64,000 bases of DNA from Fusobacteriaceae bacterium UBA2433 (GTDB taxonomy: Bacteria > Fusobacteriota > Fusobacteriia > Fusobacteriales > Fusobacteriaceae). The notes beneath the pieces were generated by a model. That model did no database searches. It was not told the DNA's origin and saw nothing but the letters and a program-made list of their open reading frames with translations. This document shows, in pieces, positions 1 to 64,000 of this stretch (position 1 is the first letter of the stretch; each line of letters starts with the position of its first letter). Location of the stretch: NCBI GenBank assembly GCA_002342785.1, contig DDQV01000122.1, positions 18,752 through 82,751 on the forward strand, read 5' to 3'. A program made the translations under genes and the position numbers.

Positions 1-16
1 ATAATAGCATTATTTT

Positions 17-228
17 AAATTACTGTAATTTTGGCATAAAATAAGGCCACTGAGTAACCTCTTAAGGCTATTTCTGATACCACTAAAGCTACTTTTGAGC
101 ATTTTCATTTTTTCACCTCTGAGTCCCAATAATACCAAGGGTTAGAAGGCTTTATTCTAGGGGGTGGATCTCTCTACAACATATAAATACAAGGGAGACT
201 TTTTAGAGGGGGCTTAGAAGGCAAATGA
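17..228. repeat. Copy 1 of a duplicated non-coding element downstream of the pilin gene
   Basis: Shares AAATTACTGTAATTT (17-31), TAAAATAAGGCCACT and an 89-bp core (140-228) with copy 2; 81/89 identical by manual alignment. Confidence 0.9.
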
Positions 229-269
229 GAGAGGATAAAAAAAAGGATATAATAAAAAATTAAATCTTT

Positions 270-297
270 GTCACCAATTACACAAATTTTCATGAAT
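270..297 (+). repeat. Short CACNAATT(T)A-unit repeat, copy A
   Basis: GTCACCAATTACACAAATTT (270-289) matches the reverse complement of 3784-3803 at 19/20. Confidence 0.7.
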
Positions 298-330
298 ATA
301 TATTCTTTTTTGAAATAATAAAGTTATTAT

Positions 331-551
331 AAATTACTGTAATTTCACTATGATTTTAGGGTAAAATAAGGCCACTAAAAAGACCTTTAGTCCATGTTGT
401 GGACCTTTAGTCTTTTTTATGGTCTAAGTTATTTTTCGCCCCTCAACCCCAATATTTTCAATGGTTAGAAGGCTTTATTCTAGGGGGTAGATTTCTCCAC
501 AACGTATAAATACAAGGGGAAGTTTTTTGAGGGGGCTTAGAAGGCAAATGA
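331..551. repeat. Copy 2 of the duplicated non-coding element
   Basis: AAATTACTGTAATTT at 331-345, TAAAATAAGGCCACT at 362-376, core at 463-551. Confidence 0.9.
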
Positions 552-591
552 AAAAGAAAAAAAGGAGCTGAGATTTATATCAGATCCTTTT
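552..591 (-). terminator. Intrinsic terminator of the pilin gene
   Basis: AAAGGA.CTGA...TCAG.TCCTTT hairpin followed on the minus strand by a U-rich run, about 10 nt after the pilin stop. Confidence 0.7.
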
Positions 592-601
592 TATGTTTAA
601 C

Positions 602-1075
602 TTAATATTCTATCCACTCTTTTCCTTCTGTACTATACTTATAACCCGTTCCTTGGCTTGATTCTTCATCAAATTTAACTGTCAAATCATCATTATCTGA
701 TTCAATCAATAATTCTATATTTCCTCCATACTTCATTTCTCCTCCAGTTTCTGCTGTTCTACTTCCACCTATTTTAGCAGTAATAGAACTTCCACTCGTA
801 TCTATTACTTTTTGTGATGCGTCATCCAATTTTGCAACTATTGCTCCCATAGTTGGAGCAGTTATACTTCCATCATCTGAATCTCTTATCATTGAATCAA
901 TAAACAATACTGATCCTGCCGTTCTTGCCGCTCCTAATAATGCAATTGCCTTAGCATCTTTAGCTTTAGCTAACTGCTCTCTTAACTTTGGTGCTAATGT
1001 TGTTGCAAGTATTCCGATTATTGCGATTACTACTAATAATTCAATTAGAGTGAATCCTTTTTTTAATCTCTTCAT
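602..1075 (-). CDS. pilA: Type IVa prepilin (probable major pilin)
   Basis: Short basic leader MKRLKKG|FTLIELLVVIAIIGILA with G-1/F+1/E+5 class III signal; strong GGAGG RBS; own promoter and terminator. Confidence 0.9.
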   Translation of the reverse strand: MKRLKKGFTLIELLVVIAIIGILATTLAPKLREQLAKAKDAKAIALLGAARTAGSVLFIDSMIRDSDDGSITAPTMGAIVAKLDDASQKVIDTSGSSITAKIGGSRTAETGGEMKYGGNIELLIESDNDDLTVKFDEESSQGTGYKYSTEGKEWIEY

Positions 1076-1194
1076 ATTCGTTCCTCCTATTAATTACGTT
1101 ACTTATTTTTGTTTCCTATTATAACATATTAACTAAAAAATAAAAATTCCTTTTTTTTTATTAATTTTTTTACTAAAATTTTTATTACTCTTAT

Positions 1195-1224
1195 ATTTTA
1201 TATGATATTAAAGTGTTATGTCAA
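1195..1224 (-). promoter_or_regulatory. Candidate sigma70 promoter of the pilin gene
   Basis: TTGACA-N18-TAAAAT on the minus strand; a second extended -10 (TGTTATAAT) lies at about 1119-1127. Confidence 0.55.
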
Positions 1225-1369
1225 GTTTATTAGCCTTTATTAGTAAAAATTAATTTAAAGTACTATTTTATAATGTATATTTTTCTTATTTATTATTAAT
1301 TTTTATAAAAAGTATCTTAAAAAATAATTCCAACTAAATTTTTATTAAAAAAATAATTTTAATATATTT

Positions 1370-2056
1370 TTAATTTTTTTCCATATATTTTTTAATTTTT
1401 CTTATACCTATCTCTTTGTATTTTTCATCTTTAGAGTTTAAGAGGATCCCCCAATATTTAAAAGCTTTCTCTAAATCTTTTCTATTTCCTTGTTTCTTAT
1501 ACCTTCTTTCATAGAGATAAGCTACCATATTTGTTAAAAGATCATCTCTAGTTTCATTGACTACCTTTTCAAAATTTATAAGTAATCCATCCATATTATT
1601 TTTAGAAGCTGCCATCATCCCTGCAAAATAATTTTTTAGAATTGAATTATCTGGATTATACTCTATCCCCTTCTCATATATCTCTGTGGCCAAATCAAAT
1701 CTTTTATAGATCTTAATAAGTCCTAAGATACTTCCACTAAAATTATAGTTTGTAATAAAATAAGGATCTAAATATGATATCTTATCGGAGTTGTTTTTTA
1801 TTTTTTTTATTACTATCTCAGGATCTCCTCCCTCTCCTACAGATAATATTTGATCGATCCATATAAATGCTGTTCCGACTTTTTTCATCCCCATAATTTT
1901 TAAAAGAAGGGTATTTTGATTCATTCCATCTGTACCCTTATATCCACTTTTTAATAAGATATCTTCATCTACCTTGAGATACGGATTTAAAAAAAATAAC
2001 AAAGCCAAACAACTGAGGACTATATATATTTTACTGTCTTTAATCAATAATATCAC
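1370..2056 (-). CDS. PilG/XapA-like membrane-anchored TPR-like protein associated with the ABC module
   Basis: N-terminal TM segment; IWI..I...G...I..LDP.F...Y.F.G..L.......A..IYEKG...NP pattern and TPR-like helices; follows the ABC ATPase and permease genes. Exact start uncertain. Confidence 0.6.
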   Translation of the reverse strand: MILLIKDSKIYIVLSCLALLFFLNPYLKVDEDILLKSGYKGTDGMNQNTLLLKIMGMKKVGTAFIWIDQILSVGEGGDPEIVIKKIKNNSDKISYLDPYFITNYNFSGSILGLIKIYKRFDLATEIYEKGIEYNPDNSILKNYFAGMMAASKNNMDGLLINFEKVVNETRDDLLTNMVAYLYERRYKKQGNRKDLEKAFKYWGILLNSKDEKYKEIGIRKIKKYMEKN

Positions 2057-2069
2057 ACCCTTTTTTCAT

Positions 2070-2822
2070 CTATAATCTTTTCTTTTGAAAAACTATATTA
2101 GTAGCAGTTATAACACAAGTTATATAGATAAAAACATATCCAAAGATCAATAAATAATTTGTATCTGTTGTTATTAGATGATCCCTATAATTTAATAGAT
2201 TAAATTTTGGTAAAATAATATATAACAGATCTAATATCCATTGAAATAAACTTCCAGTTAATTTTTCTGAGATAGCTTTTATCTCCATAACTCCATGTCC
2301 TAAAATATACGTAAACAAAGTAAAGATTGTAGAGGTCACAGTAGAATCTGAGATTATAGAAAAAAATATTCCTAAACTACTAAGGATAGATAGTTTTAAT
2401 CCTATAAAAAATAAAGCTCGTATATACCACCAGTCAAACTCTCCTTTGGTATATAAGATTATCCCTAATATTCCCCCCATAACAAATACATTACAAAATA
2501 CAGAATAGATTATCCCTAAGTTTATTCCTATAATATATTTAGATTTAGTCACAGCTTTGGTAAGAACCAGATATATAGATTTTTCTGTCACAGCTTTTAT
2601 CACATAGGTAGAAGATATATATACTGTTATAAGCATTATCAAAAATTCCGTAAAAAATAGTCCACTGTCTCGAATAACTCTTCCCCCTTCGTAGAGGGCT
2701 ACCTTATCTAATAAAGTTGTAAAAAATATAGATAAAACTCCAAAATATAAGATCCCATTAAACACCTTATTAGATATATTTTCCTTTAATGTATACTTTC
2801 CAATAGTCAGTATTTTTTTCAT
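2070..2822 (-). CDS. ABC-2 type transporter permease (PilI-like)
   Basis: About 6 TM segments; E....SIYLVLTK.V.KS.YI.G motif typical of ABC-2 permeases; adjacent to the ATPase gene. Confidence 0.85.
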   Translation of the reverse strand: MKKILTIGKYTLKENISNKVFNGILYFGVLSIFFTTLLDKVALYEGGRVIRDSGLFFTEFLIMLITVYISSTYVIKAVTEKSIYLVLTKAVTKSKYIIGINLGIIYSVFCNVFVMGGILGIILYTKGEFDWWYIRALFFIGLKLSILSSLGIFFSIISDSTVTSTIFTLFTYILGHGVMEIKAISEKLTGSLFQWILDLLYIILPKFNLLNYRDHLITTDTNYLLIFGYVFIYITCVITATNIVFQKKRL

Positions 2823-2854
2823 TTTTTTCTCCTTTCTTTAATAGGATTTTTTTA

Positions 2855-3622
2855 TTAATTAGTTCGTAGTTCAATCATTGTTTTTATAAAATAATCTTTC
2901 AATAAAAAATTATCCTGTTTTAATTCAATTTTTTTCATATCTAATACTTCTACTAACTTTCCTTTATTTATTATAGCTACCTTATCTGCTATATTAGCTA
3001 CATCTTCTAGTATATGGGTATTAAAAAATATTGTAGTTCCCTTAGATTTTAATTCTAATATTATTTCTATTACCATTTCACGGGCTAGAGGATCTAACCC
3101 AGACATAGGCTCATCTAAAAATAATAACTTAGGATCGTTTAATATTGCTTGTGCTATCCCAACTTTTTGAAGCATCCCCTTGGAAAATTTTTCTAGTCTA
3201 TCTTTTTTCCTAGAGATCAAATCTAATTTCGTTAATATTATATCTATTTTTTTATCTAATTTATTTTTAGGAATATTATAGAGTTCCCCGTAATATCTCA
3301 TTAGATCTATGAGTTTCATACTCTTTGGATAATAAGAAATTTCCGGAAGATAACCTACCTTTTCAAAATCTTTTCCCCTTAATCCCTTTTTTCCAAATAC
3401 CTCTATCTCACCTTTATCTGGTTTCATAAGTCCTAGGATACATTTTAATGTACTGGTCTTTCCAGATCCATTTAAACCTATTATAGAAAAAATATTTCCT
3501 TCCTCTACATCAAAGGAGATATTTTCTATCCCTATACTTTTATTTGATCCCTTCATCTTTTTAAATATATCTCTTTCCTTATAATCTAAAGATATATCTT
3601 TTACAGAAATAATTTTTTTCAT
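2855..3622 (-). CDS. ABC transporter ATP-binding protein (PilH-like)
   Basis: Walker A GLNGSGKT, signature FSKGMLQK, Walker B LLFLDEP, H-loop; likely start MKKII at 3622 behind an AAGGGG RBS (ORF track starts 3652). Confidence 0.92.
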   Translation of the reverse strand: MKKIISVKDISLDYKERDIFKKMKGSNKSIGIENISFDVEEGNIFSIIGLNGSGKTSTLKCILGLMKPDKGEIEVFGKKGLRGKDFEKVGYLPEISYYPKSMKLIDLMRYYGELYNIPKNKLDKKIDIILTKLDLISRKKDRLEKFSKGMLQKVGIAQAILNDPKLLFLDEPMSGLDPLAREMVIEIILELKSKGTTIFFNTHILEDVANIADKVAIINKGKLVEVLDMKKIELKQDNFLLKDYFIKTMIELRTN

Positions 3623-3671
3623 CTTAATTAACCCCTTTTCGTCATAATACATATTTTGACATAAACTATCG

Positions 3672-3765
3672 CAATATTCTATGTTTACGACAGTAAACTA
3701 ATAGTATATTGGTGATGCCCACATCGGGTAAGGTCTGACTTTAAAATAACGACAAAACCTGACTT
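3672..3765 (-). other. GC-enriched structured intergenic element between pilC and the ABC ATPase
   Basis: 16-bp interrupted hairpin 3672-3711 plus small alternative stems; 17/31 G+C at 3711-3741 in an AT-rich spacer; no known motif recognised. Confidence 0.4.
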
Positions 3766-3775
3766 CTTTTTTTTC

Positions 3776-3803
3776 ATTTGTGTAAATTTGTGTAATTCGT
3801 GAC
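3776..3803 (-). repeat. Short CACNAATT(T)A-unit repeat, copy B (inverted relative to copy A)
   Basis: Minus strand GTCACGAATTACACAAATTTACACAAAT. Confidence 0.7.
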
Positions 3804-3848
3804 TATTTTTTTTATCTTTTAATTATAATTTTTTTACTTTTTTTCATA

Positions 3849-5048
3849 TTATCCCACCACATCAGACATCTTAAATAATGGAAGGAACATGGCTATAATT
3901 AAAATTCCTACCCCTACTGCCATAAATAAAATTATTAAAGGTTCAAATGCAGCAAGTAAATTTCTAACTGCTTCCTCAAGTTCCATCTCAGTAAAATCTG
4001 CTACTTTTTCTAAAATTTCAGATAGTTGTCCACTTTCCTCCCCAACTTCTATCATATCTGTTACCATAGCTGGAAATTGTCCACTATCTGCTAGTGGCTT
4101 ATATATACTAGCTCCATCTCTTATACTATCTTTGGCTCCTAATATCGCTTCTGCAATCAATGTATTTCCTACAATCTCCGCAGCTATATCAAAAGACATA
4201 AGGATAGTTACTCCACTATTTAGAAGAGTAGACATAGTTCTTGTAAATCTAGCCATAGCTGTTTTTCTAACAAATGGTCCTAGGAGGGGCATCTTCAATA
4301 ATATAATATCAAAATATCTTTTTCCTTTAGGTTTTCCTATGATTTTTTTCATACCATAAAAAATTCCTACTACTCCTGCAAAGAATAGATACCAATATTT
4401 AGAAGCAATCTCACTGGCTCTCATAACCATTCTAGTAAGTAGCGGCATCTCAACTCCTGTTCCTTCAAATAACAACATAAATTTTGGAATTATAAAAGCT
4501 AACATGAAAAACATTACAACCATAGCTGTAAAAAATACTACAGATGGATAGATCATAGCTCCCTTTACCTTTCCTTTTATCTCCTCAGATTTTTCTAAAG
4601 ATGTAGCTACCTTCATAAGTACTACATCTAACATCCCTGAAGCTTCTCCTGCTTTTACCATACTTACATATAATTTATCAAAATATTTAGGATGTTTTGA
4701 TAGACACGCTGCTAAAGGCATCCCTGAACTTATCTCTTCTTTTATTTGACTTACAACCTCTTTCAATTTAGGATTTTGAATCTGAGATTCTAAAATTTCA
4801 AAACATCTGATAAGTCCTACCCCTGCATTTATCATGGTAGATAATCCCCTTGTAAAAACTGCTATATCTTTAGCTTTTACCCTTTGGAACATCCCTCCTT
4901 TTTTACTAAGTTTACTTTTTTTACTAGCTTTTACTAAGATTAATTTTTCTTGTCTCAATAATTTTTTTAATTCTACAGGAGAACTAGCTTCCATCTCTCC
5001 ATCTGTTTTTTTACCATGACTATCTAGGGCAATATATTTATATAACAT
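3849..5048 (-). CDS. pilC: Type IV pilus inner-membrane platform protein (T2SS F family)
   Basis: Two T2SSF repeats (AGEASGMLD..., GEESGQL...) and 3 TM segments; likely start MLYKY at 5048 (GGAG RBS). Confidence 0.93.
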   Translation of the reverse strand: MLYKYIALDSHGKKTDGEMEASSPVELKKLLRQEKLILVKASKKSKLSKKGGMFQRVKAKDIAVFTRGLSTMINAGVGLIRCFEILESQIQNPKLKEVVSQIKEEISSGMPLAACLSKHPKYFDKLYVSMVKAGEASGMLDVVLMKVATSLEKSEEIKGKVKGAMIYPSVVFFTAMVVMFFMLAFIIPKFMLLFEGTGVEMPLLTRMVMRASEIASKYWYLFFAGVVGIFYGMKKIIGKPKGKRYFDIILLKMPLLGPFVRKTAMARFTRTMSTLLNSGVTILMSFDIAAEIVGNTLIAEAILGAKDSIRDGASIYKPLADSGQFPAMVTDMIEVGEESGQLSEILEKVADFTEMELEEAVRNLLAAFEPLIILFMAVGVGILIIAMFLPLFKMSDVVG

Positions 5049-5071
5049 AATCCACACTCCAACCTATTTTT

Positions 5072-6796
5072 TTATGATAAAGTAACTCTCATCACCTCGT
5101 CTAAACTAGTTACTCCTAATATTGCTTTTTTTATTCCTGAATCTCTTAGAGTATCCATCCCTTTTTTTATTGCTAGATCTTTTATCTCTATACTAGTTGT
5201 AGTTTCAGAGATAAGATTTTTCATCTCATCATCGACTTCTAATATCTCATATATAACACTTCTTCCCTTATAACCTGTGTTATTACATTTTGAACAACCA
5301 GCTCCTATTTTAAAATCTACATCTCTATAATCATCTTTATTTATACCCATAGCTAATAATTTTTTATTTGCTTCATCATCTGTTTCTATACAATGAGGAC
5401 AAATTTTTCTAACTAATCTTTGAGCTATAATCATAGATACAGAAGCAGAGATCAAAAATGCTTCTACACCCATATTTAATAATCTATGGATTGTTGCAGA
5501 GGAATCATTTGTATGAAGAGTTGATAAAACTAGATGTCCTGTCAAAGCTGCTTTAATAGAGATCTCTGCAGTTTCTCCATCTCTTATCTCCCCTACCATT
5601 ATGATATCTGGATCTTGTCTCAAAAAACTTCTAAGAGTAGCAGCAAAGGTTAATCCTATATCTGGTCTACATTGTACTTGATTTATTCCTTCTAATTCAT
5701 ATTCTACTGGATCTTCTGCTGTGGATATGTTTACATGTTCCTCATTTAATTTATCTAATATAGAATATAAAGTTGTAGATTTTCCAGATCCAGTAGGCCC
5801 TGTCACTAATATAATTCCATATGGATCTTTAATTATTCTATTTATTGTTTTTAATGCTTTTTCATCATAACCTAAACTAGCCAGATCTAATTGAACAGAT
5901 CCCCTATCTAATATCCTCATTACTACCTTTTCTCCATGGATAGTTTTTAGAGTTGACACACGAAAATCAACTTGTCTATCACCCATTTTTATCCTAAATC
6001 TTCCATCTTGTGGGAGTCTTTTTTCCGATATATCTAGATCACACATAATTTTTATCCTAGATACTATTGCATTCATAATATGTTTAGGCATTTTTTTTAC
6101 AGTTATTAACAGCCCGTCTAATCTATATCTTATCCTTATCTCTTTTTCATAAGGTTCTATATGGATATCACTGGCTTGCAATTTTACAGCTTTTACTATT
6201 ATAGCATTTACACCTTTTACTACAGGTGCACTATCAGAACCCAAACTAGTAACTATATCTTCATCTTTACTGATATCCTCAATCTCTATATCTTCCTCTG
6301 CAAATTTATTTAATTCCTCTAAGACACTATCTGTTTGAGTCTCTGTTTTCAAATCTTTTTTATGAATATACCTTTCTAAATACTCAATTATATTAGTTTT
6401 CATTGCAAGTACTGGTTTAATAATCATATTGGTTTTCATTTGTAGTTCATCTATTAGAAATGTATCTTTTGGATTTTCCATGGCTATCATGAGTTTTTTT
6501 CCATTTATTCGTAAGGGAAGAACAACTTTTTCTCTCATATATCCTTCCGGCAAGATTGATAACACATCTAATTTTAAATCTTTTTCATCTATGACTTTTA
6601 CCTTTACTCTATTTTGTTCTCCTAAGGCATCTAACATATTTTCCCCATCTAAATAACCCATCTTTATGAGAATTTCACCTAATTTTTCTTTAGTTTTTTT
6701 CTGTTCTTCCAATGCTTCTTCTAAGGAAGCTCTTGTTATTAGATTTTTTTCTACCAGAATTTCTCCGATCCCTTGCCTTCTTTTCACTACTACCAT
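5072..6796 (-). CDS. pilB: Type IV pilus assembly ATPase (GspE/PilB)
   Basis: MshEN-like N-terminus (IGEILV...LEEALEEQ...LGEILI), Walker A GPTGSGKST, Asp box, AALTGHLVLSTLHTN, CxxC/CxxC Zn site; likely start MVVVK at 6796 (GAGGGG RBS). Confidence 0.95.
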   Translation of the reverse strand: MVVVKRRQGIGEILVEKNLITRASLEEALEEQKKTKEKLGEILIKMGYLDGENMLDALGEQNRVKVKVIDEKDLKLDVLSILPEGYMREKVVLPLRINGKKLMIAMENPKDTFLIDELQMKTNMIIKPVLAMKTNIIEYLERYIHKKDLKTETQTDSVLEELNKFAEEDIEIEDISKDEDIVTSLGSDSAPVVKGVNAIIVKAVKLQASDIHIEPYEKEIRIRYRLDGLLITVKKMPKHIMNAIVSRIKIMCDLDISEKRLPQDGRFRIKMGDRQVDFRVSTLKTIHGEKVVMRILDRGSVQLDLASLGYDEKALKTINRIIKDPYGIILVTGPTGSGKSTTLYSILDKLNEEHVNISTAEDPVEYELEGINQVQCRPDIGLTFAATLRSFLRQDPDIIMVGEIRDGETAEISIKAALTGHLVLSTLHTNDSSATIHRLLNMGVEAFLISASVSMIIAQRLVRKICPHCIETDDEANKKLLAMGINKDDYRDVDFKIGAGCSKCNNTGYKGRSVIYEILEVDDEMKNLISETTTSIEIKDLAIKKGMDTLRDSGIKKAILGVTSLDEVMRVTLS

Positions 6797-6922
6797 AATT
6801 GTCCCCTCTGTTAAAGTCATTACTTACTTTTATATCTTATATAATATATTATAATTGTCTTTTTTTCTACCCCTCACCTATAATTAACTTAATTTTCTAA
6901 ATTATAATTTTATTTTTATTTT

Positions 6923-9900
6923 TTATTCACTATTTCTATCTAAGATACTCTCTAATATAAGTTTACTATCACTTCCTTCACCGATTATCCTTATCTTACT
7001 TTCCCTTTGTTTTGTTTGATTTTCAACTGTAGCTTTAATCCCTAAAGATTTTGTGGGTATAAAATAAATTTTTGAAAAAATTTTTTCATGTCCCAATCTA
7101 TCCCAAACTGTAATTTTTAAATCTCCGCGACTTCCTCCATTAAATTTAGAAGTATCTATCTCTATCGTATTATCTATAGACTTACCTTGTATTGTAGAAA
7201 AACTATTTCCATTAAGACCATTTGAATTTTTCCCACTATTACCTGAATCTACTATTTTTCCTCCTATAGTAAAGACATAACTATATCCATCTATTCCAAC
7301 TAATTCTTTAAATAAAGATAGATCTATCTCGATCTTTTCTTCTACTATATCTCCAATGATTTTATCTTGTAGATAGGAAGTATTCACCCTGGTATCTAAT
7401 ATAAATTTAAATTTTACATCATCTCCCTCGACTCCCGATATACTTATTGGAGTAACTAAAATAACATTCATAGAATCTATTAGAAATTTATTATATCTGT
7501 CATCTATCTTGATCTCATTTGTAGAAGTTTCTAAAATATCAAGTAATAGATCTATATTTTTGTTTATATATATTTTTAAATATCTTATATCTGCACCTGT
7601 TCCATAAATTTTAGCAAATATAACCGGATTTATTGTTAATGAACCAGGTCCTCCCTTAGTGAACTTATATATCTCTCCATTATAGTTCACACTCAGATCT
7701 TTATCCCCAACTCTTTGAGTAGTTATATTTTCTCGACTTTTCACCTCTTCATAAACTTTCAAAGTCACATCTTTTGGTTTACTATTGTTTAGGGTAAGTA
7801 TTTCTTTTCTTATTATTTCATTTCCTGCTTTATCTTCTCCCTTTATATAAAATTCTATATCTCTTTCAATTTTACTAGGATCTTTTATTACAAAGTTATA
7901 AGTAACAGTATAAGTATCGATTAAACTTGTGTCTTCAGACCTTTTTATAGTTCCTACTAAGGAATCTATCATATCTAGATCTTCTATTTCTAATAAATAT
8001 CCGCCTTTTTCTTTTTCCCCAATCTCTTGTAGATACAAATTAAAATCTTTTATATCAAACGAAACTTCTATCTGATCTTTATCTTTTACATAGGTAACAT
8101 TACTATTATCTACACTGTTAACCTTATATTTTTTCATAAATGTTTTATTTATTATAGATACATTAGATATCTCTGGAGCTATTGTATCTACCACAATAGT
8201 AGTTTTAGCTAATGGAGTCTTATCATAATTTAGATCTAATATCTTATCAAAATTATTTTCACAGTAATCATCTATACTAATTAACTTACCACTCTTACTC
8301 ATCCCATAGACCTTACCTATATATTCTCCATCTGTTTTATGTTTTTGATCTATCTCAATCTCTCCATCTGTTTCTTTTATTCCTCCTGTATAAAATCCTT
8401 TAGGAGAATAGTGATAAAAAGTTGAAACTCCATAATAACTATTATTTAAATCTAGATCAGCTTTTGTTTTATTATATTTAAAGGCCAATATTCCACTCAG
8501 ATATCGATCATCTACCTTACTTAGTTCTATATTATAATTTTCATTGACATAATATTTTCCATCTGATAGATGAACAGCTATAGGATCATCATTTTTATCT
8601 AATATTGATATCTCAGGTACTATCTCTGTATTATCAATCTTTAATATATCAAATTTTTGATCTCCTATATTTCCATAATTATCCTCCATAGTATTTCTAA
8701 TACTTATAGTTTCGCAACTATCCTTTATTTTTATTTTTTCCCATCTAACTTTAAATTTATGTTTTCCTTCTTTTTCTATTATAGGTATCCCCCATCCTAT
8801 ATTTCCTATATTTCTATAGATATTATTTTTATTTAAATTTTTATCTTCCACTGTTAAAGTTATATCTATTAGATCTCCTGTTTTTACACAACTTCCTGAA
8901 TAATTTAAAATAGAACTAAATTTTGTGCTATTATCTATACTATATCCAGAATAATTATCTATCTCTGTATCTGTAAATAATTTATTACCATCTACTCTAA
9001 CCATAGATTTAAAAAACTCTTTCAATGTTGTGTTTACTAATTTTATCTCGGTTATCATAGGAGGTGTTAGATCTATTTCAACATCTTCTAAGATCTTAGT
9101 TTCGGTAAATAGATCGTTAGTTGCTGTAGCTTCTAAATTAATATATTCTATAGGTATCTCATCTAACTTCCCATCTCTTATTATATCCATCTCTTTATCG
9201 GTTAAAACAACTTTAAATTCATACCATCCATCTTCACCCAAACTCATATCTATACTATCTTTATTTCTATTAAATAATAAGGTCCCATCAGTTTTTAATA
9301 TATTTAAATTATAATCTTTAATTATATCTTGGATGATTATATCTTCTCCATCACCATTAGTTTCATAGTATCTAGATCTAGCTAAAAATTTTATAACTCC
9401 CCTTTTATCTACTATATTTAATTTAGGACAACTTCCAACTGGATCTTTGAACTCTACAACTATTTTTTTTCCTTGAACAGTGTATTGTCTATCCTCTATC
9501 TTAGCTTTTTTATTATCTATAGGATCATCTAAATTTTTTACTACTTTATCCATAGGAACATAATTTTTTCCATCAATTCCAACTAGATCTATCAATTTAA
9601 AATCTACTGTTCTTGTAGTTCCATCATATTTATTAAATGGTGTAATATAAGATAATCTCCATCTTTGAACAATTCCTATATTATTTATAGATTCTAATAA
9701 GGCCCCCCTTACATTTTCACCATCTTGTCCCATCTCATACATAAAAAAATTATTTTCCGTATTATAAAGTTTAAAATCAGTATGATATACGTCGGCTCTA
9801 TCTGATGGATCTATCCCTAATATAGGTATTTCACGATCATCCCACTCCTCCCAATAACTATTATTTTTATTTATTCCCCAAGAATATTTATATCCTAGAT

Positions 9901-11305
9901 TTGGTACTCCTTCATCTTTATATCTTGTTAAAATCAAATTTGTATCTATAGCTGTATTTCCCCTTCTTTTAACATGAAATAATCCTACTAACTTTATATT
10001 ATTAGCCATCCCATTATATGTAAAATTTAGTTTGGAATATAATTTTTCTAACACATTCTCATGATCATATCCAATAGATTCTAAAGTATTTTTTCCAAAC
10101 TTATCTCTCGTATCCATATTTTCATCTGTCAAAAATATTATCATTTTTTCCGACGGTATATCTCCATCATTACTTTCATCTGTTATATTCCCTGAAGAGT
10201 CTAAATATCTTCCATTAGCACGAATTTTTTTTATAGCATAATGAATTCCCCAAGCACTATTTTCTTGACCATGTAAATATCCTAATTCTGTTTTTATATT
10301 ACTAAATGCATCTATCAATTCGTCTAACTCTTTTTCTTTTTTATTTTCATAATTTACTTGCCCTAGGGTAGATCCATCAAACCATTTTTCCTTGTAGATT
10401 GCCATATAATTATCATTCTCATAACTATATATTTTTTCATTCCAATCTCCTATTCTATCACTTGTTTGCTCTGGTCCAAAGGTAATCAAATTATATTTTA
10501 CATCAAATCCCTTGCTATAGAGTTTCTCACCAAAAACTCTTAATCCATCTTTTATAGCATCTACTTTTTGTTGCATATACTTTGAGTTATCAATTACAAA
10601 TACTATATCGAGGGGAAATAAAATATTTTTTTTAGTCGATTCCTTTAATATTATTTTTTTATCTTCTTCTATACCTTTTTTTTCTTCTGTTTCCTCATTT
10701 TTCTCAGCTATCTTGGAATTTGGTAAAAGATTTGACCTAAGGTTATCTGTAGTTAATTTTATCTTTCTTTCCATCTTAGTCATAAAATCTATATCTACTT
10801 GAATCCCTTCATTACTAGTAGAAGTAGTTATACAATCTATCTTATAGATATTATTTTCCTTATCAAATTTCTCACTATCTATATTTTCTGTATCTATATA
10901 AAATGAATCATAATCTTCATTTGTAATAATCTTATAGTTTCCATCATGACCGTTTTTTACTGTATAAAGTTGAATCATATATTCTCCTATGGGTAATCCT
11001 TTTATCTCTATATTTTTATTGGAATATTTATACGATATTATCGTATTTAAAAATTTTAATTCTTTATCTACCCTAGGATCTATAATTATATCTATATAAT
11101 CTTTATTGTAACAACTATCTGTATCTTCCAAAAGAAAAGCTTTCATCTTCAAAGTTCCCACACTAATTTCTTCATCTCCTATAACTATCATCTTTTCATC
11201 ATTTAAATTATTTATAGGATTGATATTTCTATATGGATTCCAAGAATATTTAGGAAGCTCTGCTGTATATATCTTTTTTTCTACCATATAATCTAAATTT
11301 TCCAT
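6923..11305 (-). CDS. C-terminal part (1460 aa) of giant vWA/Ig-like surface protein paralog 2
   Basis: vWA fold start LDIVFVIDNSKYM and later IIFLTDE; Ig-like D..PP.I / DTIAP.I / DKAGN motifs; colinear with the C-terminal part of 13203-21740; no signal peptide of its own. Confidence 0.8.
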   Translation of the reverse strand: MENLDYMVEKKIYTAELPKYSWNPYRNINPINNLNDEKMIVIGDEEISVGTLKMKAFLLEDTDSCYNKDYIDIIIDPRVDKELKFLNTIISYKYSNKNIEIKGLPIGEYMIQLYTVKNGHDGNYKIITNEDYDSFYIDTENIDSEKFDKENNIYKIDCITTSTSNEGIQVDIDFMTKMERKIKLTTDNLRSNLLPNSKIAEKNEETEEKKGIEEDKKIILKESTKKNILFPLDIVFVIDNSKYMQQKVDAIKDGLRVFGEKLYSKGFDVKYNLITFGPEQTSDRIGDWNEKIYSYENDNYMAIYKEKWFDGSTLGQVNYENKKEKELDELIDAFSNIKTELGYLHGQENSAWGIHYAIKKIRANGRYLDSSGNITDESNDGDIPSEKMIIFLTDENMDTRDKFGKNTLESIGYDHENVLEKLYSKLNFTYNGMANNIKLVGLFHVKRRGNTAIDTNLILTRYKDEGVPNLGYKYSWGINKNNSYWEEWDDREIPILGIDPSDRADVYHTDFKLYNTENNFFMYEMGQDGENVRGALLESINNIGIVQRWRLSYITPFNKYDGTTRTVDFKLIDLVGIDGKNYVPMDKVVKNLDDPIDNKKAKIEDRQYTVQGKKIVVEFKDPVGSCPKLNIVDKRGVIKFLARSRYYETNGDGEDIIIQDIIKDYNLNILKTDGTLLFNRNKDSIDMSLGEDGWYEFKVVLTDKEMDIIRDGKLDEIPIEYINLEATATNDLFTETKILEDVEIDLTPPMITEIKLVNTTLKEFFKSMVRVDGNKLFTDTEIDNYSGYSIDNSTKFSSILNYSGSCVKTGDLIDITLTVEDKNLNKNNIYRNIGNIGWGIPIIEKEGKHKFKVRWEKIKIKDSCETISIRNTMEDNYGNIGDQKFDILKIDNTEIVPEISILDKNDDPIAVHLSDGKYYVNENYNIELSKVDDRYLSGILAFKYNKTKADLDLNNSYYGVSTFYHYSPKGFYTGGIKETDGEIEIDQKHKTDGEYIGKVYGMSKSGKLISIDDYCENNFDKILDLNYDKTPLAKTTIVVDTIAPEISNVSIINKTFMKKYKVNSVDNSNVTYVKDKDQIEVSFDIKDFNLYLQEIGEKEKGGYLLEIEDLDMIDSLVGTIKRSEDTSLIDTYTVTYNFVIKDPSKIERDIEFYIKGEDKAGNEIIRKEILTLNNSKPKDVTLKVYEEVKSRENITTQRVGDKDLSVNYNGEIYKFTKGGPGSLTINPVIFAKIYGTGADIRYLKIYINKNIDLLLDILETSTNEIKIDDRYNKFLIDSMNVILVTPISISGVEGDDVKFKFILDTRVNTSYLQDKIIGDIVEEKIEIDLSLFKELVGIDGYSYVFTIGGKIVDSGNSGKNSNGLNGNSFSTIQGKSIDNTIEIDTSKFNGGSRGDLKITVWDRLGHEKIFSKIYFIPTKSLGIKATVENQTKQRESKIRIIGEGSDSKLILESILDRNSE

Positions 11306-11395
11306 TATTTCTTTACCTTTAGGTTTCTTTAAAATTCTAAATATAATTTTATCATAGTTTAATATTACTCCATTTGTATTTTGAAATCCTTCACT

Positions 11396-13060
11396 TCAGC
11401 TATACACAACCTTATTTTTAATATTTTCAACTTGTTCTAACCCCTGCCCCATATCATCTGTATAAAATTCTAATTTAAAATTGTTATCACCTATTAATTC
11501 ACCCTTAGTTTCTGAAATAATTTTTTCTATCATTATTCCTTCTACATCTTCATCTACTAAATATCTCCACCTATTATTATAAAATCTAAATCTATTTATA
11601 AACTTATAATCTCCTCCTGACAAATATCCTTTTAATGTTGTTTCATAATCTACAGATTTTATCTGTCGATATCCACATCTTTCTGGAGTTAATATCCTAT
11701 CTTTTATTTGATAGCTTTGATCTTTCAGCTGATAATCTTTCCTTTTTCCTGAACTATCTAAAGATTCAAAAATTATCCACTGCTTAGGATATTCGTCATA
11801 TTTTTCCTCTATGGTAGGTTCAATATATATTCCAACTTGTTGTTGTTTTATAAGATCCTTTCCCTCTATCTCAAATGAAACTTCCCTTTGATCTCCTTTT
11901 TTTTCTATAAAATCACTTTCATAACTTCCTTCCCATCTATATACATATTTTTTATTATTTTCATCTATTGTTATTTGGTCATCTACAACTTTATAATTAG
12001 TTCTACCTATATTTATACAAGTTCCACTGAGACTAATAGGAGTAGATATAATTATATCTGAAACTGTATTTACAGGTATCTTTCTTTTTTCAGTTATATT
12101 TTTTAATTTTATTTGAGGTAATTTTTTTGAAGTCAGAGTTATTATATTTAGTTTTATATCTTTATAGTTAGATATATCTATATCTTCTAACCATCCTATA
12201 TTTTCAACCTCTATAGAACTTTGATTTTTTCCATAAAAAGTCAGAGTACTTTCATGGGTAACTACTACATAGTTTCCAATATTATTATTATTTTTATATC
12301 TAAGGGTATATAGATCTAAATTATAAGATCTTTTATCTTCTAATCCAATAAGTTCAAACTTACCATCTATATATCTTCCTGTTATTCCATCTTTAACTAT
12401 TTTTTGCTGAATTTTATTATCTTCAAATACAAAATCTATATAATCATCTTTTTCATAAAAATTTTTTAAATTATCTTTCTCTTCTATTTTTTTTATAGGA
12501 CGAATTTCATTTATTTTTTCCCCTAAATAGAGTCTATAGACCACCTCTTGATATTTGTATGCTATAAGATGCTCTAACTTATATTCATCATCATAGAAAA
12601 AAGTATTTTTAGAATTTTCAAGATCTTCTTCCCTAAAATTAGTTATAGAAGAAGGCACAACATAACTTTCATCTATCATTTTTTTATATGTTGGGATATC
12701 TTTTCTATCATCTATTTTTGTTAAACTAAAAGTAGATTCTTTTGGTTTTTCTTTATTTTTTTTTAATTTGAATTCCACCATAGGCCTATTAATACCTTCA
12801 TATCTATAACGTTTATTTTCAATCTTACTAAATTCAGATTTATCATAAGTAGAATCTGAATTTAAAAATTCTTTTAAACTCATATCTCCTATTTCAATTG
12901 AAAATACAGAATGTTCATTTTCTAAATCTAATCCATCTATAATATACTGATCAGATTTAACTAAGTTATCTTTAGCTATCTGAGAATATATATATTGATC
13001 ACTAGAAAATATTACAACACTTAAAAATAAAAATAAAAACAATACCCACAAACCCTTCAT
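11396..13060 (-). CDS. N-terminal part (554 aa) of giant surface protein paralog 2
   Basis: Sec-type signal MKGLWVLFLFLFLSVVIFS; one A repeat, one B domain and the first half of a diverged A repeat; ends at the in-frame TGA. Confidence 0.8.
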   Translation of the reverse strand: MKGLWVLFLFLFLSVVIFSSDQYIYSQIAKDNLVKSDQYIIDGLDLENEHSVFSIEIGDMSLKEFLNSDSTYDKSEFSKIENKRYRYEGINRPMVEFKLKKNKEKPKESTFSLTKIDDRKDIPTYKKMIDESYVVPSSITNFREEDLENSKNTFFYDDEYKLEHLIAYKYQEVVYRLYLGEKINEIRPIKKIEEKDNLKNFYEKDDYIDFVFEDNKIQQKIVKDGITGRYIDGKFELIGLEDKRSYNLDLYTLRYKNNNNIGNYVVVTHESTLTFYGKNQSSIEVENIGWLEDIDISNYKDIKLNIITLTSKKLPQIKLKNITEKRKIPVNTVSDIIISTPISLSGTCINIGRTNYKVVDDQITIDENNKKYVYRWEGSYESDFIEKKGDQREVSFEIEGKDLIKQQQVGIYIEPTIEEKYDEYPKQWIIFESLDSSGKRKDYQLKDQSYQIKDRILTPERCGYRQIKSVDYETTLKGYLSGGDYKFINRFRFYNNRWRYLVDEDVEGIMIEKIISETKGELIGDNNFKLEFYTDDMGQGLEQVENIKNKVVYS

Positions 13061-13135
13061 AATTTAAAACCCCCTCATAAACTTTTATTATCTCTATACT
13101 ATCCTTTTTTTTATTTCCTTTTCGTTATAAAATAA

Positions 13136-13170
13136 ATAGACTAGAAACATATTTTATGTTTCTAGTCTAT
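13136..13170 (-). terminator. Terminator between the two giant paralogs
   Basis: Perfect 15-bp arms ATAGACTAGAAACAT/ATGTTTCTAGTCTAT, followed on the minus strand by TTATTTT. Confidence 0.75.
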
Positions 13171-13202
13171 AAACTATAATTTTATTTATTTTTATCTATC
13201 TT

Positions 13203-16200
13203 TTAATCTTCATTACTTCCATCTATACTATTTTCTATACTAAACTTACTATCATCTGTATCTCCAAATATATTTACTTTACTCTTTCTCTGTTTTGCTT
13301 CATCTTCTATTGTTGATGTTATTCCAGTAGGCTTAGTAGGAATAAAATAAGTTTTATCAAAAGTTTTTTCATTTCCTAATCTATCATAGACAGTAAAAGA
13401 TAAAGTTCCTTTTGCTCCCCCTATAAAATCAGAAGTATCAATTATCTTAATTCCACTTATAGAATTACCACTAATAGTAGTAGATGTTTTTCCTTCTAAG
13501 TCACTTTCAACAACTTTTTCAGAAGTTTTTCCTTCTACAGTAAAGATATATTCATATCCTTCTACACCTGATAGCTCCTCTATCTTAGAAAGATCTATCT
13601 CAACATTTTTACCATTCATACTTCCTATTATTTCATTATTTAAATAAGAGGTATTTACCTTAGTATCCACTACAAATTTAAATTCTTTAGGATTTCCCTC
13701 TACACTTGATACATTTATAGGAGTAACCCTTACTTCATTAACTCCTTCACCAAAACCAAAAGTAACTTCTATTACTTTTTCCTCGTCACCACCTGATACT
13801 TTTATAATTTTTTCCCCTTCTATCCTTCCATCTTTACCTATTGTTTGTATCTTTAATTTTCCTATCTTTTCATCTTCAGAACTACTCGATGGAATAGTCA
13901 CATAGATCCCTGGATTTGGGTTATTTGATCCCAACCCTCCCTTAGTAAATTTATATCCATCTTCTATTATATTTGATTTTTCCTTTTGATAAAGTTCTTC
14001 ATAGGTATTTATCTTAATATCCCTTGGTATACTTATAGTAACTTCTTTTGTTGTTTCATTTCCAGCCTTATCTACAACTACTATTGTAACCTTTACTGAC
14101 CCACCATCTTTTAAATCACTTCTTTTAACTTTTAATGAATAAATTATAGGGTTTGAACTATCATTAAAGGTTCCAATCTCTTCATTGTTTTTCCCTAATA
14201 ATTTGTGTCCCCCTTGTCCTTCTATAAACTCATTATTATTATAATTAAAATCTTCTATCTTAAAAGATAGATCAAAGTAATAATAATTTTCAATATCCTG
14301 ATCTGAACTTTCAATTGATTCTTTTATTGGTAAACTAATAATTCTAGGAGCTATTGTGTCTACCCTAATTACAATATTTTCTCCACCTAAATTATCCCCC
14401 ATTATTGTTTTGAAATCATTACTAGAATAATCTGTAATATCTTTTAATTTACCACTAATATTCATTCCATAAATTTTAGATCTATATTCTCCATCTGTCA
14501 AATGACTATCAGAGGTATCTATACTTACAGGAATAACACTACCTTCCTCTCCTCCTAAGTAAACATTTTCATCTCCATCTAACTTATAATAATATTCTGA
14601 ATCTCCATAATATATTTTATTGCCATCTTCATCTGTTTTTGAATCTGCTTTAGTTTTATCATAATTTAATATTCCTATTCCAGCTAATAGATCTTTATTA
14701 GTAGTCCCTAAATCAATACTATAGTTGGAATTTACATAGTATATCTCTTCTATAGGTTCTATATCTTTTACTGTTGGAACTACTTCTATATCATTATTAT
14801 CTACATTTAAAATTTTTCCCTCTTGAGAAGCTTCAATTTCATATTCATTTTTAATATTATTAATTACTTTTATTTCAGAATCTGAAACACTTATTTCATA
14901 CCAAGTAACTTTAAATTTATTTGTTTCATCTTCTGAATCTGATGAAATCTCTATTATACTTGGTTTTATATCTATAAGATCACTACCTTGATAAATTTTT
15001 ATCCCCTTTAAAATATTATTTTGATAAAGATTTTTTCCCTCTACTATTAATTCAATAGATATTTTATCTCCAGATTTTCCAGTACTTCCAGTTGTCGGCA
15101 GACCAAAACTTTCCTCTACTTCATGATCATATCCTGAATATTTCAATATATCATCGGAAGAAAAAGTTTTATCTTTATCTAGTGAATACATTGTATCTAA
15201 AAAATTAAAGAGAGTTTTATTTACTAGAGTTACATCTGTAATTAAGGGAGTAGATAGATCTACTATTACATCTGTTAATATCTCTGTTTTGTTAAATAAA
15301 TCAGTGACTATAGTCGCTTCTAAATTAATTTTTTCTGTTGATTTTACAGTTGTTGATTCTTTTAGTATATCCATCTCTTCATCTGTTAATATAGCCTTAA
15401 ATTCATACCAACCTTGATCTCCAAATGTATCGGTCAAAGTATCTGTTGAATCAGATAGTTCTTTTAACTTAGTGTTACTGATTTTTAACTCTATCCCCTC
15501 ATCATTTGTTCCACTCAATAATTTTTTTAATCCTAGGTCTCCTAATTTTATCCTATATATATTTTCTTCAGATTTTTCAAAATCTGTATTCCCTAAAAAT
15601 TCATCCAATAAATCAGATGTTTCAGAACTATTATTAAGTTCATACCAAGTATCAGATCTATCAGATACAATTGCTTTAAATTTATCTTTTTCAATATTAA
15701 TATTAGTTTTATCTACTATTAAATTTAATGTTGTAGAAGATTTTGTAGTATTCCCACTAATAATAGCTTCTTTTTCAAAATTTGTTAATTCTACTTTATA
15801 GTTTTGATCTTCATCTATAGTATATCTCGCCTTATCAATATATTCTAAGATATCTACATTAGAGTTATTTGTAATTGTTACATCAGATTTCACCCTTCCT
15901 GCTAAAGCTTGAGAGATTAAATTTTTAGTAACTCTATTTTCTAGCCAACCTTCATCAGATAAACTCATCGTAATATTCTTTGGACTAAATAAAAAGTTAT
16001 TATTACTATCTAATACATCTAACTTATATTCATTTATCATTTTTTCTACAACAATAGGTTTATTATCTTCATCGAATTCATTATACCTTGCTTTCCCTCT
16101 AAAAGTTATTCTGCCATTACCCTCTACTAAATTTAATTTTAAATTATCTACACTTGGATCTTTAAATTCTAACGCTAACTTTTCTTCCTTTACTGTATAT

Positions 16201-19200
16201 TGTTTATCCTCAACTTCATTTAAATTTTTTATCTCTCTAGTAATATTAATTTTATCTTTTCCTATAAGATTTACTAGTTCAAAATCAATAGTTCTAGTTG
16301 TACCGTCATACTCATTGAATGGTGTCAAATAAGACAGCTCCCACCTTTGAATAATTCCTAAGTTGTTCATAGATAAAGTTAAAGCTTTACTTACATGCTG
16401 TCCTTCATTACCCATCTCATACATGAAGAAGTTATTAGCAGTATTATAGTATTTAAAATCTGTATGGTAAATCTCTTTTTCATCAGAGGGGTATTCACCT
16501 AATATAGGGACTTCGTTGTCATCATATTCTGTCCAATAATTACTGTTATCTCTTTTTCCATTGGTATAATAATATTCTAAAGTTAAATCTCCATAATTAG
16601 AATCTGGTTTTATCTTAATCTTTTCATATTTTTTTAAATCCTTATCTATTGTTTTTTCAACAGTATTTCCCCTCTTCCTTACATGGAAAATACCATTTAG
16701 ATCTATATTGTCTGGCATATCTTTAAAATTGCTATTCAATTTTGCATATAACTTTTCTAAAACATCCCCACTACTATAATTTCCACCTGGTATTTTAGAA
16801 ACTCTATCACCATCCATATTCTCATCAGTCAAGAAAATTATCATCTTCTCTGATGGCATATATGCGTTTTGAGGTACAGCACCTGAGTTTCCTTTTTCAA
16901 CTATCTCCCCTGAATAACTTAAATATCTTCCATTAGTTCTTAATTTATCTATAGCATAATGAAGACCCCAAGCACTATTTTCTTGATCGTAATCATAACC
17001 CCATAGAGCATTTATATTATCAAATGCATCTATTAACTCTTCTAAATCATTTTCACGAGATGAAGTTTCTCCTAACTTAGATCCATCAAACCATTTATCT
17101 TTATAAACTGCCATATAATCTCGATCATATAAAGTAACACTATTACGCCAGTCTCCTGTGGGGTATAGTTCTTTCTCTTTATTATAAAAATTATAGTTAT
17201 AATAATAGTTATGATTTTGCTCTGGCCCAAAGGTAATTAAATTATATTTCACATCAAATCCCCTATCTAATAGTTCTTGTCCAAAAGCTGTTAATCCATT
17301 TTTTACTGCATCTATCTCCTCTTGCATAGAACCTGAATTATCTATAACAAAAACTATATCTAATGGAAATAAAAATCTTTTCATATCAGATCCTTTTAAT
17401 GTTATATTTCCAGCTTCTCCTATCCCCTCTTTTTTTCCTGTACCTTCATTTATTTCTTCCATATTAAAACTACCAAATTTAAGATTTTCAACCTTTAAAT
17501 CTATCTCCCTTTCCATCTTGGTAATGAAGTTTACATTTACTCGGATATCTCCCTTATCTTCTCCTATAGTTATAAAATCTATCTTATGTATATTGTTCTC
17601 TTTCTCAAATTCCTCACTGGCAATATCTGATATATCCATCTTAAATTCACTTTTATTTTCACGGGTGATAACTTTGTATCTTCCATCATGACCTCTTTTT
17701 ATACTATAAAATTGAATAATATAATCATCTACCGGCAGCCCAACTATTCGAAGTTCATTGTTGGTTTGTTCATACGAAATTATTGCATTGTTAAATGTCA
17801 TAGTTTTACTGGTAGTAGCTCCTAGAACTATATCCACATAATCTTGGTTATAAGTTTCTTCATTTATATTTCCGTATAAAAATGCTCCTAATTTTTTATT
17901 TCCCTCAACTGTTGGTTCAATTAAATTTATAGGATTACTATCTCTATAAGGATTCCAAGAATAATCTTTACTAGTACTTTTTTTAGTTACTCGAAATATA
18001 ACCTTGTCATAACTAAGGATCTCTCCATTTGTATTCAGCGGACCTTCATTCCATCTATAGGTTACTTTATTTCCTATTTCATTTATTTTTTCTATACCGT
18101 CACCTTTATCATCTGTATAAAATATAAGTTCATCCTTATCTTCATCTTTTAAAATTCCTTTAGATTCGGTGATGGTTTTTTCAATTATTAAACCTTTCGA
18201 ATTGCTCTCTTCTGGATATGCCCATAATCCATTGCTATAAACAAACTCTTTTATTAAACTATGGGTATTTTCACCTTTTAAATAATCATCTAAACTACTT
18301 GCATAACTTATAGTTTTTAATTGTTTATAACCCTTTCTTTCAGGACTTAATACTCTATCTTCAATATTATAATCTTGTTTTTTAAATCCTCTTGCAGGAT
18401 TAAATTCAAACATCACCCATTGATAAGCGTCTCCCGTATCTAAGTTTACTGGAGTAGGTTCAATATATTTTCCTATTAAATCTTTATCTTTATAAGTTTC
18501 ATCTAAAGTTGAATATCTTCTACTCCGAAAATTTATTTCTCTAATTTTTCCATTTTTTTGTTCAAACTCTGTCTCATAACTTCCTATCCATTTATAAACA
18601 TATTTATTTTCATCATTAATATTTATTTGGTTATCTATAACTTCATATTCCTCTCCACCTATCCAAATTTTATTTAACTCAATCTTCTCAGTATTTATAT
18701 ATTTATAATTTTCTTTTTTTTCTTCTCCGTCTCTTGTTTCTATTAAATCTAAAATATCTAATTTTTTTAAATCTTCAGTCGTTATGGTTATCATATTTAA
18801 TTTAATTTTTTTATACTCAGATATATCAATATCTTCAAGCCAAATAGGATCATCTAAAGAAGCTATGTTTTTTCCAATAAAATCCAAGCTTCCTTCATAA
18901 GTTACAGCCACATAATTTCCAGTTTCATTATTGTTTCTATATCTTAAAGTATAAAAATCTAAATTGTATTTTTTATTATCTTCTAATCCCATAATTTCAA
19001 ATTTACCCTCTATAAATCTTGCTTTTATTCCATCTATTTCTAGTTCTTGTGTAGATTTATTATTTTCAAATACAAAATCTCTATAGTTATTACCACTTAA
19101 ATCAAAATCATTTTCTTCAATATTTTTTATTGGACGTAGTTCATCGTGTTTAGATCCTGTGTATAACCTAAACAATACCTCTTGATGTTTATATGCTTTT

Positions 19201-21740
19201 ATATGTTCTAATTCATATTTATCTTCAAAGGTAAATGTATTCTTAGATGATTCTAAATCCTGTTCTTTAAAATTAGATATAGGAACAGGTATCATATAAT
19301 TTTCATTTATTTTATTTTTCAAAACATTATTTTCTTCAACTGTTAATTCAAATTTGCCCTTCTCAGGCTCACCAATATTTGAATCTATCTTAAATTCTAT
19401 TATAGATTTAGGTTCACCCTCATATTTATATCTTTCTTTTTCTTCTGGGATGAATTTACCATCAACACCTATAATATCTGATCTCAATAATTCATCTAAG
19501 CTACCATCTTCATCAATTGTTTTTATAGTTTCTAATCTTTGGTAAAAATCTATTTTATATCTTCCAGACTCTTTTTCATATTTCAACAAGTTTTCCTTTA
19601 TTATTTGTGAATAGATCCATTGTTTACTAGGTTTTGGAGTAGGATTTGGATTTATTATATTTTTTCCTTCGAAAATTAAACTACTTTCATAGGTAACAAC
19701 CACATAGTTTCCAGTATTGTTATTATTTCTATATCTTAAAGTATAAAAATCTAAATTATAGGATTTATTACTTTCTAATCCAATAATTTCAAATTTACCC
19801 TCTATGAACCTACCCTTTATTCCATCTTTTTCTACCTCTTGTTCAGATTTATTATTTTCAAAAACAAAATCTATATAACTATTATTAGTCAAACTATTGT
19901 CTTCTATTTTTTTTATTGGTCTGAGTCCATATTTTCTATTTCCTGTATAAAGTCTAAAAACTACTTCTTGATATCCATAACCTGATTTATTTTCATCATC
20001 TTCATCATATGTAAATATATTTTTAGTAGGATCTGAATTAACTTCTATAAAATTAGTTGTAGGAGCAGGTATTTTATATCCTTCACTTATTATCTCTTCA
20101 TCCTCAAATATAAAAATATTTCTCATATATTTAAATGTTCCATCAAAAGGTTCCCTTTTATTCTTAGTTAATTTAAATTCAACCATGGGTCTTTTTTCAC
20201 CGCTATATTCGTATACTTCTTTATTCTTTTGAGTAAAGTTATCTTCTTCAAAAGAACCATCAGAACTTAAAAATTCCTTTAAACTAGTTTCTACTTCTAA
20301 AGATTTTAGCTTTTCTATATCTTCATAAAAACTTATATCATAATAATATAGCATAACTCCAAAAATTTCTGAACTCGTTTTATCTAATTTTTCTTTTTCT
20401 ACCTGAGAATAGATATACTGTTCTCCAATTTCTATGTTTGATTCTGACTTTATTGGTTCTATATAAATTCCAAATAAATTATTTACAGAGTGTTTTTTAT
20501 CATTACTCAAAGTTCTTTCAGCATCAAAAGAAACTTTCCTCTCTTTACCTTCTTCCTCTACAAATTTAGTAATATAAGTTCCTTCCCAGCCATATATATA
20601 TTGTTTCTTATCCCCTTGTCCAGGTACTTTTTCTATTGTTTTATGATCACTGTCTAGAGTATAAACTACTCCATCTATCATGACTTCATTTAAAACAACT
20701 TGTTTCATCTCTATTTTTGAATATTCTTCATCATCATTCTCTCTAGTCTCTCTTATATTTGAAAGTTCCATAGATTTTACATCCATATTTGTTATACTGA
20801 TCAAATTTATCTCTATTTCATTATAATTATCTGAACTAATACCTTCTATCCTAGTTCTAATTACAGCTCGATCTTCATCATCTGAAATCTCAGTTTTACC
20901 TTCAAATTCTAAGGTGTTTTCATAAGTAGCCACAACATAATTTTTATCACCATTACTTCCATATCTCAAAGTATAAAAATCTAAATTATAAGATTCATTA
21001 TTTTTTAAACCTATAATTTCAAGTTTTTCATCTTTAAATTTAGCTATTATTCCATCTTTACTAATTGTCTCTTCACTTCCATCATTTTCAAATACAAAAT
21101 CTACATAACTATTATCAGTTAAATTATTGTCTTCTATTTTTTTTATAGGTCTTATTCCCTCTTGTTTATTGCCTGTATAAAGTCTAAAAACAACTTCTTG
21201 ACTATCGTATTTTCCACTATTACTACTAACTTCAGTATAGGTAAATGTATTTGTTTCACCACTCATTTCTTTAAAATCAGTTGTAGGAGCAGGAATATTA
21301 TAATTCTGATCTATTATAGTTTCCTCTTTATTCTTTTTATAGTAAATATATTGAAATGTCCCATTATAATTAGAATTTTTATTTTTAGATAATTCAAATT
21401 TAATCATTGATCTATTTTCACCATAATAAAAATAATCATAATCAGAATTATAATTATTATTATTATTATTATTTTTGGAAAAATCCGTGCTGCTATAAAT
21501 CTCTTTAGATTCCAATATTTCTTCTATACTATAATTTTCCGTTTCTAAAGAAGTAGCTTTATCTAATTGATTACTAAAATCAATATAGTAAATATATCCA
21601 TGATTTCCTGTTTCATTAGTTGTTTTTAAATCACTTTTTTTTACCTGAGTATATAACCATTGATTAGCTGAAAAAACACTCATACTCAGCAGTAAAAATA
21701 ATATACATATCTTATAAACTTTCATTATTTTCTTCTTCAT
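13203..21740 (-). CDS. Giant (2845 aa) secreted repeat protein with vWA domain and Ig-like modules; putative adhesin (paralog 1)
   Basis: Signal peptide (about 25 aa); three ~250-aa A repeats, two B domains and a diverged fourth A repeat; vWA with intact MIDAS DNSGS; DTIAP/DKAGN Ig-like motifs; AAGGAGG RBS 8 nt upstream. Confidence 0.8.
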   Translation of the reverse strand: MKKKIMKVYKICILFLLLSMSVFSANQWLYTQVKKSDLKTTNETGNHGYIYYIDFSNQLDKATSLETENYSIEEILESKEIYSSTDFSKNNNNNNNYNSDYDYFYYGENRSMIKFELSKNKNSNYNGTFQYIYYKKNKEETIIDQNYNIPAPTTDFKEMSGETNTFTYTEVSSNSGKYDSQEVVFRLYTGNKQEGIRPIKKIEDNNLTDNSYVDFVFENDGSEETISKDGIIAKFKDEKLEIIGLKNNESYNLDFYTLRYGSNGDKNYVVATYENTLEFEGKTEISDDEDRAVIRTRIEGISSDNYNEIEINLISITNMDVKSMELSNIRETRENDDEEYSKIEMKQVVLNEVMIDGVVYTLDSDHKTIEKVPGQGDKKQYIYGWEGTYITKFVEEEGKERKVSFDAERTLSNDKKHSVNNLFGIYIEPIKSESNIEIGEQYIYSQVEKEKLDKTSSEIFGVMLYYYDISFYEDIEKLKSLEVETSLKEFLSSDGSFEEDNFTQKNKEVYEYSGEKRPMVEFKLTKNKREPFDGTFKYMRNIFIFEDEEIISEGYKIPAPTTNFIEVNSDPTKNIFTYDEDDENKSGYGYQEVVFRLYTGNRKYGLRPIKKIEDNSLTNNSYIDFVFENNKSEQEVEKDGIKGRFIEGKFEIIGLESNKSYNLDFYTLRYRNNNNTGNYVVVTYESSLIFEGKNIINPNPTPKPSKQWIYSQIIKENLLKYEKESGRYKIDFYQRLETIKTIDEDGSLDELLRSDIIGVDGKFIPEEKERYKYEGEPKSIIEFKIDSNIGEPEKGKFELTVEENNVLKNKINENYMIPVPISNFKEQDLESSKNTFTFEDKYELEHIKAYKHQEVLFRLYTGSKHDELRPIKNIEENDFDLSGNNYRDFVFENNKSTQELEIDGIKARFIEGKFEIMGLEDNKKYNLDFYTLRYRNNNETGNYVAVTYEGSLDFIGKNIASLDDPIWLEDIDISEYKKIKLNMITITTEDLKKLDILDLIETRDGEEKKENYKYINTEKIELNKIWIGGEEYEVIDNQININDENKYVYKWIGSYETEFEQKNGKIREINFRSRRYSTLDETYKDKDLIGKYIEPTPVNLDTGDAYQWVMFEFNPARGFKKQDYNIEDRVLSPERKGYKQLKTISYASSLDDYLKGENTHSLIKEFVYSNGLWAYPEESNSKGLIIEKTITESKGILKDEDKDELIFYTDDKGDGIEKINEIGNKVTYRWNEGPLNTNGEILSYDKVIFRVTKKSTSKDYSWNPYRDSNPINLIEPTVEGNKKLGAFLYGNINEETYNQDYVDIVLGATTSKTMTFNNAIISYEQTNNELRIVGLPVDDYIIQFYSIKRGHDGRYKVITRENKSEFKMDISDIASEEFEKENNIHKIDFITIGEDKGDIRVNVNFITKMEREIDLKVENLKFGSFNMEEINEGTGKKEGIGEAGNITLKGSDMKRFLFPLDIVFVIDNSGSMQEEIDAVKNGLTAFGQELLDRGFDVKYNLITFGPEQNHNYYYNYNFYNKEKELYPTGDWRNSVTLYDRDYMAVYKDKWFDGSKLGETSSRENDLEELIDAFDNINALWGYDYDQENSAWGLHYAIDKLRTNGRYLSYSGEIVEKGNSGAVPQNAYMPSEKMIIFLTDENMDGDRVSKIPGGNYSSGDVLEKLYAKLNSNFKDMPDNIDLNGIFHVRKRGNTVEKTIDKDLKKYEKIKIKPDSNYGDLTLEYYYTNGKRDNSNYWTEYDDNEVPILGEYPSDEKEIYHTDFKYYNTANNFFMYEMGNEGQHVSKALTLSMNNLGIIQRWELSYLTPFNEYDGTTRTIDFELVNLIGKDKINITREIKNLNEVEDKQYTVKEEKLALEFKDPSVDNLKLNLVEGNGRITFRGKARYNEFDEDNKPIVVEKMINEYKLDVLDSNNNFLFSPKNITMSLSDEGWLENRVTKNLISQALAGRVKSDVTITNNSNVDILEYIDKARYTIDEDQNYKVELTNFEKEAIISGNTTKSSTTLNLIVDKTNINIEKDKFKAIVSDRSDTWYELNNSSETSDLLDEFLGNTDFEKSEENIYRIKLGDLGLKKLLSGTNDEGIELKISNTKLKELSDSTDTLTDTFGDQGWYEFKAILTDEEMDILKESTTVKSTEKINLEATIVTDLFNKTEILTDVIVDLSTPLITDVTLVNKTLFNFLDTMYSLDKDKTFSSDDILKYSGYDHEVEESFGLPTTGSTGKSGDKISIELIVEGKNLYQNNILKGIKIYQGSDLIDIKPSIIEISSDSEDETNKFKVTWYEISVSDSEIKVINNIKNEYEIEASQEGKILNVDNNDIEVVPTVKDIEPIEEIYYVNSNYSIDLGTTNKDLLAGIGILNYDKTKADSKTDEDGNKIYYGDSEYYYKLDGDENVYLGGEEGSVIPVSIDTSDSHLTDGEYRSKIYGMNISGKLKDITDYSSNDFKTIMGDNLGGENIVIRVDTIAPRIISLPIKESIESSDQDIENYYYFDLSFKIEDFNYNNNEFIEGQGGHKLLGKNNEEIGTFNDSSNPIIYSLKVKRSDLKDGGSVKVTIVVVDKAGNETTKEVTISIPRDIKINTYEELYQKEKSNIIEDGYKFTKGGLGSNNPNPGIYVTIPSSSSEDEKIGKLKIQTIGKDGRIEGEKIIKVSGGDEEKVIEVTFGFGEGVNEVRVTPINVSSVEGNPKEFKFVVDTKVNTSYLNNEIIGSMNGKNVEIDLSKIEELSGVEGYEYIFTVEGKTSEKVVESDLEGKTSTTISGNSISGIKIIDTSDFIGGAKGTLSFTVYDRLGNEKTFDKTYFIPTKPTGITSTIEDEAKQRKSKVNIFGDTDDSKFSIENSIDGSNED
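21453..21473 (-). repeat. (AAT)7 in-frame microsatellite encoding poly-Asn
   Basis: Seven ATT units on the plus strand; protein SKNNNNNNNYNSD. Confidence 0.85.
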
Positions 21741-22242
21741 CAGTATCTCCTCCTTTATTCAGTTCTATTTTTATTTTTTCTGCTTTATCAAATTCATCTG
21801 TACTTCTATATAGATTATAAAGCCTTATATTTATTTTCTTAGTCTCATCTTTTGATACTTTATTTTTTAACTCTACCAATGTTGGTATACTAAACTTTCT
21901 ACTGTATCTATATCTATCTATCTCGTCTAATAAATCATCTACTTTTTTTACTTTTTTTATCTCATCTGTTTCATCTAAAATTTCATTTTTTATTATTTCT
22001 AAAGCTTTATCTTCCTCTGCTTCTTTTTCCTTTCTTTCTTTTATAATAATTTTATTTCTTTTTATAGTTTCTTTTAATTCTTGTTTTGCTTCTTTTAGAT
22101 CTTGTTGTAATTTTTTTTCTTTTTCAACTTTTAATATTTCTTGCCTACTTTTCATTACTACCTCTTCTTTTTTTGGACGCAATATAAACAATATTAAAAG
22201 CCCAAACAATATTACTATTAATTTTAAATATTTTTTTCCCAT
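21712..22242 (-). CDS. Hypothetical protein with N-terminal membrane anchor and coiled coil
   Basis: GGAGG RBS; hydrophobic N-terminus; E/K-rich helix; 3' end overlaps the start of the giant gene by 29 nt. Confidence 0.75.
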   Translation of the reverse strand: MGKKYLKLIVILFGLLILFILRPKKEEVVMKSRQEILKVEKEKKLQQDLKEAKQELKETIKRNKIIIKERKEKEAEEDKALEIIKNEILDETDEIKKVKKVDDLLDEIDRYRYSRKFSIPTLVELKNKVSKDETKKINIRLYNLYRSTDEFDKAEKIKIELNKGGDTDEEENNESL

Positions 22243-22437
22243 AATTTTCCTCCAACGACTTTATAAATTTTCACTCATTAATTATTTGTCTAAAATTTAT
22301 TTATATAATATAGATTTATTTTATATATTACTAAGCCTTCTTAAAAACTCCTTTATTGTTGTCTTATCTATTTAATTTTACACTATTTTTAATTATTTTA
22401 CCATCGATATCAATTTTGTTATCTTATTTTTAATTAC

Positions 22438-22467
22438 AAAAAAAGCCAAGAAATAAATTCTTGGCTT
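22438..22467 (-). terminator. Terminator of rpsF-ssb-rpsR
   Basis: AAGCCAAGAA/TTCTTGGCTT stem with a U-tract on the minus strand. Confidence 0.85.
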
Positions 22468-22480
22468 CAAAAGTAATTTC

Positions 22481-22714
22481 TTACTTCTCCATGTTTGTGT
22501 AAGGTAATAAAGCGATGTTTCTAGCTTGCTTTATTGCTCTAGTTAATTTTCTTTGTAACTTAGCACTTGCTCCAGTTACTCTTGCAGGATTGATTCTACC
22601 TTTATCAGACATGAATCTTTTTAATAAATCTGCATTCTTATAGTTTAACTCTTCAGCTTTAACTCTTAACTTTGCTCTTTTTCTTCTCTTTCTGAATTCT
22701 GCCAACTCAGTCAC
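22481..22714 (-). CDS. rpsR: 30S ribosomal protein S18
   Basis: YKN..LL.RF.S..G.I.P.R.TG..AK.QR.L..AIK.AR..ALLPY. Confidence 0.97.
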
Positions 22715-22723
22715 CTCCTAAAA

Positions 22724-23164
22724 TTAGAACGGGAACTCGTCATCTTCTTCCTCGACAACGCCCGATTGCTTTGGTTCTGTATACTTTGGTTGATTATAGC
22801 TATTTGTTGTTTTTGGTTTAGGTTTTGAATCAGATTCAAAACTGTTTGCGCCACTATTTCTAGATTCTAAAAATTCAATTCTATCCACAATAACTTCAGT
22901 TCGATACTTTTTCTCACCATTAATTTCATAGTTGCTAGTTTGAATTCTACCTTGTACTCCGGTATTATTACCTTTTCTTAAGTATTCTCCAATCAATTCA
23001 GCTGTCTTACCAAAGGCAGCACAACCAATAAAATCTGCTGGATCGTCTTTTCTCATCCTATTGACCGCTAGTGTGAATTTGCAATAAGCTGTTCCACTTT
23101 GTCCATACTTTAATTCTGGATCTCTAACTAGTCTTCCCGTTAAAACTACTAAGTTCATAGACAT
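22724..23164 (-). CDS. ssb: Single-stranded DNA-binding protein
   Basis: N.V.L.GRL.RDPEL OB fold; acidic tail DDEFPF. Confidence 0.97.
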   Translation of the reverse strand: MSMNLVVLTGRLVRDPELKYGQSGTAYCKFTLAVNRMRKDDPADFIGCAAFGKTAELIGEYLRKGNNTGVQGRIQTSNYEINGEKKYRTEVIVDRIEFLESRNSGANSFESDSKPKPKTTNSYNQPKYTEPKQSGVVEEEDDEFPF

Positions 23165-23196
23165 AATATACCTCCTAAATTAAACAATTTACTTTA

Positions 23197-23478
23197 TTAG
23201 TTTTTAGTTATGATATATCTCATAACTTCTTCCGTAATGTTTAATTTGTTTTCTGCTGCTTGTAAGTTTTGCCCTTCAGCTTTAAACGTAGTTAATACGT
23301 AGAAACCTGTTCCTTTCTTTTCGATTGGATAAGCTAACTTTCTTTCACCCATTTTTGTAGTTTTTAATTCAGTTGCAGTTGCTGCAGTTAAGATAGCTTC
23401 TACTTTCTCAATGATTGCACCTCTTGCGTCTTCCATAACTGTTGGGTTAATAATATACATTATTTCATATTTCGTCAT
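23197..23478 (-). CDS. rpsF: 30S ribosomal protein S6
   Basis: KYEIMYII.P...G.RKLAYPI.K...GFY; ATG at 23478 is 8 nt from AAGGAGG. Confidence 0.97.
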   Translation of the reverse strand: MTKYEIMYIINPTVMEDARGAIIEKVEAILTAATATELKTTKMGERKLAYPIEKKGTGFYVLTTFKAEGQNLQAAENKLNITEEVMRYIITKN

Positions 23479-23487
23479 CAATTTGAC

Positions 23488-23538
23488 CTCCTTCCCTCTG
23501 GATTTTGCCCAAGTGATAAATCACTCAAACAGGGTGAC
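23488..23538 (-). promoter_or_regulatory. Probable S6:S18-binding mRNA leader
   Basis: CCC...GGG pairing next to the SD with an inner GTGAT/ATCAC hairpin, directly upstream of rpsF. Confidence 0.55.
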
Positions 23539-23540
23539 TT

Positions 23541-23569
23541 ATTATATCATATCTGTAAAAGTAAAGCAA
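23541..23569 (-). promoter_or_regulatory. sigma70 promoter of the rpsF operon
   Basis: TTGCTT-N17-TATAAT with TGn extended -10. Confidence 0.75.
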
Positions 23570-23616
23570 GCATAAATAAATAAGCAAGTGATAATATTAA
23601 ATGTTTTTTTTAATAT

Positions 23617-23648
23617 AAAAAAAAAAAAAGGTACCCTAAGGTACCTTT
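23617..23648 (-). terminator. Terminator of eno
   Basis: AAAGGTACC/GGTACCTTT stem with a long U-tract on the minus strand. Confidence 0.85.
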
Positions 23649-23654
23649 AAAAAA

Positions 23655-24980
<1,326 letters not shown>

Positions 24981-25125
24981 TTATTTATATACATTAATAA
25001 TAGTATATTTTTTTCACTATGTAAAGAATAATTTTGTGTCATTTTCAAACAAATTTAGAGCAAAAAATGCCTAGATATTATTTTACTTATTTTTTATTCT
25101 AAACTCATAGATTTATTTTTTCAAA

Positions 25126-25158
25126 TAAAAAGATATAGAATTTTTCTATATCTTTTTA
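25126..25158 (-). terminator. Hairpin terminator after the PPIase gene
   Basis: 15-bp arms TAAAAAGATATAGAA/TTCTATATCTTTTTA. Confidence 0.7.
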
Positions 25159-25164
25159 AAAAAA

Positions 25165-26889
25165 TTATAATTTTTTCATTTCTTCCATTAATTTTTGATC
25201 TTTATAATCATAGATTACTCTATCTTTTACTTTATCTAAATTAGCTTCTTCATATTTTATTTCCTTTGTCTTTTGGAATGCATAGATCCCTTTTTCAGTT
25301 TTTATTATATTAATTTTATCCAATTCAGATTGAAATATCCCATCTGCTAATTGGTCATCATAACCTAAAAGTTTTATATAACCATCTTTTTTTATATCTA
25401 AAAATTCTGAAACTTTATATTTTGAATATCCTTTTTCACTAGCTTCCCCAAAAGTTAATTTATTACTATTTAACTCCTCAACTACATTTTTAGCTGTTTC
25501 CATTACCTTTTCAAAAGTTTTTTCTCCAGCATTTATTTTTATTAAAATATGAGAAGCTTTAACTTGAGCTTTTTCTTTATTTTTATCTTCTACAAAAATA
25601 ATATGATATCCAAATTTTGATTTAACTATCTCTGGATATACTTTTCCTACTTCACCTTTAAAAGCTACAGTTTCAAATTCAGGAATCATTTGACCCTTTC
25701 CAAACCATCCTAACTCTCCACCATTTGGTGCACTTGGTCCCTCTGAGTATTTTTTTGCCATCTCAGAAAAATTAGTAGAGCTAACCTCTTTTAAAATTTT
25801 ATTAGATTTTTCTTTTGCTTTTTCCATATCTAAATCTGTTGGTTCTACAACAAAATTAATAATATTTGCATCAACACTAGCATCTATATCATATTTTTCT
25901 TTGTTTTCTTTAAAAAACTTTTTAATTTCTAGATCATCTACAACAATATTTTCTCTAATATTATCTAAAAGTTGCAATTTAAGATCCATTATTTGATCCA
26001 TAGTAGGAAAAGTTTCATTCTTTATAATGCCTCTATCCATTGCGATTTTTGCAAACTTTATCTCATTTTTTATATTAGCTATAGATTTAATTTTTGCTTC
26101 ATTATAATCTTTAACCCCATAAAAAGATTGGTATAGCGCACCTTTTATTATATCGGTACTCACTATCTCAAATCCATCTTTTTCAAACTCTATAGTTGGC
26201 ATAATATTACCATAATTTTCTCTAATATCTTCTATTTTTAATTCTTTTTTAGCTTTTTCTACTAATCTAAGTAGCTCTTTATTTCCATTTTCTTCCTTTA
26301 TTTTTTTCTCAATAAGAGATTTTGATTCCTCATATGTTTTACCTAAATAATCACTATACTTATCCTTCTCATATTGAGCTAATTTCTCTTCCTCTGTAAC
26401 TTTAATTTTTTCTATTATTTTTTCTCTAGTTTTTTCAACTAATATAGAAGCTTTTATAGATTTTTTAAATGTTTTTGTAGTATAACCTTGGGCAGTTAAC
26501 ATCCTCTTAAATTGATCTTTATCTGGAATTTGTGTCTCTATAGCTCCAATTTTTACCTCTATATCTGAGCTACTTACTTTAACTTTAAGATCTTTTCCTA
26601 TCTCTTTTAAAATTTCATTATTTATAATATTTTCTACTGCTAACATCTTAGAATCTTCTCTATCTATAGGAGTAGTAAAATATTGACCATATTGATTACT
26701 TACGTTATTAATTCCTCTTTCTAGTTCAGAAATTGCAATTTTATTTCCATTTAATTTAAATGCATATTGTTTATTTTTTAATCCCATGCTAATATTACTA
26801 ACTATAACGGTTAGCATAGAGATGAAAAACCCTATTGTAATCATCCAAATTACAGGTTTCATCTTTTTTCTTAAATTTCTAATTGCCAT
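25165..26889 (-). CDS. SurA/PpiD-like parvulin peptidylprolyl isomerase, membrane anchored
   Basis: N-terminal TM segment and SurA-N-like region; rotamase F...A.KYSE.PSA..GG.LGWF..GQM.PEFE..AF...S.FGYHII. Confidence 0.9.
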   Translation of the reverse strand: MAIRNLRKKMKPVIWMITIGFFISMLTVIVSNISMGLKNKQYAFKLNGNKIAISELERGINNVSNQYGQYFTTPIDREDSKMLAVENIINNEILKEIGKDLKVKVSSSDIEVKIGAIETQIPDKDQFKRMLTAQGYTTKTFKKSIKASILVEKTREKIIEKIKVTEEEKLAQYEKDKYSDYLGKTYEESKSLIEKKIKEENGNKELLRLVEKAKKELKIEDIRENYGNIMPTIEFEKDGFEIVSTDIIKGALYQSFYGVKDYNEAKIKSIANIKNEIKFAKIAMDRGIIKNETFPTMDQIMDLKLQLLDNIRENIVVDDLEIKKFFKENKEKYDIDASVDANIINFVVEPTDLDMEKAKEKSNKILKEVSSTNFSEMAKKYSEGPSAPNGGELGWFGKGQMIPEFETVAFKGEVGKVYPEIVKSKFGYHIIFVEDKNKEKAQVKASHILIKINAGEKTFEKVMETAKNVVEELNSNKLTFGEASEKGYSKYKVSEFLDIKKDGYIKLLGYDDQLADGIFQSELDKINIIKTEKGIYAFQKTKEIKYEEANLDKVKDRVIYDYKDQKLMEEMKKL

Positions 26890-26915
26890 TATATTTCCCC
26901 CATTTCTTTTTTATA

Positions 26916-28304
26916 TTATCCTTTTTGATCTAATTTATATCTTCTTATTTTTTCATATAATGTTGTTCTACCTATTCCTAATAATTTTGCTGTCTCTTGT
27001 TTATTCCATCTAGTTTTTTGTAATGCTGTGGCTATTACTACTTTTTCAACATCTGCCAAGTTGTAAAGTTCCTTTTCTAATATTTCTTTTAATGGTCCAA
27101 GTCCAATTATTGTTTTATTCTCAAGTGTATCTGATTTCATCTTAATCTCTAATGGTAGATCTTCAATTCCAATTACTTTATCAGTTGATAGTATAATCAT
27201 CCTTTCAATTATATTTTTTAATTCCCTGATATTTCCAGGATATGAATATTCCATAAGATATTTCATTGTATCACTTGATATAATAGGCATCTCTCTATGG
27301 ATATCTATAACTATTTTATTTAAGAAATAATTAGCTAATAGTGGAATATCATCTTTTCTTTCTCTTAATGGTGCCATTTCAATTGGAAAAGCTGTTAATC
27401 TATGATATAGATCACTTCTAAATTTTCCACTCTCAACTTCTTGTTTAAGATTTTTATTTGTAGAAACAATAAATCTAATATTTACTTTTTTAGTTTTATT
27501 TCCTCCTACCCTTCTAAATTCACCGTATTCTATCACTCTAAGTAATTTTGCTTGAGCTTTGATATCTAAACCTGTAATTTCATCTAAGAATACAGTTCCT
27601 CCATCGGCTTCCTCTAAGATCCCTACTTTACCAGATCCAGATCCTGGGAAAACATCCCTTTCATATCCAAATAATTCTGACTCAATTATATCTGAAGACA
27701 TAGAAGCACAATTAATTACCATAAAACTTTTCTTTCTTCTATCAGATTTTTTATAGATCTCTGCAGCAATTAATTCTTTTCCTACACCATTTTCTCCACT
27801 AACAAGAACAGTAAGATCACTCTCAGCTATCTTATCTATCAAGTTTTTTATCTCTTTTATCTTAGTACTTTGTCCAACAATTTCTTTTATTTCCTCTGTA
27901 TCTGATAGTTTCTTCTCTAATTTTCTTTTTTCCTTTAATACAGATAAATTTTGTAAAGCTGGAAAAATTAATTTATTAAATTCTTTTATGCATAAAGGTT
28001 TTAATAAATAATTATATATCTCGGCACCCCTTAAGTCCTTTAATACCTCGTCTGTTTCTTCCTCTATTAATCCTACTACTACAAAATCTTTTCCTATACC
28101 ATTTAGTTTTCTTCTTACCTCTGTAAAAGTAAACCATGTCATATTTTGATCCAATAAAATAATATCAAAATCACTTTCCCTCAACATATCTAAACCATCT
28201 AAAAAATTATTAAAAGTAATTACTTCATACTCACCTAATAACTCTTTTCTTACTTGTTTTAAAATTTCTTTTCTCTCAGAAATTGCTAAAATCGATTTTT
28301 TCAC
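26916..28304 (-). CDS. NtrC/Fis-family regulator (receiver-like + AAA+ + HTH) with degenerate sigma54-contact loop
   Basis: GENGVGKE, ADGGTVFLDEI, FRSDLYHRL, YSYPGNIREL, Fis HTH TA.LLGIGRTTLY; likely GTG start at 28304 after GGGAGGG. Confidence 0.9.
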   Translation of the reverse strand: MKKSILAISERKEILKQVRKELLGEYEVITFNNFLDGLDMLRESDFDIILLDQNMTWFTFTEVRRKLNGIGKDFVVVGLIEEETDEVLKDLRGAEIYNYLLKPLCIKEFNKLIFPALQNLSVLKEKRKLEKKLSDTEEIKEIVGQSTKIKEIKNLIDKIAESDLTVLVSGENGVGKELIAAEIYKKSDRRKKSFMVINCASMSSDIIESELFGYERDVFPGSGSGKVGILEEADGGTVFLDEITGLDIKAQAKLLRVIEYGEFRRVGGNKTKKVNIRFIVSTNKNLKQEVESGKFRSDLYHRLTAFPIEMAPLRERKDDIPLLANYFLNKIVIDIHREMPIISSDTMKYLMEYSYPGNIRELKNIIERMIILSTDKVIGIEDLPLEIKMKSDTLENKTIIGLGPLKEILEKELYNLADVEKVVIATALQKTRWNKQETAKLLGIGRTTLYEKIRRYKLDQKG

Positions 28305-28343
28305 AATATCCCTCCCATAATTCTTAATTTTTTCATTCACTGT

Positions 28344-28372
28344 ATTATAATCAATCAAGTGTCAAATTTCAA
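28344..28372 (-). promoter_or_regulatory. sigma70 promoter of the regulator-PPIase operon
   Basis: TTGAAA-N17-TATAAT. Confidence 0.65.
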
Positions 28373-28518
28373 GACTTTTTTATTTTTTTTTGTTTTTTTT
28401 GAAACATATTTCCAATTTCATTACACAAGGTCAATAATAATCATTAATTTTAAATTAAAATATTTTAAATTAAATTCCACATCTGTATAATTATTAGATT
28501 TTAAATTCTCAAAAATTT

Positions 28519-28546
28519 AAAATGAGAGTGATAAACACCCTCATTT
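28519..28546 (-). terminator. Terminator of the RND operon
   Basis: AAATGAGAGTG/CACCCTCATTT stem just after the last gene's stop. Confidence 0.6.
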
Positions 28547-28549
28547 CAT

Positions 28550-28864
28550 CTAAATATTAATATATTCTAGAGCTCTTACTGAAATGTCAAAAGTAATATT
28601 ATAATCCAAACTTTCTTTTAATTTTGAAAATTTTTCTACTAATTCATAACATCTTTTCTTTTCTGCTATAACTAATAATACTTCATCTTCTCCAGGCCAA
28701 ACATGGGTATTAAGATGTTTTATGCCTTTTTGCCAAGACACTTTTAATTTTGGGATAATAGCATATTTTATAACATCACTGTCTTTTAACGTATCTAATA
28801 TTATATCTTCCAAAGACCCATCAAACAATACTCTAAGTTCTTTATAGTCACCCTTTAATTCCAT
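28550..28864 (-). CDS. PG0541-family, P-II-like transporter-associated small protein
   Basis: HLNTHVWPG motif; about 100 aa; last gene of the RND operon. Confidence 0.65.
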   Translation of the reverse strand: MELKGDYKELRVLFDGSLEDIILDTLKDSDVIKYAIIPKLKVSWQKGIKHLNTHVWPGEDEVLLVIAEKKRCYELVEKFSKLKESLDYNITFDISVRALEYINI

Positions 28865-28886
28865 AGAAGCTCCCCCTTTTTTTTAA

Positions 28887-31800
28887 TTATTTTTTAAATT
28901 TAACTCTTATCTTATCCATTCCATTTTCTACTAATTCATAGAGGACTGGTATTACTATTAAAGTTAATAATGTAGAAACCATAAGTCCAAAAATTACAGC
29001 TATAGCCATACTTTGATAAGTTTCAGACCCTTGACCTATTCCTAATGCCAAAGGCATCATCCCTAACATAGTTGTCAAACTTGTCATAAAAATTGGTCGT
29101 AATCTTGTTCTTCCTGCTTCTAATATTGCTTCCCTTCTTTCGCTTCCCCTTGCAATTAATAATTTTATATAATCTATTAAAACTAAAGCATTATTAACTA
29201 CTATACCAGCTAACATTATAATTCCTACCATTACCATTACATTAAATTCTTTACCTGTAATTACTAAGCCTGCATATACTCCCATTATAGAAAGAGGTAC
29301 AGATCCCATTATTATAAATGGCAATATCAATGATTCAAATTGAGAAGCTAATATTACAAAGATTAAAAATATTGCTATCAACATAGAATTTTTTAATTGA
29401 CCCATCATCTCTATCCTTCTTTTATTATCTCCACCAAATCTATAAGTTACAGTGTTTGGCATCCCTAATTTGTCTATTTTTTCTGCAATTAATTTTTCTA
29501 CTATCTTACTATTATTTCCACCTTTTAAATTAGCACTTAAAGTTATCTTTCTAACCCTATTTAATTTTTCTTGTTCTGCTGGTCCTTCGGCTATTTTTAT
29601 AGAAGCAACATCTGAAAGTTGTATAATATCTCCAGAATCTAATTTTAATTTACTCGTCATCAACTTAGATAATGATTTTCTATATTCATCAGGCATCATT
29701 ACATTCACTTCTATCTCTTCTAAATCAGTTTTAAGATCTATAGGATTTGATCCCAACACTTGATAAAAAATTACTTTATTTATATCTGCTGGTCTTATAC
29801 CATAATATCTAGCCTTTTCTCTGTCTACTACTATTCTAGCTTCTGGATTTCCTCCAGTCAAACTCGTTTTAAAGTCACCTATTTCTGGCATATTTTTCAT
29901 CTCGGCAAAAACTAATTCAGAAAATTTGTCTAATTGTCCTGCATTATCTGATATAAGATCTAATTGAATATCCCTTCCGCTACTGTCTGGACCTTTAGCA
30001 TATCCATCAGCTACATTTAAGTCTACATCTGGAATACCTTTTAATTTTTCCCTTATAATATCTGTTATCTCAAAAACCGATCTATCCCTGTCTTTTCTTA
30101 GATCCAATTTTACATTTATAGAGAACCCGTCATTTTCTACTGAGGTTTCAATATTTTTTGTATATTTATCTTTCTCTAATATTTTTTCAACTCTTCTTGT
30201 AATAGAATCAACTTTATCCAAAGTAACTCCAGATGGTGTTTCCCCTGTTACTACATATACATTATCATCTGTAGCAGGTAAAAAACCTCCTCCAACTATC
30301 TTAATACTAGGTATTACTACTGCAAAAAACATTATTATTACTATTAACACTGTCTTTAATTTATGTTTCAGTGTTAAAGATAATAATTTTATATATTTAT
30401 TTTTTATAAAGGTAAGTAATTTACCATCTTGAACTTCTACAACCTTTTCCTTTAATATTTTATTTGATATCATCGGTACAAATGTCATAGCAACTAAAAG
30501 TGATGCTAATAATGAAAAAGTTACAGACCACGACATTCCCCAAAAAACTTCCTTGGCTAATCCTTCGGTCATTACTATTGGTAAAAACACTGCAACCGTA
30601 GTTGCTGTAGAAGCTACTATTGGTACTAACATCTCTGCAGCTCCATCTCTAGCAGATTCAAATTTTGGTTTTTTTAATTCTGTCATATGTCTATAAATAT
30701 TATCTAAAACTACTACTCCATTATCTACTAACATCCCAACCCCTAGAGATAAACCCATGAGAGATATTATATTTAAACCCACTCCTATACTATTTAATAG
30801 AAAAAATGATCCTATAATAGATAATGGTATTGCCATAGCAATAACTAGAGTAGCTCTAATATCTTTTAAAAATATAAAAAGTACTATTGAAGCAAGGATC
30901 AATCCTGCTATAGCATTATTTTTTACATTGTTTATAGAATTAGATATATCTGTAGATGTATCATAAGATACGCTTAATTTAATGTCTGATGGTAGTATCT
31001 GGGATAAAGATTTAATTGCTTCCTTTACACCTTCTGAAATTGCTACAGAATTCCCGTCTGTTGATTTTTCTACAGATATCGAGATGGAAGGTGTTCCATT
31101 CATCCTATTATAACTCTCTACATCTTTATTTCCTAATTTTACATTAGCTACATCTTTTAGATATAAAACTTCACCATTTTTATTACTAACTACTATATTT
31201 TGTACTTCTTCAACAGTTTTTAATTCTGTCATGACCTTAATAAGATATCTTTTTTCCCCTTCTTCCACAGTTCCAGCTGGAATATTAGTACTTGATTGTC
31301 CAATTATATTATAGAGATCATCGATATTTATTCCATAGGATTCTATCTTAATTGGATCTACTTCTACCTTTACTTCCTTTTCATATCCACCATAAACTTC
31401 CACACTTCCAACACCTAAAATTTGTTGAAATCTTGGCTTAATCCTATTTTCTGCCAAACTTTTAGCAGTTATTAAATCTTTAGATGATACTGTAACAGAG
31501 ATTACAGTTTCTCCCCCTGGTTGAACTTTTTTTACTACGGGAGTATCTATATCTGATGGCAAATCATTTCTAATATTATTTAATTCCGTTTGTACATCAG
31601 TTACTTTCTTATCTGTGTCTGTTCCATAATCAAATTCTAAAACAACAAAGGATGAATTTTCAGATGAAGTTGAGTTCATCTCTTTTATTCCCTCTATATT
31701 TGGCATAACTTCTTCTATTTTTCTAGTAACCAAACTATCCATATCTTCTGGAGTAGCTCCTACCCAAGTAGTCCTAATCAATACTACAGGAACATTCATA

Positions 31801-31916
31801 TTTGGCATCAAATCTACTGGCATGTTTTTTAATCCTAATAAACCCATTCCTACCATGGTTATCATAAGCATAATAACTGAAACAGGTCTTCTTATTGCAA
31901 TTGATGATATAGACAT
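28887..31916 (-). CDS. RND efflux permease (AcrB/AcrD/AcrF family)
   Basis: IRRPV N-terminus, PVDLMP, GMLVDN, R.RLRPI.MT.LTT..G..PLA; 1009 aa. Confidence 0.95.
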   Translation of the reverse strand: MSISSIAIRRPVSVIMLMITMVGMGLLGLKNMPVDLMPNMNVPVVLIRTTWVGATPEDMDSLVTRKIEEVMPNIEGIKEMNSTSSENSSFVVLEFDYGTDTDKKVTDVQTELNNIRNDLPSDIDTPVVKKVQPGGETVISVTVSSKDLITAKSLAENRIKPRFQQILGVGSVEVYGGYEKEVKVEVDPIKIESYGINIDDLYNIIGQSSTNIPAGTVEEGEKRYLIKVMTELKTVEEVQNIVVSNKNGEVLYLKDVANVKLGNKDVESYNRMNGTPSISISVEKSTDGNSVAISEGVKEAIKSLSQILPSDIKLSVSYDTSTDISNSINNVKNNAIAGLILASIVLFIFLKDIRATLVIAMAIPLSIIGSFFLLNSIGVGLNIISLMGLSLGVGMLVDNGVVVLDNIYRHMTELKKPKFESARDGAAEMLVPIVASTATTVAVFLPIVMTEGLAKEVFWGMSWSVTFSLLASLLVAMTFVPMISNKILKEKVVEVQDGKLLTFIKNKYIKLLSLTLKHKLKTVLIVIIMFFAVVIPSIKIVGGGFLPATDDNVYVVTGETPSGVTLDKVDSITRRVEKILEKDKYTKNIETSVENDGFSINVKLDLRKDRDRSVFEITDIIREKLKGIPDVDLNVADGYAKGPDSSGRDIQLDLISDNAGQLDKFSELVFAEMKNMPEIGDFKTSLTGGNPEARIVVDREKARYYGIRPADINKVIFYQVLGSNPIDLKTDLEEIEVNVMMPDEYRKSLSKLMTSKLKLDSGDIIQLSDVASIKIAEGPAEQEKLNRVRKITLSANLKGGNNSKIVEKLIAEKIDKLGMPNTVTYRFGGDNKRRIEMMGQLKNSMLIAIFLIFVILASQFESLILPFIIMGSVPLSIMGVYAGLVITGKEFNVMVMVGIIMLAGIVVNNALVLIDYIKLLIARGSERREAILEAGRTRLRPIFMTSLTTMLGMMPLALGIGQGSETYQSMAIAVIFGLMVSTLLTLIVIPVLYELVENGMDKIRVKFKK

Positions 31917-31926
31917 CTTTGTCCTC

Positions 31927-33051
31927 CTACTTCTCTTCCTTTATATAATCTCCATCGTTTAAAGAATATTGCCCTACAACAACTACTTTATTTAATTCTT
32001 TTAAATCGGGATTTATTACTTCATAATTTTTTCCATTAGAAACACCTAACTCTACCCTTTTTTTTCTAGCTACTAACATCTCCTTTGCTTCTTTTTTTTC
32101 ATTTTCTTCAAAGTCAACTTTTTCTTTATTTATTATAAATATATATGAATATAACTCCTCGATAATTACCGCTTCCTTAGGAACTAATATCCCCTCTTTT
32201 TTCCCAGTATATAGTTCTACCCTAGAAAACATACCTTGTTTATATTTAGAATCTTTATTTTTTATCTTTATCTTTACCTCAAATTTTCTAGTAGATAGAT
32301 CAGCAATTGGATTTATCTCATATAATATTCCTTTTATAGGTTCTAAAGAACCTTCCACATAAACGTTAGCTAACGCGCCTATTTTTAATCCAATCACATC
32401 TTTAGATGAAACTCCACTTAAAATTCTTAAATTATTATTATCTACTATTTTAAATAACGGTAGCTCTTTTTCTATATTTTGATATAATTTTAAATCTAGA
32501 TTAGCTATTGTCCCATCTATCTTTGCTTTTACAGTAAGATCATTATAATCTTTTTTATTTGACAAAAATGATGCCTTAGCCGATCTATATGTTCCCTCAC
32601 TAGAAGACAATTTATTTTTAATATCTAAGAATTCTTCCTCTGAAATTAATTTTTCATCGTAAAGAATTTTATATTTATTATATGTATTTTTTTGTTTATT
32701 ATAATCTGCTTTAGCTGAAATTAATCTAGCTTCTGAATCCAAATATGCAGATTTTACATCTTGACTTTCAAGTACCAATACTATATCTCCTATCTTTACT
32801 TGATCTCCATTTTTATAATTTATTTTTACAACATCAACTCTATTTTTTGTAACTTCTTCTACCTCGTTTATAGAATCTAAAGACCCTGATGACACTGAAA
32901 CTTTGTCTATTTCACTTAAAACTGCATCTATTGTCCTTACACTTTTATAATTAATTTCCTCTTTAACCGAATTAATTTCCTCTTTTTTCCCACAAGCTAC
33001 CAAACTTAATCCTATAAATAGCATCGCTATTTGTTTTACTATTTTATTCAT
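31927..33051 (-). CDS. RND periplasmic adaptor (membrane fusion protein), lipoprotein
   Basis: Lipobox LVAC; V.A.IDG.I; GMF..V...; VP..AV. Confidence 0.92.
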   Translation of the reverse strand: MNKIVKQIAMLFIGLSLVACGKKEEINSVKEEINYKSVRTIDAVLSEIDKVSVSSGSLDSINEVEEVTKNRVDVVKINYKNGDQVKIGDIVLVLESQDVKSAYLDSEARLISAKADYNKQKNTYNKYKILYDEKLISEEEFLDIKNKLSSSEGTYRSAKASFLSNKKDYNDLTVKAKIDGTIANLDLKLYQNIEKELPLFKIVDNNNLRILSGVSSKDVIGLKIGALANVYVEGSLEPIKGILYEINPIADLSTRKFEVKIKIKNKDSKYKQGMFSRVELYTGKKEGILVPKEAVIIEELYSYIFIINKEKVDFEENEKKEAKEMLVARKKRVELGVSNGKNYEVINPDLKELNKVVVVGQYSLNDGDYIKEEK

Positions 33052-33117
33052 TTTATCCTCCCAATATACATTGCATAATTTATAATCTAAAAATATTATC
33101 TACTTATATAATTCATT

Positions 33118-34383
33118 TTATTTTAAGTCTTCTAAATATTTTTCATATGCATAGTAATAATCCAACTTGTTTTTAATCAGAGATAATTTAATATCATTTA
33201 ATTGTGTTTCATATATCAAATAATCTGTTATAGATATAATACCTTCATTATATTTTCTTTTTTGTAGATCATAATTTTCTTGTGTAGCATCTAATTCTGC
33301 CTCTCCAGCTTCGATCTTCCCATTTAATTTAACTAATTCAATATAATTAGTTCTAATAGTTACTCTTAGGTCATCTAGTGTTTCTCTTTTTGTATTTTCA
33401 GATTTTTTAGTTTCATTTTTAGATCTTGCATAAGCATCCCAAGATTTTCCAAAATCAAATAACATCCAATTAATTTCTACACCAGCAGTCCAATACCATT
33501 TATCACTAGAGTCATTCAAATGACGATCTTCAGCACTATAAGATAACTTCGCATTTATTTGTGGCAATAAATTTGCTCTAGATAATTTTTCTTGTTTTTC
33601 TACTATATCGGTATTTAACTGAGAAATTCTACTCTCCTTATTATTTGAAAGAGCATAGTTTATATCTGCATCAATATCTATAAGATCTAAATCGTATTTT
33701 TCATATTTTAAACTTTTCAATTCTATATCTTGATCTACTGGAAATCCAATAATATTTTTAAATTGAATGATATATATTTCCCCTTGATTTTGTGCTTCGA
33801 CTAGATCAGTTTCTATAGATATGACCTTTGTTTTAAGAGGTAGATAATCAGATTTAGATATCAGATTTAATTCATATTTTCTCTTTGCTTGATTATATGC
33901 ACTCTTAACTTCTTCTAAAGATATTTCATATACTTTTATAGCTTCCACTTGAGCTAATATTTTTAAATATGCTTCTATAACTTCTAACTTTAGTTGACTC
34001 TTACTTTTAGTAAGTTGATATTTCATTAGTTCTTGAGATATCTTAGCAATTTCAATTCCTGTAATTACTGTTCCACCATTATAAATTGGTTGACTAATTC
34101 CAAATACATGATTGAATTTTTGATCACTTTCACTCCCATCCATTAATCCAAGCTCATTATCTTTTCCTGTAGCAATATATCCACCACTATAATCTAATTT
34201 AGGTGCAGCTGATTTATACCCTTCTAAAACTTGTAGATCAATATTTTCTTGATCAATTTTTACATTTTGATATTCATAATTATTTTCATAAGCAATATTT
34301 AACGCTTCATTTAAATTTATTTTTTCTGAACCCCATAGGGTAGATGCCATCAATATTAACATCAAACTTATTACTTTCTTCAT
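33118..34383 (-). CDS. TolC-family outer membrane protein
   Basis: Signal peptide; QPIYNGG; two OEP repeats; WMLFDFG. Confidence 0.9.
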   Translation of the reverse strand: MKKVISLMLILMASTLWGSEKINLNEALNIAYENNYEYQNVKIDQENIDLQVLEGYKSAAPKLDYSGGYIATGKDNELGLMDGSESDQKFNHVFGISQPIYNGGTVITGIEIAKISQELMKYQLTKSKSQLKLEVIEAYLKILAQVEAIKVYEISLEEVKSAYNQAKRKYELNLISKSDYLPLKTKVISIETDLVEAQNQGEIYIIQFKNIIGFPVDQDIELKSLKYEKYDLDLIDIDADINYALSNNKESRISQLNTDIVEKQEKLSRANLLPQINAKLSYSAEDRHLNDSSDKWYWTAGVEINWMLFDFGKSWDAYARSKNETKKSENTKRETLDDLRVTIRTNYIELVKLNGKIEAGEAELDATQENYDLQKRKYNEGIISITDYLIYETQLNDIKLSLIKNKLDYYYAYEKYLEDLK

Positions 34384-34409
34384 TTTTTTCTCCTTCTTAT
34401 CAAAAATAA

Positions 34410-34991
34410 TTAATCTTCATCCTTCAGTCCTATACCTTTACAAAATTTTTCAAAAGATTCATTGGATATTTTTTCATTGTAAGGTTCCTTCATAATATAA
34501 AAATACTCCCCTGTAAATATACAAGCTCCAATAAAATTTAATATTAACATCAATTCATTAGAATTTTTTATACCCTTTTTTTCTATAATTTTTGTAAAAA
34601 TATCAGATAGAGGTTTATAATGTTTATAAATTTCTATTTTTGTGTCATCACTTATAAAACTAGAATCACTAAAATAACGACCAAATCTTCTTTTATAAGG
34701 ATTATTTATTCTCCATATAATTGAATTTTCCCAAATTTTTTTTAATTTTTTTTTAGAATTTTTTTCTTCATCTAAATTTTTAAAAAAATAATTTTGCTGT
34801 TCTAACTCTATATCTTTATAGACTTCGTTTATCAAAATATCCTTAGTTTTAAAATAATTAAATAAAGTTCCTGTAGCAACTCCAGATTCCTTAGCTATCA
34901 TACTTGTTGGTGTCCCGTGAAATCCTCTCTCTACAAAAAGTTTTAATGACACTTCTATTATTTTTTTTCTTTTTTTTCTTTTGTTATCCAT
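34410..34991 (-). CDS. TetR/AcrR-family transcriptional regulator
   Basis: LFVERGFHGT.TS.IAKESGVATGTLFNYFKTKD HTH. Confidence 0.95.
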   Translation of the reverse strand: MDNKRKKRKKIIEVSLKLFVERGFHGTPTSMIAKESGVATGTLFNYFKTKDILINEVYKDIELEQQNYFFKNLDEEKNSKKKLKKIWENSIIWRINNPYKRRFGRYFSDSSFISDDTKIEIYKHYKPLSDIFTKIIEKKGIKNSNELMLILNFIGACIFTGEYFYIMKEPYNEKISNESFEKFCKGIGLKDED

Positions 34992-34998
34992 TTTTCCT

Positions 34999-35034
34999 CC
35001 TTATAAAAATGACTGACTAGTCATTTTTATAAGG
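34999..35034. promoter_or_regulatory. Probable TetR operator
   Basis: Perfect 16-bp inverted repeat CCTTATAAAAATGACT-gact-AGTCATTTTTATAAGG between the -10 box and the RBS. Confidence 0.8.
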
Positions 35035-35035
35035 A

Positions 35036-35064
35036 AGTATATAACAATATATCTATAAAGTCAA
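35036..35064 (-). promoter_or_regulatory. sigma70 promoter of the tetR-RND operon
   Basis: TTGACT-N17-TATACT. Confidence 0.8.
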
Positions 35065-35895
35065 TTACAGGTTCAATGTTTTAACAACTATAAATTTTTC
35101 AATCACTGTTTTTAGTGCATGATCATTATGAGATGTAGAAATAAATTTTGAGATATTTTTAACTTCTATCCTGGCATTTTCCACGGCTACTGGCATACCT
35201 ACTACCTCTAGCATAGTCATATCATTATATGAATCTCCTACACTTATTATCTCTTCAGATTTTATTCCTAACTTATGAGCTAACTTTAATAAACTTGCTC
35301 CCTTATCTATCCCCTTTTTCATTACTTCTAGAAAAAATGGTTTAGATATGGCTAGACTATATTTTCCTTTTAAAAGTTTATTTAATTTTATTTCTACTTC
35401 TTTTAAATATTCTGGTTTTTCTAACATAATACATTTTACTACTGGTTCAGTTACAGTTGATTTAAAACAATCTATCTTTCTATAAGGCATCCCTGTAAGA
35501 TTGATCTCTACATCTATATATTCACTTTTGGTTTCAGAAGCTATTTCTTCATCTACATAGGTAAGTAGTTGAACATTATGTTCCCTAGATAGATCATATA
35601 TTTTATGAGCATCTTCTACAGTTAATTTTTCTTCTAGCCATATTTTATCTGTTGCACACTCTGTAATTATAGCTCCATTATAACTGAGCATATAACTTTC
35701 ATATCTATCTAATTCTAATTCCTTAGCAAATGCTTTCATTGCAAAAGTCGGTCTTCCAGAAGCTAAAACAAATTTTATTCCCATCTTTTGGGCTTTCATT
35801 ATGGCATTTTTATTTTCGCTAGATATCTTTCCTTCACTATTTAATAACGTATCATCCATATCTGTTACAATCATCTTATATTTCATATCTTTCAC
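35065..35895 (-). CDS. Cof-type HAD-IIB hydrolase
   Basis: TDMDDTLLN, LASGR, KGIDKG, VGDSYNDMTML. Confidence 0.93.
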   Translation of the reverse strand: MKDMKYKMIVTDMDDTLLNSEGKISSENKNAIMKAQKMGIKFVLASGRPTFAMKAFAKELELDRYESYMLSYNGAIITECATDKIWLEEKLTVEDAHKIYDLSREHNVQLLTYVDEEIASETKSEYIDVEINLTGMPYRKIDCFKSTVTEPVVKCIMLEKPEYLKEVEIKLNKLLKGKYSLAISKPFFLEVMKKGIDKGASLLKLAHKLGIKSEEIISVGDSYNDMTMLEVVGMPVAVENARIEVKNISKFISTSHNDHALKTVIEKFIVVKTLNL

Positions 35896-36076
35896 CTCAT
35901 TTTATATTTTTTTCTTAAATTTATAATATCATAAAATTTTAATCTTATTTTTTTATAATTAACTTATAAATTTGAAAATCAATTTATTATTATAATTTAT
36001 GTATAAATAAAATCTAAATAAAAAAAATTTTAATAATAATAATATCTATAATAAATCCATAATAAATTTATGTAAA

Positions 36077-36115
36077 AACCCCTTCTAAATTAGCTAAGCT
36101 AATTTAAAAGGGGTT
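36077..36115 (-). terminator. Terminator downstream of rnpB
   Basis: AACCCCTT.TAAATTAGC/GCTAATTTA.AAGGGGTT stem with U-tract. Confidence 0.75.
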
Positions 36116-36130
36116 AATTTTATGATAAAT

Positions 36131-36478
36131 AGGTGTTAGGATACGCCGGGTTTTGTCGTTGGTCAATCATTTATCTAGGCCTATAATTGCTTATAGGCTC
36201 AAGCGACACACCTAAAAATCGAGACGGGCAGTCTCATAATGATCTTTCTTCGGTCTTGCTCCAGAAGGGGTTTACCAAGCTACAATAGTTTCCTATCATA
36301 CTGGTGGGCTCTTACCCCACCTTTTCACCCTTACCTATAAAACAAATTTATAGGCGGTCTATTTTCTGTGGCACTTTCCTTAAGGTTTCCCTCAGCAGCC
36401 GTTAGCTACCTTCATTGCCCTGTGGAGCCCGGACGTTCCTCCCCTGGATCTCTCCAGCAGCAACTGACTCTAACACCT
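36131..36478 (-). ncRNA. rnpB: RNase P RNA (bacterial type A-like)
   Basis: Minus strand: GAGGAACGTCCGGGCTCCACAGGGC, GGAAAGTGCCACAGAAAA, GGGTGAAAAGGTGGGGTAAGAGCCCACC, GGTAAACCCCTTCTGGAGCAAG, AGATAAATGATTG, ACAAAACCCGGCGTA; P1 AGGTGTTAG/CTAACACCT. Confidence 0.95.
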
Positions 36479-37046
36479 AATTATTAATATTTTTTTTCTT
36501 ACTCTTTTTTATTCCACCAATCTTTATAAACTTTAAGGTTATAAAAATAGCTATGGCCATAAATATCAAGATCAATAATCCTGCATATTTATTATCAATA
36601 AAAGCTTTCTTTACTTCTTTTTTTTGAATCTCTTGTTTATCTACCTCTATATTCTCTACAATTTTTTCCGATACATTAAAAACACTTAAAATAAAACTTT
36701 TATATTCTTTTTTTACTATTGCTTCCTCTCCTTCAATCAATAAGTTATCGATCTCTTCTTCATAAGCACTAGTATCTATATCTTGAGTAAATTTTAATTT
36801 TACATTAATATCATTTTTTCCATCTGGAATTATATCTAAGATTATTGTTTTTTCAACAATACCCTTTTCATCCATTTTTCTACCAAGGTTTACATGATAC
36901 ACTATATCTCCATTTTTTTCAATCTCTGATAATTTTTTTTCAATTTCTTGTTTCTCTTCTATAGTTAAATAATTTCCACTATCATTGACCTGTCCAAAGG
37001 AAAATGTAAATATTATAAGAAGTAAAAATATTATTCTTTTTATCAT
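36477..37046 (-). CDS. Hypothetical membrane protein, possibly a degenerate TPM domain
   Basis: Signal peptide; VND.GNYLT.EE..EIE..L..IE resembles a TPM N-terminus; C-terminal TM segment. Confidence 0.55.
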   Translation of the reverse strand: MIKRIIFLLLIIFTFSFGQVNDSGNYLTIEEKQEIEKKLSEIEKNGDIVYHVNLGRKMDEKGIVEKTIILDIIPDGKNDINVKLKFTQDIDTSAYEEEIDNLLIEGEEAIVKKEYKSFILSVFNVSEKIVENIEVDKQEIQKKEVKKAFIDNKYAGLLILIFMAIAIFITLKFIKIGGIKKSKKKNINN

Positions 37047-37061
37047 AGGATCCTCCTAATT

Positions 37062-38102
37062 TTATAAATTCTTAAATACTGGCTGATCATTGTAGACTAT
37101 TACCTCTAGATCATTACAATATCTTTTTATTATATCGGTAAAGAAATGTTCACTTTCATAATGTCCAATATCAAAGATAGAAATTTCCATTTCCCTAGCA
37201 TCTAAAGCTTCATGATATTTTATATCACCTGTTATAAAAAGATCAACACCTATTTTTTCTACTTTGCTTAAAAAACTAGCTCCTCCACCATTTACTACAG
37301 CTATTTTTTTTATTTTTTTATCCAATTCACCTACCACTCTTATATTATTTAGAGATAGTTTTTCTTTTACCAATTCTAAGTAACTCCCTAACTCCATCTC
37401 TTCAGATAAATCATATATCCTTCCTAATCCGCCTAAAGAAATTTTATTTTCCGTTTTTATCATCTCATAAGTTATTTCTTCATAAGGTTGAATCTTTTTT
37501 ATTTCATTCAAAAGATTAGATAGTTTCCCTTTTTCTCCTAAAACATTTATTTTCTTATTTTTATCTACAAATTTTTCTTTTTCAAAATTTTCTGAAGAAT
37601 TTGAAGTATAATATACATTCTCATATCCATTATACTCCAATCCAAATTTTTCTATTTTCGATTTTAATTTTTCTGTAAACTCTTCTTTTACACAAACTGA
37701 TAATAAATATATATCCATATATTTTTCTTCTAAAATTTTAGAAGTTTTAACTCCCAATTTTTCGGTTATATATTGATTTAATCCTTCTTTAGCAGAATCT
37801 AAATTAGTATGCATAGAGTATACAGCAATCTTATTTTCAATTATTTTTAAAAGTTTTTTTCCTATAAAATTTTTAGAAGTAATATTTTTTATTCCACTAA
37901 ATATAATTGGATGATGAGTTATAATTAAATTTACTTTATTTTCTATAGCATGATCAATTATTTTTTCTGTAGCATCTAAAGATATTTGTACCTTTGTTAT
38001 TTCTCTATTTTCATCTCCAACTAAAAGCCCTATATTATCCCAAGATTCTGCTATGTCTTTAGGAAAAATTTTTTCTAATTTTTTTGTTAAAGTTTTAATT
38101 TT
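37062..38102 (-). CDS. Nif3-like dinuclear metal centre protein (long form)
   Basis: AE.WDN.GLLVG, THHP.IF, HTNLD, FITGDIKYH, DIGHYESE; start MKIK at 38102 overlaps the upstream stop. Confidence 0.93.
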   Translation of the reverse strand, partial: KIKTLTKKLEKIFPKDIAESWDNIGLLVGDENREITKVQISLDATEKIIDHAIENKVNLIITHHPIIFSGIKNITSKNFIGKKLLKIIENKIAVYSMHTNLDSAKEGLNQYITEKLGVKTSKILEEKYMDIYLLSVCVKEEFTEKLKSKIEKFGLEYNGYENVYYTSNSSENFEKEKFVDKNKKINVLGEKGKLSNLLNEIKKIQPYEEITYEMIKTENKISLGGLGRIYDLSEEMELGSYLELVKEKLSLNNIRVVGELDKKIKKIAVVNGGGASFLSKVEKIGVDLFITGDIKYHEALDAREMEISIFDIGHYESEHFFTDIIKRYCNDLEVIVYNDQPVFKNL

Positions 38103-39063
38103 CATCGATCCATTCCTTCTTTCCATTATATTTTAATTTAATCATAAGTTTATCTATTTTTAATTTTACCTTTGATGGTTCAATATCTAAGATCTTTCCA
38201 ATCTCTTCAAAATATTGTCTCTTCCCACTAAGTCCATAGTATAGATCAAGGATCTCTATCTCTTTTACCTTAAATTTATTAGCTAAATTAGAAACTGACA
38301 TAATTTTTTCTATCCTTTTTAATTCTATGTCTACTTCAACAATACTATTATATACTTTCGCATCTTCTTTGTCCTCTTCTTTTATTAAAAATCCATAATC
38401 ATTAATTTTTTGTAAATTTTCAAATTCTTCTATATTCATATTTAAAACTTTTTTTATATTTTCTATTTCAGATTCATCTATCTCTAAATTATTAATTTTA
38501 TTTTCAGATTTATATATTTCTACTTTCATATTTTTTAGATAAGTCATTATCGGTGATTTTAACTCTTCTACAACTAATTTATTACTTTGAATCATCTCAT
38601 ACTTTATCCAAAATTCCATATATTCTAAAAAATCCATAGGGCAATCTAAATCATAGTTATCTATAGCCTTTACTATTCCCATTATTCCTTCTTGAACTAG
38701 CTCTAAATAACTTGTTCCTGTTTTAGAATAATAAAGTGCTATTTTAGCTACTAATTTTAATGATTTCTCCATTAAAATTTCTCTAGAAGAGGTATTTCCA
38801 TCTTTTATACCTTTTATTAAATCTAATATTTCTTCTTTCTTTAGAGTTTTTATTGAAGATAATTCCCTTAAATAATTTTCTACTGTATTTTCATAGAAAC
38901 TTCCTATATTTTTCATGTTAAATTTTTCAACTCTTCCATTAATTTCATCTATTTTTTTCCCTTCTAAATTTAAGATTATATCTTTAAATTCATTTATAGT
39001 GGAATTTTCTACCATTAATTCAAAACTTCTCATATCTATTTTATTTTCTATATTTATTTTCAT
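38095..39063 (-). CDS. Divergent sigma70-family factor (group 1/2-like architecture)
   Basis: Region 1.2 VENYLREL; region 2 LKLVAKIA..Y...G..YLELVQEG.MG..KAI..Y; region 4 YYGL......EEIG. Confidence 0.75.
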   Translation of the reverse strand: MKINIENKIDMRSFELMVENSTINEFKDIILNLEGKKIDEINGRVEKFNMKNIGSFYENTVENYLRELSSIKTLKKEEILDLIKGIKDGNTSSREILMEKSLKLVAKIALYYSKTGTSYLELVQEGIMGIVKAIDNYDLDCPMDFLEYMEFWIKYEMIQSNKLVVEELKSPIMTYLKNMKVEIYKSENKINNLEIDESEIENIKKVLNMNIEEFENLQKINDYGFLIKEEDKEDAKVYNSIVEVDIELKRIEKIMSVSNLANKFKVKEIEILDLYYGLSGKRQYFEEIGKILDIEPSKVKLKIDKLMIKLKYNGKKEWIDEN

Positions 39064-39145
39064 TTCATCAACCCCAAATATATTTTTTTATTACTATACA
39101 TAATACCAAAGTTTTAAAACTCTTTCAATGAATTTTAAATTAAAA

Positions 39146-39176
39146 TAAGGAACAGCCCCATAAGAACCGTCCCTTA
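39146..39176 (-). terminator. Terminator after the serine dehydratase gene
   Basis: Minus strand TAAGGGACGG...CTGTTCCTTA stem with GU pairs, then TTTT. Confidence 0.55.
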
Positions 39177-39221
39177 GTAAATCAAATATCTAAAAATTTA
39201 TTTTGATAATTAAATATCCAA

Positions 39222-40430
39222 TTAACATTTTGCATTAAAATCAAATTTCGCTAATCCACCTAACGATGTTTCCTTATATTCACACTTCATATCTAAACCA
39301 GTTTGCTTCATTGTAAGTACTACATTATCAAAACTAACACTATGATGACCATCTGTAAATAGAGAATAATTTGCTGCATCTAGAGCTCTAACTGCTGCTG
39401 CTGCATTTCTTTCAATACACGGAATTTGTACATATCCACCAACTGGATCACAAGTGAGACCTAAGTGATGTTCTAATGCCATCTCTGCTGCATATTCTAT
39501 TTGATCTAAAGATCCTCCTAAAATAAAAGCCGCCATTCCTGCTGCCATTGCACATCCTGCTCCCACTTCCGCTTGGCACCCACCTTCTGCTCCAGATATA
39601 GTTGCATTTTCTTTAATTAAATTTCCAATCAATCCCGCTATGGCAAGACCTCTTAAAGTTTCTTCCATAGATAGATCATATTCCTCTTTTAGGGCATATA
39701 ATAATCCTGGAATAATACCTGCTGCACCACATGTAGGAGCTGTGACTACTCTTCCTCCTCCTCCATTTTCTTCTGAAACTGCCAATGTATAAGCAAATAT
39801 TTTTCCTAAATAACCATTTCTTAGATCATCTCTTCTGGCTTTTCTGTAAAACATCTGAGCTTTTCTTGGATATTTAAGAGTCCCTGGTAATACTCCAGTT
39901 TTTGAAAGTCCTGTTTTTACAGATTGTTCCATCGCTTCCCAAATTTTTTCTAAAAATGCCCAAATAGAAGGATCTTCCATCTCTACTACATATTCCCATA
40001 ATTCTTTCTGATTGCTTTTACACCATTTTATTACCCCATCCATAGTTGTCAGTGGATAAACTTTATTTGTGCCACCTCTAGATTCACCGTCTTCTACAAT
40101 AGTTCCTCCTCCTACAGAAAATACTAACCATTCTTTTGTTTTATTTCCATCTTTATCTTTTGCTATAAATTTCATTCCATTTGTATGGAATTCATGAACA
40201 AATTCCGGCATCCAAATTATCTCGGTAATTTTTGGTTTTAAAGTTTCTTCTATTACCCAGTCTGTTAAATGACCTTTTCCTGTCGCTGCCAATGAACCAT
40301 ACAATTCTACTTTGAAACTATCTGCATCAGGATTTTCCATTTTAAATTTTTTTGCTGCTCTTTCTGGTCCCATAGTATGAGAACTAGACGGTCCATTCCC
40401 TATCTTAAATAATTCCTTCAACGAATCCAT
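39222..40430 (-). CDS. sdaA: L-serine ammonia-lyase, iron-sulfur-dependent, single chain
   Basis: GPSSSHT.GP, LYGSLA.TGKGH.TD, VTAPT.GAAG, ISGAEGGCQAEVG, GLTCDPV.G.VQIPCIERN. Confidence 0.95.
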   Translation of the reverse strand: MDSLKELFKIGNGPSSSHTMGPERAAKKFKMENPDADSFKVELYGSLAATGKGHLTDWVIEETLKPKITEIIWMPEFVHEFHTNGMKFIAKDKDGNKTKEWLVFSVGGGTIVEDGESRGGTNKVYPLTTMDGVIKWCKSNQKELWEYVVEMEDPSIWAFLEKIWEAMEQSVKTGLSKTGVLPGTLKYPRKAQMFYRKARRDDLRNGYLGKIFAYTLAVSEENGGGGRVVTAPTCGAAGIIPGLLYALKEEYDLSMEETLRGLAIAGLIGNLIKENATISGAEGGCQAEVGAGCAMAAGMAAFILGGSLDQIEYAAEMALEHHLGLTCDPVGGYVQIPCIERNAAAAVRALDAANYSLFTDGHHSVSFDNVVLTMKQTGLDMKCEYKETSLGGLAKFDFNAKC

Positions 40431-40656
40431 AACTGTTTCCTCCTAATTTTTTATTAAACTTCAAATAATTCAATAAAATAATTTTTTTTACACTATATTA
40501 TAACATACTTTTTATTCTTTACAAATTATATTGTAAAATTCATTTATGAATATGTACTCTTATAATTCTTTAGAAACTAAAATAGTTCATAATTCAGTTT
40601 TAACAATATAAATAGATTTAGAAAAAATCCTAAATCTATCATTATTTTATATTTTT

Positions 40657-41673
40657 TTATAATGTTCCCCTTACTTCTAAAACACTTTTTATCTTAAAGT
40701 TTTTAAAAATAAACGAACCTATATATCCTATTATTAATCCAGATACCGCACACAATACTGCGGCCATAGTTACCTTTAATGGGCTATTAAAACCATACAT
40801 AACCATCAAGCCTGCTATGGGGGTTGCTGTTCCTGCTGCATTATTAATAAGTTCAAAGTGAGTTACTATAAGTCCTGCTATGGCTCCACCTACAAAGTTA
40901 GTACAATATACAGGAATAGGATTAGCTGAAATTAAATCTGCTTGTGTCAAAGGTTCTACTGCAACTGCTATCGTAGTTGATTTATCCTTAAATATCTTAT
41001 GAAAAAATACTGCATTCATAAAAGAAGATCCCATTACAGATAGTGCTCCTATTGCCATTGGTAACCCCGTTAATCCTAACATTGCTGTAAGTGCCATTGA
41101 GCTAAGTGGTGCTGTTGCTACTACTGTGATTACTCCACCAAGAATAATTGCCATTATAGTTGGACTTTGAGCCGTAGCTTGAGTAATTATTTTTCCTATG
41201 TTGATTAATGTAGCATTGACTAGTGGATCTGCTCCTATAGCTACTAGCCTTGCTAGTGGTGCTGCTATTACTATAACTGCTATTAGATCTATTCCATCAG
41301 GTATTTTTTCTTCCATCTTAGGTAATACAAATCCTAATACATATCCAGCAAAAAAACCTGGCAATATTCCGAAACCAGATACTCCACAACCAATTAATAC
41401 AGCATATACAGGTGACGATCCAAGTGCTAATGCTACTAAAATTGCTGCTGCTACTCCACCCATTCCACCAGATGCTGCACCTAGATCCCTTAAAATTGTT
41501 ATTCCAAATAAATCTCCACCAACATAAAAATGAAAAGCTTCCACTAAGAAACTAGCTGTTGCTGCTCCTGCTAATGCTCCCATAGCTTTCATCCCTTTTG
41601 GCATCTTTAAACTAAACATTGTAAACCCTACTAATACTAATAATAACAATATTATTCCTTTTAATATTTCCAT
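40657..41673 (-). CDS. PTS EIIC-like (PfoR/EIIC_2 family) membrane protein, probable amino-acid transporter
   Basis: Highly hydrophobic; GILPGF.AGY, DG.DLI, TAPLSSMAL, EPLTQAD motifs; no EIIA/B genes nearby. Confidence 0.75.
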   Translation of the reverse strand: MEILKGIILLLLVLVGFTMFSLKMPKGMKAMGALAGAATASFLVEAFHFYVGGDLFGITILRDLGAASGGMGGVAAAILVALALGSSPVYAVLIGCGVSGFGILPGFFAGYVLGFVLPKMEEKIPDGIDLIAVIVIAAPLARLVAIGADPLVNATLINIGKIITQATAQSPTIMAIILGGVITVVATAPLSSMALTAMLGLTGLPMAIGALSVMGSSFMNAVFFHKIFKDKSTTIAVAVEPLTQADLISANPIPVYCTNFVGGAIAGLIVTHFELINNAAGTATPIAGLMVMYGFNSPLKVTMAAVLCAVSGLIIGYIGSFIFKNFKIKSVLEVRGTL

Positions 41674-41745
41674 AACCTTCTTCCTCCTAAATATTTAAAT
41701 TACTTAATACTTAACTACCTTATTTAACAACTTGATTAGTATAAC

Positions 41746-41791
41746 ATAAAAAATCATTTTTTTGAATAAAAAATCATTTTTTTGAATAAAA
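41746..41791. repeat. Perfect 20-bp tandem repeat in the divergent promoter region
   Basis: ATAAAAAATCATTTTTTTGA x2 plus a partial unit; a third TCATTTTTTTGAATA at 41889-41903. Confidence 0.85.
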
Positions 41792-42055
41792 TGTGCTTTT
41801 TATAGAAAAAAAATATTTTTTTCAAACATAAATAGTAAAAAATAAAGAAAATAATTAGAAAATGTAATAAATTTCCATCTATAATTTTTCATTTTTTTGA
41901 ATATATTATTTAAAATACAAATTTTTAATATCTTAATTTTTATGATACAATGAAGTGTTAACTAAAATACAGAATTTTAACATATTATATTTCCCCTTGA
42001 AAACTCATTTGTGATATATATATAACTTTAATATTTAATTTAGGAGGAATAAACC

Positions 42056-42589
42056 TTGAATTTAGGAGAAAGAATAAAGTTTTTTAGAAAAGAACAAAAA
42101 ATGACTATAAAAGATCTTTCAGGTAAAACTAAACTATCTGTTGGATTTATAAGTAATATTGAAAGAGGGCAGAATAGTCCGTCTATTAGTAATCTTCAAC
42201 AAATTTGTGAAGCTTTAGAAGTTAATCTAATGGAAGTTTTACAAGATGTAAATGAACAGTCTCCAATTACTAGAAAAAGTGAAAGAAAATCTATCTTTGA
42301 ATCTGAAAAAGGAGATATAACTATAGAAACGTTAACTAATGCTAATCATGCTTTAAATGGTATATCGATTACTCTTTCAGATGAGAATCAACAAAGTGAT
42401 TTTTCTTGGGGACACAATTATGATGAAGTAGGAGTTGTTATCGAAGGTAGTCTAGAGATTGAATTAAATAATAAACTTTACAATCTAAATGAAGGAGATT
42501 CTATTTATATTGAAAAATTCCAACCTCATAAATATAGAAATCCAGCTAAAAAGAAAAATATTACTCATTGGTTTTCTCTAAGAAATTAA
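42056..42589 (+). CDS. XRE-family HTH regulator with C-terminal cupin domain
   Basis: IK..RK...MTI.DL..KT.LS.GFIS.IERG..SPS; cupin H..DE.G.V.EG.LE...GDSIY....PH.Y.N; TTG start with AGGAGG RBS; the only plus-strand gene. Confidence 0.92.
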   Translation: MNLGERIKFFRKEQKMTIKDLSGKTKLSVGFISNIERGQNSPSISNLQQICEALEVNLMEVLQDVNEQSPITRKSERKSIFESEKGDITIETLTNANHALNGISITLSDENQQSDFSWGHNYDEVGVVIEGSLEIELNNKLYNLNEGDSIYIEKFQPHKYRNPAKKKNITHWFSLRN

Positions 42590-42629
42590 TAAAAAAAAGT
42601 TTATCTATTATAGATAAACTTTTTTTATT
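42588..42629. terminator. Bidirectional terminator between convergent XRE and rpoD
   Basis: Long A-tract/T-tract-flanked hairpin AAAAAAAGTTTATCTA...TAGATAAACTTTTTTT. Confidence 0.85.
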
Positions 42630-42634
42630 AATTT

Positions 42635-43813
42635 TTATACAGTTTTGAAATCTTCTAATTTTTTTCTTCTACTAGGATGTCTTAATTTTCTTAATGCCTT
42701 TACCTCAATCTGTCTTATTCTTTCTCTAGTTACTTTGAATATCTTTCCAACCTCTTCCAAAGTCCTCGGACATCCATCATCTAAACCGTATCTAAATCTT
42801 AGAACTTTTTCCTCTCTATCACTTAAACTGCATAAAACTTCATTTAATTGTTCCTTTAATAGAGTTTTATGAGTTTCTTCATATGGGCTAAGCATATTAT
42901 TATCTTCTACAAAATCTCCTAATTCACTATCTTCTTCACTTCCTACTGGAGTTTCTAATGAAATAGGATCTTGATTCATTTCTAAAATAGTTTTAACTTT
43001 TTCAGTTTCCATACCTAGTCTATTTCCTAAAATTTCAGGAGTAGCTTCTTTTCCAGTCTCTTGCAAATAAATTCTGGCTTCCTTTTTTATTTTATTTATA
43101 GTTTCAATCATATGTACAGGAATCCTTATAGTTCTTCCTTGATCTGCTATAGCTCTTGTTATAGCCTGACGGATCCACCATGTTGCATACGTAGAAAATT
43201 TATATCCTTTTGCATGTTCAAATTTTCCAACTGCCTTCATTAAACCAATATTTCCCTCTTGAATTAGATCTAAAAGTTTAAGACCCCTGTTAGTATGTTT
43301 TTTTGCTATACTTACTACTAATCTTAGATTAGCTTCTACAAGTTGATTCTTAGCCCATTCATCTCCATCATCAGACATTTTAGCTAGTTCTATCTCTTGA
43401 GCATGTTTCAATAATGGAACTTGACCAATTTCACGAAGATACATCTTTATAGGTTCGTCTACAGAGACTCCCCCTACTAATAAATTTTTTGTATCTAACT
43501 CTTCTTTAGTAATTTCTTTTACTTTTTTAGGATCAAATCCAGAGTCATCTTCTGGAAGACTTGATTTTATTACCATTGTTTTTGTTTTTATTATCTTAGT
43601 CACTTTACTCTTAGCTTTAAGTTTTTTCTTTAATTCCTTTTCAGATACTACTTTTATTCCTTGATTAATCATTCCATTAATTAGGGTTTCTATTTTTTCT
43701 GGAGCAAAATCATCTTGAAGTTTACTATTTATCTCTTCAAAAGACATAATTTTCTCTTCTAAAGCCTTCTTTATAATCTCACGAACTTTCTCATTTTTAA
43801 TAAAATTTTTCAT
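42635..43813 (-). CDS. rpoD: Primary RNA polymerase sigma factor
   Basis: [64 protein letters not shown]. Confidence 0.98.
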
Positions 43814-43836
43814 CTTGCCTCCTCAACACTCACAAG

Positions 43837-45615
43837 TCAAATTTTCATAGAAATAAATTCTTTATAATTTTCTTCTAAATCATCTATCTTTATGTCACTG
43901 ATTATCTTTTCATATATTTTTTTACAATTTAAAAATGATTTTATATCATTTGTTTTAAAAAAACTCATCTTTTCATCGATCTCTTTTACGAACCATCTCT
44001 TATAAATCTCGATGTAAGTATTTATAATATCTTCTTCATTTTTAGCAGAAAGCTCTGTAGATATATTGAGAATTATCTCCTCCTCCTCCTCTTCTAACTT
44101 AAAAAAATTACCTCGAAGTAATTCTTGTATATAATTTTTCTCTCCATTTTGATTTATTATATCAAATATATTTTGAACAAAAGGAGAAGTTATTGTCCTA
44201 TTTTTAAATTGTTTAAAATACTTTCTATCCTTTAAACATAATTTTAATGTTTCTAATTCTAACTCATCTATTTTTAATATTTTTGTTTTTAAATGTGGGC
44301 TTTGAATTTTTTTTACTAATATAGTTCCTTCATTATTTTGTATCAATATCTTTCTTAATATCTTAACTTCTTTTTCCATTCCTAAAGATACAGACAATTT
44401 GTTTAAATACAAACTTTTTTCTAAATCTGTTTCAACAGATAAAAAAAACTCCTTAAACCTACCTATAAAATTTTGCTTTGCCATAAAATTACTTAAGTCA
44501 TATTCTTTAACATAAAAATCATATAAAAAATCAAAAATTTCTTTTGATTTTTTTACAGATTTTAAAAATTCAGTCTTACCATATTTTTTCAAAAATTCAT
44601 CTGGATCTTTAGCATTTTTTAGTTCTAAAACTCTTATATTAAATCCATATTTTTTTAAAATTAAACTAGTTTTTTCAGTAGCTAATCTACCAGCATTATC
44701 CATATCAAAAGCGATTATTACATTAGACGTATATCTTTTTAAAAGTTCAGCTTGCTCATTAGAAAAAGCTGTTCCTAAAGGAGCCAATGCTACATCAAAC
44801 CCATAGGCATGAGCTGCTAGCACATCCATATATCCTTCCATTAAAAGAGCATAATTTTTCCTTCTAATACTATTTCCTTTATTTTTTATACCGTAAAGAT
44901 TCCATCCTTTATGAAACAATGGAGTCTCTGGTGAATTTAAATATTTTGCAAGATCTTTCCTATCACTCATAGTTCTACCGCCAAAGGCGATTATATTTCC
45001 ATTAGGTGAATAAATTGGATAAATTACCCTATCACGGAAGGTATCATAATACCCTTTATCACCACTTTTTATCAAGCCTAATTTAGATAAAACCAAAGGA
45101 TCATAACCTTCTTTTATTAAATAATTATAAAGAGAATCCCATCCATTCAATGCATATCCTAAATTATTTTCCTTTATAAAATCAGGCTTCATTCCCCTCT
45201 TATTTAAATAAAGAAGTGCTTCTCTTCCAGAATTAGAAAAAATATTTTCCTTAAAAAATGAAAGTGCTTTATTTAAAACTTCATAATATTTTTTATTTTT
45301 ATTTTCTGAATTATTTCCATTTATAGGTGTTATATCTAATTTATATTTTTTACTTAACTCATAAACAGCTTCTCCATAGGTTAATTTATTATATTCCATA
45401 TAAAATTTAATAACATTTCCACCTGCACCGCAAACAAAACATTTGTATATATTTTTTGAGGTATTTACCATAAAAGATGGATTGGTATCTTTATGAAATG
45501 GACAAAGACCTTTATAATTTGAACCTGTTTTCTTTAAATCAACATATTCACCTATAACTTCTACAATATTTAATTGTGTTATAACCTTATCTAAATCTTC
45601 ATTTCTAAATTTCAT
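43837..45615 (-). CDS. dnaG: DNA primase
   Basis: CPFH..CF.C Zn finger, FGGR, KYLNSPET, EGYMD TOPRIM, DPDE; ends with TGA; likely start MKFR at 45615. Confidence 0.97.
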   Translation of the reverse strand: MKFRNEDLDKVITQLNIVEVIGEYVDLKKTGSNYKGLCPFHKDTNPSFMVNTSKNIYKCFVCGAGGNVIKFYMEYNKLTYGEAVYELSKKYKLDITPINGNNSENKNKKYYEVLNKALSFFKENIFSNSGREALLYLNKRGMKPDFIKENNLGYALNGWDSLYNYLIKEGYDPLVLSKLGLIKSGDKGYYDTFRDRVIYPIYSPNGNIIAFGGRTMSDRKDLAKYLNSPETPLFHKGWNLYGIKNKGNSIRRKNYALLMEGYMDVLAAHAYGFDVALAPLGTAFSNEQAELLKRYTSNVIIAFDMDNAGRLATEKTSLILKKYGFNIRVLELKNAKDPDEFLKKYGKTEFLKSVKKSKEIFDFLYDFYVKEYDLSNFMAKQNFIGRFKEFFLSVETDLEKSLYLNKLSVSLGMEKEVKILRKILIQNNEGTILVKKIQSPHLKTKILKIDELELETLKLCLKDRKYFKQFKNRTITSPFVQNIFDIINQNGEKNYIQELLRGNFFKLEEEEEEIILNISTELSAKNEEDIINTYIEIYKRWFVKEIDEKMSFFKTNDIKSFLNCKKIYEKIISDIKIDDLEENYKEFISMKI

Positions 45616-45746
45616 AAAAAACACCAGCTTAATTTATTTTGATACTACATTTCAGTATATACCATAATATTCATTATTTCAAGTATTTTTAATACTATTT
45701 TGAATATTTTTAATTTTTTTTCGAAAATACCTTAATCTAAAGTTAA

Positions 45747-45778
45747 TTTAGAGCCAGAGAAACTTCTCTGACTCTAAA
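45747..45778 (-). terminator. Terminator after the pyrophosphatase gene
   Basis: TTTAGAG.CAGAGAA/TTCTCTG.CTCTAAA stem. Confidence 0.7.
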
Positions 45779-45796
45779 CTTATAATACTATTTTTA

Positions 45797-47827
45797 TTAT
45801 ATAAATAATGGAACTAAGACTAATGAAACTATAGACATAAGTTTAACTAAAATATTTAATGAAGGTCCAGAAGTATCTTTAAACGGATCTCCTACTGTAT
45901 CTCCTACTACTGCTGCTTTATGTCTGTCAGATCCTTTCCCATCGCCTTTATAGCCAGCTTCAATCTGTTTCTTAGCATTATCCCAAGCTCCACCAGCATT
46001 TGCCATCATGATAGCCATCAGTATACCTGTTACAAGAGATCCAGCCAATAATCCACCTAAAGCCTCTACAGACCATAAACCAATAACTACTGGAGCTAAT
46101 ACTGCTAATAATCCTGGTATAACCATTTCTTTTAAAGATGATTTAGTAGAGATATCTATACATCTTTTATGATCAGGTTTTTCTGTATAATCCATAATTC
46201 CTGGATGCTCTCTAAATTGTCTTCTAACCTCTTCTACCATTTCCATAGCAGCTTTACCTACTGCCGTCATAGTTAAAGCTGAGAATAAGAAAGTAAGCAT
46301 TCCACCAATAAATAATCCTGCTATTACTTTTGGATTAGTTATATCTATTATTAGTAAGTTTCCTGTCAAAGCTTCTATAGATTGTTTATATGCTGCAAAA
46401 AGAGATAATGCTGTAAGTGCTGCCGACCCAATAGCAAAACCTTTTCCTACTGCTGCTGTAGAGTTTCCTACTGCATCTAATCTATCTGTACAAGCTCTTA
46501 CTTCTTCCGGTAAGTTACACATCTCTGCTATTCCACCGGCATTATCTGCTACTGGTCCATATGCATCTACTGCTACTACCATACCTGTAGTTGATAACAT
46601 TCCCACTGCCGCAATGGCTATTCCATAAAGTCCAGCAAAGTTAAATGCTGCCAAAATAGCAATTACTATCACTATTATAGGAGCTACAGTAGATTCCATT
46701 CCCACTGCTAATCCTTCAATTATTGCAGTTGCTGGTCCAGTCTTAGCTGCATCTGAAATTCTATTCACTGACTTTTTACCTGTATCAGTGTATAATCCTG
46801 TGAAATAAGCTATAACTAACCCTGCCACTAACCCAGAAACAATTGCATAAAATACACCCATTGAAATACCCAAATATTTTATAACTCCAAAAGCTCCTAT
46901 AAGTGCTAACACACCAGATATTCTCGTTGCATTTTCTAACTTATGATAAACTTGATCTGGATTATCAGTTTTTACTGTAAATGTTCCAATTATAGATGCT
47001 ATTATTCCAACAAAAGCAATTAAAATTGGTGCTATAATTAATGCTAATTTAGGATCTAACATAAAATTAGCTTTTACTAAAAGATTCTCTAAAGCCATTC
47101 CTGACATAGTTGCTCCTAATGCCATAGTTGCTATCATTGAACCCACATAAGATTCAAATAAGTCTGCACCCATTCCTGCTACATCTCCTACATTATCTCC
47201 TACATTATCTGCAATAGTTGCAGGATTTCTCGGATCATCTTCAGGTATTCCTATTTCTACCTTTCCTACTAAGTCTGCACCTACATCGGCTGCTTTAGTA
47301 TAAATTCCTCCACCTACTCTAGCAAATAAAGCTATTGATGATGCTCCCATTCCAAATCCTGTTATAATTTTCATATCTGCACCAAATATTATAGTTAATA
47401 CCGATACACCTATAAGTCCTAAACCTACTACTGCTAATCCCATTACAGCTCCACCTGCAAAAGCTACATCTAGTGCTTTTGATAATCCGCCATCTCTAGC
47501 AGCAATAGCTGTTCTTCCATTAGCTTTAGTAGCTATTCTCATTCCTATATTCCCAGCAACCCCTGATGTGATTGCTCCTAATATAAAGGTAAGTGCTACA
47601 TATGGGCTTAAAAATATTCCCAATAAAATAGAAACACCTAAAACAAACCAAATCAACACTTTATACTCTGCTTGTAAAAATGCCATTGCACCTTCTCTGA
47701 TTGCCTCAGTTATTTCTTCTACTTTAACATCGTTAATTTCATATTTATTAACCTTTGCAGCATAAAAATATGAAGCTATTAACGCTAATAGCCCTCCAAT
47801 TATTCCCAATAACAATAAATTAATCAT
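45797..47827 (-). CDS. hppA: Membrane-integral K+-dependent pyrophosphatase (likely Na+-translocating)
   Basis: [45 protein letters not shown]; GNSTAA carries Ala at the K+-dependence site. Confidence 0.95.
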
Positions 47828-48060
47828 AACTCTTTTCCCCCCATAATTTTTTGTTCACTTAAAGTTTCCCTTGAAACTCTTAAACATAATTTAAATAAAC
47901 GACCTATAAGTATAATTTCGCTCCTTCTAAGTATAGTTTATATTTTTTATTTTTCAAAATTATTTTTTATTTTTTTTATTTTTATAAAATCAAATTTTTT
48001 TAATTATAAAAAAATACTATTTTTAAAAAGTAATAAATTAAATTTTATGAACTTATATTT

Positions 48061-49053
48061 TTATTTTATAACATATTTTTTAAATCCATTACTATAAACT
48101 TCAGACATATCTGCTTTTACTATCATTACCTCTAAATTATCATTACTATTTACATAATTTAAGACATCTTCAATAGACATAGAAAAAAAAGCTGTGGAAT
48201 ACATATCAGTAACAAAACCATTATTTCCAATAACAACAACCATCTTCCTATCTCTTATAGGATAGCCAGTTTCTTTATCTAAAAGATGATGATATTTTTT
48301 ACCATCTATCTCCACATAAATTTGATAATCCCCAGAGACTCCCATAGATTTATTATCTATTCCAATAATATGATATATCTTAGAAGGATCTTTTGGATTT
48401 TGTAATCCCACTTTCCAAGAATCACCTTCTGGTTTTGTATTTAAAGTTTCAATACTAGATATAGCGCTTATGAAAGCATGTTCAATTCCATTTTCTGCCA
48501 GTATAATTTTCGCCCTATGAATAGCATATCCTTTTAAAAAAGATCCTGTATCTATTTTATTTTTAGATGTCTTTAATCTTATTTTATTTCCTATTATTTC
48601 TAAATTACCATAATCTACCTTCAAAACAGCTTTTTTCAAATCATCTTTTTGGGGAATTTCTAATATACTAGAACTATATTCATCAGAGAATCCCCAAATT
48701 TTCATTAATGGAGTTATAGTTATATCATATTTAGTTTTACTAAAATTATAAGTTTTTTCTACACCCGAAAACAAATATATTCCTTCTTTATCTAATTGAA
48801 AAAACTTTCCTGGATTATGATTTATTTTATAGATTAAGCTATTCTTTTTATGAGTATTAAATTTATTATCTACCCTTTCTATTTCTTTAAAAGCTAAATC
48901 CATTATTTTTTTAGCCTTTGTAGAATCATTAGAATAAATTACCATATCTATCATTGTTCCAAAAGCAAATTTTTTTTCCGTTATTTTTTTTTTTTCTATT
49001 TTTCCACATCCAATTAAAAGAATTAAAATAAAAACAAATAAAAAATTCTTCAT
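48061..49053 (-). CDS. apbE: FAD:protein FMN transferase (lipoprotein)
   Basis: Lipobox LLIGC; AFGT, DIT..PL..IWGF, D.G...KGY, SGDY....E.DG..YHH.LD..TGYP. Confidence 0.9.
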   Translation of the reverse strand: MKNFLFVFILILLIGCGKIEKKKITEKKFAFGTMIDMVIYSNDSTKAKKIMDLAFKEIERVDNKFNTHKKNSLIYKINHNPGKFFQLDKEGIYLFSGVEKTYNFSKTKYDITITPLMKIWGFSDEYSSSILEIPQKDDLKKAVLKVDYGNLEIIGNKIRLKTSKNKIDTGSFLKGYAIHRAKIILAENGIEHAFISAISSIETLNTKPEGDSWKVGLQNPKDPSKIYHIIGIDNKSMGVSGDYQIYVEIDGKKYHHLLDKETGYPIRDRKMVVVIGNNGFVTDMYSTAFFSMSIEDVLNYVNSNDNLEVMIVKADMSEVYSNGFKKYVIK

Positions 49054-49055
49054 AT

Positions 49056-49265
49056 TTATCCTTCAGTTGTTACTCTTACTAATTCTACTTTTCCCTCTAA
49101 TACTTCTCTACTAGCTATTTCTGCTTTAGTTTCTTTTTTTCTAGCTTTTATTAAAGGAGTTTCTCCAGCTACTAATTGACCATATCTTTTCCCAAGAGTC
49201 ATTGCTAATTTATATTTATTAGGTATTTTTTCCAACAATTCATCATAAGTTACTTTTGTTTTCAT
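49056..49265 (-). CDS. rpoZ: RNA polymerase omega subunit
   Basis: LLEKIPNKY.L......R..QL; follows gmk. Confidence 0.9.
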   Translation of the reverse strand: MKTKVTYDELLEKIPNKYKLAMTLGKRYGQLVAGETPLIKARKKETKAEIASREVLEGKVELVRVTTEG

Positions 49266-49281
49266 AATTACTCCTCCGTTA

Positions 49282-49839
49282 TTATTTACTTTCTATCTCT
49301 ATTATTTTTATCAATTCAGATACAGATTTATCTACAGTTTCATTAATTATCACATAATCATATTCATCTTCAAAATCCATTTCTTTCAATGAATTTTTTA
49401 ATCTTAATTGTACTGTTTCTTCAGATTCACTTCCTCTTCCACGAAGCCTTTCTTCTAATATTTTTTCTGTAGGAGCTTTGAAGAAAACTAAGCATGCATC
49501 TTTAAATCTTTTTTTTATTTGAATTCCACCTTGTACATCTATCTCTAAAACTACATTTTCTTTACGACTTAGTCTAGATTCTGCTTCAGATTTTAAAGTT
49601 CCATAGTAATTTCCATGCACATCTGCATACTCTAAAAATTCATCATTTTCTATTCTTTTTTTAAATTCTTTCAAAGTTAAAAAATAATATTCTCGACCTT
49701 CTTCTTCTCCTTCTCTTGGGGCTCTAGTAGTAGCTGATGTTGCTAAATTAATATTTAGATCTCTGCGTACTTGTTTACATACTGTCGATTTCCCTGCCCC
49801 ACTTGGCCCAGAAACGACAAATAGCCTTCCTCTTCCCAT
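49282..49839 (-). CDS. gmk: Guanylate kinase
   Basis: SGPSGAGKST, TTRAPR.GE..G..YYF, HGNYYGT, LEIDVQG. Confidence 0.98.
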   Translation of the reverse strand: MGRGRLFVVSGPSGAGKSTVCKQVRRDLNINLATSATTRAPREGEEEGREYYFLTLKEFKKRIENDEFLEYADVHGNYYGTLKSEAESRLSRKENVVLEIDVQGGIQIKKRFKDACLVFFKAPTEKILEERLRGRGSESEETVQLRLKNSLKEMDFEDEYDYVIINETVDKSVSELIKIIEIESK

Positions 49840-49921
49840 ATTTTTATTCTCCTTTTTTAACTCCTTCTTTGCTATCTAATTTATTTTTCCAATAGAAAAA
49901 AGAATGAAGCATTTTTATAGT

Positions 49922-49945
49922 AAAATAGGCGACTAAGTCGCCTAT
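49922..49945 (-). terminator. Terminator after rpoC
   Basis: ATAGGCGAC-taa-GTCGCCTAT with U-tract. Confidence 0.85.
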
Positions 49946-49948
49946 CTT

Positions 49949-52900
49949 TTAATTTTCTTCTACAATCTTTATCTCTAAATCTTCATATTCTTGGAATCCT
50001 GTACCTGCTGGGATTCTCTTACCTATGATTACATTTTCCTTTAATCCTTCTAAGTAGTCTTCTTTTCCTTCAATTGCTGCATTTGAAAGTACTTTAGTAG
50101 TTTCTTGGAATGATGCTGCTGAGATAAAGCTGTCAGTATTTACAGCAGCTTTAGTAATTCCTTGAATTACACATCTATATTCTATTTCTTCTTTTCCAGC
50201 TTTTCTAAGTATAACATTTTCAAGATCTGCAGTTCTCTTCTCAATAACTTCTTCTTCTAAAAACAGTGATCCTCCTGCTTTTAATATTATTACTTTCTTA
50301 AACATTTGTTTAACAATAATCTCAATATGCTTGTCATTTACAGTAACTCCTTGATCTCTATACACTTGTTGTACAGATTCCAAGATAAATTGTTCTGCTT
50401 CTACTAAGCCTTTGATTTCAAGGACATCATGTGGTGAAATAACACCATCAATCAATTTATCTCCTGCTTTCACTACCATTCCGTCTGTAACAATTAGATG
50501 TTCTCCCATAGGAATTAAATATTCTTTAACTATCTCAGAATCGTCTATAGATCTAACTAAGATTATTCTTTGACCTTTCTTTTTCTTTCCAGTGATTTCT
50601 ACTTTACCATCAATTTGAGTTAAAATAGCCTTACCTTTAGGGTTTCTGGCTTCAAACAATTCTTGAACTCTTGGAAGACCACCAGTGATATCTTTTGTTC
50701 CTGAAGTTTCTGGAATAATCTTAGATAAGATATCCCCTTCGTATACTTTATCTCCCTCTTTCATCAATAAATAAGCTCCATATGGAATTACATATTCTGC
50801 TACTTTTTCATCTTTAGAATTAAATATAATGACTCTTGGATTAACATCTCCAGTTTCTACTGGTTTAATTGCAAGATACTCTGTAACATCATATTTTTCA
50901 TCATATATTTCTTTAATAAAGAGTTCTCTATATTCAATTCTACCATCTTTTTCAGCAATAATAGGAATATTATATGGATCAAATTCAGTTAATATATCCC
51001 CTTCTTTTACTGATTGACCCTCTTCTACTCTTAAAATCGAACCTGTTGTTACTGTATATTCATATGTTCCAATTATTATTTTTGAACCTTGAGAAACTAC
51101 CTGTAATTCATTAGTTTCTTTATTTAATAAGGTTCTAATATCATGAAATTCTACTATTCCATCATTTTCTGTTTTAATACTATTTTGAGCAATAGATGTC
51201 GAAGCAACTCCTCCTGTATGGAAAGTTCTCATTGTAAGTTGTGTTCCTGGTTCTCCAATAGATTGAGCTGCTATTACTCCTACAGCTTCTCCTAGTAAAA
51301 TATCTCTATGATTAGATAAATCTCTACCATAGCATTTTCTACAAACACCTTTTTCAAGGGCACATGTCAACGGAGATCTTATTTTAACTGATCTAACACC
51401 TTTATTTACAATATCTTGTGCAATTTCTTCATCCATCATTGTACCTCTAGGATATAATAATTCTTCATCATGATAAAGATCTACTGCTATTACTCTACCT
51501 AAAATTCTTTCATGTAAATATTCAATAATTTTACCCTCTGAGATTAAGTTAGCAACTTCAATATTTTCATGAGTTCCACAATCATCTTGATTTACAATAA
51601 CTTCATGTGATATATCTACTAATCTTCTTGTTAAATAACCTGAGTCAGCTGTTCTTAAGGCAGTATCTGCTAAACCTTTTCTTGCTCCATGCGATGACAT
51701 GAAGAACTCCATTACTGTTAAACCCTCTCTAAAATTTGCTTTGATAGGTACTTCAATAATTTTACCAGTAGTATCAGCCATAAGTCCTCTCATAGCAGCT
51801 AGTTGTCTCATCTGTGCGATGGAACCTCTGGCCCCTGAGTTAGCCATCATATTTACAGGATTAAAATCATCTAATCCTTTCATCATATCTGTAGTTACAT
51901 CTTCAGTAGCTTGAGACCAAATTGCAACTGTTCTTCTGTATCTCTCTTCATTAATAATTTCTCCAGTTTTATAAGCTCTATTAATTTGTGCTACATCTTC
52001 ATCTGCCTTAGCTAAAATAATTTTTTTAGATTCAGGAATTGTCATATCTTCTATTCCTACAGTTATTCCTGCTAAACACGCATAATGGAACCCAAAATCT
52101 TTTATATCGTTAATTAAATTAGCAGTGATAGTGAATCCTTGAGTTTTAAAAAGATCAGTAATCAAACCTTTTAATTGTTTTTTACCAAAAGTTACATCAT
52201 ATCTCTTAACTTCCGATGGTAAAAGTGCATTAAATAAAAGCCTACCCACTGTCGTAGTTACCATTTTTTTAGCTTCATTTTCACCCATTCTTACATTAAT
52301 AATCGCATGTGTTTCAATGATCTTATTTTGGTAAGCTGTGATAGCTTGATTTTTATTTGAGAAGTTCATTCCTTCTCCTTTAGCTCCGGGTTTCTCTTTC
52401 GTCATATAAAAACAACCCATTACCATATCTTGAGATGGTACTGCTATAGGCTCACCATTTGATAATGCTATAATATTATTTGAAGCCATCATAAGAGTTT
52501 TTGCTTCCATTATAGATTCTGGTGATAGTACTAAATGTACTGCCATTTGGTCTCCATCAAAGTCAGCATTGAAAGCTGCACATGACAATGGATGTAATCT
52601 AATTGCTTTTCCTTCAATTAGAACTGGTTGAAAAGCTTGAATAGATAGTCTATGCAATGTTGGGGCTCTATTTAATAATACCGGATGATCAGCAATTACG
52701 TCCTCAATTACTTCCCATACACAATCATCTGCATCTTCTACTAATTTTTTAGCAGTTTTAATAGTTCCAGCAATCTCTCTTTTTACAAGTTCTCTCATAA
52801 TAAATGGTTTGTATAACTCTAATGCCATCTTTTTAGGAATTCCACATTCATGTAACTTTAATGTTGGTCCTACTACAATTACTGATCTTGCTGAATAATC

Positions 52901-53908
52901 TACACGTTTTCCTAATAAATTTTGTCTAAATCTTCCTTGCTTACCTTTAAGCATATCTGATAACGATTTTAATTCTCTATTATTCTGAGCTACTACTGGT
53001 TTCCCTCTTCTACCATTATCTATAAGTGCATCTACAGCTTCTTGTAACATTCTTTTTTCATTTTTTACAACGATTTCAGGTGCACCGATATCTAATAATT
53101 TCTTTAATCTATTATTTCTATTAATTACTCTTCTATATAAATCATTTAAATCTGAAGTCGCAAATCTACCACCATCTAGTTGTACCATTGGTCTAAGATC
53201 AGCAGGAATAATAGGAACACTCTTAAGTATCATCCAAGCAGGACTATTTTGAGAAGCTAATAAATCTCTTACAACTTTTAATCTTTTTACTAATTTTTTT
53301 CTTTTTTGAGCAGAAGTAACTTCTTCAAAATCTTTTTCTAGTTCTTTAGATAATTTTTTAAGATCTATTCTTTCTAATAATTTTAAGATTCCTTCAGCAC
53401 CCATCTTCGCTTCGAAAGCTTTACCATGTTGTTGTCTAAATAATTTATATTCCCTTTCAGTTAAAATCTTTCCAACTTCTAAACCAGTATCAGCAGGACT
53501 TAATACTAAATATCTAGCAAAATAAAGTACAGATTCTAATTCTTTTGGAGATATACCAATTAAAAGGGCCATCTTATTAGGCGTTCCTTTAGAATACCAA
53601 ATATGTGCTACTGGTGCAGCTAGTTGAATATGTCCCATTCTTTCTCTTCTTACCTTTGATTTAGTTACTTCAACACCACATTTTTCACATACAAGACCTT
53701 TATACCTCATTCTCTTATATTTTCCGCAAGCACATTCCCAATCCTTTGTTGGTCCGAATATCCTTTCACAAAATAAACCATCGAATTCAGGGTTTAATGT
53801 TCTATAGTTTATTGTTTCTGGTTTTGTTACTTCTCCATATGACCACTCCTGGATCTTTTCTGGAGATGCAAGTTTAATTCTAATTTTTTCGAAGTTTTTT
53901 ATTCCCAT
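49949..53908 (-). CDS. rpoC: RNA polymerase beta' subunit
   Basis: Zn-binding CACG...CEKC; NADFDGDQM catalytic motif; TQLTMRTFH. Confidence 0.99.
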
Positions 53909-53967
53909 ACTATTAAATAGCCTCCTAAATTAAATCTTTTCAAAATAAGCTTTTTAAGGGCAGGTTT

Positions 53968-53995
53968 TAGAAGAGAAAGTATACTTTCTCTTCTA
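53968..53995. other. 28-bp perfect palindrome in the rpoB-rpoC spacer
   Basis: TAGAAGAGAAAGTA|TACTTTCTCTTCTA. Confidence 0.8.
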
Positions 53996-54043
53996 TATTC
54001 TGTCTTTCATAACCCTATCTATAATTTCAAACTACTCGTTTGA

Positions 54044-57000
54044 TTAATCTTCTTCTTTTAAGTCCGCCAATGAGAATTCAGTAATAATTTCCTCTTTTGC
54101 CAAATCACTAGAAACATCTATTACGTTACCTTTAGTATCAAATAATTCAATATCCAATGATAATGCTTGGAATTCTTTTAACAATACTTTAAATGATTCT
54201 GGTAAACTTGGTTCTGGCATCTCTTCACCTTTAACGATAGCTTCATAAGTTTTGGTTCTACCAATAACGTCATCCGATTTTACCGTTAACATCTCTTGTA
54301 AAATACTCGAAGCTCCATATGCCTCAAGTGCCCAAACTTCCATTTCTCCTAGTCTTTGTCCACCAAATTGCGCTTTTCCACCTAATGGTTGCTGAGTTAC
54401 AAGTGAATATGGTCCAATTGCTCTGGCATGCATCTTATCTTCAACTAAGTGATGTAATTTAAGAATATACATACGTCCAACAGTTACAGGATTATCAAAT
54501 GATTCTCCTGTTCTACCGTCTATTAAATTAACTTTTCCTGACCTATCAAAACCAGCTTTTTCTAAATAATTTTTTATAGTTGCTTCATGTCCACCTGATT
54601 CTTTATCTCCACTATCAAATACTGGAGTCTCAATATAGACACCTTGATCCCCATCTTCATCTTTCATAAATCCAAGAGCTAATCCTAAATGTACCTCTAA
54701 TACTTGTCCAATATTCATACGCGAAGGTACTCCTAATGGATTTAGTACTATATCAACATGTGTTCCATCTTCTAAAAATGGCATATCTTCTGCAGGTAAT
54801 ACTCTTGAAATTACTCCTTTATTCCCATGACGACCAGAAATTTTATCCCCTACATTTATCTTTCTTTTTTCAGCTATAAATATTCTAATAGATCTATTAA
54901 TTCCAGCTTTTAATTCATCACCATTCTCTCTAGCTAATTCTAAAATTTCTACCACTGTTCCCTTAGATCCATGAGGCATTTTGAGCGATGTATCTCTTAC
55001 ATCTCTAGCTTTTTCTCCAAAAATAGCACGAAGTAATTTTTCTTCTGCAGGTGGTTCAGTTTCTCCTTTTGGAGTAGTTTTCCCTACCAATATATCTCCT
55101 GGACCTACTTTTGCTCCCACTCTTATAATACCTCTTTCATCTAAATTTCTAAGAGCATCTTCTCCTACATTAGGAATTTCTCTAGTTATTTCTTCATCTC
55201 CTAACTTAGTAGATCTAGCATCCACTTCATATTCTTCTATATGAAGAGATGTAAATACATCTTCTTTTCTAAGTCTATCAGATATTAAAATTCCATCCTC
55301 GAAATTATATCCTTCCCAAGGCATAAAGGCCATTAAGATATTTCTTCCTAATGCTAAATCTCCACCCTTTGTTGATGGACCATCTGCTAAAATACTTCCT
55401 ACTTCTATTTTTTGCCCCATATTTACTAATGGTGTTTGATGTAAACACATAGCTTGGTTAGATCTTTCAAAATTTAATAATTTATATATATGGTCTTTTT
55501 TTCCATCTTTTGTTTTTTCAGTTATTATTATCTTGCTAGCATCTAAACCAGTTACTTCTCCAGTTGTTTTAGAAACAACAACTGCACCTGAATCTACAGC
55601 AACTTTTCTTTCTAAACCAGTTCCAACAAATGGAGCTTCTCCTCTAAGTAAAGGCACAGCTTGTCTTTGCATATTTGATCCCATTAGTGCTCTATTGGCA
55701 TCATCATGTTCTAAGAAAGGTATTAATCCAGCTGATACAGATACTACTTGCTTAGGAGAAACATCTAAATAATCTATCTTCCCAGCATCTACCCATACAA
55801 CTTCATGCCCAAATCTACACAATCCATCCCCTGTAATTTCGTGTGTATTTTCATCCATTACAGTATCAGCTTGGGCAATAAATAATCCTTCTTCTTCATC
55901 TGCTGCTAAATATCTAATATCTTCAAAATTGGCTATCCCATCTGTTACTTTTACATATGGCGTTTCCATAAATCCGTATTTATTAACTCTAGCATAAGTT
56001 GCTAAAGATCCAATAAGTCCAATGTTTGGTCCCTCTGGAGTTTCTATTGGACAAACTCTACCATAATGTGAATCATGTACATCTCTAACCTCAAATCCAG
56101 CTCTTTCTCTGGAAAGACCTCCAGGTCCTAATGCTGATATTCTTCTCTTATGAGTTAATTCTGCTAATGGATTAGATTGGTCCATAAATTGTGACAATTG
56201 ACCTGATCCAAAAAAATCTAAAATCAAAGCATTAAGTGGTCTAGTGTTTAATAATGATTGAGGTGTAAGTGCTGATGCATCTTGTACAGTCATTTTTTCT
56301 TTTACCATTTTATTCATCTTTGCTAATCCAGATCTAATTTGCATATGAAGTAGCTCTCCTACTCCCCTTACTCTTCTATTAGAAAGATTATCTATATCAT
56401 CTGTATGTCCATCCCCACCATATAATCCTATTGCATATTTAATAGTAGCCATCACATCTTCTTTAGTCAATACTACAACATCTTCTGCTACATTTAATTT
56501 TAACCTTTTATTCATTTTATATCTTCCAACTGAAGCAAAATCATATCTTTGTGGATTAAAAAACATTTGTCTGATAAGAGATCTAGCAGAATCTATAGTT
56601 ACCATATCTCCTGGTCTTAATTTTTTAAATACTTCCATAACAGCTTCATCAGAATTTTCAGTTGTATCATCTAATAATGAATTTGCCAACACCTTATTCT
56701 CAGGTTTTACTTCCCAATAAGTAAGAGTTTCTAATTTTTCATCTATAATTTTTTCTACTATCATCTCATCTATAATACTTTCTGCCTCTAAAAGAATTTC
56801 TCCAGTCTCTTCGTCATAAATATCTTCTTTTATAAAACTTCCTTCTATTTTAGTTTTAAGCACAGATAATAATTCATCTCTATTGCTATATTTTTCATAG
56901 TACTCTGTAAGATCTTTTACCCTAGTTTCTAATAAATCTTCCATTATTTCTGCATTTGTTTCATAGAAATCTACTGCCTTTAAAAATACAGGCGCTAATA

Positions 57001-57595
57001 CTTTTTTCTTTCTATCGATTTTTACATTTAAATAATCATTTTTATCAGTTTCAAATTCTAACCAAGTTCCTTTATAAGGAATTATCTTTCCAGTAAACAT
57101 ATCTTTTGCTGTCTGAATATTAACTTCTTTAGTAAAAGAAACTCCTGGTGATCTATGTAATTGTGAAACTACTACTCTTTCTGCACCATTTATAATAAAT
57201 GTAGCATACTCAGTCATTCTTGGGATTTCTCCAAAGTAAACTAGACTCTCTTGTATTTCGTTTCCAGCTTTTTTATTTTCTAATCTTAGCCTAACTTTTA
57301 AAGACGATGAAAAAGTTTTACCTCTTTTTTTACACTCTAATTCGTCATTTAGTGGAGGTTCATTTTCATGTAACTCATACCCTACATAATCTAATTTAAT
57401 GTCTCCATTAGAAGATTCTATTGGAAATATTTCCTTAAAGGCTGATTCTAATCCTTTATTTTCTCTTGAAGTAGGATCTTTTTTAGCCTGTAAAAAGTCC
57501 TCATACGAGTTTAATTGGAATTCTAAGAAATGGGGCATTATACCTCTCTCTTTTATCCTTCCAAAACTAGTTCTTTTAATTAGCTTGGTCATCAA
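54044..57595 (-). CDS. rpoB: RNA polymerase beta subunit
   Basis: [36 protein letters not shown]. Confidence 0.99.
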
Positions 57596-57724
57596 TTCAC
57601 TCTCCTTATCTTTATATCATTGAAAATTAATAGTTAATATCTTAAGTCGATCGCCCATTAATATTTAAATCATACCTAATATATGAACTATTAATCTTTG
57701 ATAATTTTTTCTTTTTCAATGATT

Positions 57725-57760
57725 AAATAGGGCACTCTAATCTATAAGAGTGCCCTATTT
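57725..57760 (-). terminator. Terminator/attenuator between rplL and rpoB
   Basis: AAATAGGGCACTCT/AGAGTGCCCTATTT stem. Confidence 0.8.
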
Positions 57761-57795
57761 TATTCAATTAGTCAATTTTAATCTTTAAAAGTTAA

Positions 57796-58161
57796 TTACT
57801 TAACTTCTACTACTGCTCCTGCTGCTTCTAATTTAGCTACAACATCTGCTGCTTCTTCTTTAGAAACTCCCTCTTTAACTTTTCCACCAGCTTCTTCTGC
57901 TAATCCTTTTGCTTCTTTAAGACCTAATCCAGTGATAGCTCTTAATTCTTTGATTACAGCTATTTTCTTAGCTCCTGCAGACATGATTATTACATCAAAT
58001 TCAGTTTGTTCTTCTACTGCTGCTGCTCCTGCTCCTGCTGCTGCTACTGGTGCTGCTGCTGTTACTCCAAAGTGATTCTCTAATGCTTCAACTACTTCTT
58101 TTAATTCTAATACTGTCATTGCTTCTAAATCTGCAATGAAAGTTTCTTGGTTAAATGCCAT
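57796..58161 (-). CDS. rplL: 50S ribosomal protein L7/L12
   Basis: [27 protein letters not shown]. Confidence 0.99.
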
Positions 58162-58257
58162 TTTTATGTTCCTCCTAATTTTTATTTAGTAAGCTAAAAG
58201 CTATACCCTAATATTTTTAATTTATTTGATCAAATGATCATATTTTAAAGCAGAGAA

Positions 58258-58752
58258 TTACGCCCCTTCTTTTTGGTCAGCGATAGCTACGATACCGTAT
58301 GCTAACTTTCTGATTGGTCCTAACATTCCATTTAATATCATAGATAATAATGCATCTCTTGATGGTAAAGTTGCTAATGCTTCTATTTCAGAAACTTCAA
58401 TTCTTTTCCCTTCTGAGTATCCACCTTTGATATTGAATAAATCTTTTTTCTCTTTACCAAATTCATAAACTACTTTAGCTGGAGCTACTGCATCTTCATA
58501 TCCAAATGCAAACGCTGTAGTTCCTTCTAAAAGATCGTCAAATGAATCTGTTACACCTGCCTCAGTTAAAGCTATTTTAAATAATCTATTTTTAGCTACT
58601 AAGTATTCAGATCCAGATTCTCTTAATTGTTTTTTTACTTCAGTATCATCTTTTGCATTGATACCTTGATAATCAACAAGTACGATTGTTTTAGCGTCTT
58701 TGATTTTTTGAGTTAATTCTGCTACTACTAATTTTTTTGCTTCAGTTGCCAT
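58258..58752 (-). CDS. rplJ: 50S ribosomal protein L10
   Basis: DYQG, V.KNRL, L.G.TA, IKGG, LATLPSR; start MATE at 58752 (AGGAGG RBS). Confidence 0.97.
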   Translation of the reverse strand: MATEAKKLVVAELTQKIKDAKTIVLVDYQGINAKDDTEVKKQLRESGSEYLVAKNRLFKIALTEAGVTDSFDDLLEGTTAFAFGYEDAVAPAKVVYEFGKEKKDLFNIKGGYSEGKRIEVSEIEALATLPSRDALLSMILNGMLGPIRKLAYGIVAIADQKEGA

Positions 58753-58774
58753 TCTTCTAGTCACCTCCTCTTTA

Positions 58775-58910
58775 AATTAAAATAATCTCTGACTTAAAAT
58801 TAAGTAAAGACAGAGATCATTTCTGATAGGTAAGGTTATAAGCTTTGTATCCAAAACTGTATAAACCTCGGTAGGATTTACGATTTTCATCACCTACTGT
58901 CTTTAGTTCA
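58775..58910 (-). promoter_or_regulatory. L10 ribosomal protein leader
   Basis: Minus strand AAAGACAGTAGG...AAATCCTACCGAGG, the typical L10-leader core, upstream of rplJ. Confidence 0.75.
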
Positions 58911-58944
58911 ATTTATAGTTTAAAAAAAGTTAAACTTTAATTAA

Positions 58945-59655
58945 TTAAGCTTCTAAATATTTAGAAACTAAGATAGGATCAATTTTGATTCCAGGTCCCA
59001 TAGTTAATGATAAAGCTACAGTTCTAAGGTATATGCCTTTAGCTGCTGATGGCTTTAATCTATTTATTTCTGCCATGAAAGCTTTGAAGTTATCTTCAAT
59101 TTGCTCAGCTGTGAAATCAACTTTTCCAATTCCTACATGAATAGATCCTAATTTATCTACTCTAAATGCAAGCTTTCCTCTTTTGAATTCAGTTACTGAT
59201 TGTTCTACATTAGTAGTTACAGTTCCTGATTTAGGATTAGGCATCAAACCTTTAGTTCCTAATGTTCTACCTAATTTTCCTAACTTAGGCATCATATCTG
59301 GTGTAGCGATTACTACATCAAAATCAAACCAACCTTTTTGGATTTGTTCGATATATTCTTCTGCTCCTGCATAATCTGCTCCTGCATCTAATGCTTTTTG
59401 AATGTTTTCACCTTGAGTAATTACTAATACTCTAGTTGTTTTCCCAGAACCATGTGGTAACACTACAGTCCCTCTTACTTGTTGATCAGCATGTCTAGGA
59501 TCTACTCCTAATCTTAATGCAACTTCAATAGTTTCTACGAAATTTGCTGTTTTAGTTTTTGCAACTAATTCTAATGCATCTTTAACTTCATATAATTTCC
59601 CAGTCTCTACTAATTTAGCAGCTTCTACGTATTTTTTAGCTTTTTTCTTTGCCAT
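58945..59655 (-). CDS. rplA: 50S ribosomal protein L1
   Basis: [33 protein letters not shown]. Confidence 0.99.
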
Positions 59656-59674
59656 TATTACTTTTCCTCCTTAT

Positions 59675-59703
59675 GTGGCTTAAGCGAATTTACATCCTAC
59701 CAC
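59675..59703 (-). promoter_or_regulatory. Probable L1-binding mRNA site upstream of rplA
   Basis: Minus strand GTGGTAGGATG...GCCAC next to the SD. Confidence 0.55.
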
Positions 59704-59755
59704 TTAATTATCAACAATGTGATCTATATTTAAATTTAAACTCTTAAGTTTAAAA

Positions 59756-60181
59756 TTAATCTTCTATCTTGATTCCCATTGATCTTGCAGATCCAGCGAT
59801 AACTCTCATAGCTGCCTCTAATGATCCTGCATTTAAATCTTCCATTTTAGTTTCTGCAATTTCTTGAACTTGTGCACTAGTTATTGTTCCAGCTACATCA
59901 GTTTTTGAGTTTGCTGCTGCTGATTTAATTCCAGCTGCTTTTTTTAATAAATCTGATGCTGGTGGAGTTTTCAATACGAAAGTAAAAGATCTATCAGAAT
60001 ATACTTTAATTTCTACTGGTATTATAAATCCAGCTTTATCTTGAGTTTTTGAATTGAATGCTTTACAGAATTCCATAATATTAACCCCATGTTGACCTAA
60101 TGCTGGTCCAACTGGTGGTGCTGGGTTTGCTTTCCCTGCTTGTAATTGTAATTTAATTAATCCGATTACGTCTTTTGCCAT
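59756..60181 (-). CDS. rplK: 50S ribosomal protein L11
   Basis: [29 protein letters not shown]. Confidence 0.99.
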
Positions 60182-60206
60182 TTTTTGTTACCTCCATAAT
60201 TTCCTT

Positions 60207-60232
60207 GTGGTTTTAATGATTTACTCTCCCAC
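60207..60232 (-). promoter_or_regulatory. Probable L1-binding mRNA site upstream of rplK
   Basis: Minus strand GTGGGAG...AAACCAC next to the SD. Confidence 0.65.
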
Positions 60233-60259
60233 TTTTGAAAAGATTTTAAGTTACTTATA

Positions 60260-60862
60260 TTAAGACATTACTCTCTTAACTTCATTAACTCCAATCTCTA
60301 CAGGAGTCATTCTACCAAACATATCTATCATTATTTTTACTTTTCCATGTTCTAAGTCAATGTTATTAACTTCTCCAACACTTCCAGCAAAACCACCTTC
60401 AAGTAGTTCTACCATATCTCCAATTTTGAAATCAATTATAATTTCTTCTTTAAGTTCAGGTTTTTCTTCTCCTTCTTCCCCTAAGAATCTAAGAATAGTT
60501 GTTACTTCTTCATCCTCCATAGGAATTGGATCAGATCCAATACCGACAAATCCCGTTACACCATTAGTATTTCTTATTACATACCATGCATCAGAATCGA
60601 CACTGTACCATATACCATCATTTGTTTCTTCTCTAACTGCCTCCATTTCTATCATTACATATCCTGGAAATAACTTTCTAAAAACGATTTTTTCTTTACC
60701 ATTTTTAACTTCTTTTATTTCTTCTTCAGGAACTACAATTCTAAAAACTTTATCTGTTAATTCAAGTGTCTGAATTCTTTTTTCTAAGTCAGCTTTTACT
60801 TTCTTTTCATAACTAGAATACGTATGAATCATATACCATTTTTTTTCTATTGTTCTTTCCAT
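60260..60862 (-). CDS. nusG: Transcription termination/antitermination factor NusG
   Basis: WY.IHTYS.YE.KV, LFPGYV, IRNT.GVTGFVG, KOW domain, FGR.TPVE. Confidence 0.98.
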   Translation of the reverse strand: MERTIEKKWYMIHTYSSYEKKVKADLEKRIQTLELTDKVFRIVVPEEEIKEVKNGKEKIVFRKLFPGYVMIEMEAVREETNDGIWYSVDSDAWYVIRNTNGVTGFVGIGSDPIPMEDEEVTTILRFLGEEGEEKPELKEEIIIDFKIGDMVELLEGGFAGSVGEVNNIDLEHGKVKIMIDMFGRMTPVEIGVNEVKRVMS

Positions 60863-60865
60863 AAA

Positions 60866-61051
60866 TTACCCTCCAAAAAAGGTACCCATCATTTTAAGTA
60901 TCTTTGAAGCTATAACATCAAAAGCACTTACATAGATACTTACTGCCACGCTCATAGCTGCAACAAGTAATGTAGACTTAACAGTTTCATCTTTGCTAGG
61001 CCATACAACTTTCTTATATTCAGTCTTAACGTTCTGTAACAAAGTATTCAT
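60866..61051 (-). CDS. secE: Preprotein translocase subunit SecE
   Basis: E.KKVVWPS..E plus a TM segment; position between tRNA-Trp and nusG. Confidence 0.93.
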   Translation of the reverse strand: MNTLLQNVKTEYKKVVWPSKDETVKSTLLVAAMSVAVSIYVSAFDVIASKILKMMGTFFGG

Positions 61052-61076
61052 AATATAACCACCTTAAGTATAAAAA

Positions 61077-61152
61077 TGGCAGTCCAGTAGGGACTCGAAC
61101 CCTAAACCCACGGTTTTGGAGACCGTTACTCTACCAATTGAGCCACTGAACT
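61077..61152 (-). tRNA. tRNA-Trp (CCA)
   Basis: 76 nt; acceptor AGTTCAG/CTGGACT; anticodon arm ACGGT-CTCCAAA-ACCGT; T loop TTCGAGT; encoded 3' CCA. Confidence 0.97.
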
Positions 61153-61183
61153 GCATGTTGTTAAGTTATGCTTCTCTAAAATA

Positions 61184-61336
61184 TTACTTTTTAGTTTCTT
61201 TATGTACAGTTACTTTTTTATCCCACTTACAGTATTTTTTTAATTCAATTCTACCATCCGTGTTTTTTTTGTTTTTAGAAGTACTATAGTTTCTTCTTTT
61301 ACATTCTGTACATTCCATTAAAATGTTTACTCTCAT
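61184..61336 (-). CDS. rpmG: 50S ribosomal protein L33 (not in ORF track)
   Basis: Hand translation [50 protein letters not shown]; GGAGG RBS. Confidence 0.96.
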
Positions 61337-61430
61337 TTCTTTACACCTCCACTCATCATATCGGAATTGCTATCCTCCCACAATCTCAATTGTGGTACAT
61401 GAGCCAAAAATTCGCTCACAAACATAGATA

Positions 61431-61459
61431 ATGATATCATACCTAATACAAAATGTCAA
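61431..61459 (-). promoter_or_regulatory. sigma70 promoter of the rpmG-tRNA-secE-nusG operon
   Basis: TTGACA-N17-TATCAT with TGn. Confidence 0.8.
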
Positions 61460-61575
61460 TATCTTTAAAGTTTTTTTTATATCTTTTTTGTATCTTTTTA
61501 TAATTCTTAATATTTTTTATAATATCGATCTTTTCTTGTGACTATGTATCTTTTTTTATTAAAAAAAATATATAA

Positions 61576-61600
61576 AGAACCCTTAAACATTAAGGGTTCT
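61576..61600 (-). terminator. Terminator after leuS
   Basis: AGAACCCTTA/TAAGGGTTCT stem. Confidence 0.65.
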
Positions 61601-61695
61601 AAAAGATTAAAAAATTATTTTATAAATATAAAAATACGATTTTAAGAATTTTAAATTTAAAATCAGATATTGAATACTATCAACAATTCATTTTT

Positions 61696-64000
61696 TTATT
61701 TTACAACTATATTTACTATTCGTCCTGGAACAATTATTTTTTTAACTATAATTTTTCCTTCTATAAATCTTATTACATTAGGAGCTTCTAAAGCTAATTT
61801 TTCTAATTCTTCTTTTGTAATATTTCTAGAGACATCTAGAGTTGCTCTTAATTTACCATTTACCTGTACACCTATTTGAACATCTTCAGAAATAGTTAAC
61901 TCTTCTACATGAGTTGGCCAAGCCATTTCAAATAAATGCCCAGTTTCTCCTAATTCTAACCATAATTCATCAGCAATATGAGGAACAAAAGGTGATAACA
62001 TTATTACCATAGTTCTTACAGTTTCATTAAATATTTTTTTAGATTCACTAGTTATCTTGCCTTTTTCCAATATGTTTGTTTTAAAATTTTGTAACTCATT
62101 TATTAATTCCATGTTAGCTGCAATAGATGTATTAAAATGATAATTATCTTCAATAGATGTAGTTACTTTTTTAATAGTCTGATGTAGTTTCATGATTATA
62201 TTTTTATCCGATTTAGACATTTTTTCTAAATCTATATCCCCTATTTCAAAATATTCTTTATTTTCTACAACCATTCTCCATACTCTATTTAAAAACCTAT
62301 GAGAACCAGCTAATCCATTTTCATTCCATTCTAATTCTTTTTCAGGTGGTGAGGCAAACATTGTAAATAATCTTGCAGCATCAGCTCCATACTCATTAAT
62401 AATGTGTAATGGATCTACACCATTATTTTTAGATTTAGACATTTTTTCTACTCTTACTGTTAATTTTTCACCTGTACCTTTAGAATATGAGTTTTCATTT
62501 TTCACTTCAACTTCATGGGGATATAGGTATTTCCCTGTACTTTTTTCATGATATGATGGACCTAGTACCATTCCTTGAGTTAATAATCTTTTAAACGGTT
62601 CATCTGTAGATATAAGCCCCATATCTCTAAGAACTTTATGAAAAAATCTAGAATACAATAAATGCATTACAGCATGTTCTACTCCTCCAATATATTGATC
62701 TACTGGAGACCAATTATCGGTTATTTTTTTATCTATTGGCAATTCTGTATTTTTAGGATCACAATATCTTAAATAATACCAAGATGAATCCACAAAAGTA
62801 TCCATGGTATCTGTTTCTCTTTTTGCAAGACTTCCACATTTTGGACAAACTACATTTTTAAATTCTTCTGACGATTCTAATGGATTCCCATTTCCTGAAA
62901 ATTCAATATCCATAGGAAGTTTAACAGGTAAGTTTTCATCTGATTCCATTACTATCCCACATTTTTTACAATGAATAGCTGGAATAGGTGTCCCCCAATA
63001 TCTTTGTCTAGAAATCCCCCAATCTTTTAATCTATATTTTACAGTCCTTTCTCCAAATCCTAGTTTTTCTACATGTTCAGCTATTTTAATCAAAGCTTCT
63101 TTAGACGATATACCATCAAATTGATTAGAATTCGTCATTATTCCTTTTCCAATAAACGGTTCTTTCATCTCATTCACTTCTATTTTTATTTCTTCTTTAG
63201 TTTTTTTATCTACAGAATTTATTACTACTCTCATAGGTAAATTATATTTTTTTGCAAAAATAAAATCTCTCTCATCATGAGCCGGTACAGCCATAACAGC
63301 TCCTGTTCCATAATTCATAAGAACATAATCTGCTATCCAAAGTTCTACTCTTTCATTATTTATAGGATTAATTAAATATCTTCCTGTAAATACTCCATTT
63401 TTTTCTTTTCCTTCTGCAGTTCTAGCTATTATATCTTCATTTTTCATAGCTTCTACTGAATCTTTAATTTCGGGTTTTTCAATTAAAATATCTGCTACCA
63501 TTGGATGCTCTGGAGCTATAACACAATATGTAACACCAAATATAGTGTCTATCCTTGTTGTAAACATTGGTAATTTTTCTTTTGTTCCTTCCAAATTAAA
63601 AGATATCTCAGTACCATAAGATTTTCCTATCCAGTTTTTTTGCATAGTTATTACTTTTTCCGGCCATCCTTTTTCAATTTCTTTATGCCCACTTAATAAT
63701 TCATCTGCATATTCAGTTATCTTGAAAAACCATTGAGTTAATTCTTTTTGAATTACATCTGTGTCTCCATGTCTCCAACACTTTCCATCTTCTACTTGCT
63801 CATTAGCTAATACTGTACCACATTTAGGGCACCAATTAACTGTAGATTTTTTTCTATATACTAAATTATTTTCATACATCTTTTTAAAAATCCATTGATT
63901 CCATTTATAATAATCAGGCTTATAAGAAGCAATTTCTCTATCCCAATCGTATGAAAAACCTAACATATTCAATTGTTCTTTCATATATTCTATATTTTTA
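61696..64000 (-). CDS. leuS: Leucyl-tRNA synthetase (5'-truncated by the window edge)
   Basis: Editing domain, YGTGAVMAVPAHDERD, RLKDWGISRQRYWG, KMSKS; frame stays open to 64000 (..KNIEYMKEQL). Confidence 0.98.
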   Translation of the reverse strand, partial: KNIEYMKEQLNMLGFSYDWDREIASYKPDYYKWNQWIFKKMYENNLVYRKKSTVNWCPKCGTVLANEQVEDGKCWRHGDTDVIQKELTQWFFKITEYADELLSGHKEIEKGWPEKVITMQKNWIGKSYGTEISFNLEGTKEKLPMFTTRIDTIFGVTYCVIAPEHPMVADILIEKPEIKDSVEAMKNEDIIARTAEGKEKNGVFTGRYLINPINNERVELWIADYVLMNYGTGAVMAVPAHDERDFIFAKKYNLPMRVVINSVDKKTKEEIKIEVNEMKEPFIGKGIMTNSNQFDGISSKEALIKIAEHVEKLGFGERTVKYRLKDWGISRQRYWGTPIPAIHCKKCGIVMESDENLPVKLPMDIEFSGNGNPLESSEEFKNVVCPKCGSLAKRETDTMDTFVDSSWYYLRYCDPKNTELPIDKKITDNWSPVDQYIGGVEHAVMHLLYSRFFHKVLRDMGLISTDEPFKRLLTQGMVLGPSYHEKSTGKYLYPHEVEVKNENSYSKGTGEKLTVRVEKMSKSKNNGVDPLHIINEYGADAARLFTMFASPPEKELEWNENGLAGSHRFLNRVWRMVVENKEYFEIGDIDLEKMSKSDKNIIMKLHQTIKKVTTSIEDNYHFNTSIAANMELINELQNFKTNILEKGKITSESKKIFNETVRTMVIMLSPFVPHIADELWLELGETGHLFEMAWPTHVEELTISEDVQIGVQVNGKLRATLDVSRNITKEELEKLALEAPNVIRFIEGKIIVKKIIVPGRIVNIVVK

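Follow-up and report, generated by a model that had tools for sequence, protein, structure and literature searches.

Giant vWA- and Ig-like proteins with a shared C-terminal tail as candidate type IVa pilus-dependent adhesins in a group of Fusobacteriaceae genera

The window analysed here, 64,000 nucleotides of contig DDQV01000122.1 of Fusobacteriaceae bacterium UBA2433, a marine Psychrilyobacter, encodes two giant proteins, G1 and G2. On balance, we lean towards the interpretation that G1 and G2 represent a class of non-pilin proteins, exported via Sec and confined to one group of Fusobacteriaceae genera, which depends on the type IVa pilus and has a PilY1/PilC-like role. The giants are probably a propeller-less substitute for PilY1, since they have a C-terminal tail in common with smaller proteins that occupy a PilY1-like gene position in related genera.

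Organization of the locus

All modules described in an earlier note on this DNA were recovered on the minus strand by ORF mapping (Table 1), and the rpsR terminator taken there as the upstream boundary is real, with a stem followed by a T run. The note regarded these genes as one block, which holds for their common orientation but not obviously for a single transcription unit: a terminator-like hairpin after G1 (1 site found vs 0.0 expected in shuffled sequences) suggests transcription apart from pilB, and the pilin has a candidate promoter of its own. No sigma-54 promoter was found near the pilin in the block. A sigma-54 activator gene is located 4 kb upstream.

Table 1. Features of the locus and their positions in the window.
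Feature	Position (strand)	Description and evidence
Nine co-oriented genes	(-)	Bounded by rpsR terminator and convergent gene (ORF map)
rpsF-ssb-rpsR intrinsic terminator	22442..22468 (-)	11-bp stem, 4 GC pairs, then TTTTTGT; upstream limit of block
176-aa protein	21712..22242 (-)	N-terminal TM helix and K/E-rich coiled coil; 29-nt overlap with G1 start
G1	13203..21740 (-)	2845 aa, ~325 kDa mature, pI 4.6
G1 N-terminal repeats	18423..21662 (-)	Three ~260-aa A domains and two ~140-aa B domains (self-comparison, alignment)
G1 MIDAS	17343..17357 (-)	D-N-S-G-S, from sequence; D and first S invariant in 8 homologs
G1 C-terminal domain	13203..14063 (-)	~285 aa, Ig-like sandwiches
G1 tail	13206..13343 (-)	...GITSTIEDEAKQRKSKVNIFGDTDDSKFSIENSIDGSNED; tail HMM matches, hhalign, alignment
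Terminator-like hairpin	13136..13170 (-)	16-bp perfect hairpin and T-rich tail, between G1 and G2
G2	6923..13060 (-)	2045-codon paralog; layout A-B-C-vWA-Ig-C-domain-tail
In-frame TGA, G2 codon 555	11396..11398 (-)	Aligned to Trp of G1
G2 tail	6926..7063 (-)	Tail HMM, E 9e-25
pilB	5072..6820 (-)	T4aP extension ATPase, N-terminal MshEN c-di-GMP-binding domain; TIGR02538 684.5 bits vs cut-off 675.65; NF053729 66.3 vs 38; T2SSE E 1e-140
pilC	3849..5057 (-)	Platform protein; T2SSF 203 bits, E 1e-60
ABC ATPase	2855..3652 (-)	DrrA/GldA-like, ABC-2 type; ABC_tran E 1e-26; generic NCBIfam ABC matches
ABC-2 family permease	2070..2822 (-)	PF12679 29.7 bits vs cut-off 27.2
228-aa protein	1370..2056 (-)	N-terminal TM and helical remainder; no family match
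Pilin promoter candidate	1195..1224 (-)	Sigma-70-like, TTGACA-18-TAAAAT; 11/12 positions match; consensus match only
Type IVa major pilin candidate	602..1075 (-)	157 aa; N_methyl E 3e-9; TIGR02532

Domain architecture of the giant proteins

G1 consists of a Sec signal peptide, A-B-A-A-B repeats (aa 27-1106), a C region (1107-1400), a vWA domain (~1455-1800), a string of Ig-like domains, a C-terminal domain and the tail. G2 is 36-37% identical to G1 across the shared part. Both N-termini are of Sec type I (MKKKIMKVYKICILFLLLSMSVFS followed by AN), and the C-termini end in ...DGSNED or ...DRNSE. A modular type IV pilin was rejected on the basis of these N-termini and of the lack of an N_methyl match, a lipoprotein for want of a lipobox, and a type V autotransporter because no autotransporter Pfam match was obtained, the model is Ig-like and the C-terminus is not aromatic. 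PilB of Streptococcus sanguinis likewise carries a vWA/MIDAS adhesive module delivered by a type IV pilus, as is proposed for the giants, but it has the class III signal peptide of a true pilin, whereas the signals of G1 and G2 are ordinary Sec signals and neither protein contains a pilin domain.

The A domains, including the single copy in G2, are 42-52% identical to the first copy. As the earlier note had proposed, the repeat domain is an unrecognised one: the A/B repeats have no Pfam match, and an A-domain profile compared with PDB sequences retrieved nothing. The vWA domain proposed in the same note is backed by its fold and not by Pfam, where the matches of the giants remain below threshold (E 4e-4 to 3e-3 overall; E 4e-4 to 6e-4 for VWA and VWA_2 in G1). 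A Foldseek search with the G1 vWA model (pLDDT 61) retrieved integrin beta I-like domains and ITIH1 (E ~1e-6), and the PDB profile match was the vWA domain of ITIH4 (E 0.075). Membership in the vWA superfamily, as defined by a Rossmann-like alpha/beta fold with a MIDAS (DxSxS...T...D), is supported for G1 by these fold matches and by its DNSGS motif.

The C-terminal domain is the sole part of G1 that is retained in the ~430-aa proteins of Psychrilyobacter species without giants. Its AF2 model is Ig/FN3-like, with giant Ig-repeat adhesins of the SiiE, MpIBP and LapA type as best structural matches, and identifies the domain as a generic Ig-like string. With these adhesins the giants share great length, acidity and strings of Ig-like domains combined with an adhesive module. 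In contrast, SiiE, MpIBP and LapA have RTX or C-terminal type I secretion (T1SS) signals instead of a Sec signal and are served by a fused ABC exporter, a membrane fusion protein and TolC; the proteins described here have a Sec signal and no RTX, and the ABC-2 module of the locus is conserved without giants. A T1SS-dependent RTX adhesin was rejected in view of the Sec signals, the lack of RTX/HemolysinCabind matches and an ABC-2 type transporter without MFP or OMF.

Signal peptides, fold searches and the PF05567 searches all agree with the combination that had been described for these proteins, namely Sec signals, vWA and Ig-like modules without the PilY1 propeller. At E values of up to 10, PF05567 matched neither the giants, whole or in pieces, nor the tail proteins; it also had no match in 131 genomes of the family, in a search run without positive control. 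The structure models covered the vWA and C-terminal domains of G1, on either side of aa 1960-2560 and C-terminal to the A/B repeats.

Interrupted reading frame of G2

The paralog of ~2045 codons listed in the earlier note is present, but it is not read without interruption: one in-frame TGA causes G2 to be called as 554 + 1460 aa. We hold it quite possible, without favouring it, that G2 is a decaying pseudogene in this lineage and that G1 alone is a working adhesin. An in-frame TGA in place of Trp and the loss of an intact MIDAS (DNSKY, vs DNSGS in G1) agree with such decay, as do the G2 orthologs of two other Psychrilyobacter species, which are uninterrupted and retain DNSGS. The same TGA, however, is found in a second assembly, from a strain that is ~2% diverged across the block, and the 1460 codons past it show a dN/dS of 0.34 between the two strains (19 synonymous vs 27 non-synonymous changes) and no indel or new stop, which suggests that translation continues through read-through or that the TGA arose very recently. 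An alternative genetic code was rejected, as the other genes of the block are all open under table 11. Selenocysteine is unlikely, since no obvious GC-rich hairpin was seen by eye 3' of the stop, which aligns to Trp.

Type IVa pilus machinery and the ABC cassette

In addition to pilB, the locus encodes a PilC platform protein, whose nearest NCBIfam models (GspF and PilC) both score under their equivalog cut-offs, and a candidate major pilin with a 7-residue leader (MKRLKKG, followed by FTLIE). As the earlier note had stated, pilD, pilT and pilMNOPQ are missing from the window; contig C13 of the genome carries pilD, pilMNOPQ and the genes of three minor pilins (at 847-1437, 1421-2005 and 2042-2908 of C13), and contig C174 carries pilT. 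Family searches identified PilD, the secretin and PilT, and the pilM/N/O/P-like ORFs were assigned by position and size only. As judged from these assignments, the type IVa machinery set of the genome appears complete, with a single secretin.

The cassette of pilB, pilC, ABC ATPase, permease, 228-aa protein and pilin is conserved in six genera. The 228-aa protein lies 3' of the permease in all six (33-78% identity); its former designation as a TPR protein finds no backing beyond a TPR_1 match at E 0.62. Because the cassette is kept whether or not giants are adjacent, the ABC module is not giant-specific, and the view that it is dedicated to the giants was abandoned. Most likely, by analogy to PilH, PilI and PilG of Myxococcus, the ABC ATPase, the ABC-2 permease and the 228-aa protein are part of a core pilus cassette and not an exporter of the giants. 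PilG-PilH-PilI of Myxococcus xanthus are encoded inside the pil cluster and are required for piliation (PMC3724824, PMC6060248). Both this system and a Geobacter ABC cluster beside pilA combine an ABC ATPase, an ABC-2-type permease and a third small protein within a pil cluster. The cassette described here differs from PilGHI in its gene order (pilC-ABC-permease-228aa-pilin) and phylum, and is likened to it by gene arrangement, not by sequence. If the analogy is correct, a PilGHI-like ABC module would be a conserved pilus component outside the Myxococcota.

Distribution of the C-terminal tail

Every giant ends in a tail of ~40 aa with the pattern [IV]x[IV]K[AS]..G..(K/R)xR(S/T)x[IV]x[IV]....Fx[IV]E..E-COOH, a three-strand element whose model has low confidence (pLDDT below 50). 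In the genera g10 and g15, this tail also forms the C-terminus of secreted proteins that are otherwise unrelated. When a tail HMM built without the g10 and g15 proteins was searched against about 8000 ORFs, the best four non-self matches (E 1.4e-4 to 0.37) were four Sec-signal proteins adjoining pil genes in g10 and g15, each with its match at the C-terminus or at most about 25 residues from it. In hhalign comparisons of the Psychrilyobacter C-terminal-domain proteins with the g10/g15 proteins, the tails alone could be aligned (E 8e-4, probability 24%), and whole-protein homology was thus rejected. As sequence matches go, the tail similarity is short and the individual matches are weak.

In g10 and g15, tail proteins are encoded between pilT and pilB or adjoin trios of minor-pilin genes, and in 5/5 g10 genomes one is located immediately upstream of pilB. 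A family-wide search revealed two more matches in g10, both outside the model and each beside a separate minor-pilin trio. The giants of the window, in contrast, lie away from the minor pilins on C13. Tail proteins are confined to g1, g2, g9, g10, g11 and g15, which are the genera with full-length PilB and the ABC cassette, and the family-wide search found none in the other nine genera. As the cassette genera may form one clade, the co-occurrence of tail and cassette does not represent independent events.

Genomic context of the giants

Wherever the sequence of a Psychrilyobacter genome or contig is long enough, the slot between rpsR and pilB carries two paralogous Sec-signal proteins with a common C-terminal ~285 aa. 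These are giants in three lineages (the window, G121 and G122) and ~430-aa proteins consisting of the C-terminal domain and the tail in G125, G127, G129, G130 and the metagenomic contigs L089-L091. G121 is Psychrilyobacter atlanticus, whose orthologous locus has the order rpsR-small-giant-giant-pilB. The slot proteins keep one C-terminus and vary in their N-terminal part, as does PilY1 (PMC13190605). Outside Psychrilyobacter, giant homologs lie mostly away from pilB/pilC, which by the refuting condition set in the earlier note counts against the proposal made there: the giants of g2, g9, g11 and most metagenomic contigs have no pil gene adjacent. In G122, a further giant locus comes with a pilin gene of its own, and a pilin-like gene lies about 1 kb downstream of the metagenomic giant in L092. 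A related-locus search of genome contigs returned one locus only, in an Ilyobacter MAG.

The 176-aa protein overlapping the start of G1 has no Pfam or NCBIfam match. Proteins of similar architecture (157-177 aa) are encoded 5' of giants in Psychrilyobacter and in metagenomic contigs, and one such protein lies between two Ilyobacter giants. Their pairwise similarity is weak (E 3e-4 to 3e-3), and the gene is missing where the rpsR-pilB slot carries short proteins. The 176-aa protein appears from these comparisons to be a conserved giant-specific partner, possibly an inner-membrane periplasmic chaperone or tether.

We consider it unlikely that the giants are pilus-independent envelope or surface proteins, whose adjacency to pilB would reflect a lineage-specific insertion downstream of rpsR and whose tail would anchor or sort them via another partner (the outer membrane or the small TM protein, for example). 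This would account for the Ilyobacter-like g11, in which no gene lies at the rpsR-pilB junction and groES/EL are adjoined by giants or by tail proteins of 1150 aa, for g2 and several metagenomic contigs, in which giants are located 3' of the rnf operon, and for the terminator-like hairpin 3' of G1; furthermore, it is the small TM protein, and not a pil gene, that is conserved beside the giants. However, this reading leaves unexplained the tail proteins in pil operons and beside minor-pilin trios of g10 and g15, with two loci predicted blind, as well as the restriction of the tail to cassette genera, and the giants have no beta-barrel, lipobox, LPXTG or T1SS features. Because of the shared tail, the PilY1-like position in two genera and the strict co-occurrence with the cassette, the tie between giants and the type IVa pilus is firmer than adjacency alone would make it. 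Of the pilus-associated adhesin class put forward in the earlier note, this functional tie is retained, and consistent adjacency to pilB/pilC and a dedicated ABC module are not.

Proposed role in the type IVa pilus

In the reading we favour, the constant C-terminal end, i.e. the Ig-like domain and the ~40-aa tail, would dock on the minor-pilin priming complex in the periplasm, probably via beta-strand complementation. PilB/PilC-driven extension, perhaps activated by c-di-GMP, would then carry the protein through the single PilQ secretin, and the variable N-terminal payload would end at or near the pilus tip and act as an adhesin. In the case of G1 this payload would comprise three A/B repeat modules, the MIDAS-bearing vWA domain and the Ig-like stalk. 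Counting against this reading, a cargo of ~325 kDa would need to pass PilQ; the giants without adjacent pil genes, the short and weak tail matches, the generic Ig-like C-terminal domain, the possible single clade of the cassette genera and the hairpin 3' of G1 also speak against it.

[quoted passage not shown] The tail-bearing proteins resemble PilY1/PilC of Pseudomonas, Neisseria and Myxococcus as Sec-exported non-pilins encoded with pil genes (here, the tail relatives at minor-pilin trios or pilB), with a conserved C-terminal and a highly variable N-terminal part that often contains a vWA domain with MIDAS, with several paralogs or clusters per genome (PilC1/PilC2; three PilY1 in Myxococcus), and with a proposed docking by strand complementation, as predicted for PilY1 (PMC13190605, PMC7541494). 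Unlike PilY1, they have no seven-bladed beta-propeller or PF05567 and carry a string of Ig-like domains and the ~40-aa tail instead; the giants are 2-2.5 times longer, with unrecognised A/B repeats and a small TM/coiled-coil partner. In addition, the copies in the window adjoin pilB and not minor pilins, and pil adjacency is limited to three genera.

The same synteny, tail and co-occurrence would also agree with the giants and the short tail proteins being substrates that the pilus machine, acting as a type II-like system, releases into the medium or biofilm matrix, with the tail as a secretion signal read by the minor-pilin tip. Besides its single secretin, the genome offers no other obvious route for Sec-signal giants, and precedents exist in BsaC, a Sec-signal vWA protein of Clostridium perfringens with type IV pilus-dependent secretion (PMC11580942), and in TcpF, secreted via TcpB (PMC9565799, PMC10120004). 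Release nevertheless seems improbable to us, as the constant-C/variable-N layout and the position at minor-pilin trios are closer to PilY1-type tip proteins, and an adhesin with a long Ig-like stalk is most sensible if anchored.

For TcpF and TcpB, a short terminal peptide serves as both pilus docking and secretion signal (PMC9565799). In the TcpF-TcpB and CofJ-CofB pairs, the tip minor pilin is bound by a short, flexible peptide at one end of the Sec-exported partner (PMC9565799, PMC10120004), comparable to the docking that we propose here from sequence. TcpF and CofJ differ in that their signal is N-terminal, their pili are of type IVb (Vibrio, ETEC) and their cargo is small; the candidate signal described here is C-terminal, belongs to a type IVa system and would serve cargos of up to about 325 kDa. 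Extending our favoured reading, we tentatively suggest, as a possibility below an even expectation, that the ~40-aa tail may be a portable linear docking and export signal of type IVa pili, which would complete the fold of the minor-pilin tip by strand insertion, serve cargos from 350 aa to 325 kDa and replace the PilY1 propeller in this group of Fusobacteriaceae genera.

The recognition and transport of non-pilin proteins by type IV pili and type II secretion systems are poorly understood, and to our knowledge the N-terminal peptide of TcpF/CofJ, in type IVb pili, is the sole defined linear signal. A short C-terminal tail with interchangeable payloads would, if confirmed, provide a simple handle on cargo loading in type IVa pili. 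Psychrilyobacter and its relatives are abundant in the guts of marine invertebrates, and the proteins described here would then represent the likely adhesins of these bacteria.

Gene block and sequence variation

All genes at 602-22242 lie on the minus strand, and this block with its rpsR terminator boundary is confirmed, with corrections (positions in the table). After G1, the 2845-aa giant adhesin-like protein, and its 2045-codon paralog G2 follow pilB, pilC, genes for an ABC ATPase, an ABC-2 permease and a 228-aa TM protein, a promoter-like site and the pilin gene; a convergent glutamate-cysteine ligase-like gene beyond the pilin marks the end of the block. The hairpin between G1 and G2 may act as a terminator or attenuator, dividing the block into transcription units. 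A gene for a sigma-54-dependent response regulator is located 4 kb upstream of the block (26916-28358); no match to a -24/-12 (sigma-54) promoter was found near the pilin or elsewhere in 1-23000.

Features of the gene block and of related loci
Feature	Position	Strand	Description
rpsF-ssb-rpsR operon terminator	22468-22442	minus	clear terminator, upstream of block
176-aa protein	21712-22242	minus	single N-terminal TM helix, K/E-rich coiled coil; overlaps G1 start
G1	13203-21740	minus	2845 aa
Hairpin between G1 and G2	13170-13136	minus	16-bp perfect stem, then T-rich tail
G2	6923-13060	minus	downstream of hairpin
Promoter-like site	between genes for 228-aa TM protein and pilin		TTGACA-18-TAAAAT, sequence match
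Type IVa pilin gene	last of block		one copy
162-aa zf-HC2 protein genes	L093:17498-17986; L094:17977-18465; L096:2345-2833 and 17719-18207		metagenomic contigs
Genus g10 tail protein	between pilT and pilB		346 aa
Genus g15 tail proteins	beside minor-pilin trio		404, 454 and 474 aa

The window and a second strain (L097, an independent assembly) are 98.0% identical across the pil/giant block (3205-22360) versus 99.7% in the adjacent housekeeping genes (22438-31069), which indicates that the adhesin locus either outpaces its flanks in evolution or recombines. G1 shows 24 in-frame gap columns between the two strains and a dN/dS of about 0.5. In this strain approximately 745 bp (L097:8636-9380) that are missing from the window (22360-22438) separate the rpsR terminator from the small TM gene, an insertion/deletion polymorphism at the block head. 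G2 contains a single in-frame TGA (codon 555, 11396-11398), which aligns to a Trp of G1 and is identical in the second strain (L097:20310-20312). As no stop or indel has been gained in the 1460 codons past it since the strains split (dN/dS 0.34), the shared TGA points to either read-through or a nonsense allele of very recent origin.

Distribution and architecture of the giants

The giant family is small, with ~20 proteins among 5.8 billion searched, some annotated as 'vWA domain-containing protein [Psychrilyobacter]', and a profile of the C-terminal domain retrieved only ~30 clusters among 1.84 billion representatives. Two Psychrilyobacter species share with the window the order rpsR, small TM protein, two giants, pilB. 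Four other Psychrilyobacter genomes and three metagenomic contigs encode, without the small TM protein, two ~430-aa Sec-signal proteins between rpsR and pilB, each combining a variable ~150-aa N-terminus with the C-terminal ~285 aa of the giants. The earlier note had proposed a search for giant homologs consistently flanking pilB/pilC, but none adjoins pilB outside Psychrilyobacter, where giants neighbor groES/EL (Ilyobacter MAG), follow the rnf operon (genus g2 and several metagenomic contigs) or occupy another location away from pilB (genus g9); by the test that the note itself set, this adjacency is thus not general. Outside Psychrilyobacter a 157-177-aa TM/coiled-coil protein usually precedes the giant, and the one of the Ilyobacter MAG is located between the two giants. 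A separate locus of one Psychrilyobacter species (L040/L041; G122:C14, about 59.6-69 kb) encodes a third giant, of 2475 aa, which has a small TM protein of its own and, 1 kb upstream, a pilin gene of its own. Downstream of metagenomic giants a conserved 162-aa protein is encoded that is absent from the window; it combines an N-terminal zinc finger (zf-HC2, anti-sigma-like) with a TM segment and may be a dedicated regulator.

G1 consists of a Sec signal peptide, A-B-A-A-B repeats, a C region, a vWA domain, an Ig-like stalk, the C-terminal domain and a ~40-aa tail; G2 (A-B-C-vWA-...-C-terminal domain) is 36-37% identical to it across the shared part. The A domains (~260 aa, 42-52% identical to the first copy) and B domains (~140 aa) have no match in Pfam or PDB, in agreement with the unrecognised repeat domain noted earlier. 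The vWA call combines sub-threshold Pfam matches, a profile match to the ITIH4 vWA and, for an AF2 model (pLDDT 61), Foldseek matches at E ~1e-6 to ITIH1 and integrin beta I-like domains. The start of the MIDAS is intact in G1 (DNSGS) and in G2 orthologs from two further Psychrilyobacter species; the G2 lineage with the in-frame TGA has also lost the MIDAS serine (DNSKY).

Pilus machinery and the ABC module

The PilB score lies above the equivalog cut-off for PilB, and the protein has an N-terminal MshEN c-di-GMP-binding domain (6620-6820; NF053729, 66 bits versus a cut-off of 38), so that c-di-GMP may activate pilus assembly. The remaining pilus genes were located elsewhere in the same 2.77-Mb assembly, with pilD, three minor pilins, pilM/N/O/P-like genes and the only secretin on contig C13 and pilT on contig C174. 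Full-length PilB orthologs occur in 6 of 15 family genera (54-63% identical outside Psychrilyobacter), and every examined one of these six has the cassette order pilB-pilC-ABC ATPase-ABC-2 permease-228-aa protein-pilin(s), often followed by pilD. Since this order is the same with or without a nearby giant, and the cassette of an Ilyobacter-like genus begins straight after rpsR with no intervening gene, the ABC module belongs to the core of the pilus operon in this family and is not a giant-dedicated exporter. Its gene-cluster makeup appears comparable to that of Myxococcus PilGHI, which is required for piliation (PMC3724824, PMC6060248). Other Psychrilyobacter genomes have a tandem array of diverged pilin genes, three or four in number, after the cassette (L037:8718-11206, L047:4106-7092, L089:9205-11039); the window contains one.

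A C-terminal tail shared with pil-linked proteins

Every giant and every short protein has at its C-terminus the conserved ~40-aa motif [IV]x[IV]K[AS]..G..(K/R)xR(S/T)x[IV]x[IV]....Fx[IV]E..E-COOH, which in the window's genome is found only on G1 and G2. It also terminates otherwise unrelated Sec-signal proteins adjoining pil genes in genera g10 and g15. A tail HMM built without these four proteins retrieved exactly them as its best non-self matches among ~8000 ORFs (E 1.4e-4 to 0.37), each positioned no further than about 25 residues from the C-terminus; hhalign aligned nothing but the two C-terminal tails (E 8e-4, probability 24%). When the tail profile was run against all six frames across the family, 21 genomes from six genera proved to encode tail proteins, the same six genera that encode the PilB/ABC cassette, and no such protein was found in the other nine; two further g10 matches from outside the model each adjoin their own trio of minor-pilin genes. 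A tail protein abuts pilB in all five g10 genomes. One of these, G097, encodes three (L099:5060-9652, L100:3182-7996), one of them located between pilT and pilB and the other two each next to a separate set of four pilin-like genes, resembling the multiple minor-pilin/PilY1 clusters of Myxococcus. The location of the genes away from pil loci in half of the genera and the modest tail statistics leave some room for a pilus-independent role, which we nevertheless consider unlikely.

Judged by functional hallmarks from the literature (PMC7541494, PMC13190605), four properties of these proteins, taken together, fit PilY1/PilC: the C-terminus is constant and the N-terminus variable, paralogs come in pairs, the genes lie next to minor pilins or pilB, and only pilus-bearing genomes have them. 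In contrast, the defining propeller is missing, as the earlier note had observed for the giants: PF05567 (PilY1) had no match in the giants or, in a search run without a positive control, in 131 family genomes, and tail proteins contain no Pfam domain above threshold. One short member of the family, modelled with AF2 (pLDDT 65), likewise shows no propeller and resembles a string of Ig/FN3-like sandwiches, best matching FN3 arrays and the stalks of SiiE and MpIBP. Giants and tail proteins are therefore classified as a putative non-homologous analog of PilY1, outside the PilY1 family. Most economically, the tail would dock by strand complementation with a minor pilin, with precedents in the complementation predicted for PilX-PilY1 and in TcpF, whose N-terminal peptide hooks onto TcpB (PMC9565799); its three short strands, predicted with low confidence, are as expected for a segment folding on a partner. 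The cargo may either stay at the pilus tip or be released, as is BsaC of C. perfringens (PMC11580942).

The giant/tail-protein family is confined to a few marine Fusobacteriaceae genera. The interpretation offered initially is supported in part, with a shift of emphasis: on sequence grounds, the novelty is not a giant-specific, ABC-coupled system but a predicted class of PilY1-substituting proteins defined by the tail, and the window's giants would be its most elaborate members.

Follow-up and report, generated by a model that had tools for sequence, protein, structure and literature searches.

An old in-frame UGA at an invariant tryptophan codon of a giant surface-protein gene in Psychrilyobacter-like Fusobacteriaceae, and its probable low-level readthrough

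In phage Q-beta, a UGA codon is the natural end of the complete coat protein, and the extension found in A1 is an added domain. In bacterial genes, conserved in-frame stops under purifying selection have been surveyed, and their proposed role is the down-tuning of expression via readthrough (Belinky et al. 2021, PMC7918605). The surveyed stops are mostly short-lived, with 71% of the pairs showing no mismatch within 30 nt and 4% showing more than three (PMC7918605). Decoding of UGA as Trp has been reported in E. coli and Salmonella (PMC7918605), and 6% readthrough is known for catA86-TGA of Bacillus subtilis (cited in PMC7918605). tRNA-Trp variants that read UGA have also been described, namely the Hirsh G24A change, A9C and a 4-bp anticodon stem (PMC13092985). 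According to a proteogenomic study on Salmonella 'pseudo-pseudogenes' (PMC9122581), genes whose annotation marks them as broken by an in-frame stop may still give protein in low amounts.

The window analysed here, the whole stretch of 64,000 nucleotides, comes from a marine, Psychrilyobacter-like bacterium and contains a giant surface-protein gene interrupted by a single in-frame TGA (Table 1). The preliminary description had read a 554-aa ORF ending in KVVYS-TGA, followed by 30 sense codons that lead into a 1460-aa ORF, and had aligned the stop to the Trp of KVTYR-W in a paralog. Translation confirmed this arrangement, including the TGG of the paralog and the otherwise intact flanking frames, and showed that past the TGA the frame runs on for another 1,490 open codons. 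At the stop column the paralog reads KVTYR-W(TGG)-NEGPLNTNGEILSYDKVIFR. The interrupted gene is the second of the two tandem paralogs and lies upstream of pilB/pilC-like genes, and the gene order with these genes is unchanged across all related loci.

Table 1. Positions of the interrupted gene and of the other features considered in the window
Feature	Position	Strand	Remarks
Whole interrupted gene, 2,045 codons	6923..13060	minus	single in-frame TGA at residue 555 (translation)
Upstream ORF, 554 codons + TGA	11396..13060	minus	ends ...NKVVYS-TGA
In-frame TGA at the family-invariant Trp codon	11396..11398	minus	context AGC TGA AGT GAA GGA
30 sense codons from TGA to first canonical start	11306..11395	minus	translate as SEGFQNTNGVILNYDKIIFRILKKPKGKEI
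Downstream ORF as annotated by gene callers, 1,460 aa	6923..11305	minus	ATG at 11305; putative vWA region and conserved C-terminal tail
Intact paralog, 2,845 aa	13203..21740	minus	TGG (18051-18053) at the aligned column
pilB-like gene (T2SSE)	5072-6820	minus	directly downstream of the interrupted gene
pilC-like gene (T2SSF)	3849-5057	minus	directly downstream, with the pilB-like gene
pilin-like gene	602-1075		locus context
dnaG, TGA-terminated	43837..45624	minus	Pfam DnaG domains
tRNA-Trp(CCA), presumed near-cognate UGA decoder	61077..61152	minus	5-bp anticodon stem, G24, G9

Relatives of the gene were gathered by a genome search, a homologous-protein search and a search for the encoding contigs. 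A scan of genome contigs with the junction protein gave zero matches, and a metagenome-contig scan gave one further informative locus (L029). In a 12-sequence alignment reaching down to 26-27% identity, the stop column (W155) is one of 28 invariant columns, and Trp stands at the TGA position in all 11 homologs, at identities as low as 26%. The match of the TGA to this Trp column is far beyond chance. The TGA was present in four distinct alleles on about 13 public contigs: the window allele (also L016 and L017), that of a 1.2%-divergent strain (L021-L025, with the junction also in L026), and those of L013-15 and of L018. The same codon is TGG in L002, L003, L004, L007-L010, L019 and L029. In the tree, the TGA carriers grouped into one clade (support 100/100) whose sister group is the TGG orthologs, and they comprise three species-level lineages with protein identities of 64-77% and dS values of 0.36-0.59. 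When we compared the window with L013, the flanking genes showed DNA identities of 85-95% (dS 0.21-0.58), and seven of the 27 bases flanking the TGA differed. The ortholog comparison suggested in the preliminary description placed TGA in three lineages and TGG in the sister orthologs, and the TGA predates the split of the three lineages.

The context TGA-A is found in all four alleles, A and C being the +4 bases of a weak termination context, and the preceding codon is AGC in the window's species and AAC in L013 and L018. The third-position A is kept across the three lineages, which alone is not significant at the present divergence. The TGA and the following AGT form a tandem TGAAG-TGAAG, to which no function could be attached.

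When we compared the TGA-bearing lineages with each other, dN/dS was 0.24-0.31 for the upstream ORF and 0.29-0.33 for the downstream ORF, and selection is thus equal on both sides of the stop, with dN/dS of about 0.3. No extra stop or frameshift was found downstream of the TGA in any TGA lineage, and the zero frame past the TGA is also open in L013, L018 and L021. Random placement of the 699-934 observed downstream differences produced 24-37 stops (500 shuffles, minimum 11), compared with zero observed. Codons +1 to +21 after the TGA showed dN/dS of 0.31-0.38 and amino-acid identities of 86-90%, and the changes at codons +6 to +18 among the three lineages were synonymous (GGA/GGG, TTA/CTA, AAC/AAT) or V/I only. 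Within the 30 codons after the TGA lies the best-conserved motif of the region, EG..NTNG.ILNYDK.IFRI, and N, K, F and R, all of them invariant, are retained directly after the stop. These codons contain no in-frame ATG, GTG or TTG in the window, and the position of the first ATG varies by lineage (+21, +23 or +30 codons). At about 0.30, dN/dS in the TGA clade is double the value of 0.16 seen in the sister clade with intact genes, and selection on the TGA carriers is thus relaxed, yet not absent. Across at least three species, the interrupted gene appears to behave as one selected unit.

The predicted product is a giant secreted vWA-type protein. A signal-peptide-like N-terminus (MKGLWVLFLFLFLSVVIFSS) is confined to the upstream ORF, and the start of the downstream ORF is not signal-peptide-like. 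Uninterrupted orthologs are 2,198-2,470 aa long, and some of them are named vWA domain-containing protein (Psychrilyobacter) by NCBI. The two ORFs of the interrupted gene matched no Pfam family; VWA and VWA_2 were seen in the paralog only, below the cut-off (18-19 bits). The MIDAS position at 10577-10591 is DNSKY in the window, and two MIDAS positions are lost in the window's lineage; L013 and L018 contain an intact DxSxS MIDAS (DNSGS) downstream of the stop. In the structure model of residues 401-780 (pLDDT 67, pTM 0.70), the stop codon lies at the end of a β-strand and three more strands are predicted just downstream, which suggests that the strands on either side of the stop belong to the same β-sandwich domain. 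A Foldseek search against the PDB gave generic FN3/Ig tandem matches only, with TM of about 0.2.

The genetic code of the organism is standard, as the preliminary description had concluded from dnaG and tRNA-Trp(CCA), and UGA does serve as a genuine stop here, as the TGA at the end of dnaG shows. TGA terminates 73 of the 1,136 long ORFs (about 6-7%). The prfB gene for RF2 was found at 510 bits with its autoregulatory frameshift site CTT TGA C. A weak RF2 was rejected, since the SPF and GGQ motifs are present and the residue that we take to be equivalent to Thr246 of E. coli K-12 is Ala; RF2 looks fully competent. The 194 contigs of the assembly contain 27 tRNA genes, including two identical, canonical tRNA-Trp(CCA) genes and none for tRNA-Trp(UCA), and tRNA-Sec(UCA) is present in the genome. 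A special tRNA-Trp carrying one of the UGA-reading features listed above was rejected, since the assembled genes have G24, G9 and a 5-bp anticodon stem. A genome scan for in-frame TGAs with 150 or more open codons both before and after them gave, apart from the present stop, only two selenoprotein genes of the FdhA type and one plain case of neighbouring genes. Under looser settings, two probable Sec sites were added and the remainder were antisense shadow frames by appearance. Code 4 (UGA = Trp) was rejected on the presence of RF2, the lack of tRNA-Trp(UCA) among the assembled genes and the assignment of the other long in-frame TGAs to Sec sites or gene boundaries. UGA appears to be leaky in the present genome, because back-up stops are about twice as frequent after genuine TGA as after TAA/TAG: 17.7% versus 9.9% at the next codon (p=0.023), and 43.8% versus 28.5% within three codons (p=0.0024). 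A +4 A follows 38 of 96 genuine TGA stops, and the TGA-A context is thus not distinctive.

Several other recoding routes were examined. On the 3' side of the TGA, the consensus fold for a SECIS was -3.8 kcal/mol with no covariation, whereas in the fdhA genes of the genome the classical element, GUUGCA-GGUC-UUGCAAC, stands 13 nt past the UGA. A stimulatory hairpin or pseudoknot was rejected, since single folds of the 80 nt after the TGA were no better than shuffles (z -0.4 to +0.7), and Rfam gave zero matches downstream of the TGA. Editing of A to I by TadA requires a target A in a tRNA-Arg-like UACG loop context; as an mRNA-editing route it was rejected, the A of the stop preceding AG with no hairpin. 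A three-base hop of peptidyl-tRNA-Ser from AGC over UGA to AGU was also rejected. It is feasible in the window's species only and is not conserved, because the codon preceding the stop is AAC in L013 and L018; moreover, its product would lack the invariant Trp.

One could regard the locus as a stable gene split, in which a 554-aa secreted protein and a C-terminal protein of roughly 1,460 aa, re-initiated at a downstream AUG, are both functional and perhaps reassemble. In every lineage gene callers annotate the two ORFs, purifying selection acts on both parts, and an ATG is available 21-30 codons downstream. However, the position of this first ATG is not conserved between lineages, the ATGs have no consistent Shine-Dalgarno sequence, and the Met of KMP is ancestral, being present in intact orthologs too and lost from the window lineage. 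The 21 codons from the stop to the nearest ATG are constrained as coding, and the stop cuts what the model presents as a single β-sandwich. The C-terminal piece also has no signal peptide, though the family is exported via the N-terminal one, and dN/dS is raised equally on both halves, suggesting one selective unit. We consider a stable split unlikely. Efficient UGA-to-Trp decoding by an unassembled suppressor tRNA (tRNA-Trp UCA or a variant tRNA-Trp), or by another clade-specific recoding, would be in line with the small number of assembled tRNA genes and with the documented bacterial variants (PMC13092985). It seems quite improbable given that both assembled tRNA-Trp genes are canonical, that UGA ends long ORFs including dnaG, that RF2 is intact with its frameshift site, and that the other long in-frame TGAs are FdhA-type selenoprotein genes or an adjacent gene pair.

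The preliminary description had also considered a reversible TGA<->TGG point switch. As a form of phase variation in which TGG cells make up a minority, such a switch would need one transition to restore full expression, and phase variation is typical of surface adhesin genes, but it found no support: every record of the TGA lineages has TGA, in all four alleles and about 13 contigs, the site has no mutable repeat, a plain point mutation is too slow, and the TGA state persisted through speciation. We regard it as very unlikely. A gene split by a single stop, the doubled dN/dS of the clade and the MIDAS residues lost in the window lineage would fit a plain pseudogene, a nonsense allele of recent date or an error of assembly. 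These readings, which the preliminary description had raised as a sequencing error, a recent TGG>TGA inactivation or a pseudogene, are contradicted by a stop common to four alleles and three species-level lineages, by the open downstream frame free of further stops and frameshifts, and by a downstream dN/dS that equals the upstream value and is not relaxed towards 1; sequencing error and recent inactivation are excluded, and a plain pseudogene is highly improbable. For selenocysteine, the genome offers tRNA-Sec(UCA) and no fewer than two selenoprotein genes of the FdhA type, but the stop has neither a SECIS-like hairpin such as that of the fdhA genes nor an Rfam match, the aligned residue is Trp in all homologs and never Cys, and the region is modelled as a structural β-sandwich, not a redox site; the chance that this UGA encodes selenocysteine is in our view very slight.

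We suggest as the rather probable explanation that an old TGG>TGA change has been tolerated or exploited via leaky decoding of UGA as Trp; most likely, the stop allows low-level readthrough and is not the mark of a dead gene. Among the readings offered in the preliminary description, the evolutionary evidence favours leaky readthrough at UGA-A, with a short product and a minor full-length one; from this evidence we infer its occurrence, the insertion of Trp, its efficiency and any adaptive value. The transition struck codon 555, the invariant Trp, in the ancestor shared by a small Psychrilyobacter-like Fusobacteriaceae clade, and the stop has been retained since. RF2 would stop most ribosomes at the UGA, and the N-terminal fragment of 554 aa released there would have a signal peptide and an incomplete β-sandwich domain. 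In a minority of ribosomes the UGA would be decoded by the ordinary tRNA-Trp(CCA), a near-cognate. Since Trp was the original residue, this decoding would give the exact wild-type 2,045-aa protein, with the expected junction peptide VVYSWSEGFQNTNGVILNYDK. The minor full-length product would keep the 1,490 downstream codons under purifying selection, and the stop may serve as a built-in translational throttle, or as a fixed-ratio two-product device, for a very large surface protein beside type IV pilus-like genes. Readthrough may be only about 1% or less, because there is no stimulatory structure and RF2 looks competent, and so little product might not suffice to sustain selection on 4.5 kb.

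More tentatively, the UGA might be a selected, structure-independent, maintained UGA-to-Trp recoding site in a bacterial chromosomal gene and not a mere tolerated lesion, a possibility to which we give less than even weight. Such a site would hold the complete adhesin of 2,045 aa at a fixed low ratio to a secreted 554-aa fragment made in abundance, or alternatively would throttle a costly pilus-associated giant protein, and its output would track the competition between RF2 and tRNA-Trp, for example with growth state or temperature. It would then belong to a very small set of natural bacterial genes with conserved readthrough of a stop codon, selenoproteins and phages aside.

Genome pipelines annotate the interrupted gene as two hypothetical proteins or as a pseudogene, and conserved bacterial in-frame stops have so far been described mostly statistically, as short-lived. 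A deep, concrete case at a Trp codon, where readthrough would rebuild the native protein, offers a clean natural test bed for the basal leakiness of UGA in Fusobacteriota, for the nonsense codon as a long-term expression throttle and for better pseudogene calling. It also bears on the dosing of giant adhesin-like proteins beside type IV pilus genes.

Compared with known systems, the locus resembles fdhF-type selenoprotein genes in an in-frame UGA conserved among orthologs and in the Sec machinery of the genome, and differs in having no SECIS and a homologous residue that is Trp, not Cys. As in the table 4 code and with the UGA-reading tRNA-Trp variants, UGA would be read as Trp; unlike in the table 4 code, RF2 is present, UGA is used as a stop, the tRNA-Trp is ordinary and one gene is affected. 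An in-frame stop with possible low protein output is shared with the Salmonella pseudo-pseudogenes, which are recent and strain-level with the protein seen, whereas the present stop is old and conserved and its protein output is predicted. Like Q-beta coat/A1 and catA86-TGA, the site has UGA followed by A and an ordinary tRNA-Trp(CCA), would need no dedicated RNA structure, and would give a major short and a minor extended product from one mRNA. Unlike that of Q-beta, the stop interrupts a domain and belongs to a chromosomal gene of a cell, and termination at it would leave a truncated fragment as the short product. The closest parallel in evolutionary terms is with the stops of Belinky et al. 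2021, which are likewise orthologous in several species, of monophyletic origin and flanked by dN/dS below 1 on both sides. Unlike most of these, the present stop is deep, with 7/27 flanking bases different and dS of 0.4-0.6 across three lineages, and it stands at a Trp codon, so that readthrough would restore the native protein.

Retranslation of the interrupted vWA gene gave an upstream ORF ending in NKVVYS*, from which the same frame runs on through 30 open codons into the annotated 1,460-aa ORF. The first paralog, the intact giant gene lying upstream, carries Trp in place of the stop and reads KVTYR-W-NEGPLNTNGEILSYDKVIFR. This arrangement had been reported in a preliminary description, together with a dnaG gene ending in TGA and a tRNA-Trp with a CCA anticodon, and since the ORFs, the linker, the paralog TGG, the tRNA-Trp and dnaG were each reproduced, all of its sequence statements are correct. 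If the UGA is read as Trp, the predicted tryptic peptide over the junction would be VVYSWSEGFQNTNGVILNYDK, with W at the stop position.

Coordinates of the features discussed (window positions unless a contig or locus is named; C, contigs of the genome assembly of the window organism; L, loci of relatives)
Feature	Position	Strand	Basis or remark
Upstream ORF, 554 codons	ATG 13060 to TGA 11398-11396	-	Translation
Linker from TGA to first ATG, 30 sense codons	11395-11306	-	Translation
Annotated 1,460-aa ORF	Start ATG 11305, end 6923	-	Translation
Frame past TGA	11395 to 6923	-	Translation; no further stop
First paralog, 2,845 aa	13203-21740	-	Translation; TGG at 18051-18053
TGA with following AGT	11390-11401	-	
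vWA MIDAS	10577-10591	-	
dnaG	43837-45624		
prfB, canonical programmed +1 frameshift site	C22:~15250-15300		AGGGGG CAC CTT TGA C
FdhA-type selenoprotein gene 1	C55:24271-26992	+	SECIS GUUGCAGGUCUUGCAAC
FdhA-type selenoprotein gene 2	C193:4719-7512	+	SECIS GUUGCAGGUCUUGCAAC
Probable selenoprotein UGA, U-G-T-C context	C13:~23998	+	80-codon scan
Probable selenoprotein UGA, U-G-T-C context	C132, reverse-complement coordinate ~4478	-	80-codon scan
Possible second lesion at the Trp codon	L020:5119-5161		
571-aa protein replacing first paralog	L013:6397-8112		

Residues 401-780 were aligned over 12 sequences, the most distant homologs having 26-27% identity. At the TGA column all 11 other sequences have W, and only 28 columns of the alignment, this one included, do not vary. 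In DNA, the intact relative L019 has AAC TGG AGT GAA GGA and the TGA carriers read AAC/AGC TGA AGT GAA GGA, so that TGG and TGA differ by a single G>A transition. The TGA and the following AGT form a tandem TGAAG-TGAAG. The context AGC-UGA-AGU, at which a three-base hop of one tRNA-Ser is possible in principle, occurs in the window species only; the relatives L013 and L018 have AAC before the stop. At the same Trp codon, a more distant relative, the JGI 3300039229 contig L020 from a lineage with 48% identity in the N-terminal part, reads TAT GAC GAC TGA AGG ATC AAG TAA T, and its +1 frame gives TEGSSN, matching the family. The sequence looks as if TGG had lost two bases, and with the contig end lying 13 nt beyond it, this may be either an artefact of the assembly end or a second lesion that arose independently.

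Searches at the protein level and exact-match look-ups showed the gene divided in this way, into 554 aa plus 1,454-1,651 aa, in further public assemblies too. Full-gene comparison resolved four distinct alleles, every one with TGA at the same column. The window allele is identical in L016 and L017; the second belongs to a strain with 76 differences in 6,138 nt and is found in L021-L025, and the partial contig L026 has the same junction sequence; the third is L013, identical in L014 and L015; and the fourth is L018. The samples behind L016-L017 and L021-L026 include ERZ794988, ERZ794983, SRR490747 and SRR1024012. Because several of the contigs may share projects or runs, the evidence is safely counted as four alleles rather than as 13 separate observations. 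A maximum-likelihood tree groups the three divergent TGA carriers in one clade (100/100 support), whose sister group is formed by the uninterrupted orthologs from P. atlanticus and relatives, and the TGG>TGA change therefore arose once. DNA identity between the window and L013 is 95% for enolase, 88% for the pilB-like, 88.5% for the pilC-like and 85.5% for the SurA-like gene (dS 0.21-0.58); on these values the two lineages count as separate species under any customary criterion. The ortholog comparison suggested in the preliminary description thus gave TGA in three lineages and TGG in the sister orthologs.

Selection on both sides of the stop was estimated among the three TGA lineages by the pairwise Nei-Gojobori method. 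These simple pairwise estimates of dN/dS were 0.24-0.31 upstream and 0.29-0.33 downstream (dS 0.36-0.59 for these two large segments), and 0.31-0.38 for the 21 codons directly after the stop, which comprise very few sites. The downstream part, for which the preliminary description had proposed this measurement, is under purifying selection like the upstream part. Random re-placement of the 699-934 differences seen downstream, in 500 trials with the substitution spectrum kept, gave a mean of 24-37 in-frame stops (minimum 11), against none observed. All indels among the lineages are in frame, and the window and L021, compared within the species, differ by no indel and no new stop. Three-taxon arithmetic on the pairwise values gave branch omegas of about 0.32, 0.35 and 0.24; by this calculation the window lineage is merely more diverged and shows no special decay. 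The intact sister pair L002 and L003 gave a dN/dS of 0.16 (0.17 upstream, 0.14 downstream), which indicates that constraint in the TGA clade is about two-fold weaker, equally on both flanks. Such equal weakening would be expected if both halves act on fitness as one unit at a lowered dose, and would not be expected if the N-terminal fragment were the sole functional part.

These results contradict the reading of the gene as a pseudogene, a recent allele or an error. The sequencing or assembly error considered earlier is at odds with TGA in four distinct alleles, the recent inactivation with its presence across species-level lineages under continued selection on both flanks, and the plain pseudogene with the lack of further stops and the downstream dN/dS. 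A point-mutation switch between TGA and TGG found no support among the four alleles.

The main alternative is a stable split into two separately made proteins, which we consider improbable. The nearest canonical start lies 21 (L018), 23 (L013) or 30 (window) codons after the TGA and is not conserved: in L013 and L018 the ATG encodes the ancestral Met of a KMP motif also found in uninterrupted orthologs, and this Met is lost in the window species (KKP/KIP). No consistent Shine-Dalgarno motif was detected ahead of the downstream ATGs of the window, L013 and L018 sequences, and a signal-peptide-like N-terminus is present in the upstream ORF only, leaving the second part without an export signal. 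The linker, which lacks a start codon, encodes the best-conserved motif of the region. From codon +6 to +18 the lineages differ only by synonymous changes (GGA/GGG, TTA/CTA, AAC/AAT) and V/I exchanges (GTA/ATA, ATT/GTT), and the N, K, F and R that are invariant in the family are all kept. Since this start-less linker is constrained as coding sequence, the zero frame directly 3' of the UGA must be translated, as we infer from the pattern of substitutions. The stop also cuts through a probable domain. In an AlphaFold model of residues 401-780 of moderate confidence (pLDDT 67, pTM 0.70), residue 555 lies at the end of strand 150-155 and is followed by strands 167-178, 186-193 and 196-203 (model numbering). 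Judging from the strand list rather than from coordinates, we take the three downstream strands to complete the same beta-rich domain, so a 554-aa product would stop mid-domain.

The conserved C-terminal tail is kept in all TGA lineages. The vWA MIDAS reads DNSKY in the window species and DNSGS in L013, L018 and the intact orthologs, and the loss of the metal site is therefore specific to the window species and unconnected with the stop. In L013 the first giant paralog is replaced by a 571-aa protein, which has retained the signal peptide and the ~300 conserved residues of the C-terminus and includes a long low-complexity run rich in Asp and Tyr.

UGA serves as an ordinary stop in the window organism, whose assembly of 194 contigs totals 2.77 Mb (27.9% G+C); the closest named homologs of the gene are from Psychrilyobacter, family Fusobacteriaceae. 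Among the 1,136 ORFs with 300 codons or more, 73 end in TGA, and prfB has its frameshift site and a product with both an SPF and a GGQ motif. The assembly contains two tRNA-Trp genes of identical sequence, with the anticodon CCA, an anticodon stem of 5 bp, G24 and G9. A tRNA-Trp with a 4-bp anticodon stem was recently shown to read UGA (PMC13092985); the 5-bp stem, G24 and G9 rule out this type and the Hirsh type for both genes. An unassembled suppressor tRNA would clash with ordinary UGA termination in the genome. In its favor, ARAGORN found just 27 tRNA genes, including tRNA-Sec(UCA), in an assembly rated 98.7% complete; several amino acids have no tRNA, which means that the set is under-assembled and a missing tRNA is no argument.

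A scan for in-frame TGAs with at least 150 open codons on both flanks found, besides the vWA gene, only two FdhA-type genes (HCAR[LI]-U-H), each with a SECIS (GUUGCA-GGUC-UUGCAAC) 13 nt after the UGA, and one plain adjacent gene pair. A looser rerun at 80 codons added the two probable selenoprotein UGAs in U-G-T-C contexts, possibly of glycine-reductase type; its remaining cases, judged without case-by-case inspection, look like antisense shadow frames. With these cases set aside, the vWA gene holds the single unexplained in-frame TGA. The consensus fold of the three lineages after this stop reached -3.8 kcal/mol with no compensatory pairs, single 80-nt folds were no better than shuffles (z -0.4 to +0.7), and an Rfam search at the stop gave no match. 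Selenocysteine is very unlikely, because no RNA element was found there and the homologous residue is Trp, never Cys.

The simplest mechanism fitting all observations would be that tRNA-Trp(CCA) decodes the near-cognate UGA at a basal level, and the inserted Trp would restore the native residue. As described in PMC7918605, both E. coli and Salmonella read UGA with near-cognate tRNA-Trp, and 6% readthrough is cited there for catA86-TGA in B. subtilis. On a crude list of stop-to-stop ORFs of at least 250 codons from the assembly, a back-up in-frame stop occurs at the next codon after 17.7% of TGA and 9.9% of TAA/TAG terminators (p=0.023), and within three codons after 43.8% and 28.5% (p=0.0024), which suggests leaky UGA termination in this organism. 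The leaky readthrough proposed in the preliminary description is thus favored by the evolutionary pattern, namely an old stop with coding constraint right after the UGA, from which translation itself is deduced.

Whether the UGA is an adaptive, "programmed" readthrough site is more doubtful. In the coat/A1 system of phage Q-beta, a major short product is accompanied by a minor long product. The arrangement proposed here is similar, although its short product would be a truncated fragment. Trp is the one codon kind at which near-cognate UGA readthrough is phenotypically silent. Belinky et al. 2021 (PMC7918605) described in-frame stops that are shared by orthologs and have dN/dS below 1, proposed that they lower expression via readthrough, and judged them deleterious in the long term. 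The vWA-gene stop is likewise shared by orthologs, with dN/dS below 1. Most stops in that study are very young, with no mismatch within 30 nt in 71% of pairs and more than three in 4%. In the vWA gene, 7 of the 27 bases around the TGA differ between the window and L013, and lineages at species-level divergence share the stop. By this sequence comparison, the stop lies at the deep end of their age distribution, within an already described class.

What the first reader, a model, noticed from the sequence alone, without database searches (positions are those of the whole stretch)
12228..21662. Unrecognised ~250-aa repeat domain (A) and companion B domain build both giant proteins modularly
Seen: a module QW/YIYSQ..K..L ... 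IPAPTT.F.E ... QEVVFRLYTG ... RPIKKIE ... DFVFEN ... DGI..RF..GKFEIIGL ... YNLDFYTLRY ... YV.VTYE..L.F.GK occurs at about 20895-21662, 19662-20423 and 18872-19625, and once in paralog 2 (about 12228-13000). A diverged copy precedes the vWA in each gene (DKVIFRV...NPIN.IE...L.I.GLP...Y.IQ.Y). A ~140-aa B domain ending G.YIEP occurs twice in paralog 1 and once in paralog 2. Architecture: SP-A-B-A-A-B-A'-vWA-Ig(n) versus SP-A-B-A'-vWA-Ig(n). I cannot assign A or B to a known family; the beta-strand-like pattern suggests a stalk or lectin fold (inference).
Basis: partly seen in the sequence, partly recalled or inferred. Interest (0 to 1): 0.7.

Follow-up and report, generated by a model that had tools for sequence, protein, structure and literature searches.

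The report
Lineage-specific beta-sandwich repeats in giant adhesins
The repeated A and B modules are real and match no described sequence family, but A folds as an ordinary pair of fibronectin-III-like beta-sandwich domains, so they are most likely the variable-length arm of two giant surface adhesins of a marine Psychrilyobacter, not a new kind of domain.

Summary
Giant 1 (13203-21740, minus strand, 2845 aa) reads SP-A-B-A-A-B-A'-vWA. Paralog 2 (6923-13060, one in-frame TGA) reads SP-A-B-A'-vWA. The A copies are 42-53% identical to each other (BLAST E 1e-30 to 1e-49).

Pfam, NCBIfam and PDB sequence profiles do not recognise A or B. An A-B profile found only 23 clusters among 1.84 billion representative proteins, and 5 of 101 Fusobacteriaceae genomes in 3 of 15 genera. 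Full-length hits all show the same giant vWA layout.

AlphaFold2 gives A (pLDDT 84.5, pTM 0.84) as two beta-sandwich subdomains, not one domain. Foldseek aligns its whole length to tandem fibronectin-III modules such as cytokine receptors and fibronectin (probability 0.96-1.0, but E about 1e-3 and TM 0.33-0.46). B is all-beta in the model; its fold was not searched on its own. A' is a diverged full-length A (hhalign P 3.4e-5).

A second strain differs from giant 1 almost only in three patches. Two of them cover the N-terminal subdomains of A1 and A2.

Verdict: these are new sequence families with a very common fold, most likely an extender arm with variable exposed subdomains. Interest is modest.

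The parts
13203..21740 (-). Giant protein 1 (2845 aa): SP-A1-B1-A2-A3-B2-A'-vWA-long C-terminal beta-rich region
   Evidence: ORF list and translation; module map
21669..21740 (-). Sec-type signal peptide of giant 1 (residues 1-24, ...SVFS/ANQW). No Cys lipobox and no prepilin G/FTLIE motif.
   Evidence: Read directly from the translation; inference from the sequence pattern
20895..21671 (-). A1 (residues 24-282). Carries a poly-Asn insertion.
   Evidence: HMM E 3.5e-113; alignment
20427..20894 (-). B1 (residues 283-438), ends GIYIEP
   Evidence: HMM E 3.8e-66; alignment
19659..20426 (-). A2 (residues 439-694). A Pro-rich linker NPNPTPKPS (window 19632-19658) follows it, with no B in between.
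   Evidence: HMM E 9e-121; translation
18867..19631 (-). A3 (residues 704-958), the unit modelled. A-N subdomain is about 19224-19631 and A-C subdomain about 18876-19187.
   Evidence: HMM E 1.4e-129; AF2 pLDDT 84.5, pTM 0.84; Foldseek hits to tandem FnIII modules
18405..18863 (-). B2 (residues 960-1112), ends GKYIEP
   Evidence: HMM E 6e-74; all-beta in the A-B model, block pLDDT about 65-90
17541..18404 (-). A' of giant 1 (residues about 1113-1400), a diverged full-length A copy directly before the vWA
   Evidence: hhalign A vs A' P 3.4e-5 over 224 columns; cross HMM hits
17328..17360 (-). Start of the vWA domain, DIVFVIDNSGS, with an intact MIDAS D-x-S-x-S
   Evidence: Pfam VWA/VWA_2 sub-threshold hits at residues 1461-1516. 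The same site hits in distant homologues, once above threshold.
6923..13060 (-). Paralog 2: SP-A-B-A'-vWA-..., interrupted by one in-frame TGA at 11396-11398
   Evidence: The same 554 + 1454 aa split occurs in a second assembly.
12224..13006 (-). A of paralog 2 (residues 19-279)
   Evidence: HMM E 1.5e-122
11765..12220 (-). B of paralog 2 (residues 281-432), ends GIYIEP
   Evidence: HMM E 5.9e-71
10799..11764 (-). A' of paralog 2 (residues about 433-754). It contains the TGA.
   Evidence: A' HMM E 3.1e-139; junction translation

Best explanation
A and B are lineage-specific beta-sandwich modules. They build a variable-length N-terminal arm on Sec-exported giant vWA surface proteins of Psychrilyobacter and a few related Fusobacteriaceae.

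Each A is a pair of FnIII-like sandwiches with a well-defined relative orientation. A-N is fast-evolving. A-C is conserved and keeps an FnIII-like 'GL(P)xxxYxLxxY' strand motif. B is a third all-beta domain whose central roughly 13-residue hairpin motif can be repeated.

The core A-B-A'-vWA is kept in all full-length relatives. Extra A/B units are added or lost at the N-terminus, probably by recombination between the similar A-C parts. Examples are A1-B1-A2 in giant 1 and an extra B in other species.

The arm mainly acts as an extender that positions the MIDAS-bearing vWA domain. That is about 10 sandwich domains in giant 1 against about 5 in paralog 2. The A-N subdomains form its exposed, strain-variable surface.

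Shown: the repeats, their restricted distribution, the absence of any family match, the predicted fold of A, and the mosaic variation between strains. Inferred: the extender role, the recombination mechanism, surface exposure, and the fold class of B.
For: - Repeats and architecture.
- No sequence family.
- Fold of A: AF2 pLDDT 84.5, pTM 0.84, with all five models at 82.7-84.5. DSSP gives ten strands in residues 3-136, a helix at 140-146, then seven strands in 149-252.
- Foldseek PDB for A: two-domain FnIII modules aligned over about 270 columns, which is the full length. IL-2R-beta 5m5e_B has E 9.6e-4 and probability 1.0; IL-21R has TMt 0.46. EPOR, fibronectin EDB-8, DCC FN5-6 and Dscam FNIII23 also appear.
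- A-B model (pLDDT 72.7): hits three-domain Ig/FnIII arrays over 350-490 columns, including 1fnh (probability 0.98), Saf and CfaB pilins, titin A84-A86 and C3 MG domains. BFVD gives the same kind of hit.
- Marginal sequence echoes at the GL..Y motif: 1fnh at E 2 and the Y_Y_Y domain in A' of P0023.
- Variable architectures among homologues: A-B-A-A-B, A-B-A-B, B-A-B, A-B and A-A.
- A-N is less conserved than A-C: 43% against 66% mean identity within the genus, 32% against 48% overall.
- Second strain (L016): differences fall in residues 1-150, 451-610 and 2441-2620, with dS 0.18-0.38. dS is about 0.002 or less across residues 151-450 and 611-2440, and 0.007 in the last 225 codons.
Against: - There is no experimental or localisation evidence. 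Which end of the protein is attached to the cell is unknown.
- Foldseek E-values are weak (about 1e-3) and TM scores low. The fold assignment rests on predicted models built from shallow alignments of 14-26 sequences.
- The conserved A-B-A' core next to the vWA, together with the hypervariable A-N subdomains, would also fit a direct binding role rather than a passive spacer.
- The strain comparison uses a single metagenome contig at about 7x coverage. Its 5' divergent patch also covers the upstream orf176, so it is not specific to A1-N.
Confidence: 0.55

Rival explanations
1. The A modules, and possibly B, are themselves the ligand-binding part. On this reading the two-sandwich elbow works like a cytokine-receptor homology module, and the variable A-N subdomain sets specificity for a host or substrate ligand. 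The N-terminal array would then be the distal adhesive tip rather than a spacer.
For: - The top structural matches are ligand-binding two-FnIII receptor modules.
- A-N diverges faster than A-C.
- A-N is where a second strain differs, with omega 0.5-0.56 in the patches against about 0.1 elsewhere.
- The modules sit at the mature N-terminus.
- A-B-A' is retained in every full-length relative.
Against: - The structural matches are generic for any tandem FnIII pair.
- Omega is below 1.
- Residues invariant across the 26 A units are mostly aromatic or Gly/Leu, which suggests core positions. No conserved polar pocket was identified.
- No lectin or CBM family is hit.
- A3 does not vary between the two strains.
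Confidence: 0.25
2. The A/B arm docks the giant protein onto the type IV pilus or its machinery. On this reading the protein is a pilus-associated or pilus-secreted adhesin that plays the role PilY1 plays elsewhere, and A/B mediate that association.
For: - Both giants sit directly upstream of pilB (MshEN + T2SSE), pilC, an ABC/ABC-2/TPR trio and a pilin gene.
- The order is the same in a congener, which carries four pilin genes, and in L016.
- vWA domains are a known theme in T4P adhesins: PilY1 (PMC9210963, PMC7541494) and S. sanguinis PilB (PMC8179133).
Against: - In the two other genera that carry the family, the giants lie next to Rnf genes or next to M20 peptidase/MreC genes and an integrase-family gene, not pil genes. 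The linkage may therefore be inherited synteny within one genus.
- There is no PilY1 C-terminal domain and no prepilin leader.
- Nothing ties A or B specifically to pilins.
Confidence: 0.1
3. The repeats have no selected function. On this reading they are a decaying or expanding low-constraint region of pseudogenising genes.
For: - Paralog 2 carries an in-frame TGA inside A' and a broken MIDAS motif (DNSKY).
- A1 has a poly-Asn tract.
Against: - Giant 1 is an intact 2845-codon frame.
- The A-B-A' core is conserved across three genera at 20-30% identity with the same layout.
- Omega is below 1 in the variable patches, and there is near-complete identity elsewhere.
- The AF2 model of A is confident.
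Confidence: 0.03

Closest known systems
Tandem fibronectin type III modules (cytokine-receptor homology module; fibronectin FnIII pairs)
   Same: Predicted A aligns over its full length to two-FnIII modules. A-C is a seven-strand sandwich of about 104 aa with a GL..x.Y..x..Y strand motif like the FnIII E-F region.
   Different: There is no significant match to Pfam fn3 or any Ig-like HMM. Identity is 5-10%, TM only 0.33-0.46 and rmsd about 11 A. A-N has about ten strands rather than seven.
Ig-like extender repeats of giant bacterial adhesins (for example BIg repeats of SiiE or RTX adhesins of the LapA/MpIBP type, some with a vWA ligand-binding region). Comparison from general knowledge.
   Same: A very long surface protein built of many beta-sandwich modules plus a vWA domain. 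Repeat number varies between strains and species.
   Different: It has a Sec signal peptide, with no RTX repeats and no T1SS-type features detected by Pfam. The repeat unit is a heterogeneous A-N/A-C/B triplet of about 410 aa rather than one roughly 100-aa domain. The modules lie N-terminal to the vWA.
vWA tip adhesins of Gram-positive sortase pili (RrgA / GBS104 type). Comparison from general knowledge.
   Same: A vWA/MIDAS domain is carried on Ig-like stalk domains.
   Different: There is no LPxTG motif, no Cna-B Pfam match and no conserved Lys for an isopeptide bond. The organism is a diderm fusobacterium and the protein is 5-10 times longer.
PilY1/PilC and the modular pilin PilB of S. sanguinis (type IV pilus adhesins with vWA domains; PMC9210963, PMC7541494, PMC8179133)
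   Same: A vWA-containing putative adhesin is encoded next to pilB, pilC and pilin genes.
   Different: There is no PilY1 C-terminal propeller domain and no class III (prepilin) leader. Linkage to pil genes is absent in the other genera.

Membership tests
Fibronectin type III (Pfam fn3, PF00041) | Significant match to the family HMM | tested here: not met
   There is no fn3 hit at E up to 10 on 26 A units, at E up to 1 on the whole proteins, or on 21 B units.
Fibronectin type III (fold level) | Seven-strand beta-sandwich of about 100 aa that superposes on solved FnIII domains | tested here: met
   This applies to A only. AF2 gives pLDDT 84.5. Foldseek aligns its full length to tandem FnIII modules with probability 0.96-1.0, E about 1e-3 and TM 0.33-0.46. 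Scores are weak, so this shows resemblance of fold, not family membership.
Fibronectin type III / Ig-like (fold level), B module | Isolated B superposes on a known beta-sandwich | tested here: inconclusive
   B was modelled only inside the A-B unit (block pLDDT about 65-90, 11 strands). Three-domain Ig/FnIII arrays align over 350-490 columns, but the output does not report which query residues are aligned.
Bacterial Ig-like domains (Big_1/2/3 and similar) and Cna-B | Match to any of these Pfam HMMs | tested here: not met
   None appears for A or B. The only Big_13 match is weak (E 0.065) and lies far downstream at residues 2540-2569.
Lectin / carbohydrate-binding module | Sequence or structural match to a lectin or CBM family | tested here: not met
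   No such Pfam hit. No lectin or CBM appears among the top 50 Foldseek matches.
vWA domain (context of the modules) | Pfam VWA match and MIDAS D-x-S-x-S motif | tested here: inconclusive
   Giant 1 scores 18.4-19.4 bits, below the cut-offs of 23.8 and 27, and only profile positions 1-57 are matched. The same site hits in four distant relatives, and P0023 reaches 26.1 bits, above threshold. The motif is DNSGS in giant 1 and DNSKY in paralog 2. phmmer against PDB finds nothing.
PilY1/PilC type IV pilus adhesins | C-terminal PilY1 propeller domain, and a gene in a pilus cluster | tested here: not met
   No PilY1-family Pfam hit at E up to 1. Adjacency to pilB/pilC holds only within the genus.
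RTX / T1SS giant adhesins | RTX nonapeptide repeats, C-terminal T1SS signal and no Sec leader | tested here: not met
   No HemolysinCabind or related hit. An N-terminal Sec-type leader is present.

The most novel reading that the evidence does not exclude
The A-N subdomains are exchangeable specificity or antigenic cassettes on a cytokine-receptor-like two-sandwich elbow. They would sit at the tip of a giant vWA adhesin that is functionally coupled to the adjacent type IV pilus system in Psychrilyobacter. Strains would re-tune attachment to their invertebrate hosts or substrates by recombining these cassettes and by changing A/B copy number.
Probability: 0.15. Interest if true: 0.55.

Novelty: new member of a known kind. 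Interest (0 to 1): 0.3.

Why it matters
Psychrilyobacter is a frequent gut associate of marine invertebrates, and how it attaches is unknown. One genome paper lists only pil genes and a hemagglutinin as candidate colonisation factors (PMC10580919).

These two tandem giant vWA proteins are plausible colonisation factors. Their N-terminal A/B arm is where copy number differs between species and where sequence differs between strains.

For annotation, A, B and A' define two or three domain families that Pfam and NCBIfam lack. Adding them would turn about 1100 'blank' residues per protein into recognisable modules.

In fold terms the result is ordinary: tandem FnIII-like sandwiches in a giant adhesin.

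Tried and rejected
- Pfam and NCBIfam on whole proteins and on every isolated A and B unit gave no consistent family. The only recurring item was DUF1093 in 4 of 21 B units at E 0.011, taken as noise.
- PDB sequence-profile searches with A (4 and 26 sequences) and B (21 sequences) gave nothing except 1fnh at E 2.
- phmmer of the vWA segment against PDB gave nothing.
- The search for related loci in genome contigs with the A-B alignment confirmed no locus; this search is limited by its word patterns. The genome search was used instead.
- A possible B-like element after the vWA (giant 1 residues 1783-1833) gave HMM E 6e-5 and hhalign P 9e-5, but over only 25-29 columns. It was not accepted as a domain.
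- A and B are not detectably related to each other. The only hhalign match is the shared boundary 'QW(I/V)..' that was included in both alignments.
- Conserved linkage to pil genes outside the genus was looked for and is absent.
- An intramolecular cross-link was considered because Q150, T244, E246, R155 and D185 of A-C are invariant or nearly so.
- BFVD Foldseek returned only generic Ig-like viral glycoproteins and phage proteins.
- A look-up of earlier scan findings by sequence returned nothing.

Full report
**Layout**

The region holds two tandem genes on the minus strand. Giant 1 runs 13203-21740 (2845 aa). Paralog 2 runs 6923-13060 and appears as two ORFs of 554 and 1460 aa. The two ORFs are one frame interrupted by a single TGA at 11396-11398. 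That codon aligns with Trp in giant 1 ('KVTYRW' against 'KVVYS*'). Both proteins start with a Sec-type signal peptide. Neither has a lipobox or a prepilin motif (read from the sequence).

**Observation check**

Hits between copies reach E 1e-30 to 1e-49. HMMs built from the window's own copies give these envelopes:
- A1: residues 24-282.
- B1: residues 283-438.
- A2: residues 439-694.
- A3: residues 704-958.
- B2: residues 960-1112.
- Paralog 2: A at 19-279 and B at 281-432.

A copies are 42-53% identical overall. Identity climbs from about 20-40% in the N-terminal half to 60-82% at the C-terminus. DNA identity rises in the same way from 54% to 87%. A2 and A3 are joined by a Pro-rich linker with no B between them.

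The 'diverged copy' A' before the vWA is also real. hhalign of an 18-unit A alignment against a 13-sequence A' alignment gives a collinear 224-column match (A 3-246 to A' 2-267, P 3.4e-5, probability 72%). A against the post-vWA region gives nothing. In more distant homologues the A and A' HMMs cross-hit down to E 5e-9. The A' HMM also hits the C-terminal part of A1 at E 1.3e-7. The architectures SP-A-B-A-A-B-A'-vWA and SP-A-B-A'-vWA are therefore confirmed.

**No known sequence family**

- Pfam and NCBIfam on the whole proteins show only sub-threshold vWA hits at residues 1461-1516.
- Scanning all 26 A units and 21 B units one by one at E up to 10 gives no recurrent family.
- Profile searches of PDB sequences give nothing. 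The one exception is fibronectin 1fnh at E 2, on the 'GLEDNKKYNLDFYTLRY' stretch.

**Distribution**

- A word-indexed search with residues 25-1112 found 11 proteins. The named ones are 'vWA domain-containing protein' of Psychrilyobacter or a Fusobacteriaceae MAG.
- An exhaustive HMMER search with a 14-unit A-B profile against 1.84 billion representatives found 23 proteins, 9 of them below E 1e-30.
- Among 101 genomes of the family, 5 carry the module, in 3 of 15 genera. The window's genome shares its genus with the genome whose 66,042-bp contig matches the longest-contig length listed for the P. atlanticus protein.
- All full-length hits are proteins of 1900-2850 aa with the core SP-A-B-A'-vWA.
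- N-terminal additions differ: A-B-A-A-B here and in P0004, A-B-A-B in P0005, B-A-B in P0006-P0011, A-B in P0012-P0014 and paralog 2, and A-A in P0019.
- A and B were seen only in this protein family.

**Fold**

The A-B unit (14 sequences) gave a moderate all-beta model with pLDDT 72.7 and pTM 0.67. Its PDB matches are tandem Ig-like/FnIII arrays. They include TCR chains, fibronectin 1fnh (probability 0.98, E 7e-4), Saf and CfaB pilin chains, titin FnIII triplets and C3 MG domains. Three-domain targets align over 350-490 columns. TM is low, as expected when inter-domain angles differ.

A alone, modelled with a 26-sequence alignment that includes the distant relatives, gave a good model. pLDDT was 84.5, pTM 0.84, and all five models scored 82.7-84.5. 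The model has three parts:
- A first sandwich of about ten strands (residues 3-136).
- A short helix (residues 140-146).
- A seven-strand sandwich (residues 149-252) with one disordered loop (residues 171-179).

Foldseek aligns the whole length (about 270 columns) to two-domain FnIII modules: IL-2R-beta, IL-21R, IL-4R-alpha, EPOR, fibronectin EDB-8, DCC FN5-6 and Dscam FNIII23. Probabilities are 0.96-1.0, but E is only 1e-3 to 1e-2, TM 0.33-0.46 and identity 5-10%.

In distant relatives the conserved strand reads 'PGxIEIFGLPxGxYxLELYSFRY', which resembles the FnIII E-F motif. One A' gives a marginal Y_Y_Y hit there.

A is therefore a pair of FnIII-like sandwiches, not a single 250-aa domain. 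It shares the fold without being a member of the sequence family. B is all-beta with 11 strands at block pLDDT of about 65-90. BFVD added nothing specific.

**Variation**

A-N is less conserved than A-C: 43% against 66% mean identity within the genus, and 32% against 48% over all 26 units.

A second assembly (ENA metagenome contig L016) carries the same locus. Its flanks are 99.7% identical to the window. Its giant 1 differs at 124 residues, and almost all of them fall in three patches:
- Residues 1-150: signal peptide plus A1-N.
- Residues 451-610: A2-N.
- Residues 2441-2620.

Within the patches dS is 0.18-0.38 and omega 0.34-0.56. dS is 0.002 or less across residues 151-450 and 611-2440, and 0.007 in the last 225 codons. 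This is a recombination mosaic rather than point-mutation drift. The 5' patch continues upstream through orf176, so it is not specific to A1-N. The comparison also rests on one contig at about 7x coverage.

P0005 has a single A where giant 1 has A2 and A3. That A is A2-like (85% identical) over most of its length. Over the last about 40 residues it is about equally close to A3 (93%) and A2 (90%). This is compatible with gain or loss by recombination in the similar A-C parts, but does not prove it.

**Context**

The gene order on the minus strand is rpsF-ssb-rpsR, orf176, giant 1, paralog 2, pilB, pilC, an ABC ATPase, an ABC-2 permease, a 228-aa protein and a type IV pilin. orf176 has an N-terminal TM helix and a Lys/Glu-rich region and overlaps the start of giant 1. 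pilB carries MshEN and T2SSE domains.

The order is identical in a congener and in L016. In the two other genera the giants lie next to Rnf genes, or next to M20 peptidase/MreC genes and an integrase-family gene. The pilus link is therefore suggestive only.

The giants lack a PilY1 domain, RTX repeats, LPxTG and a prepilin leader. The one Psychrilyobacter genome paper found does not mention them (PMC10580919).

**Interpretation**

The best reading (0.55) is a variable-length beta-sandwich arm that positions the vWA/MIDAS domain. It would have about 10 sandwiches in giant 1 and about 5 in paralog 2. The A-N subdomains would be its exposed, recombining surface.

The main rival (0.25) is that the A elbows are themselves the binding sites. 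A role in docking to the pilus (0.1) or no function at all (0.03) is less likely.

The modules are new sequence families with a very common fold, found in a familiar kind of protein. The rating is therefore 'new member of a known kind' with modest interest.

Noticed in passing
window 11396-11398 (and L016 about 20310-20312): The in-frame TGA that splits paralog 2 is also present in an independent metagenome assembly. The genes there are called as 554 + 1454 aa and the junction sequence is nearly identical. It is therefore not a sequencing error of this assembly. It aligns to a Trp codon of giant 1 and lies inside A'.
   Followed up: partly
window 21300-22499, 19800-20399, 13800-14399: Nucleotide differences between the window and strain L016 within giant 1 are concentrated in three patches (up to 69 differences per 300 bp), while the rest of giant 1 is almost identical (only 5 further differences). 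Paralog 2 shows a uniform divergence of about 1-2%, and the flanks are 99.7% identical. The locus is a recombination mosaic.
   Followed up: yes
B units of P0012, P0013 and the first B of P0008; window B2 about 18600-18690: The centre of B contains a roughly 13-residue motif, 'xIxIGGxxYxVxDNx', predicted as short hairpins. There are about two copies in the window's B units but about five or six tandem copies in some homologues. B therefore has an expandable hairpin insert.
   Followed up: partly
window 21712-22242 (minus strand); L012 1877-2410: orf176 has an N-terminal TM helix and a Lys/Glu-rich region, and overlaps the start of giant 1 by 29 nt. It is conserved in the congener (63% identity). 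A 177-aa protein of similar build, with no detectable sequence similarity, precedes a giant in another genus. It may be a partner or anchor protein.
   Followed up: partly
L016 8635-9289, compared with window 16-289: Strain L016 has an extra insertion of about 650 bp between rpsR and orf176. It contains an 81%-identical copy of the repeated element that lies downstream of the pilin gene in the window. The element is therefore mobile or repeatedly recruited.
   Followed up: no
window about 21450-21473 (giant 1 residues 90-97): A poly-Asn tract lies inside A1-N. Strain L016 is 11 residues shorter overall, with its A1 unit ending 7 residues earlier, so this may be a slippage-prone spot.
   Followed up: no
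window 10577-10609 against 17328-17360: The MIDAS motif is DNSGS in giant 1 but DNSKY in paralog 2. Paralog 2 therefore carries both a premature stop and a degenerate metal site.
   Followed up: partly
G029 (contigs C18 and C14) and G025:C38: Other genomes also keep the giants in tandem pairs. One congener has a third copy (2475 aa) on another contig with two adjacent A matches (A-A-B). In G025 a gene with an integrase core (rve) domain sits between the two giants.
   Followed up: no
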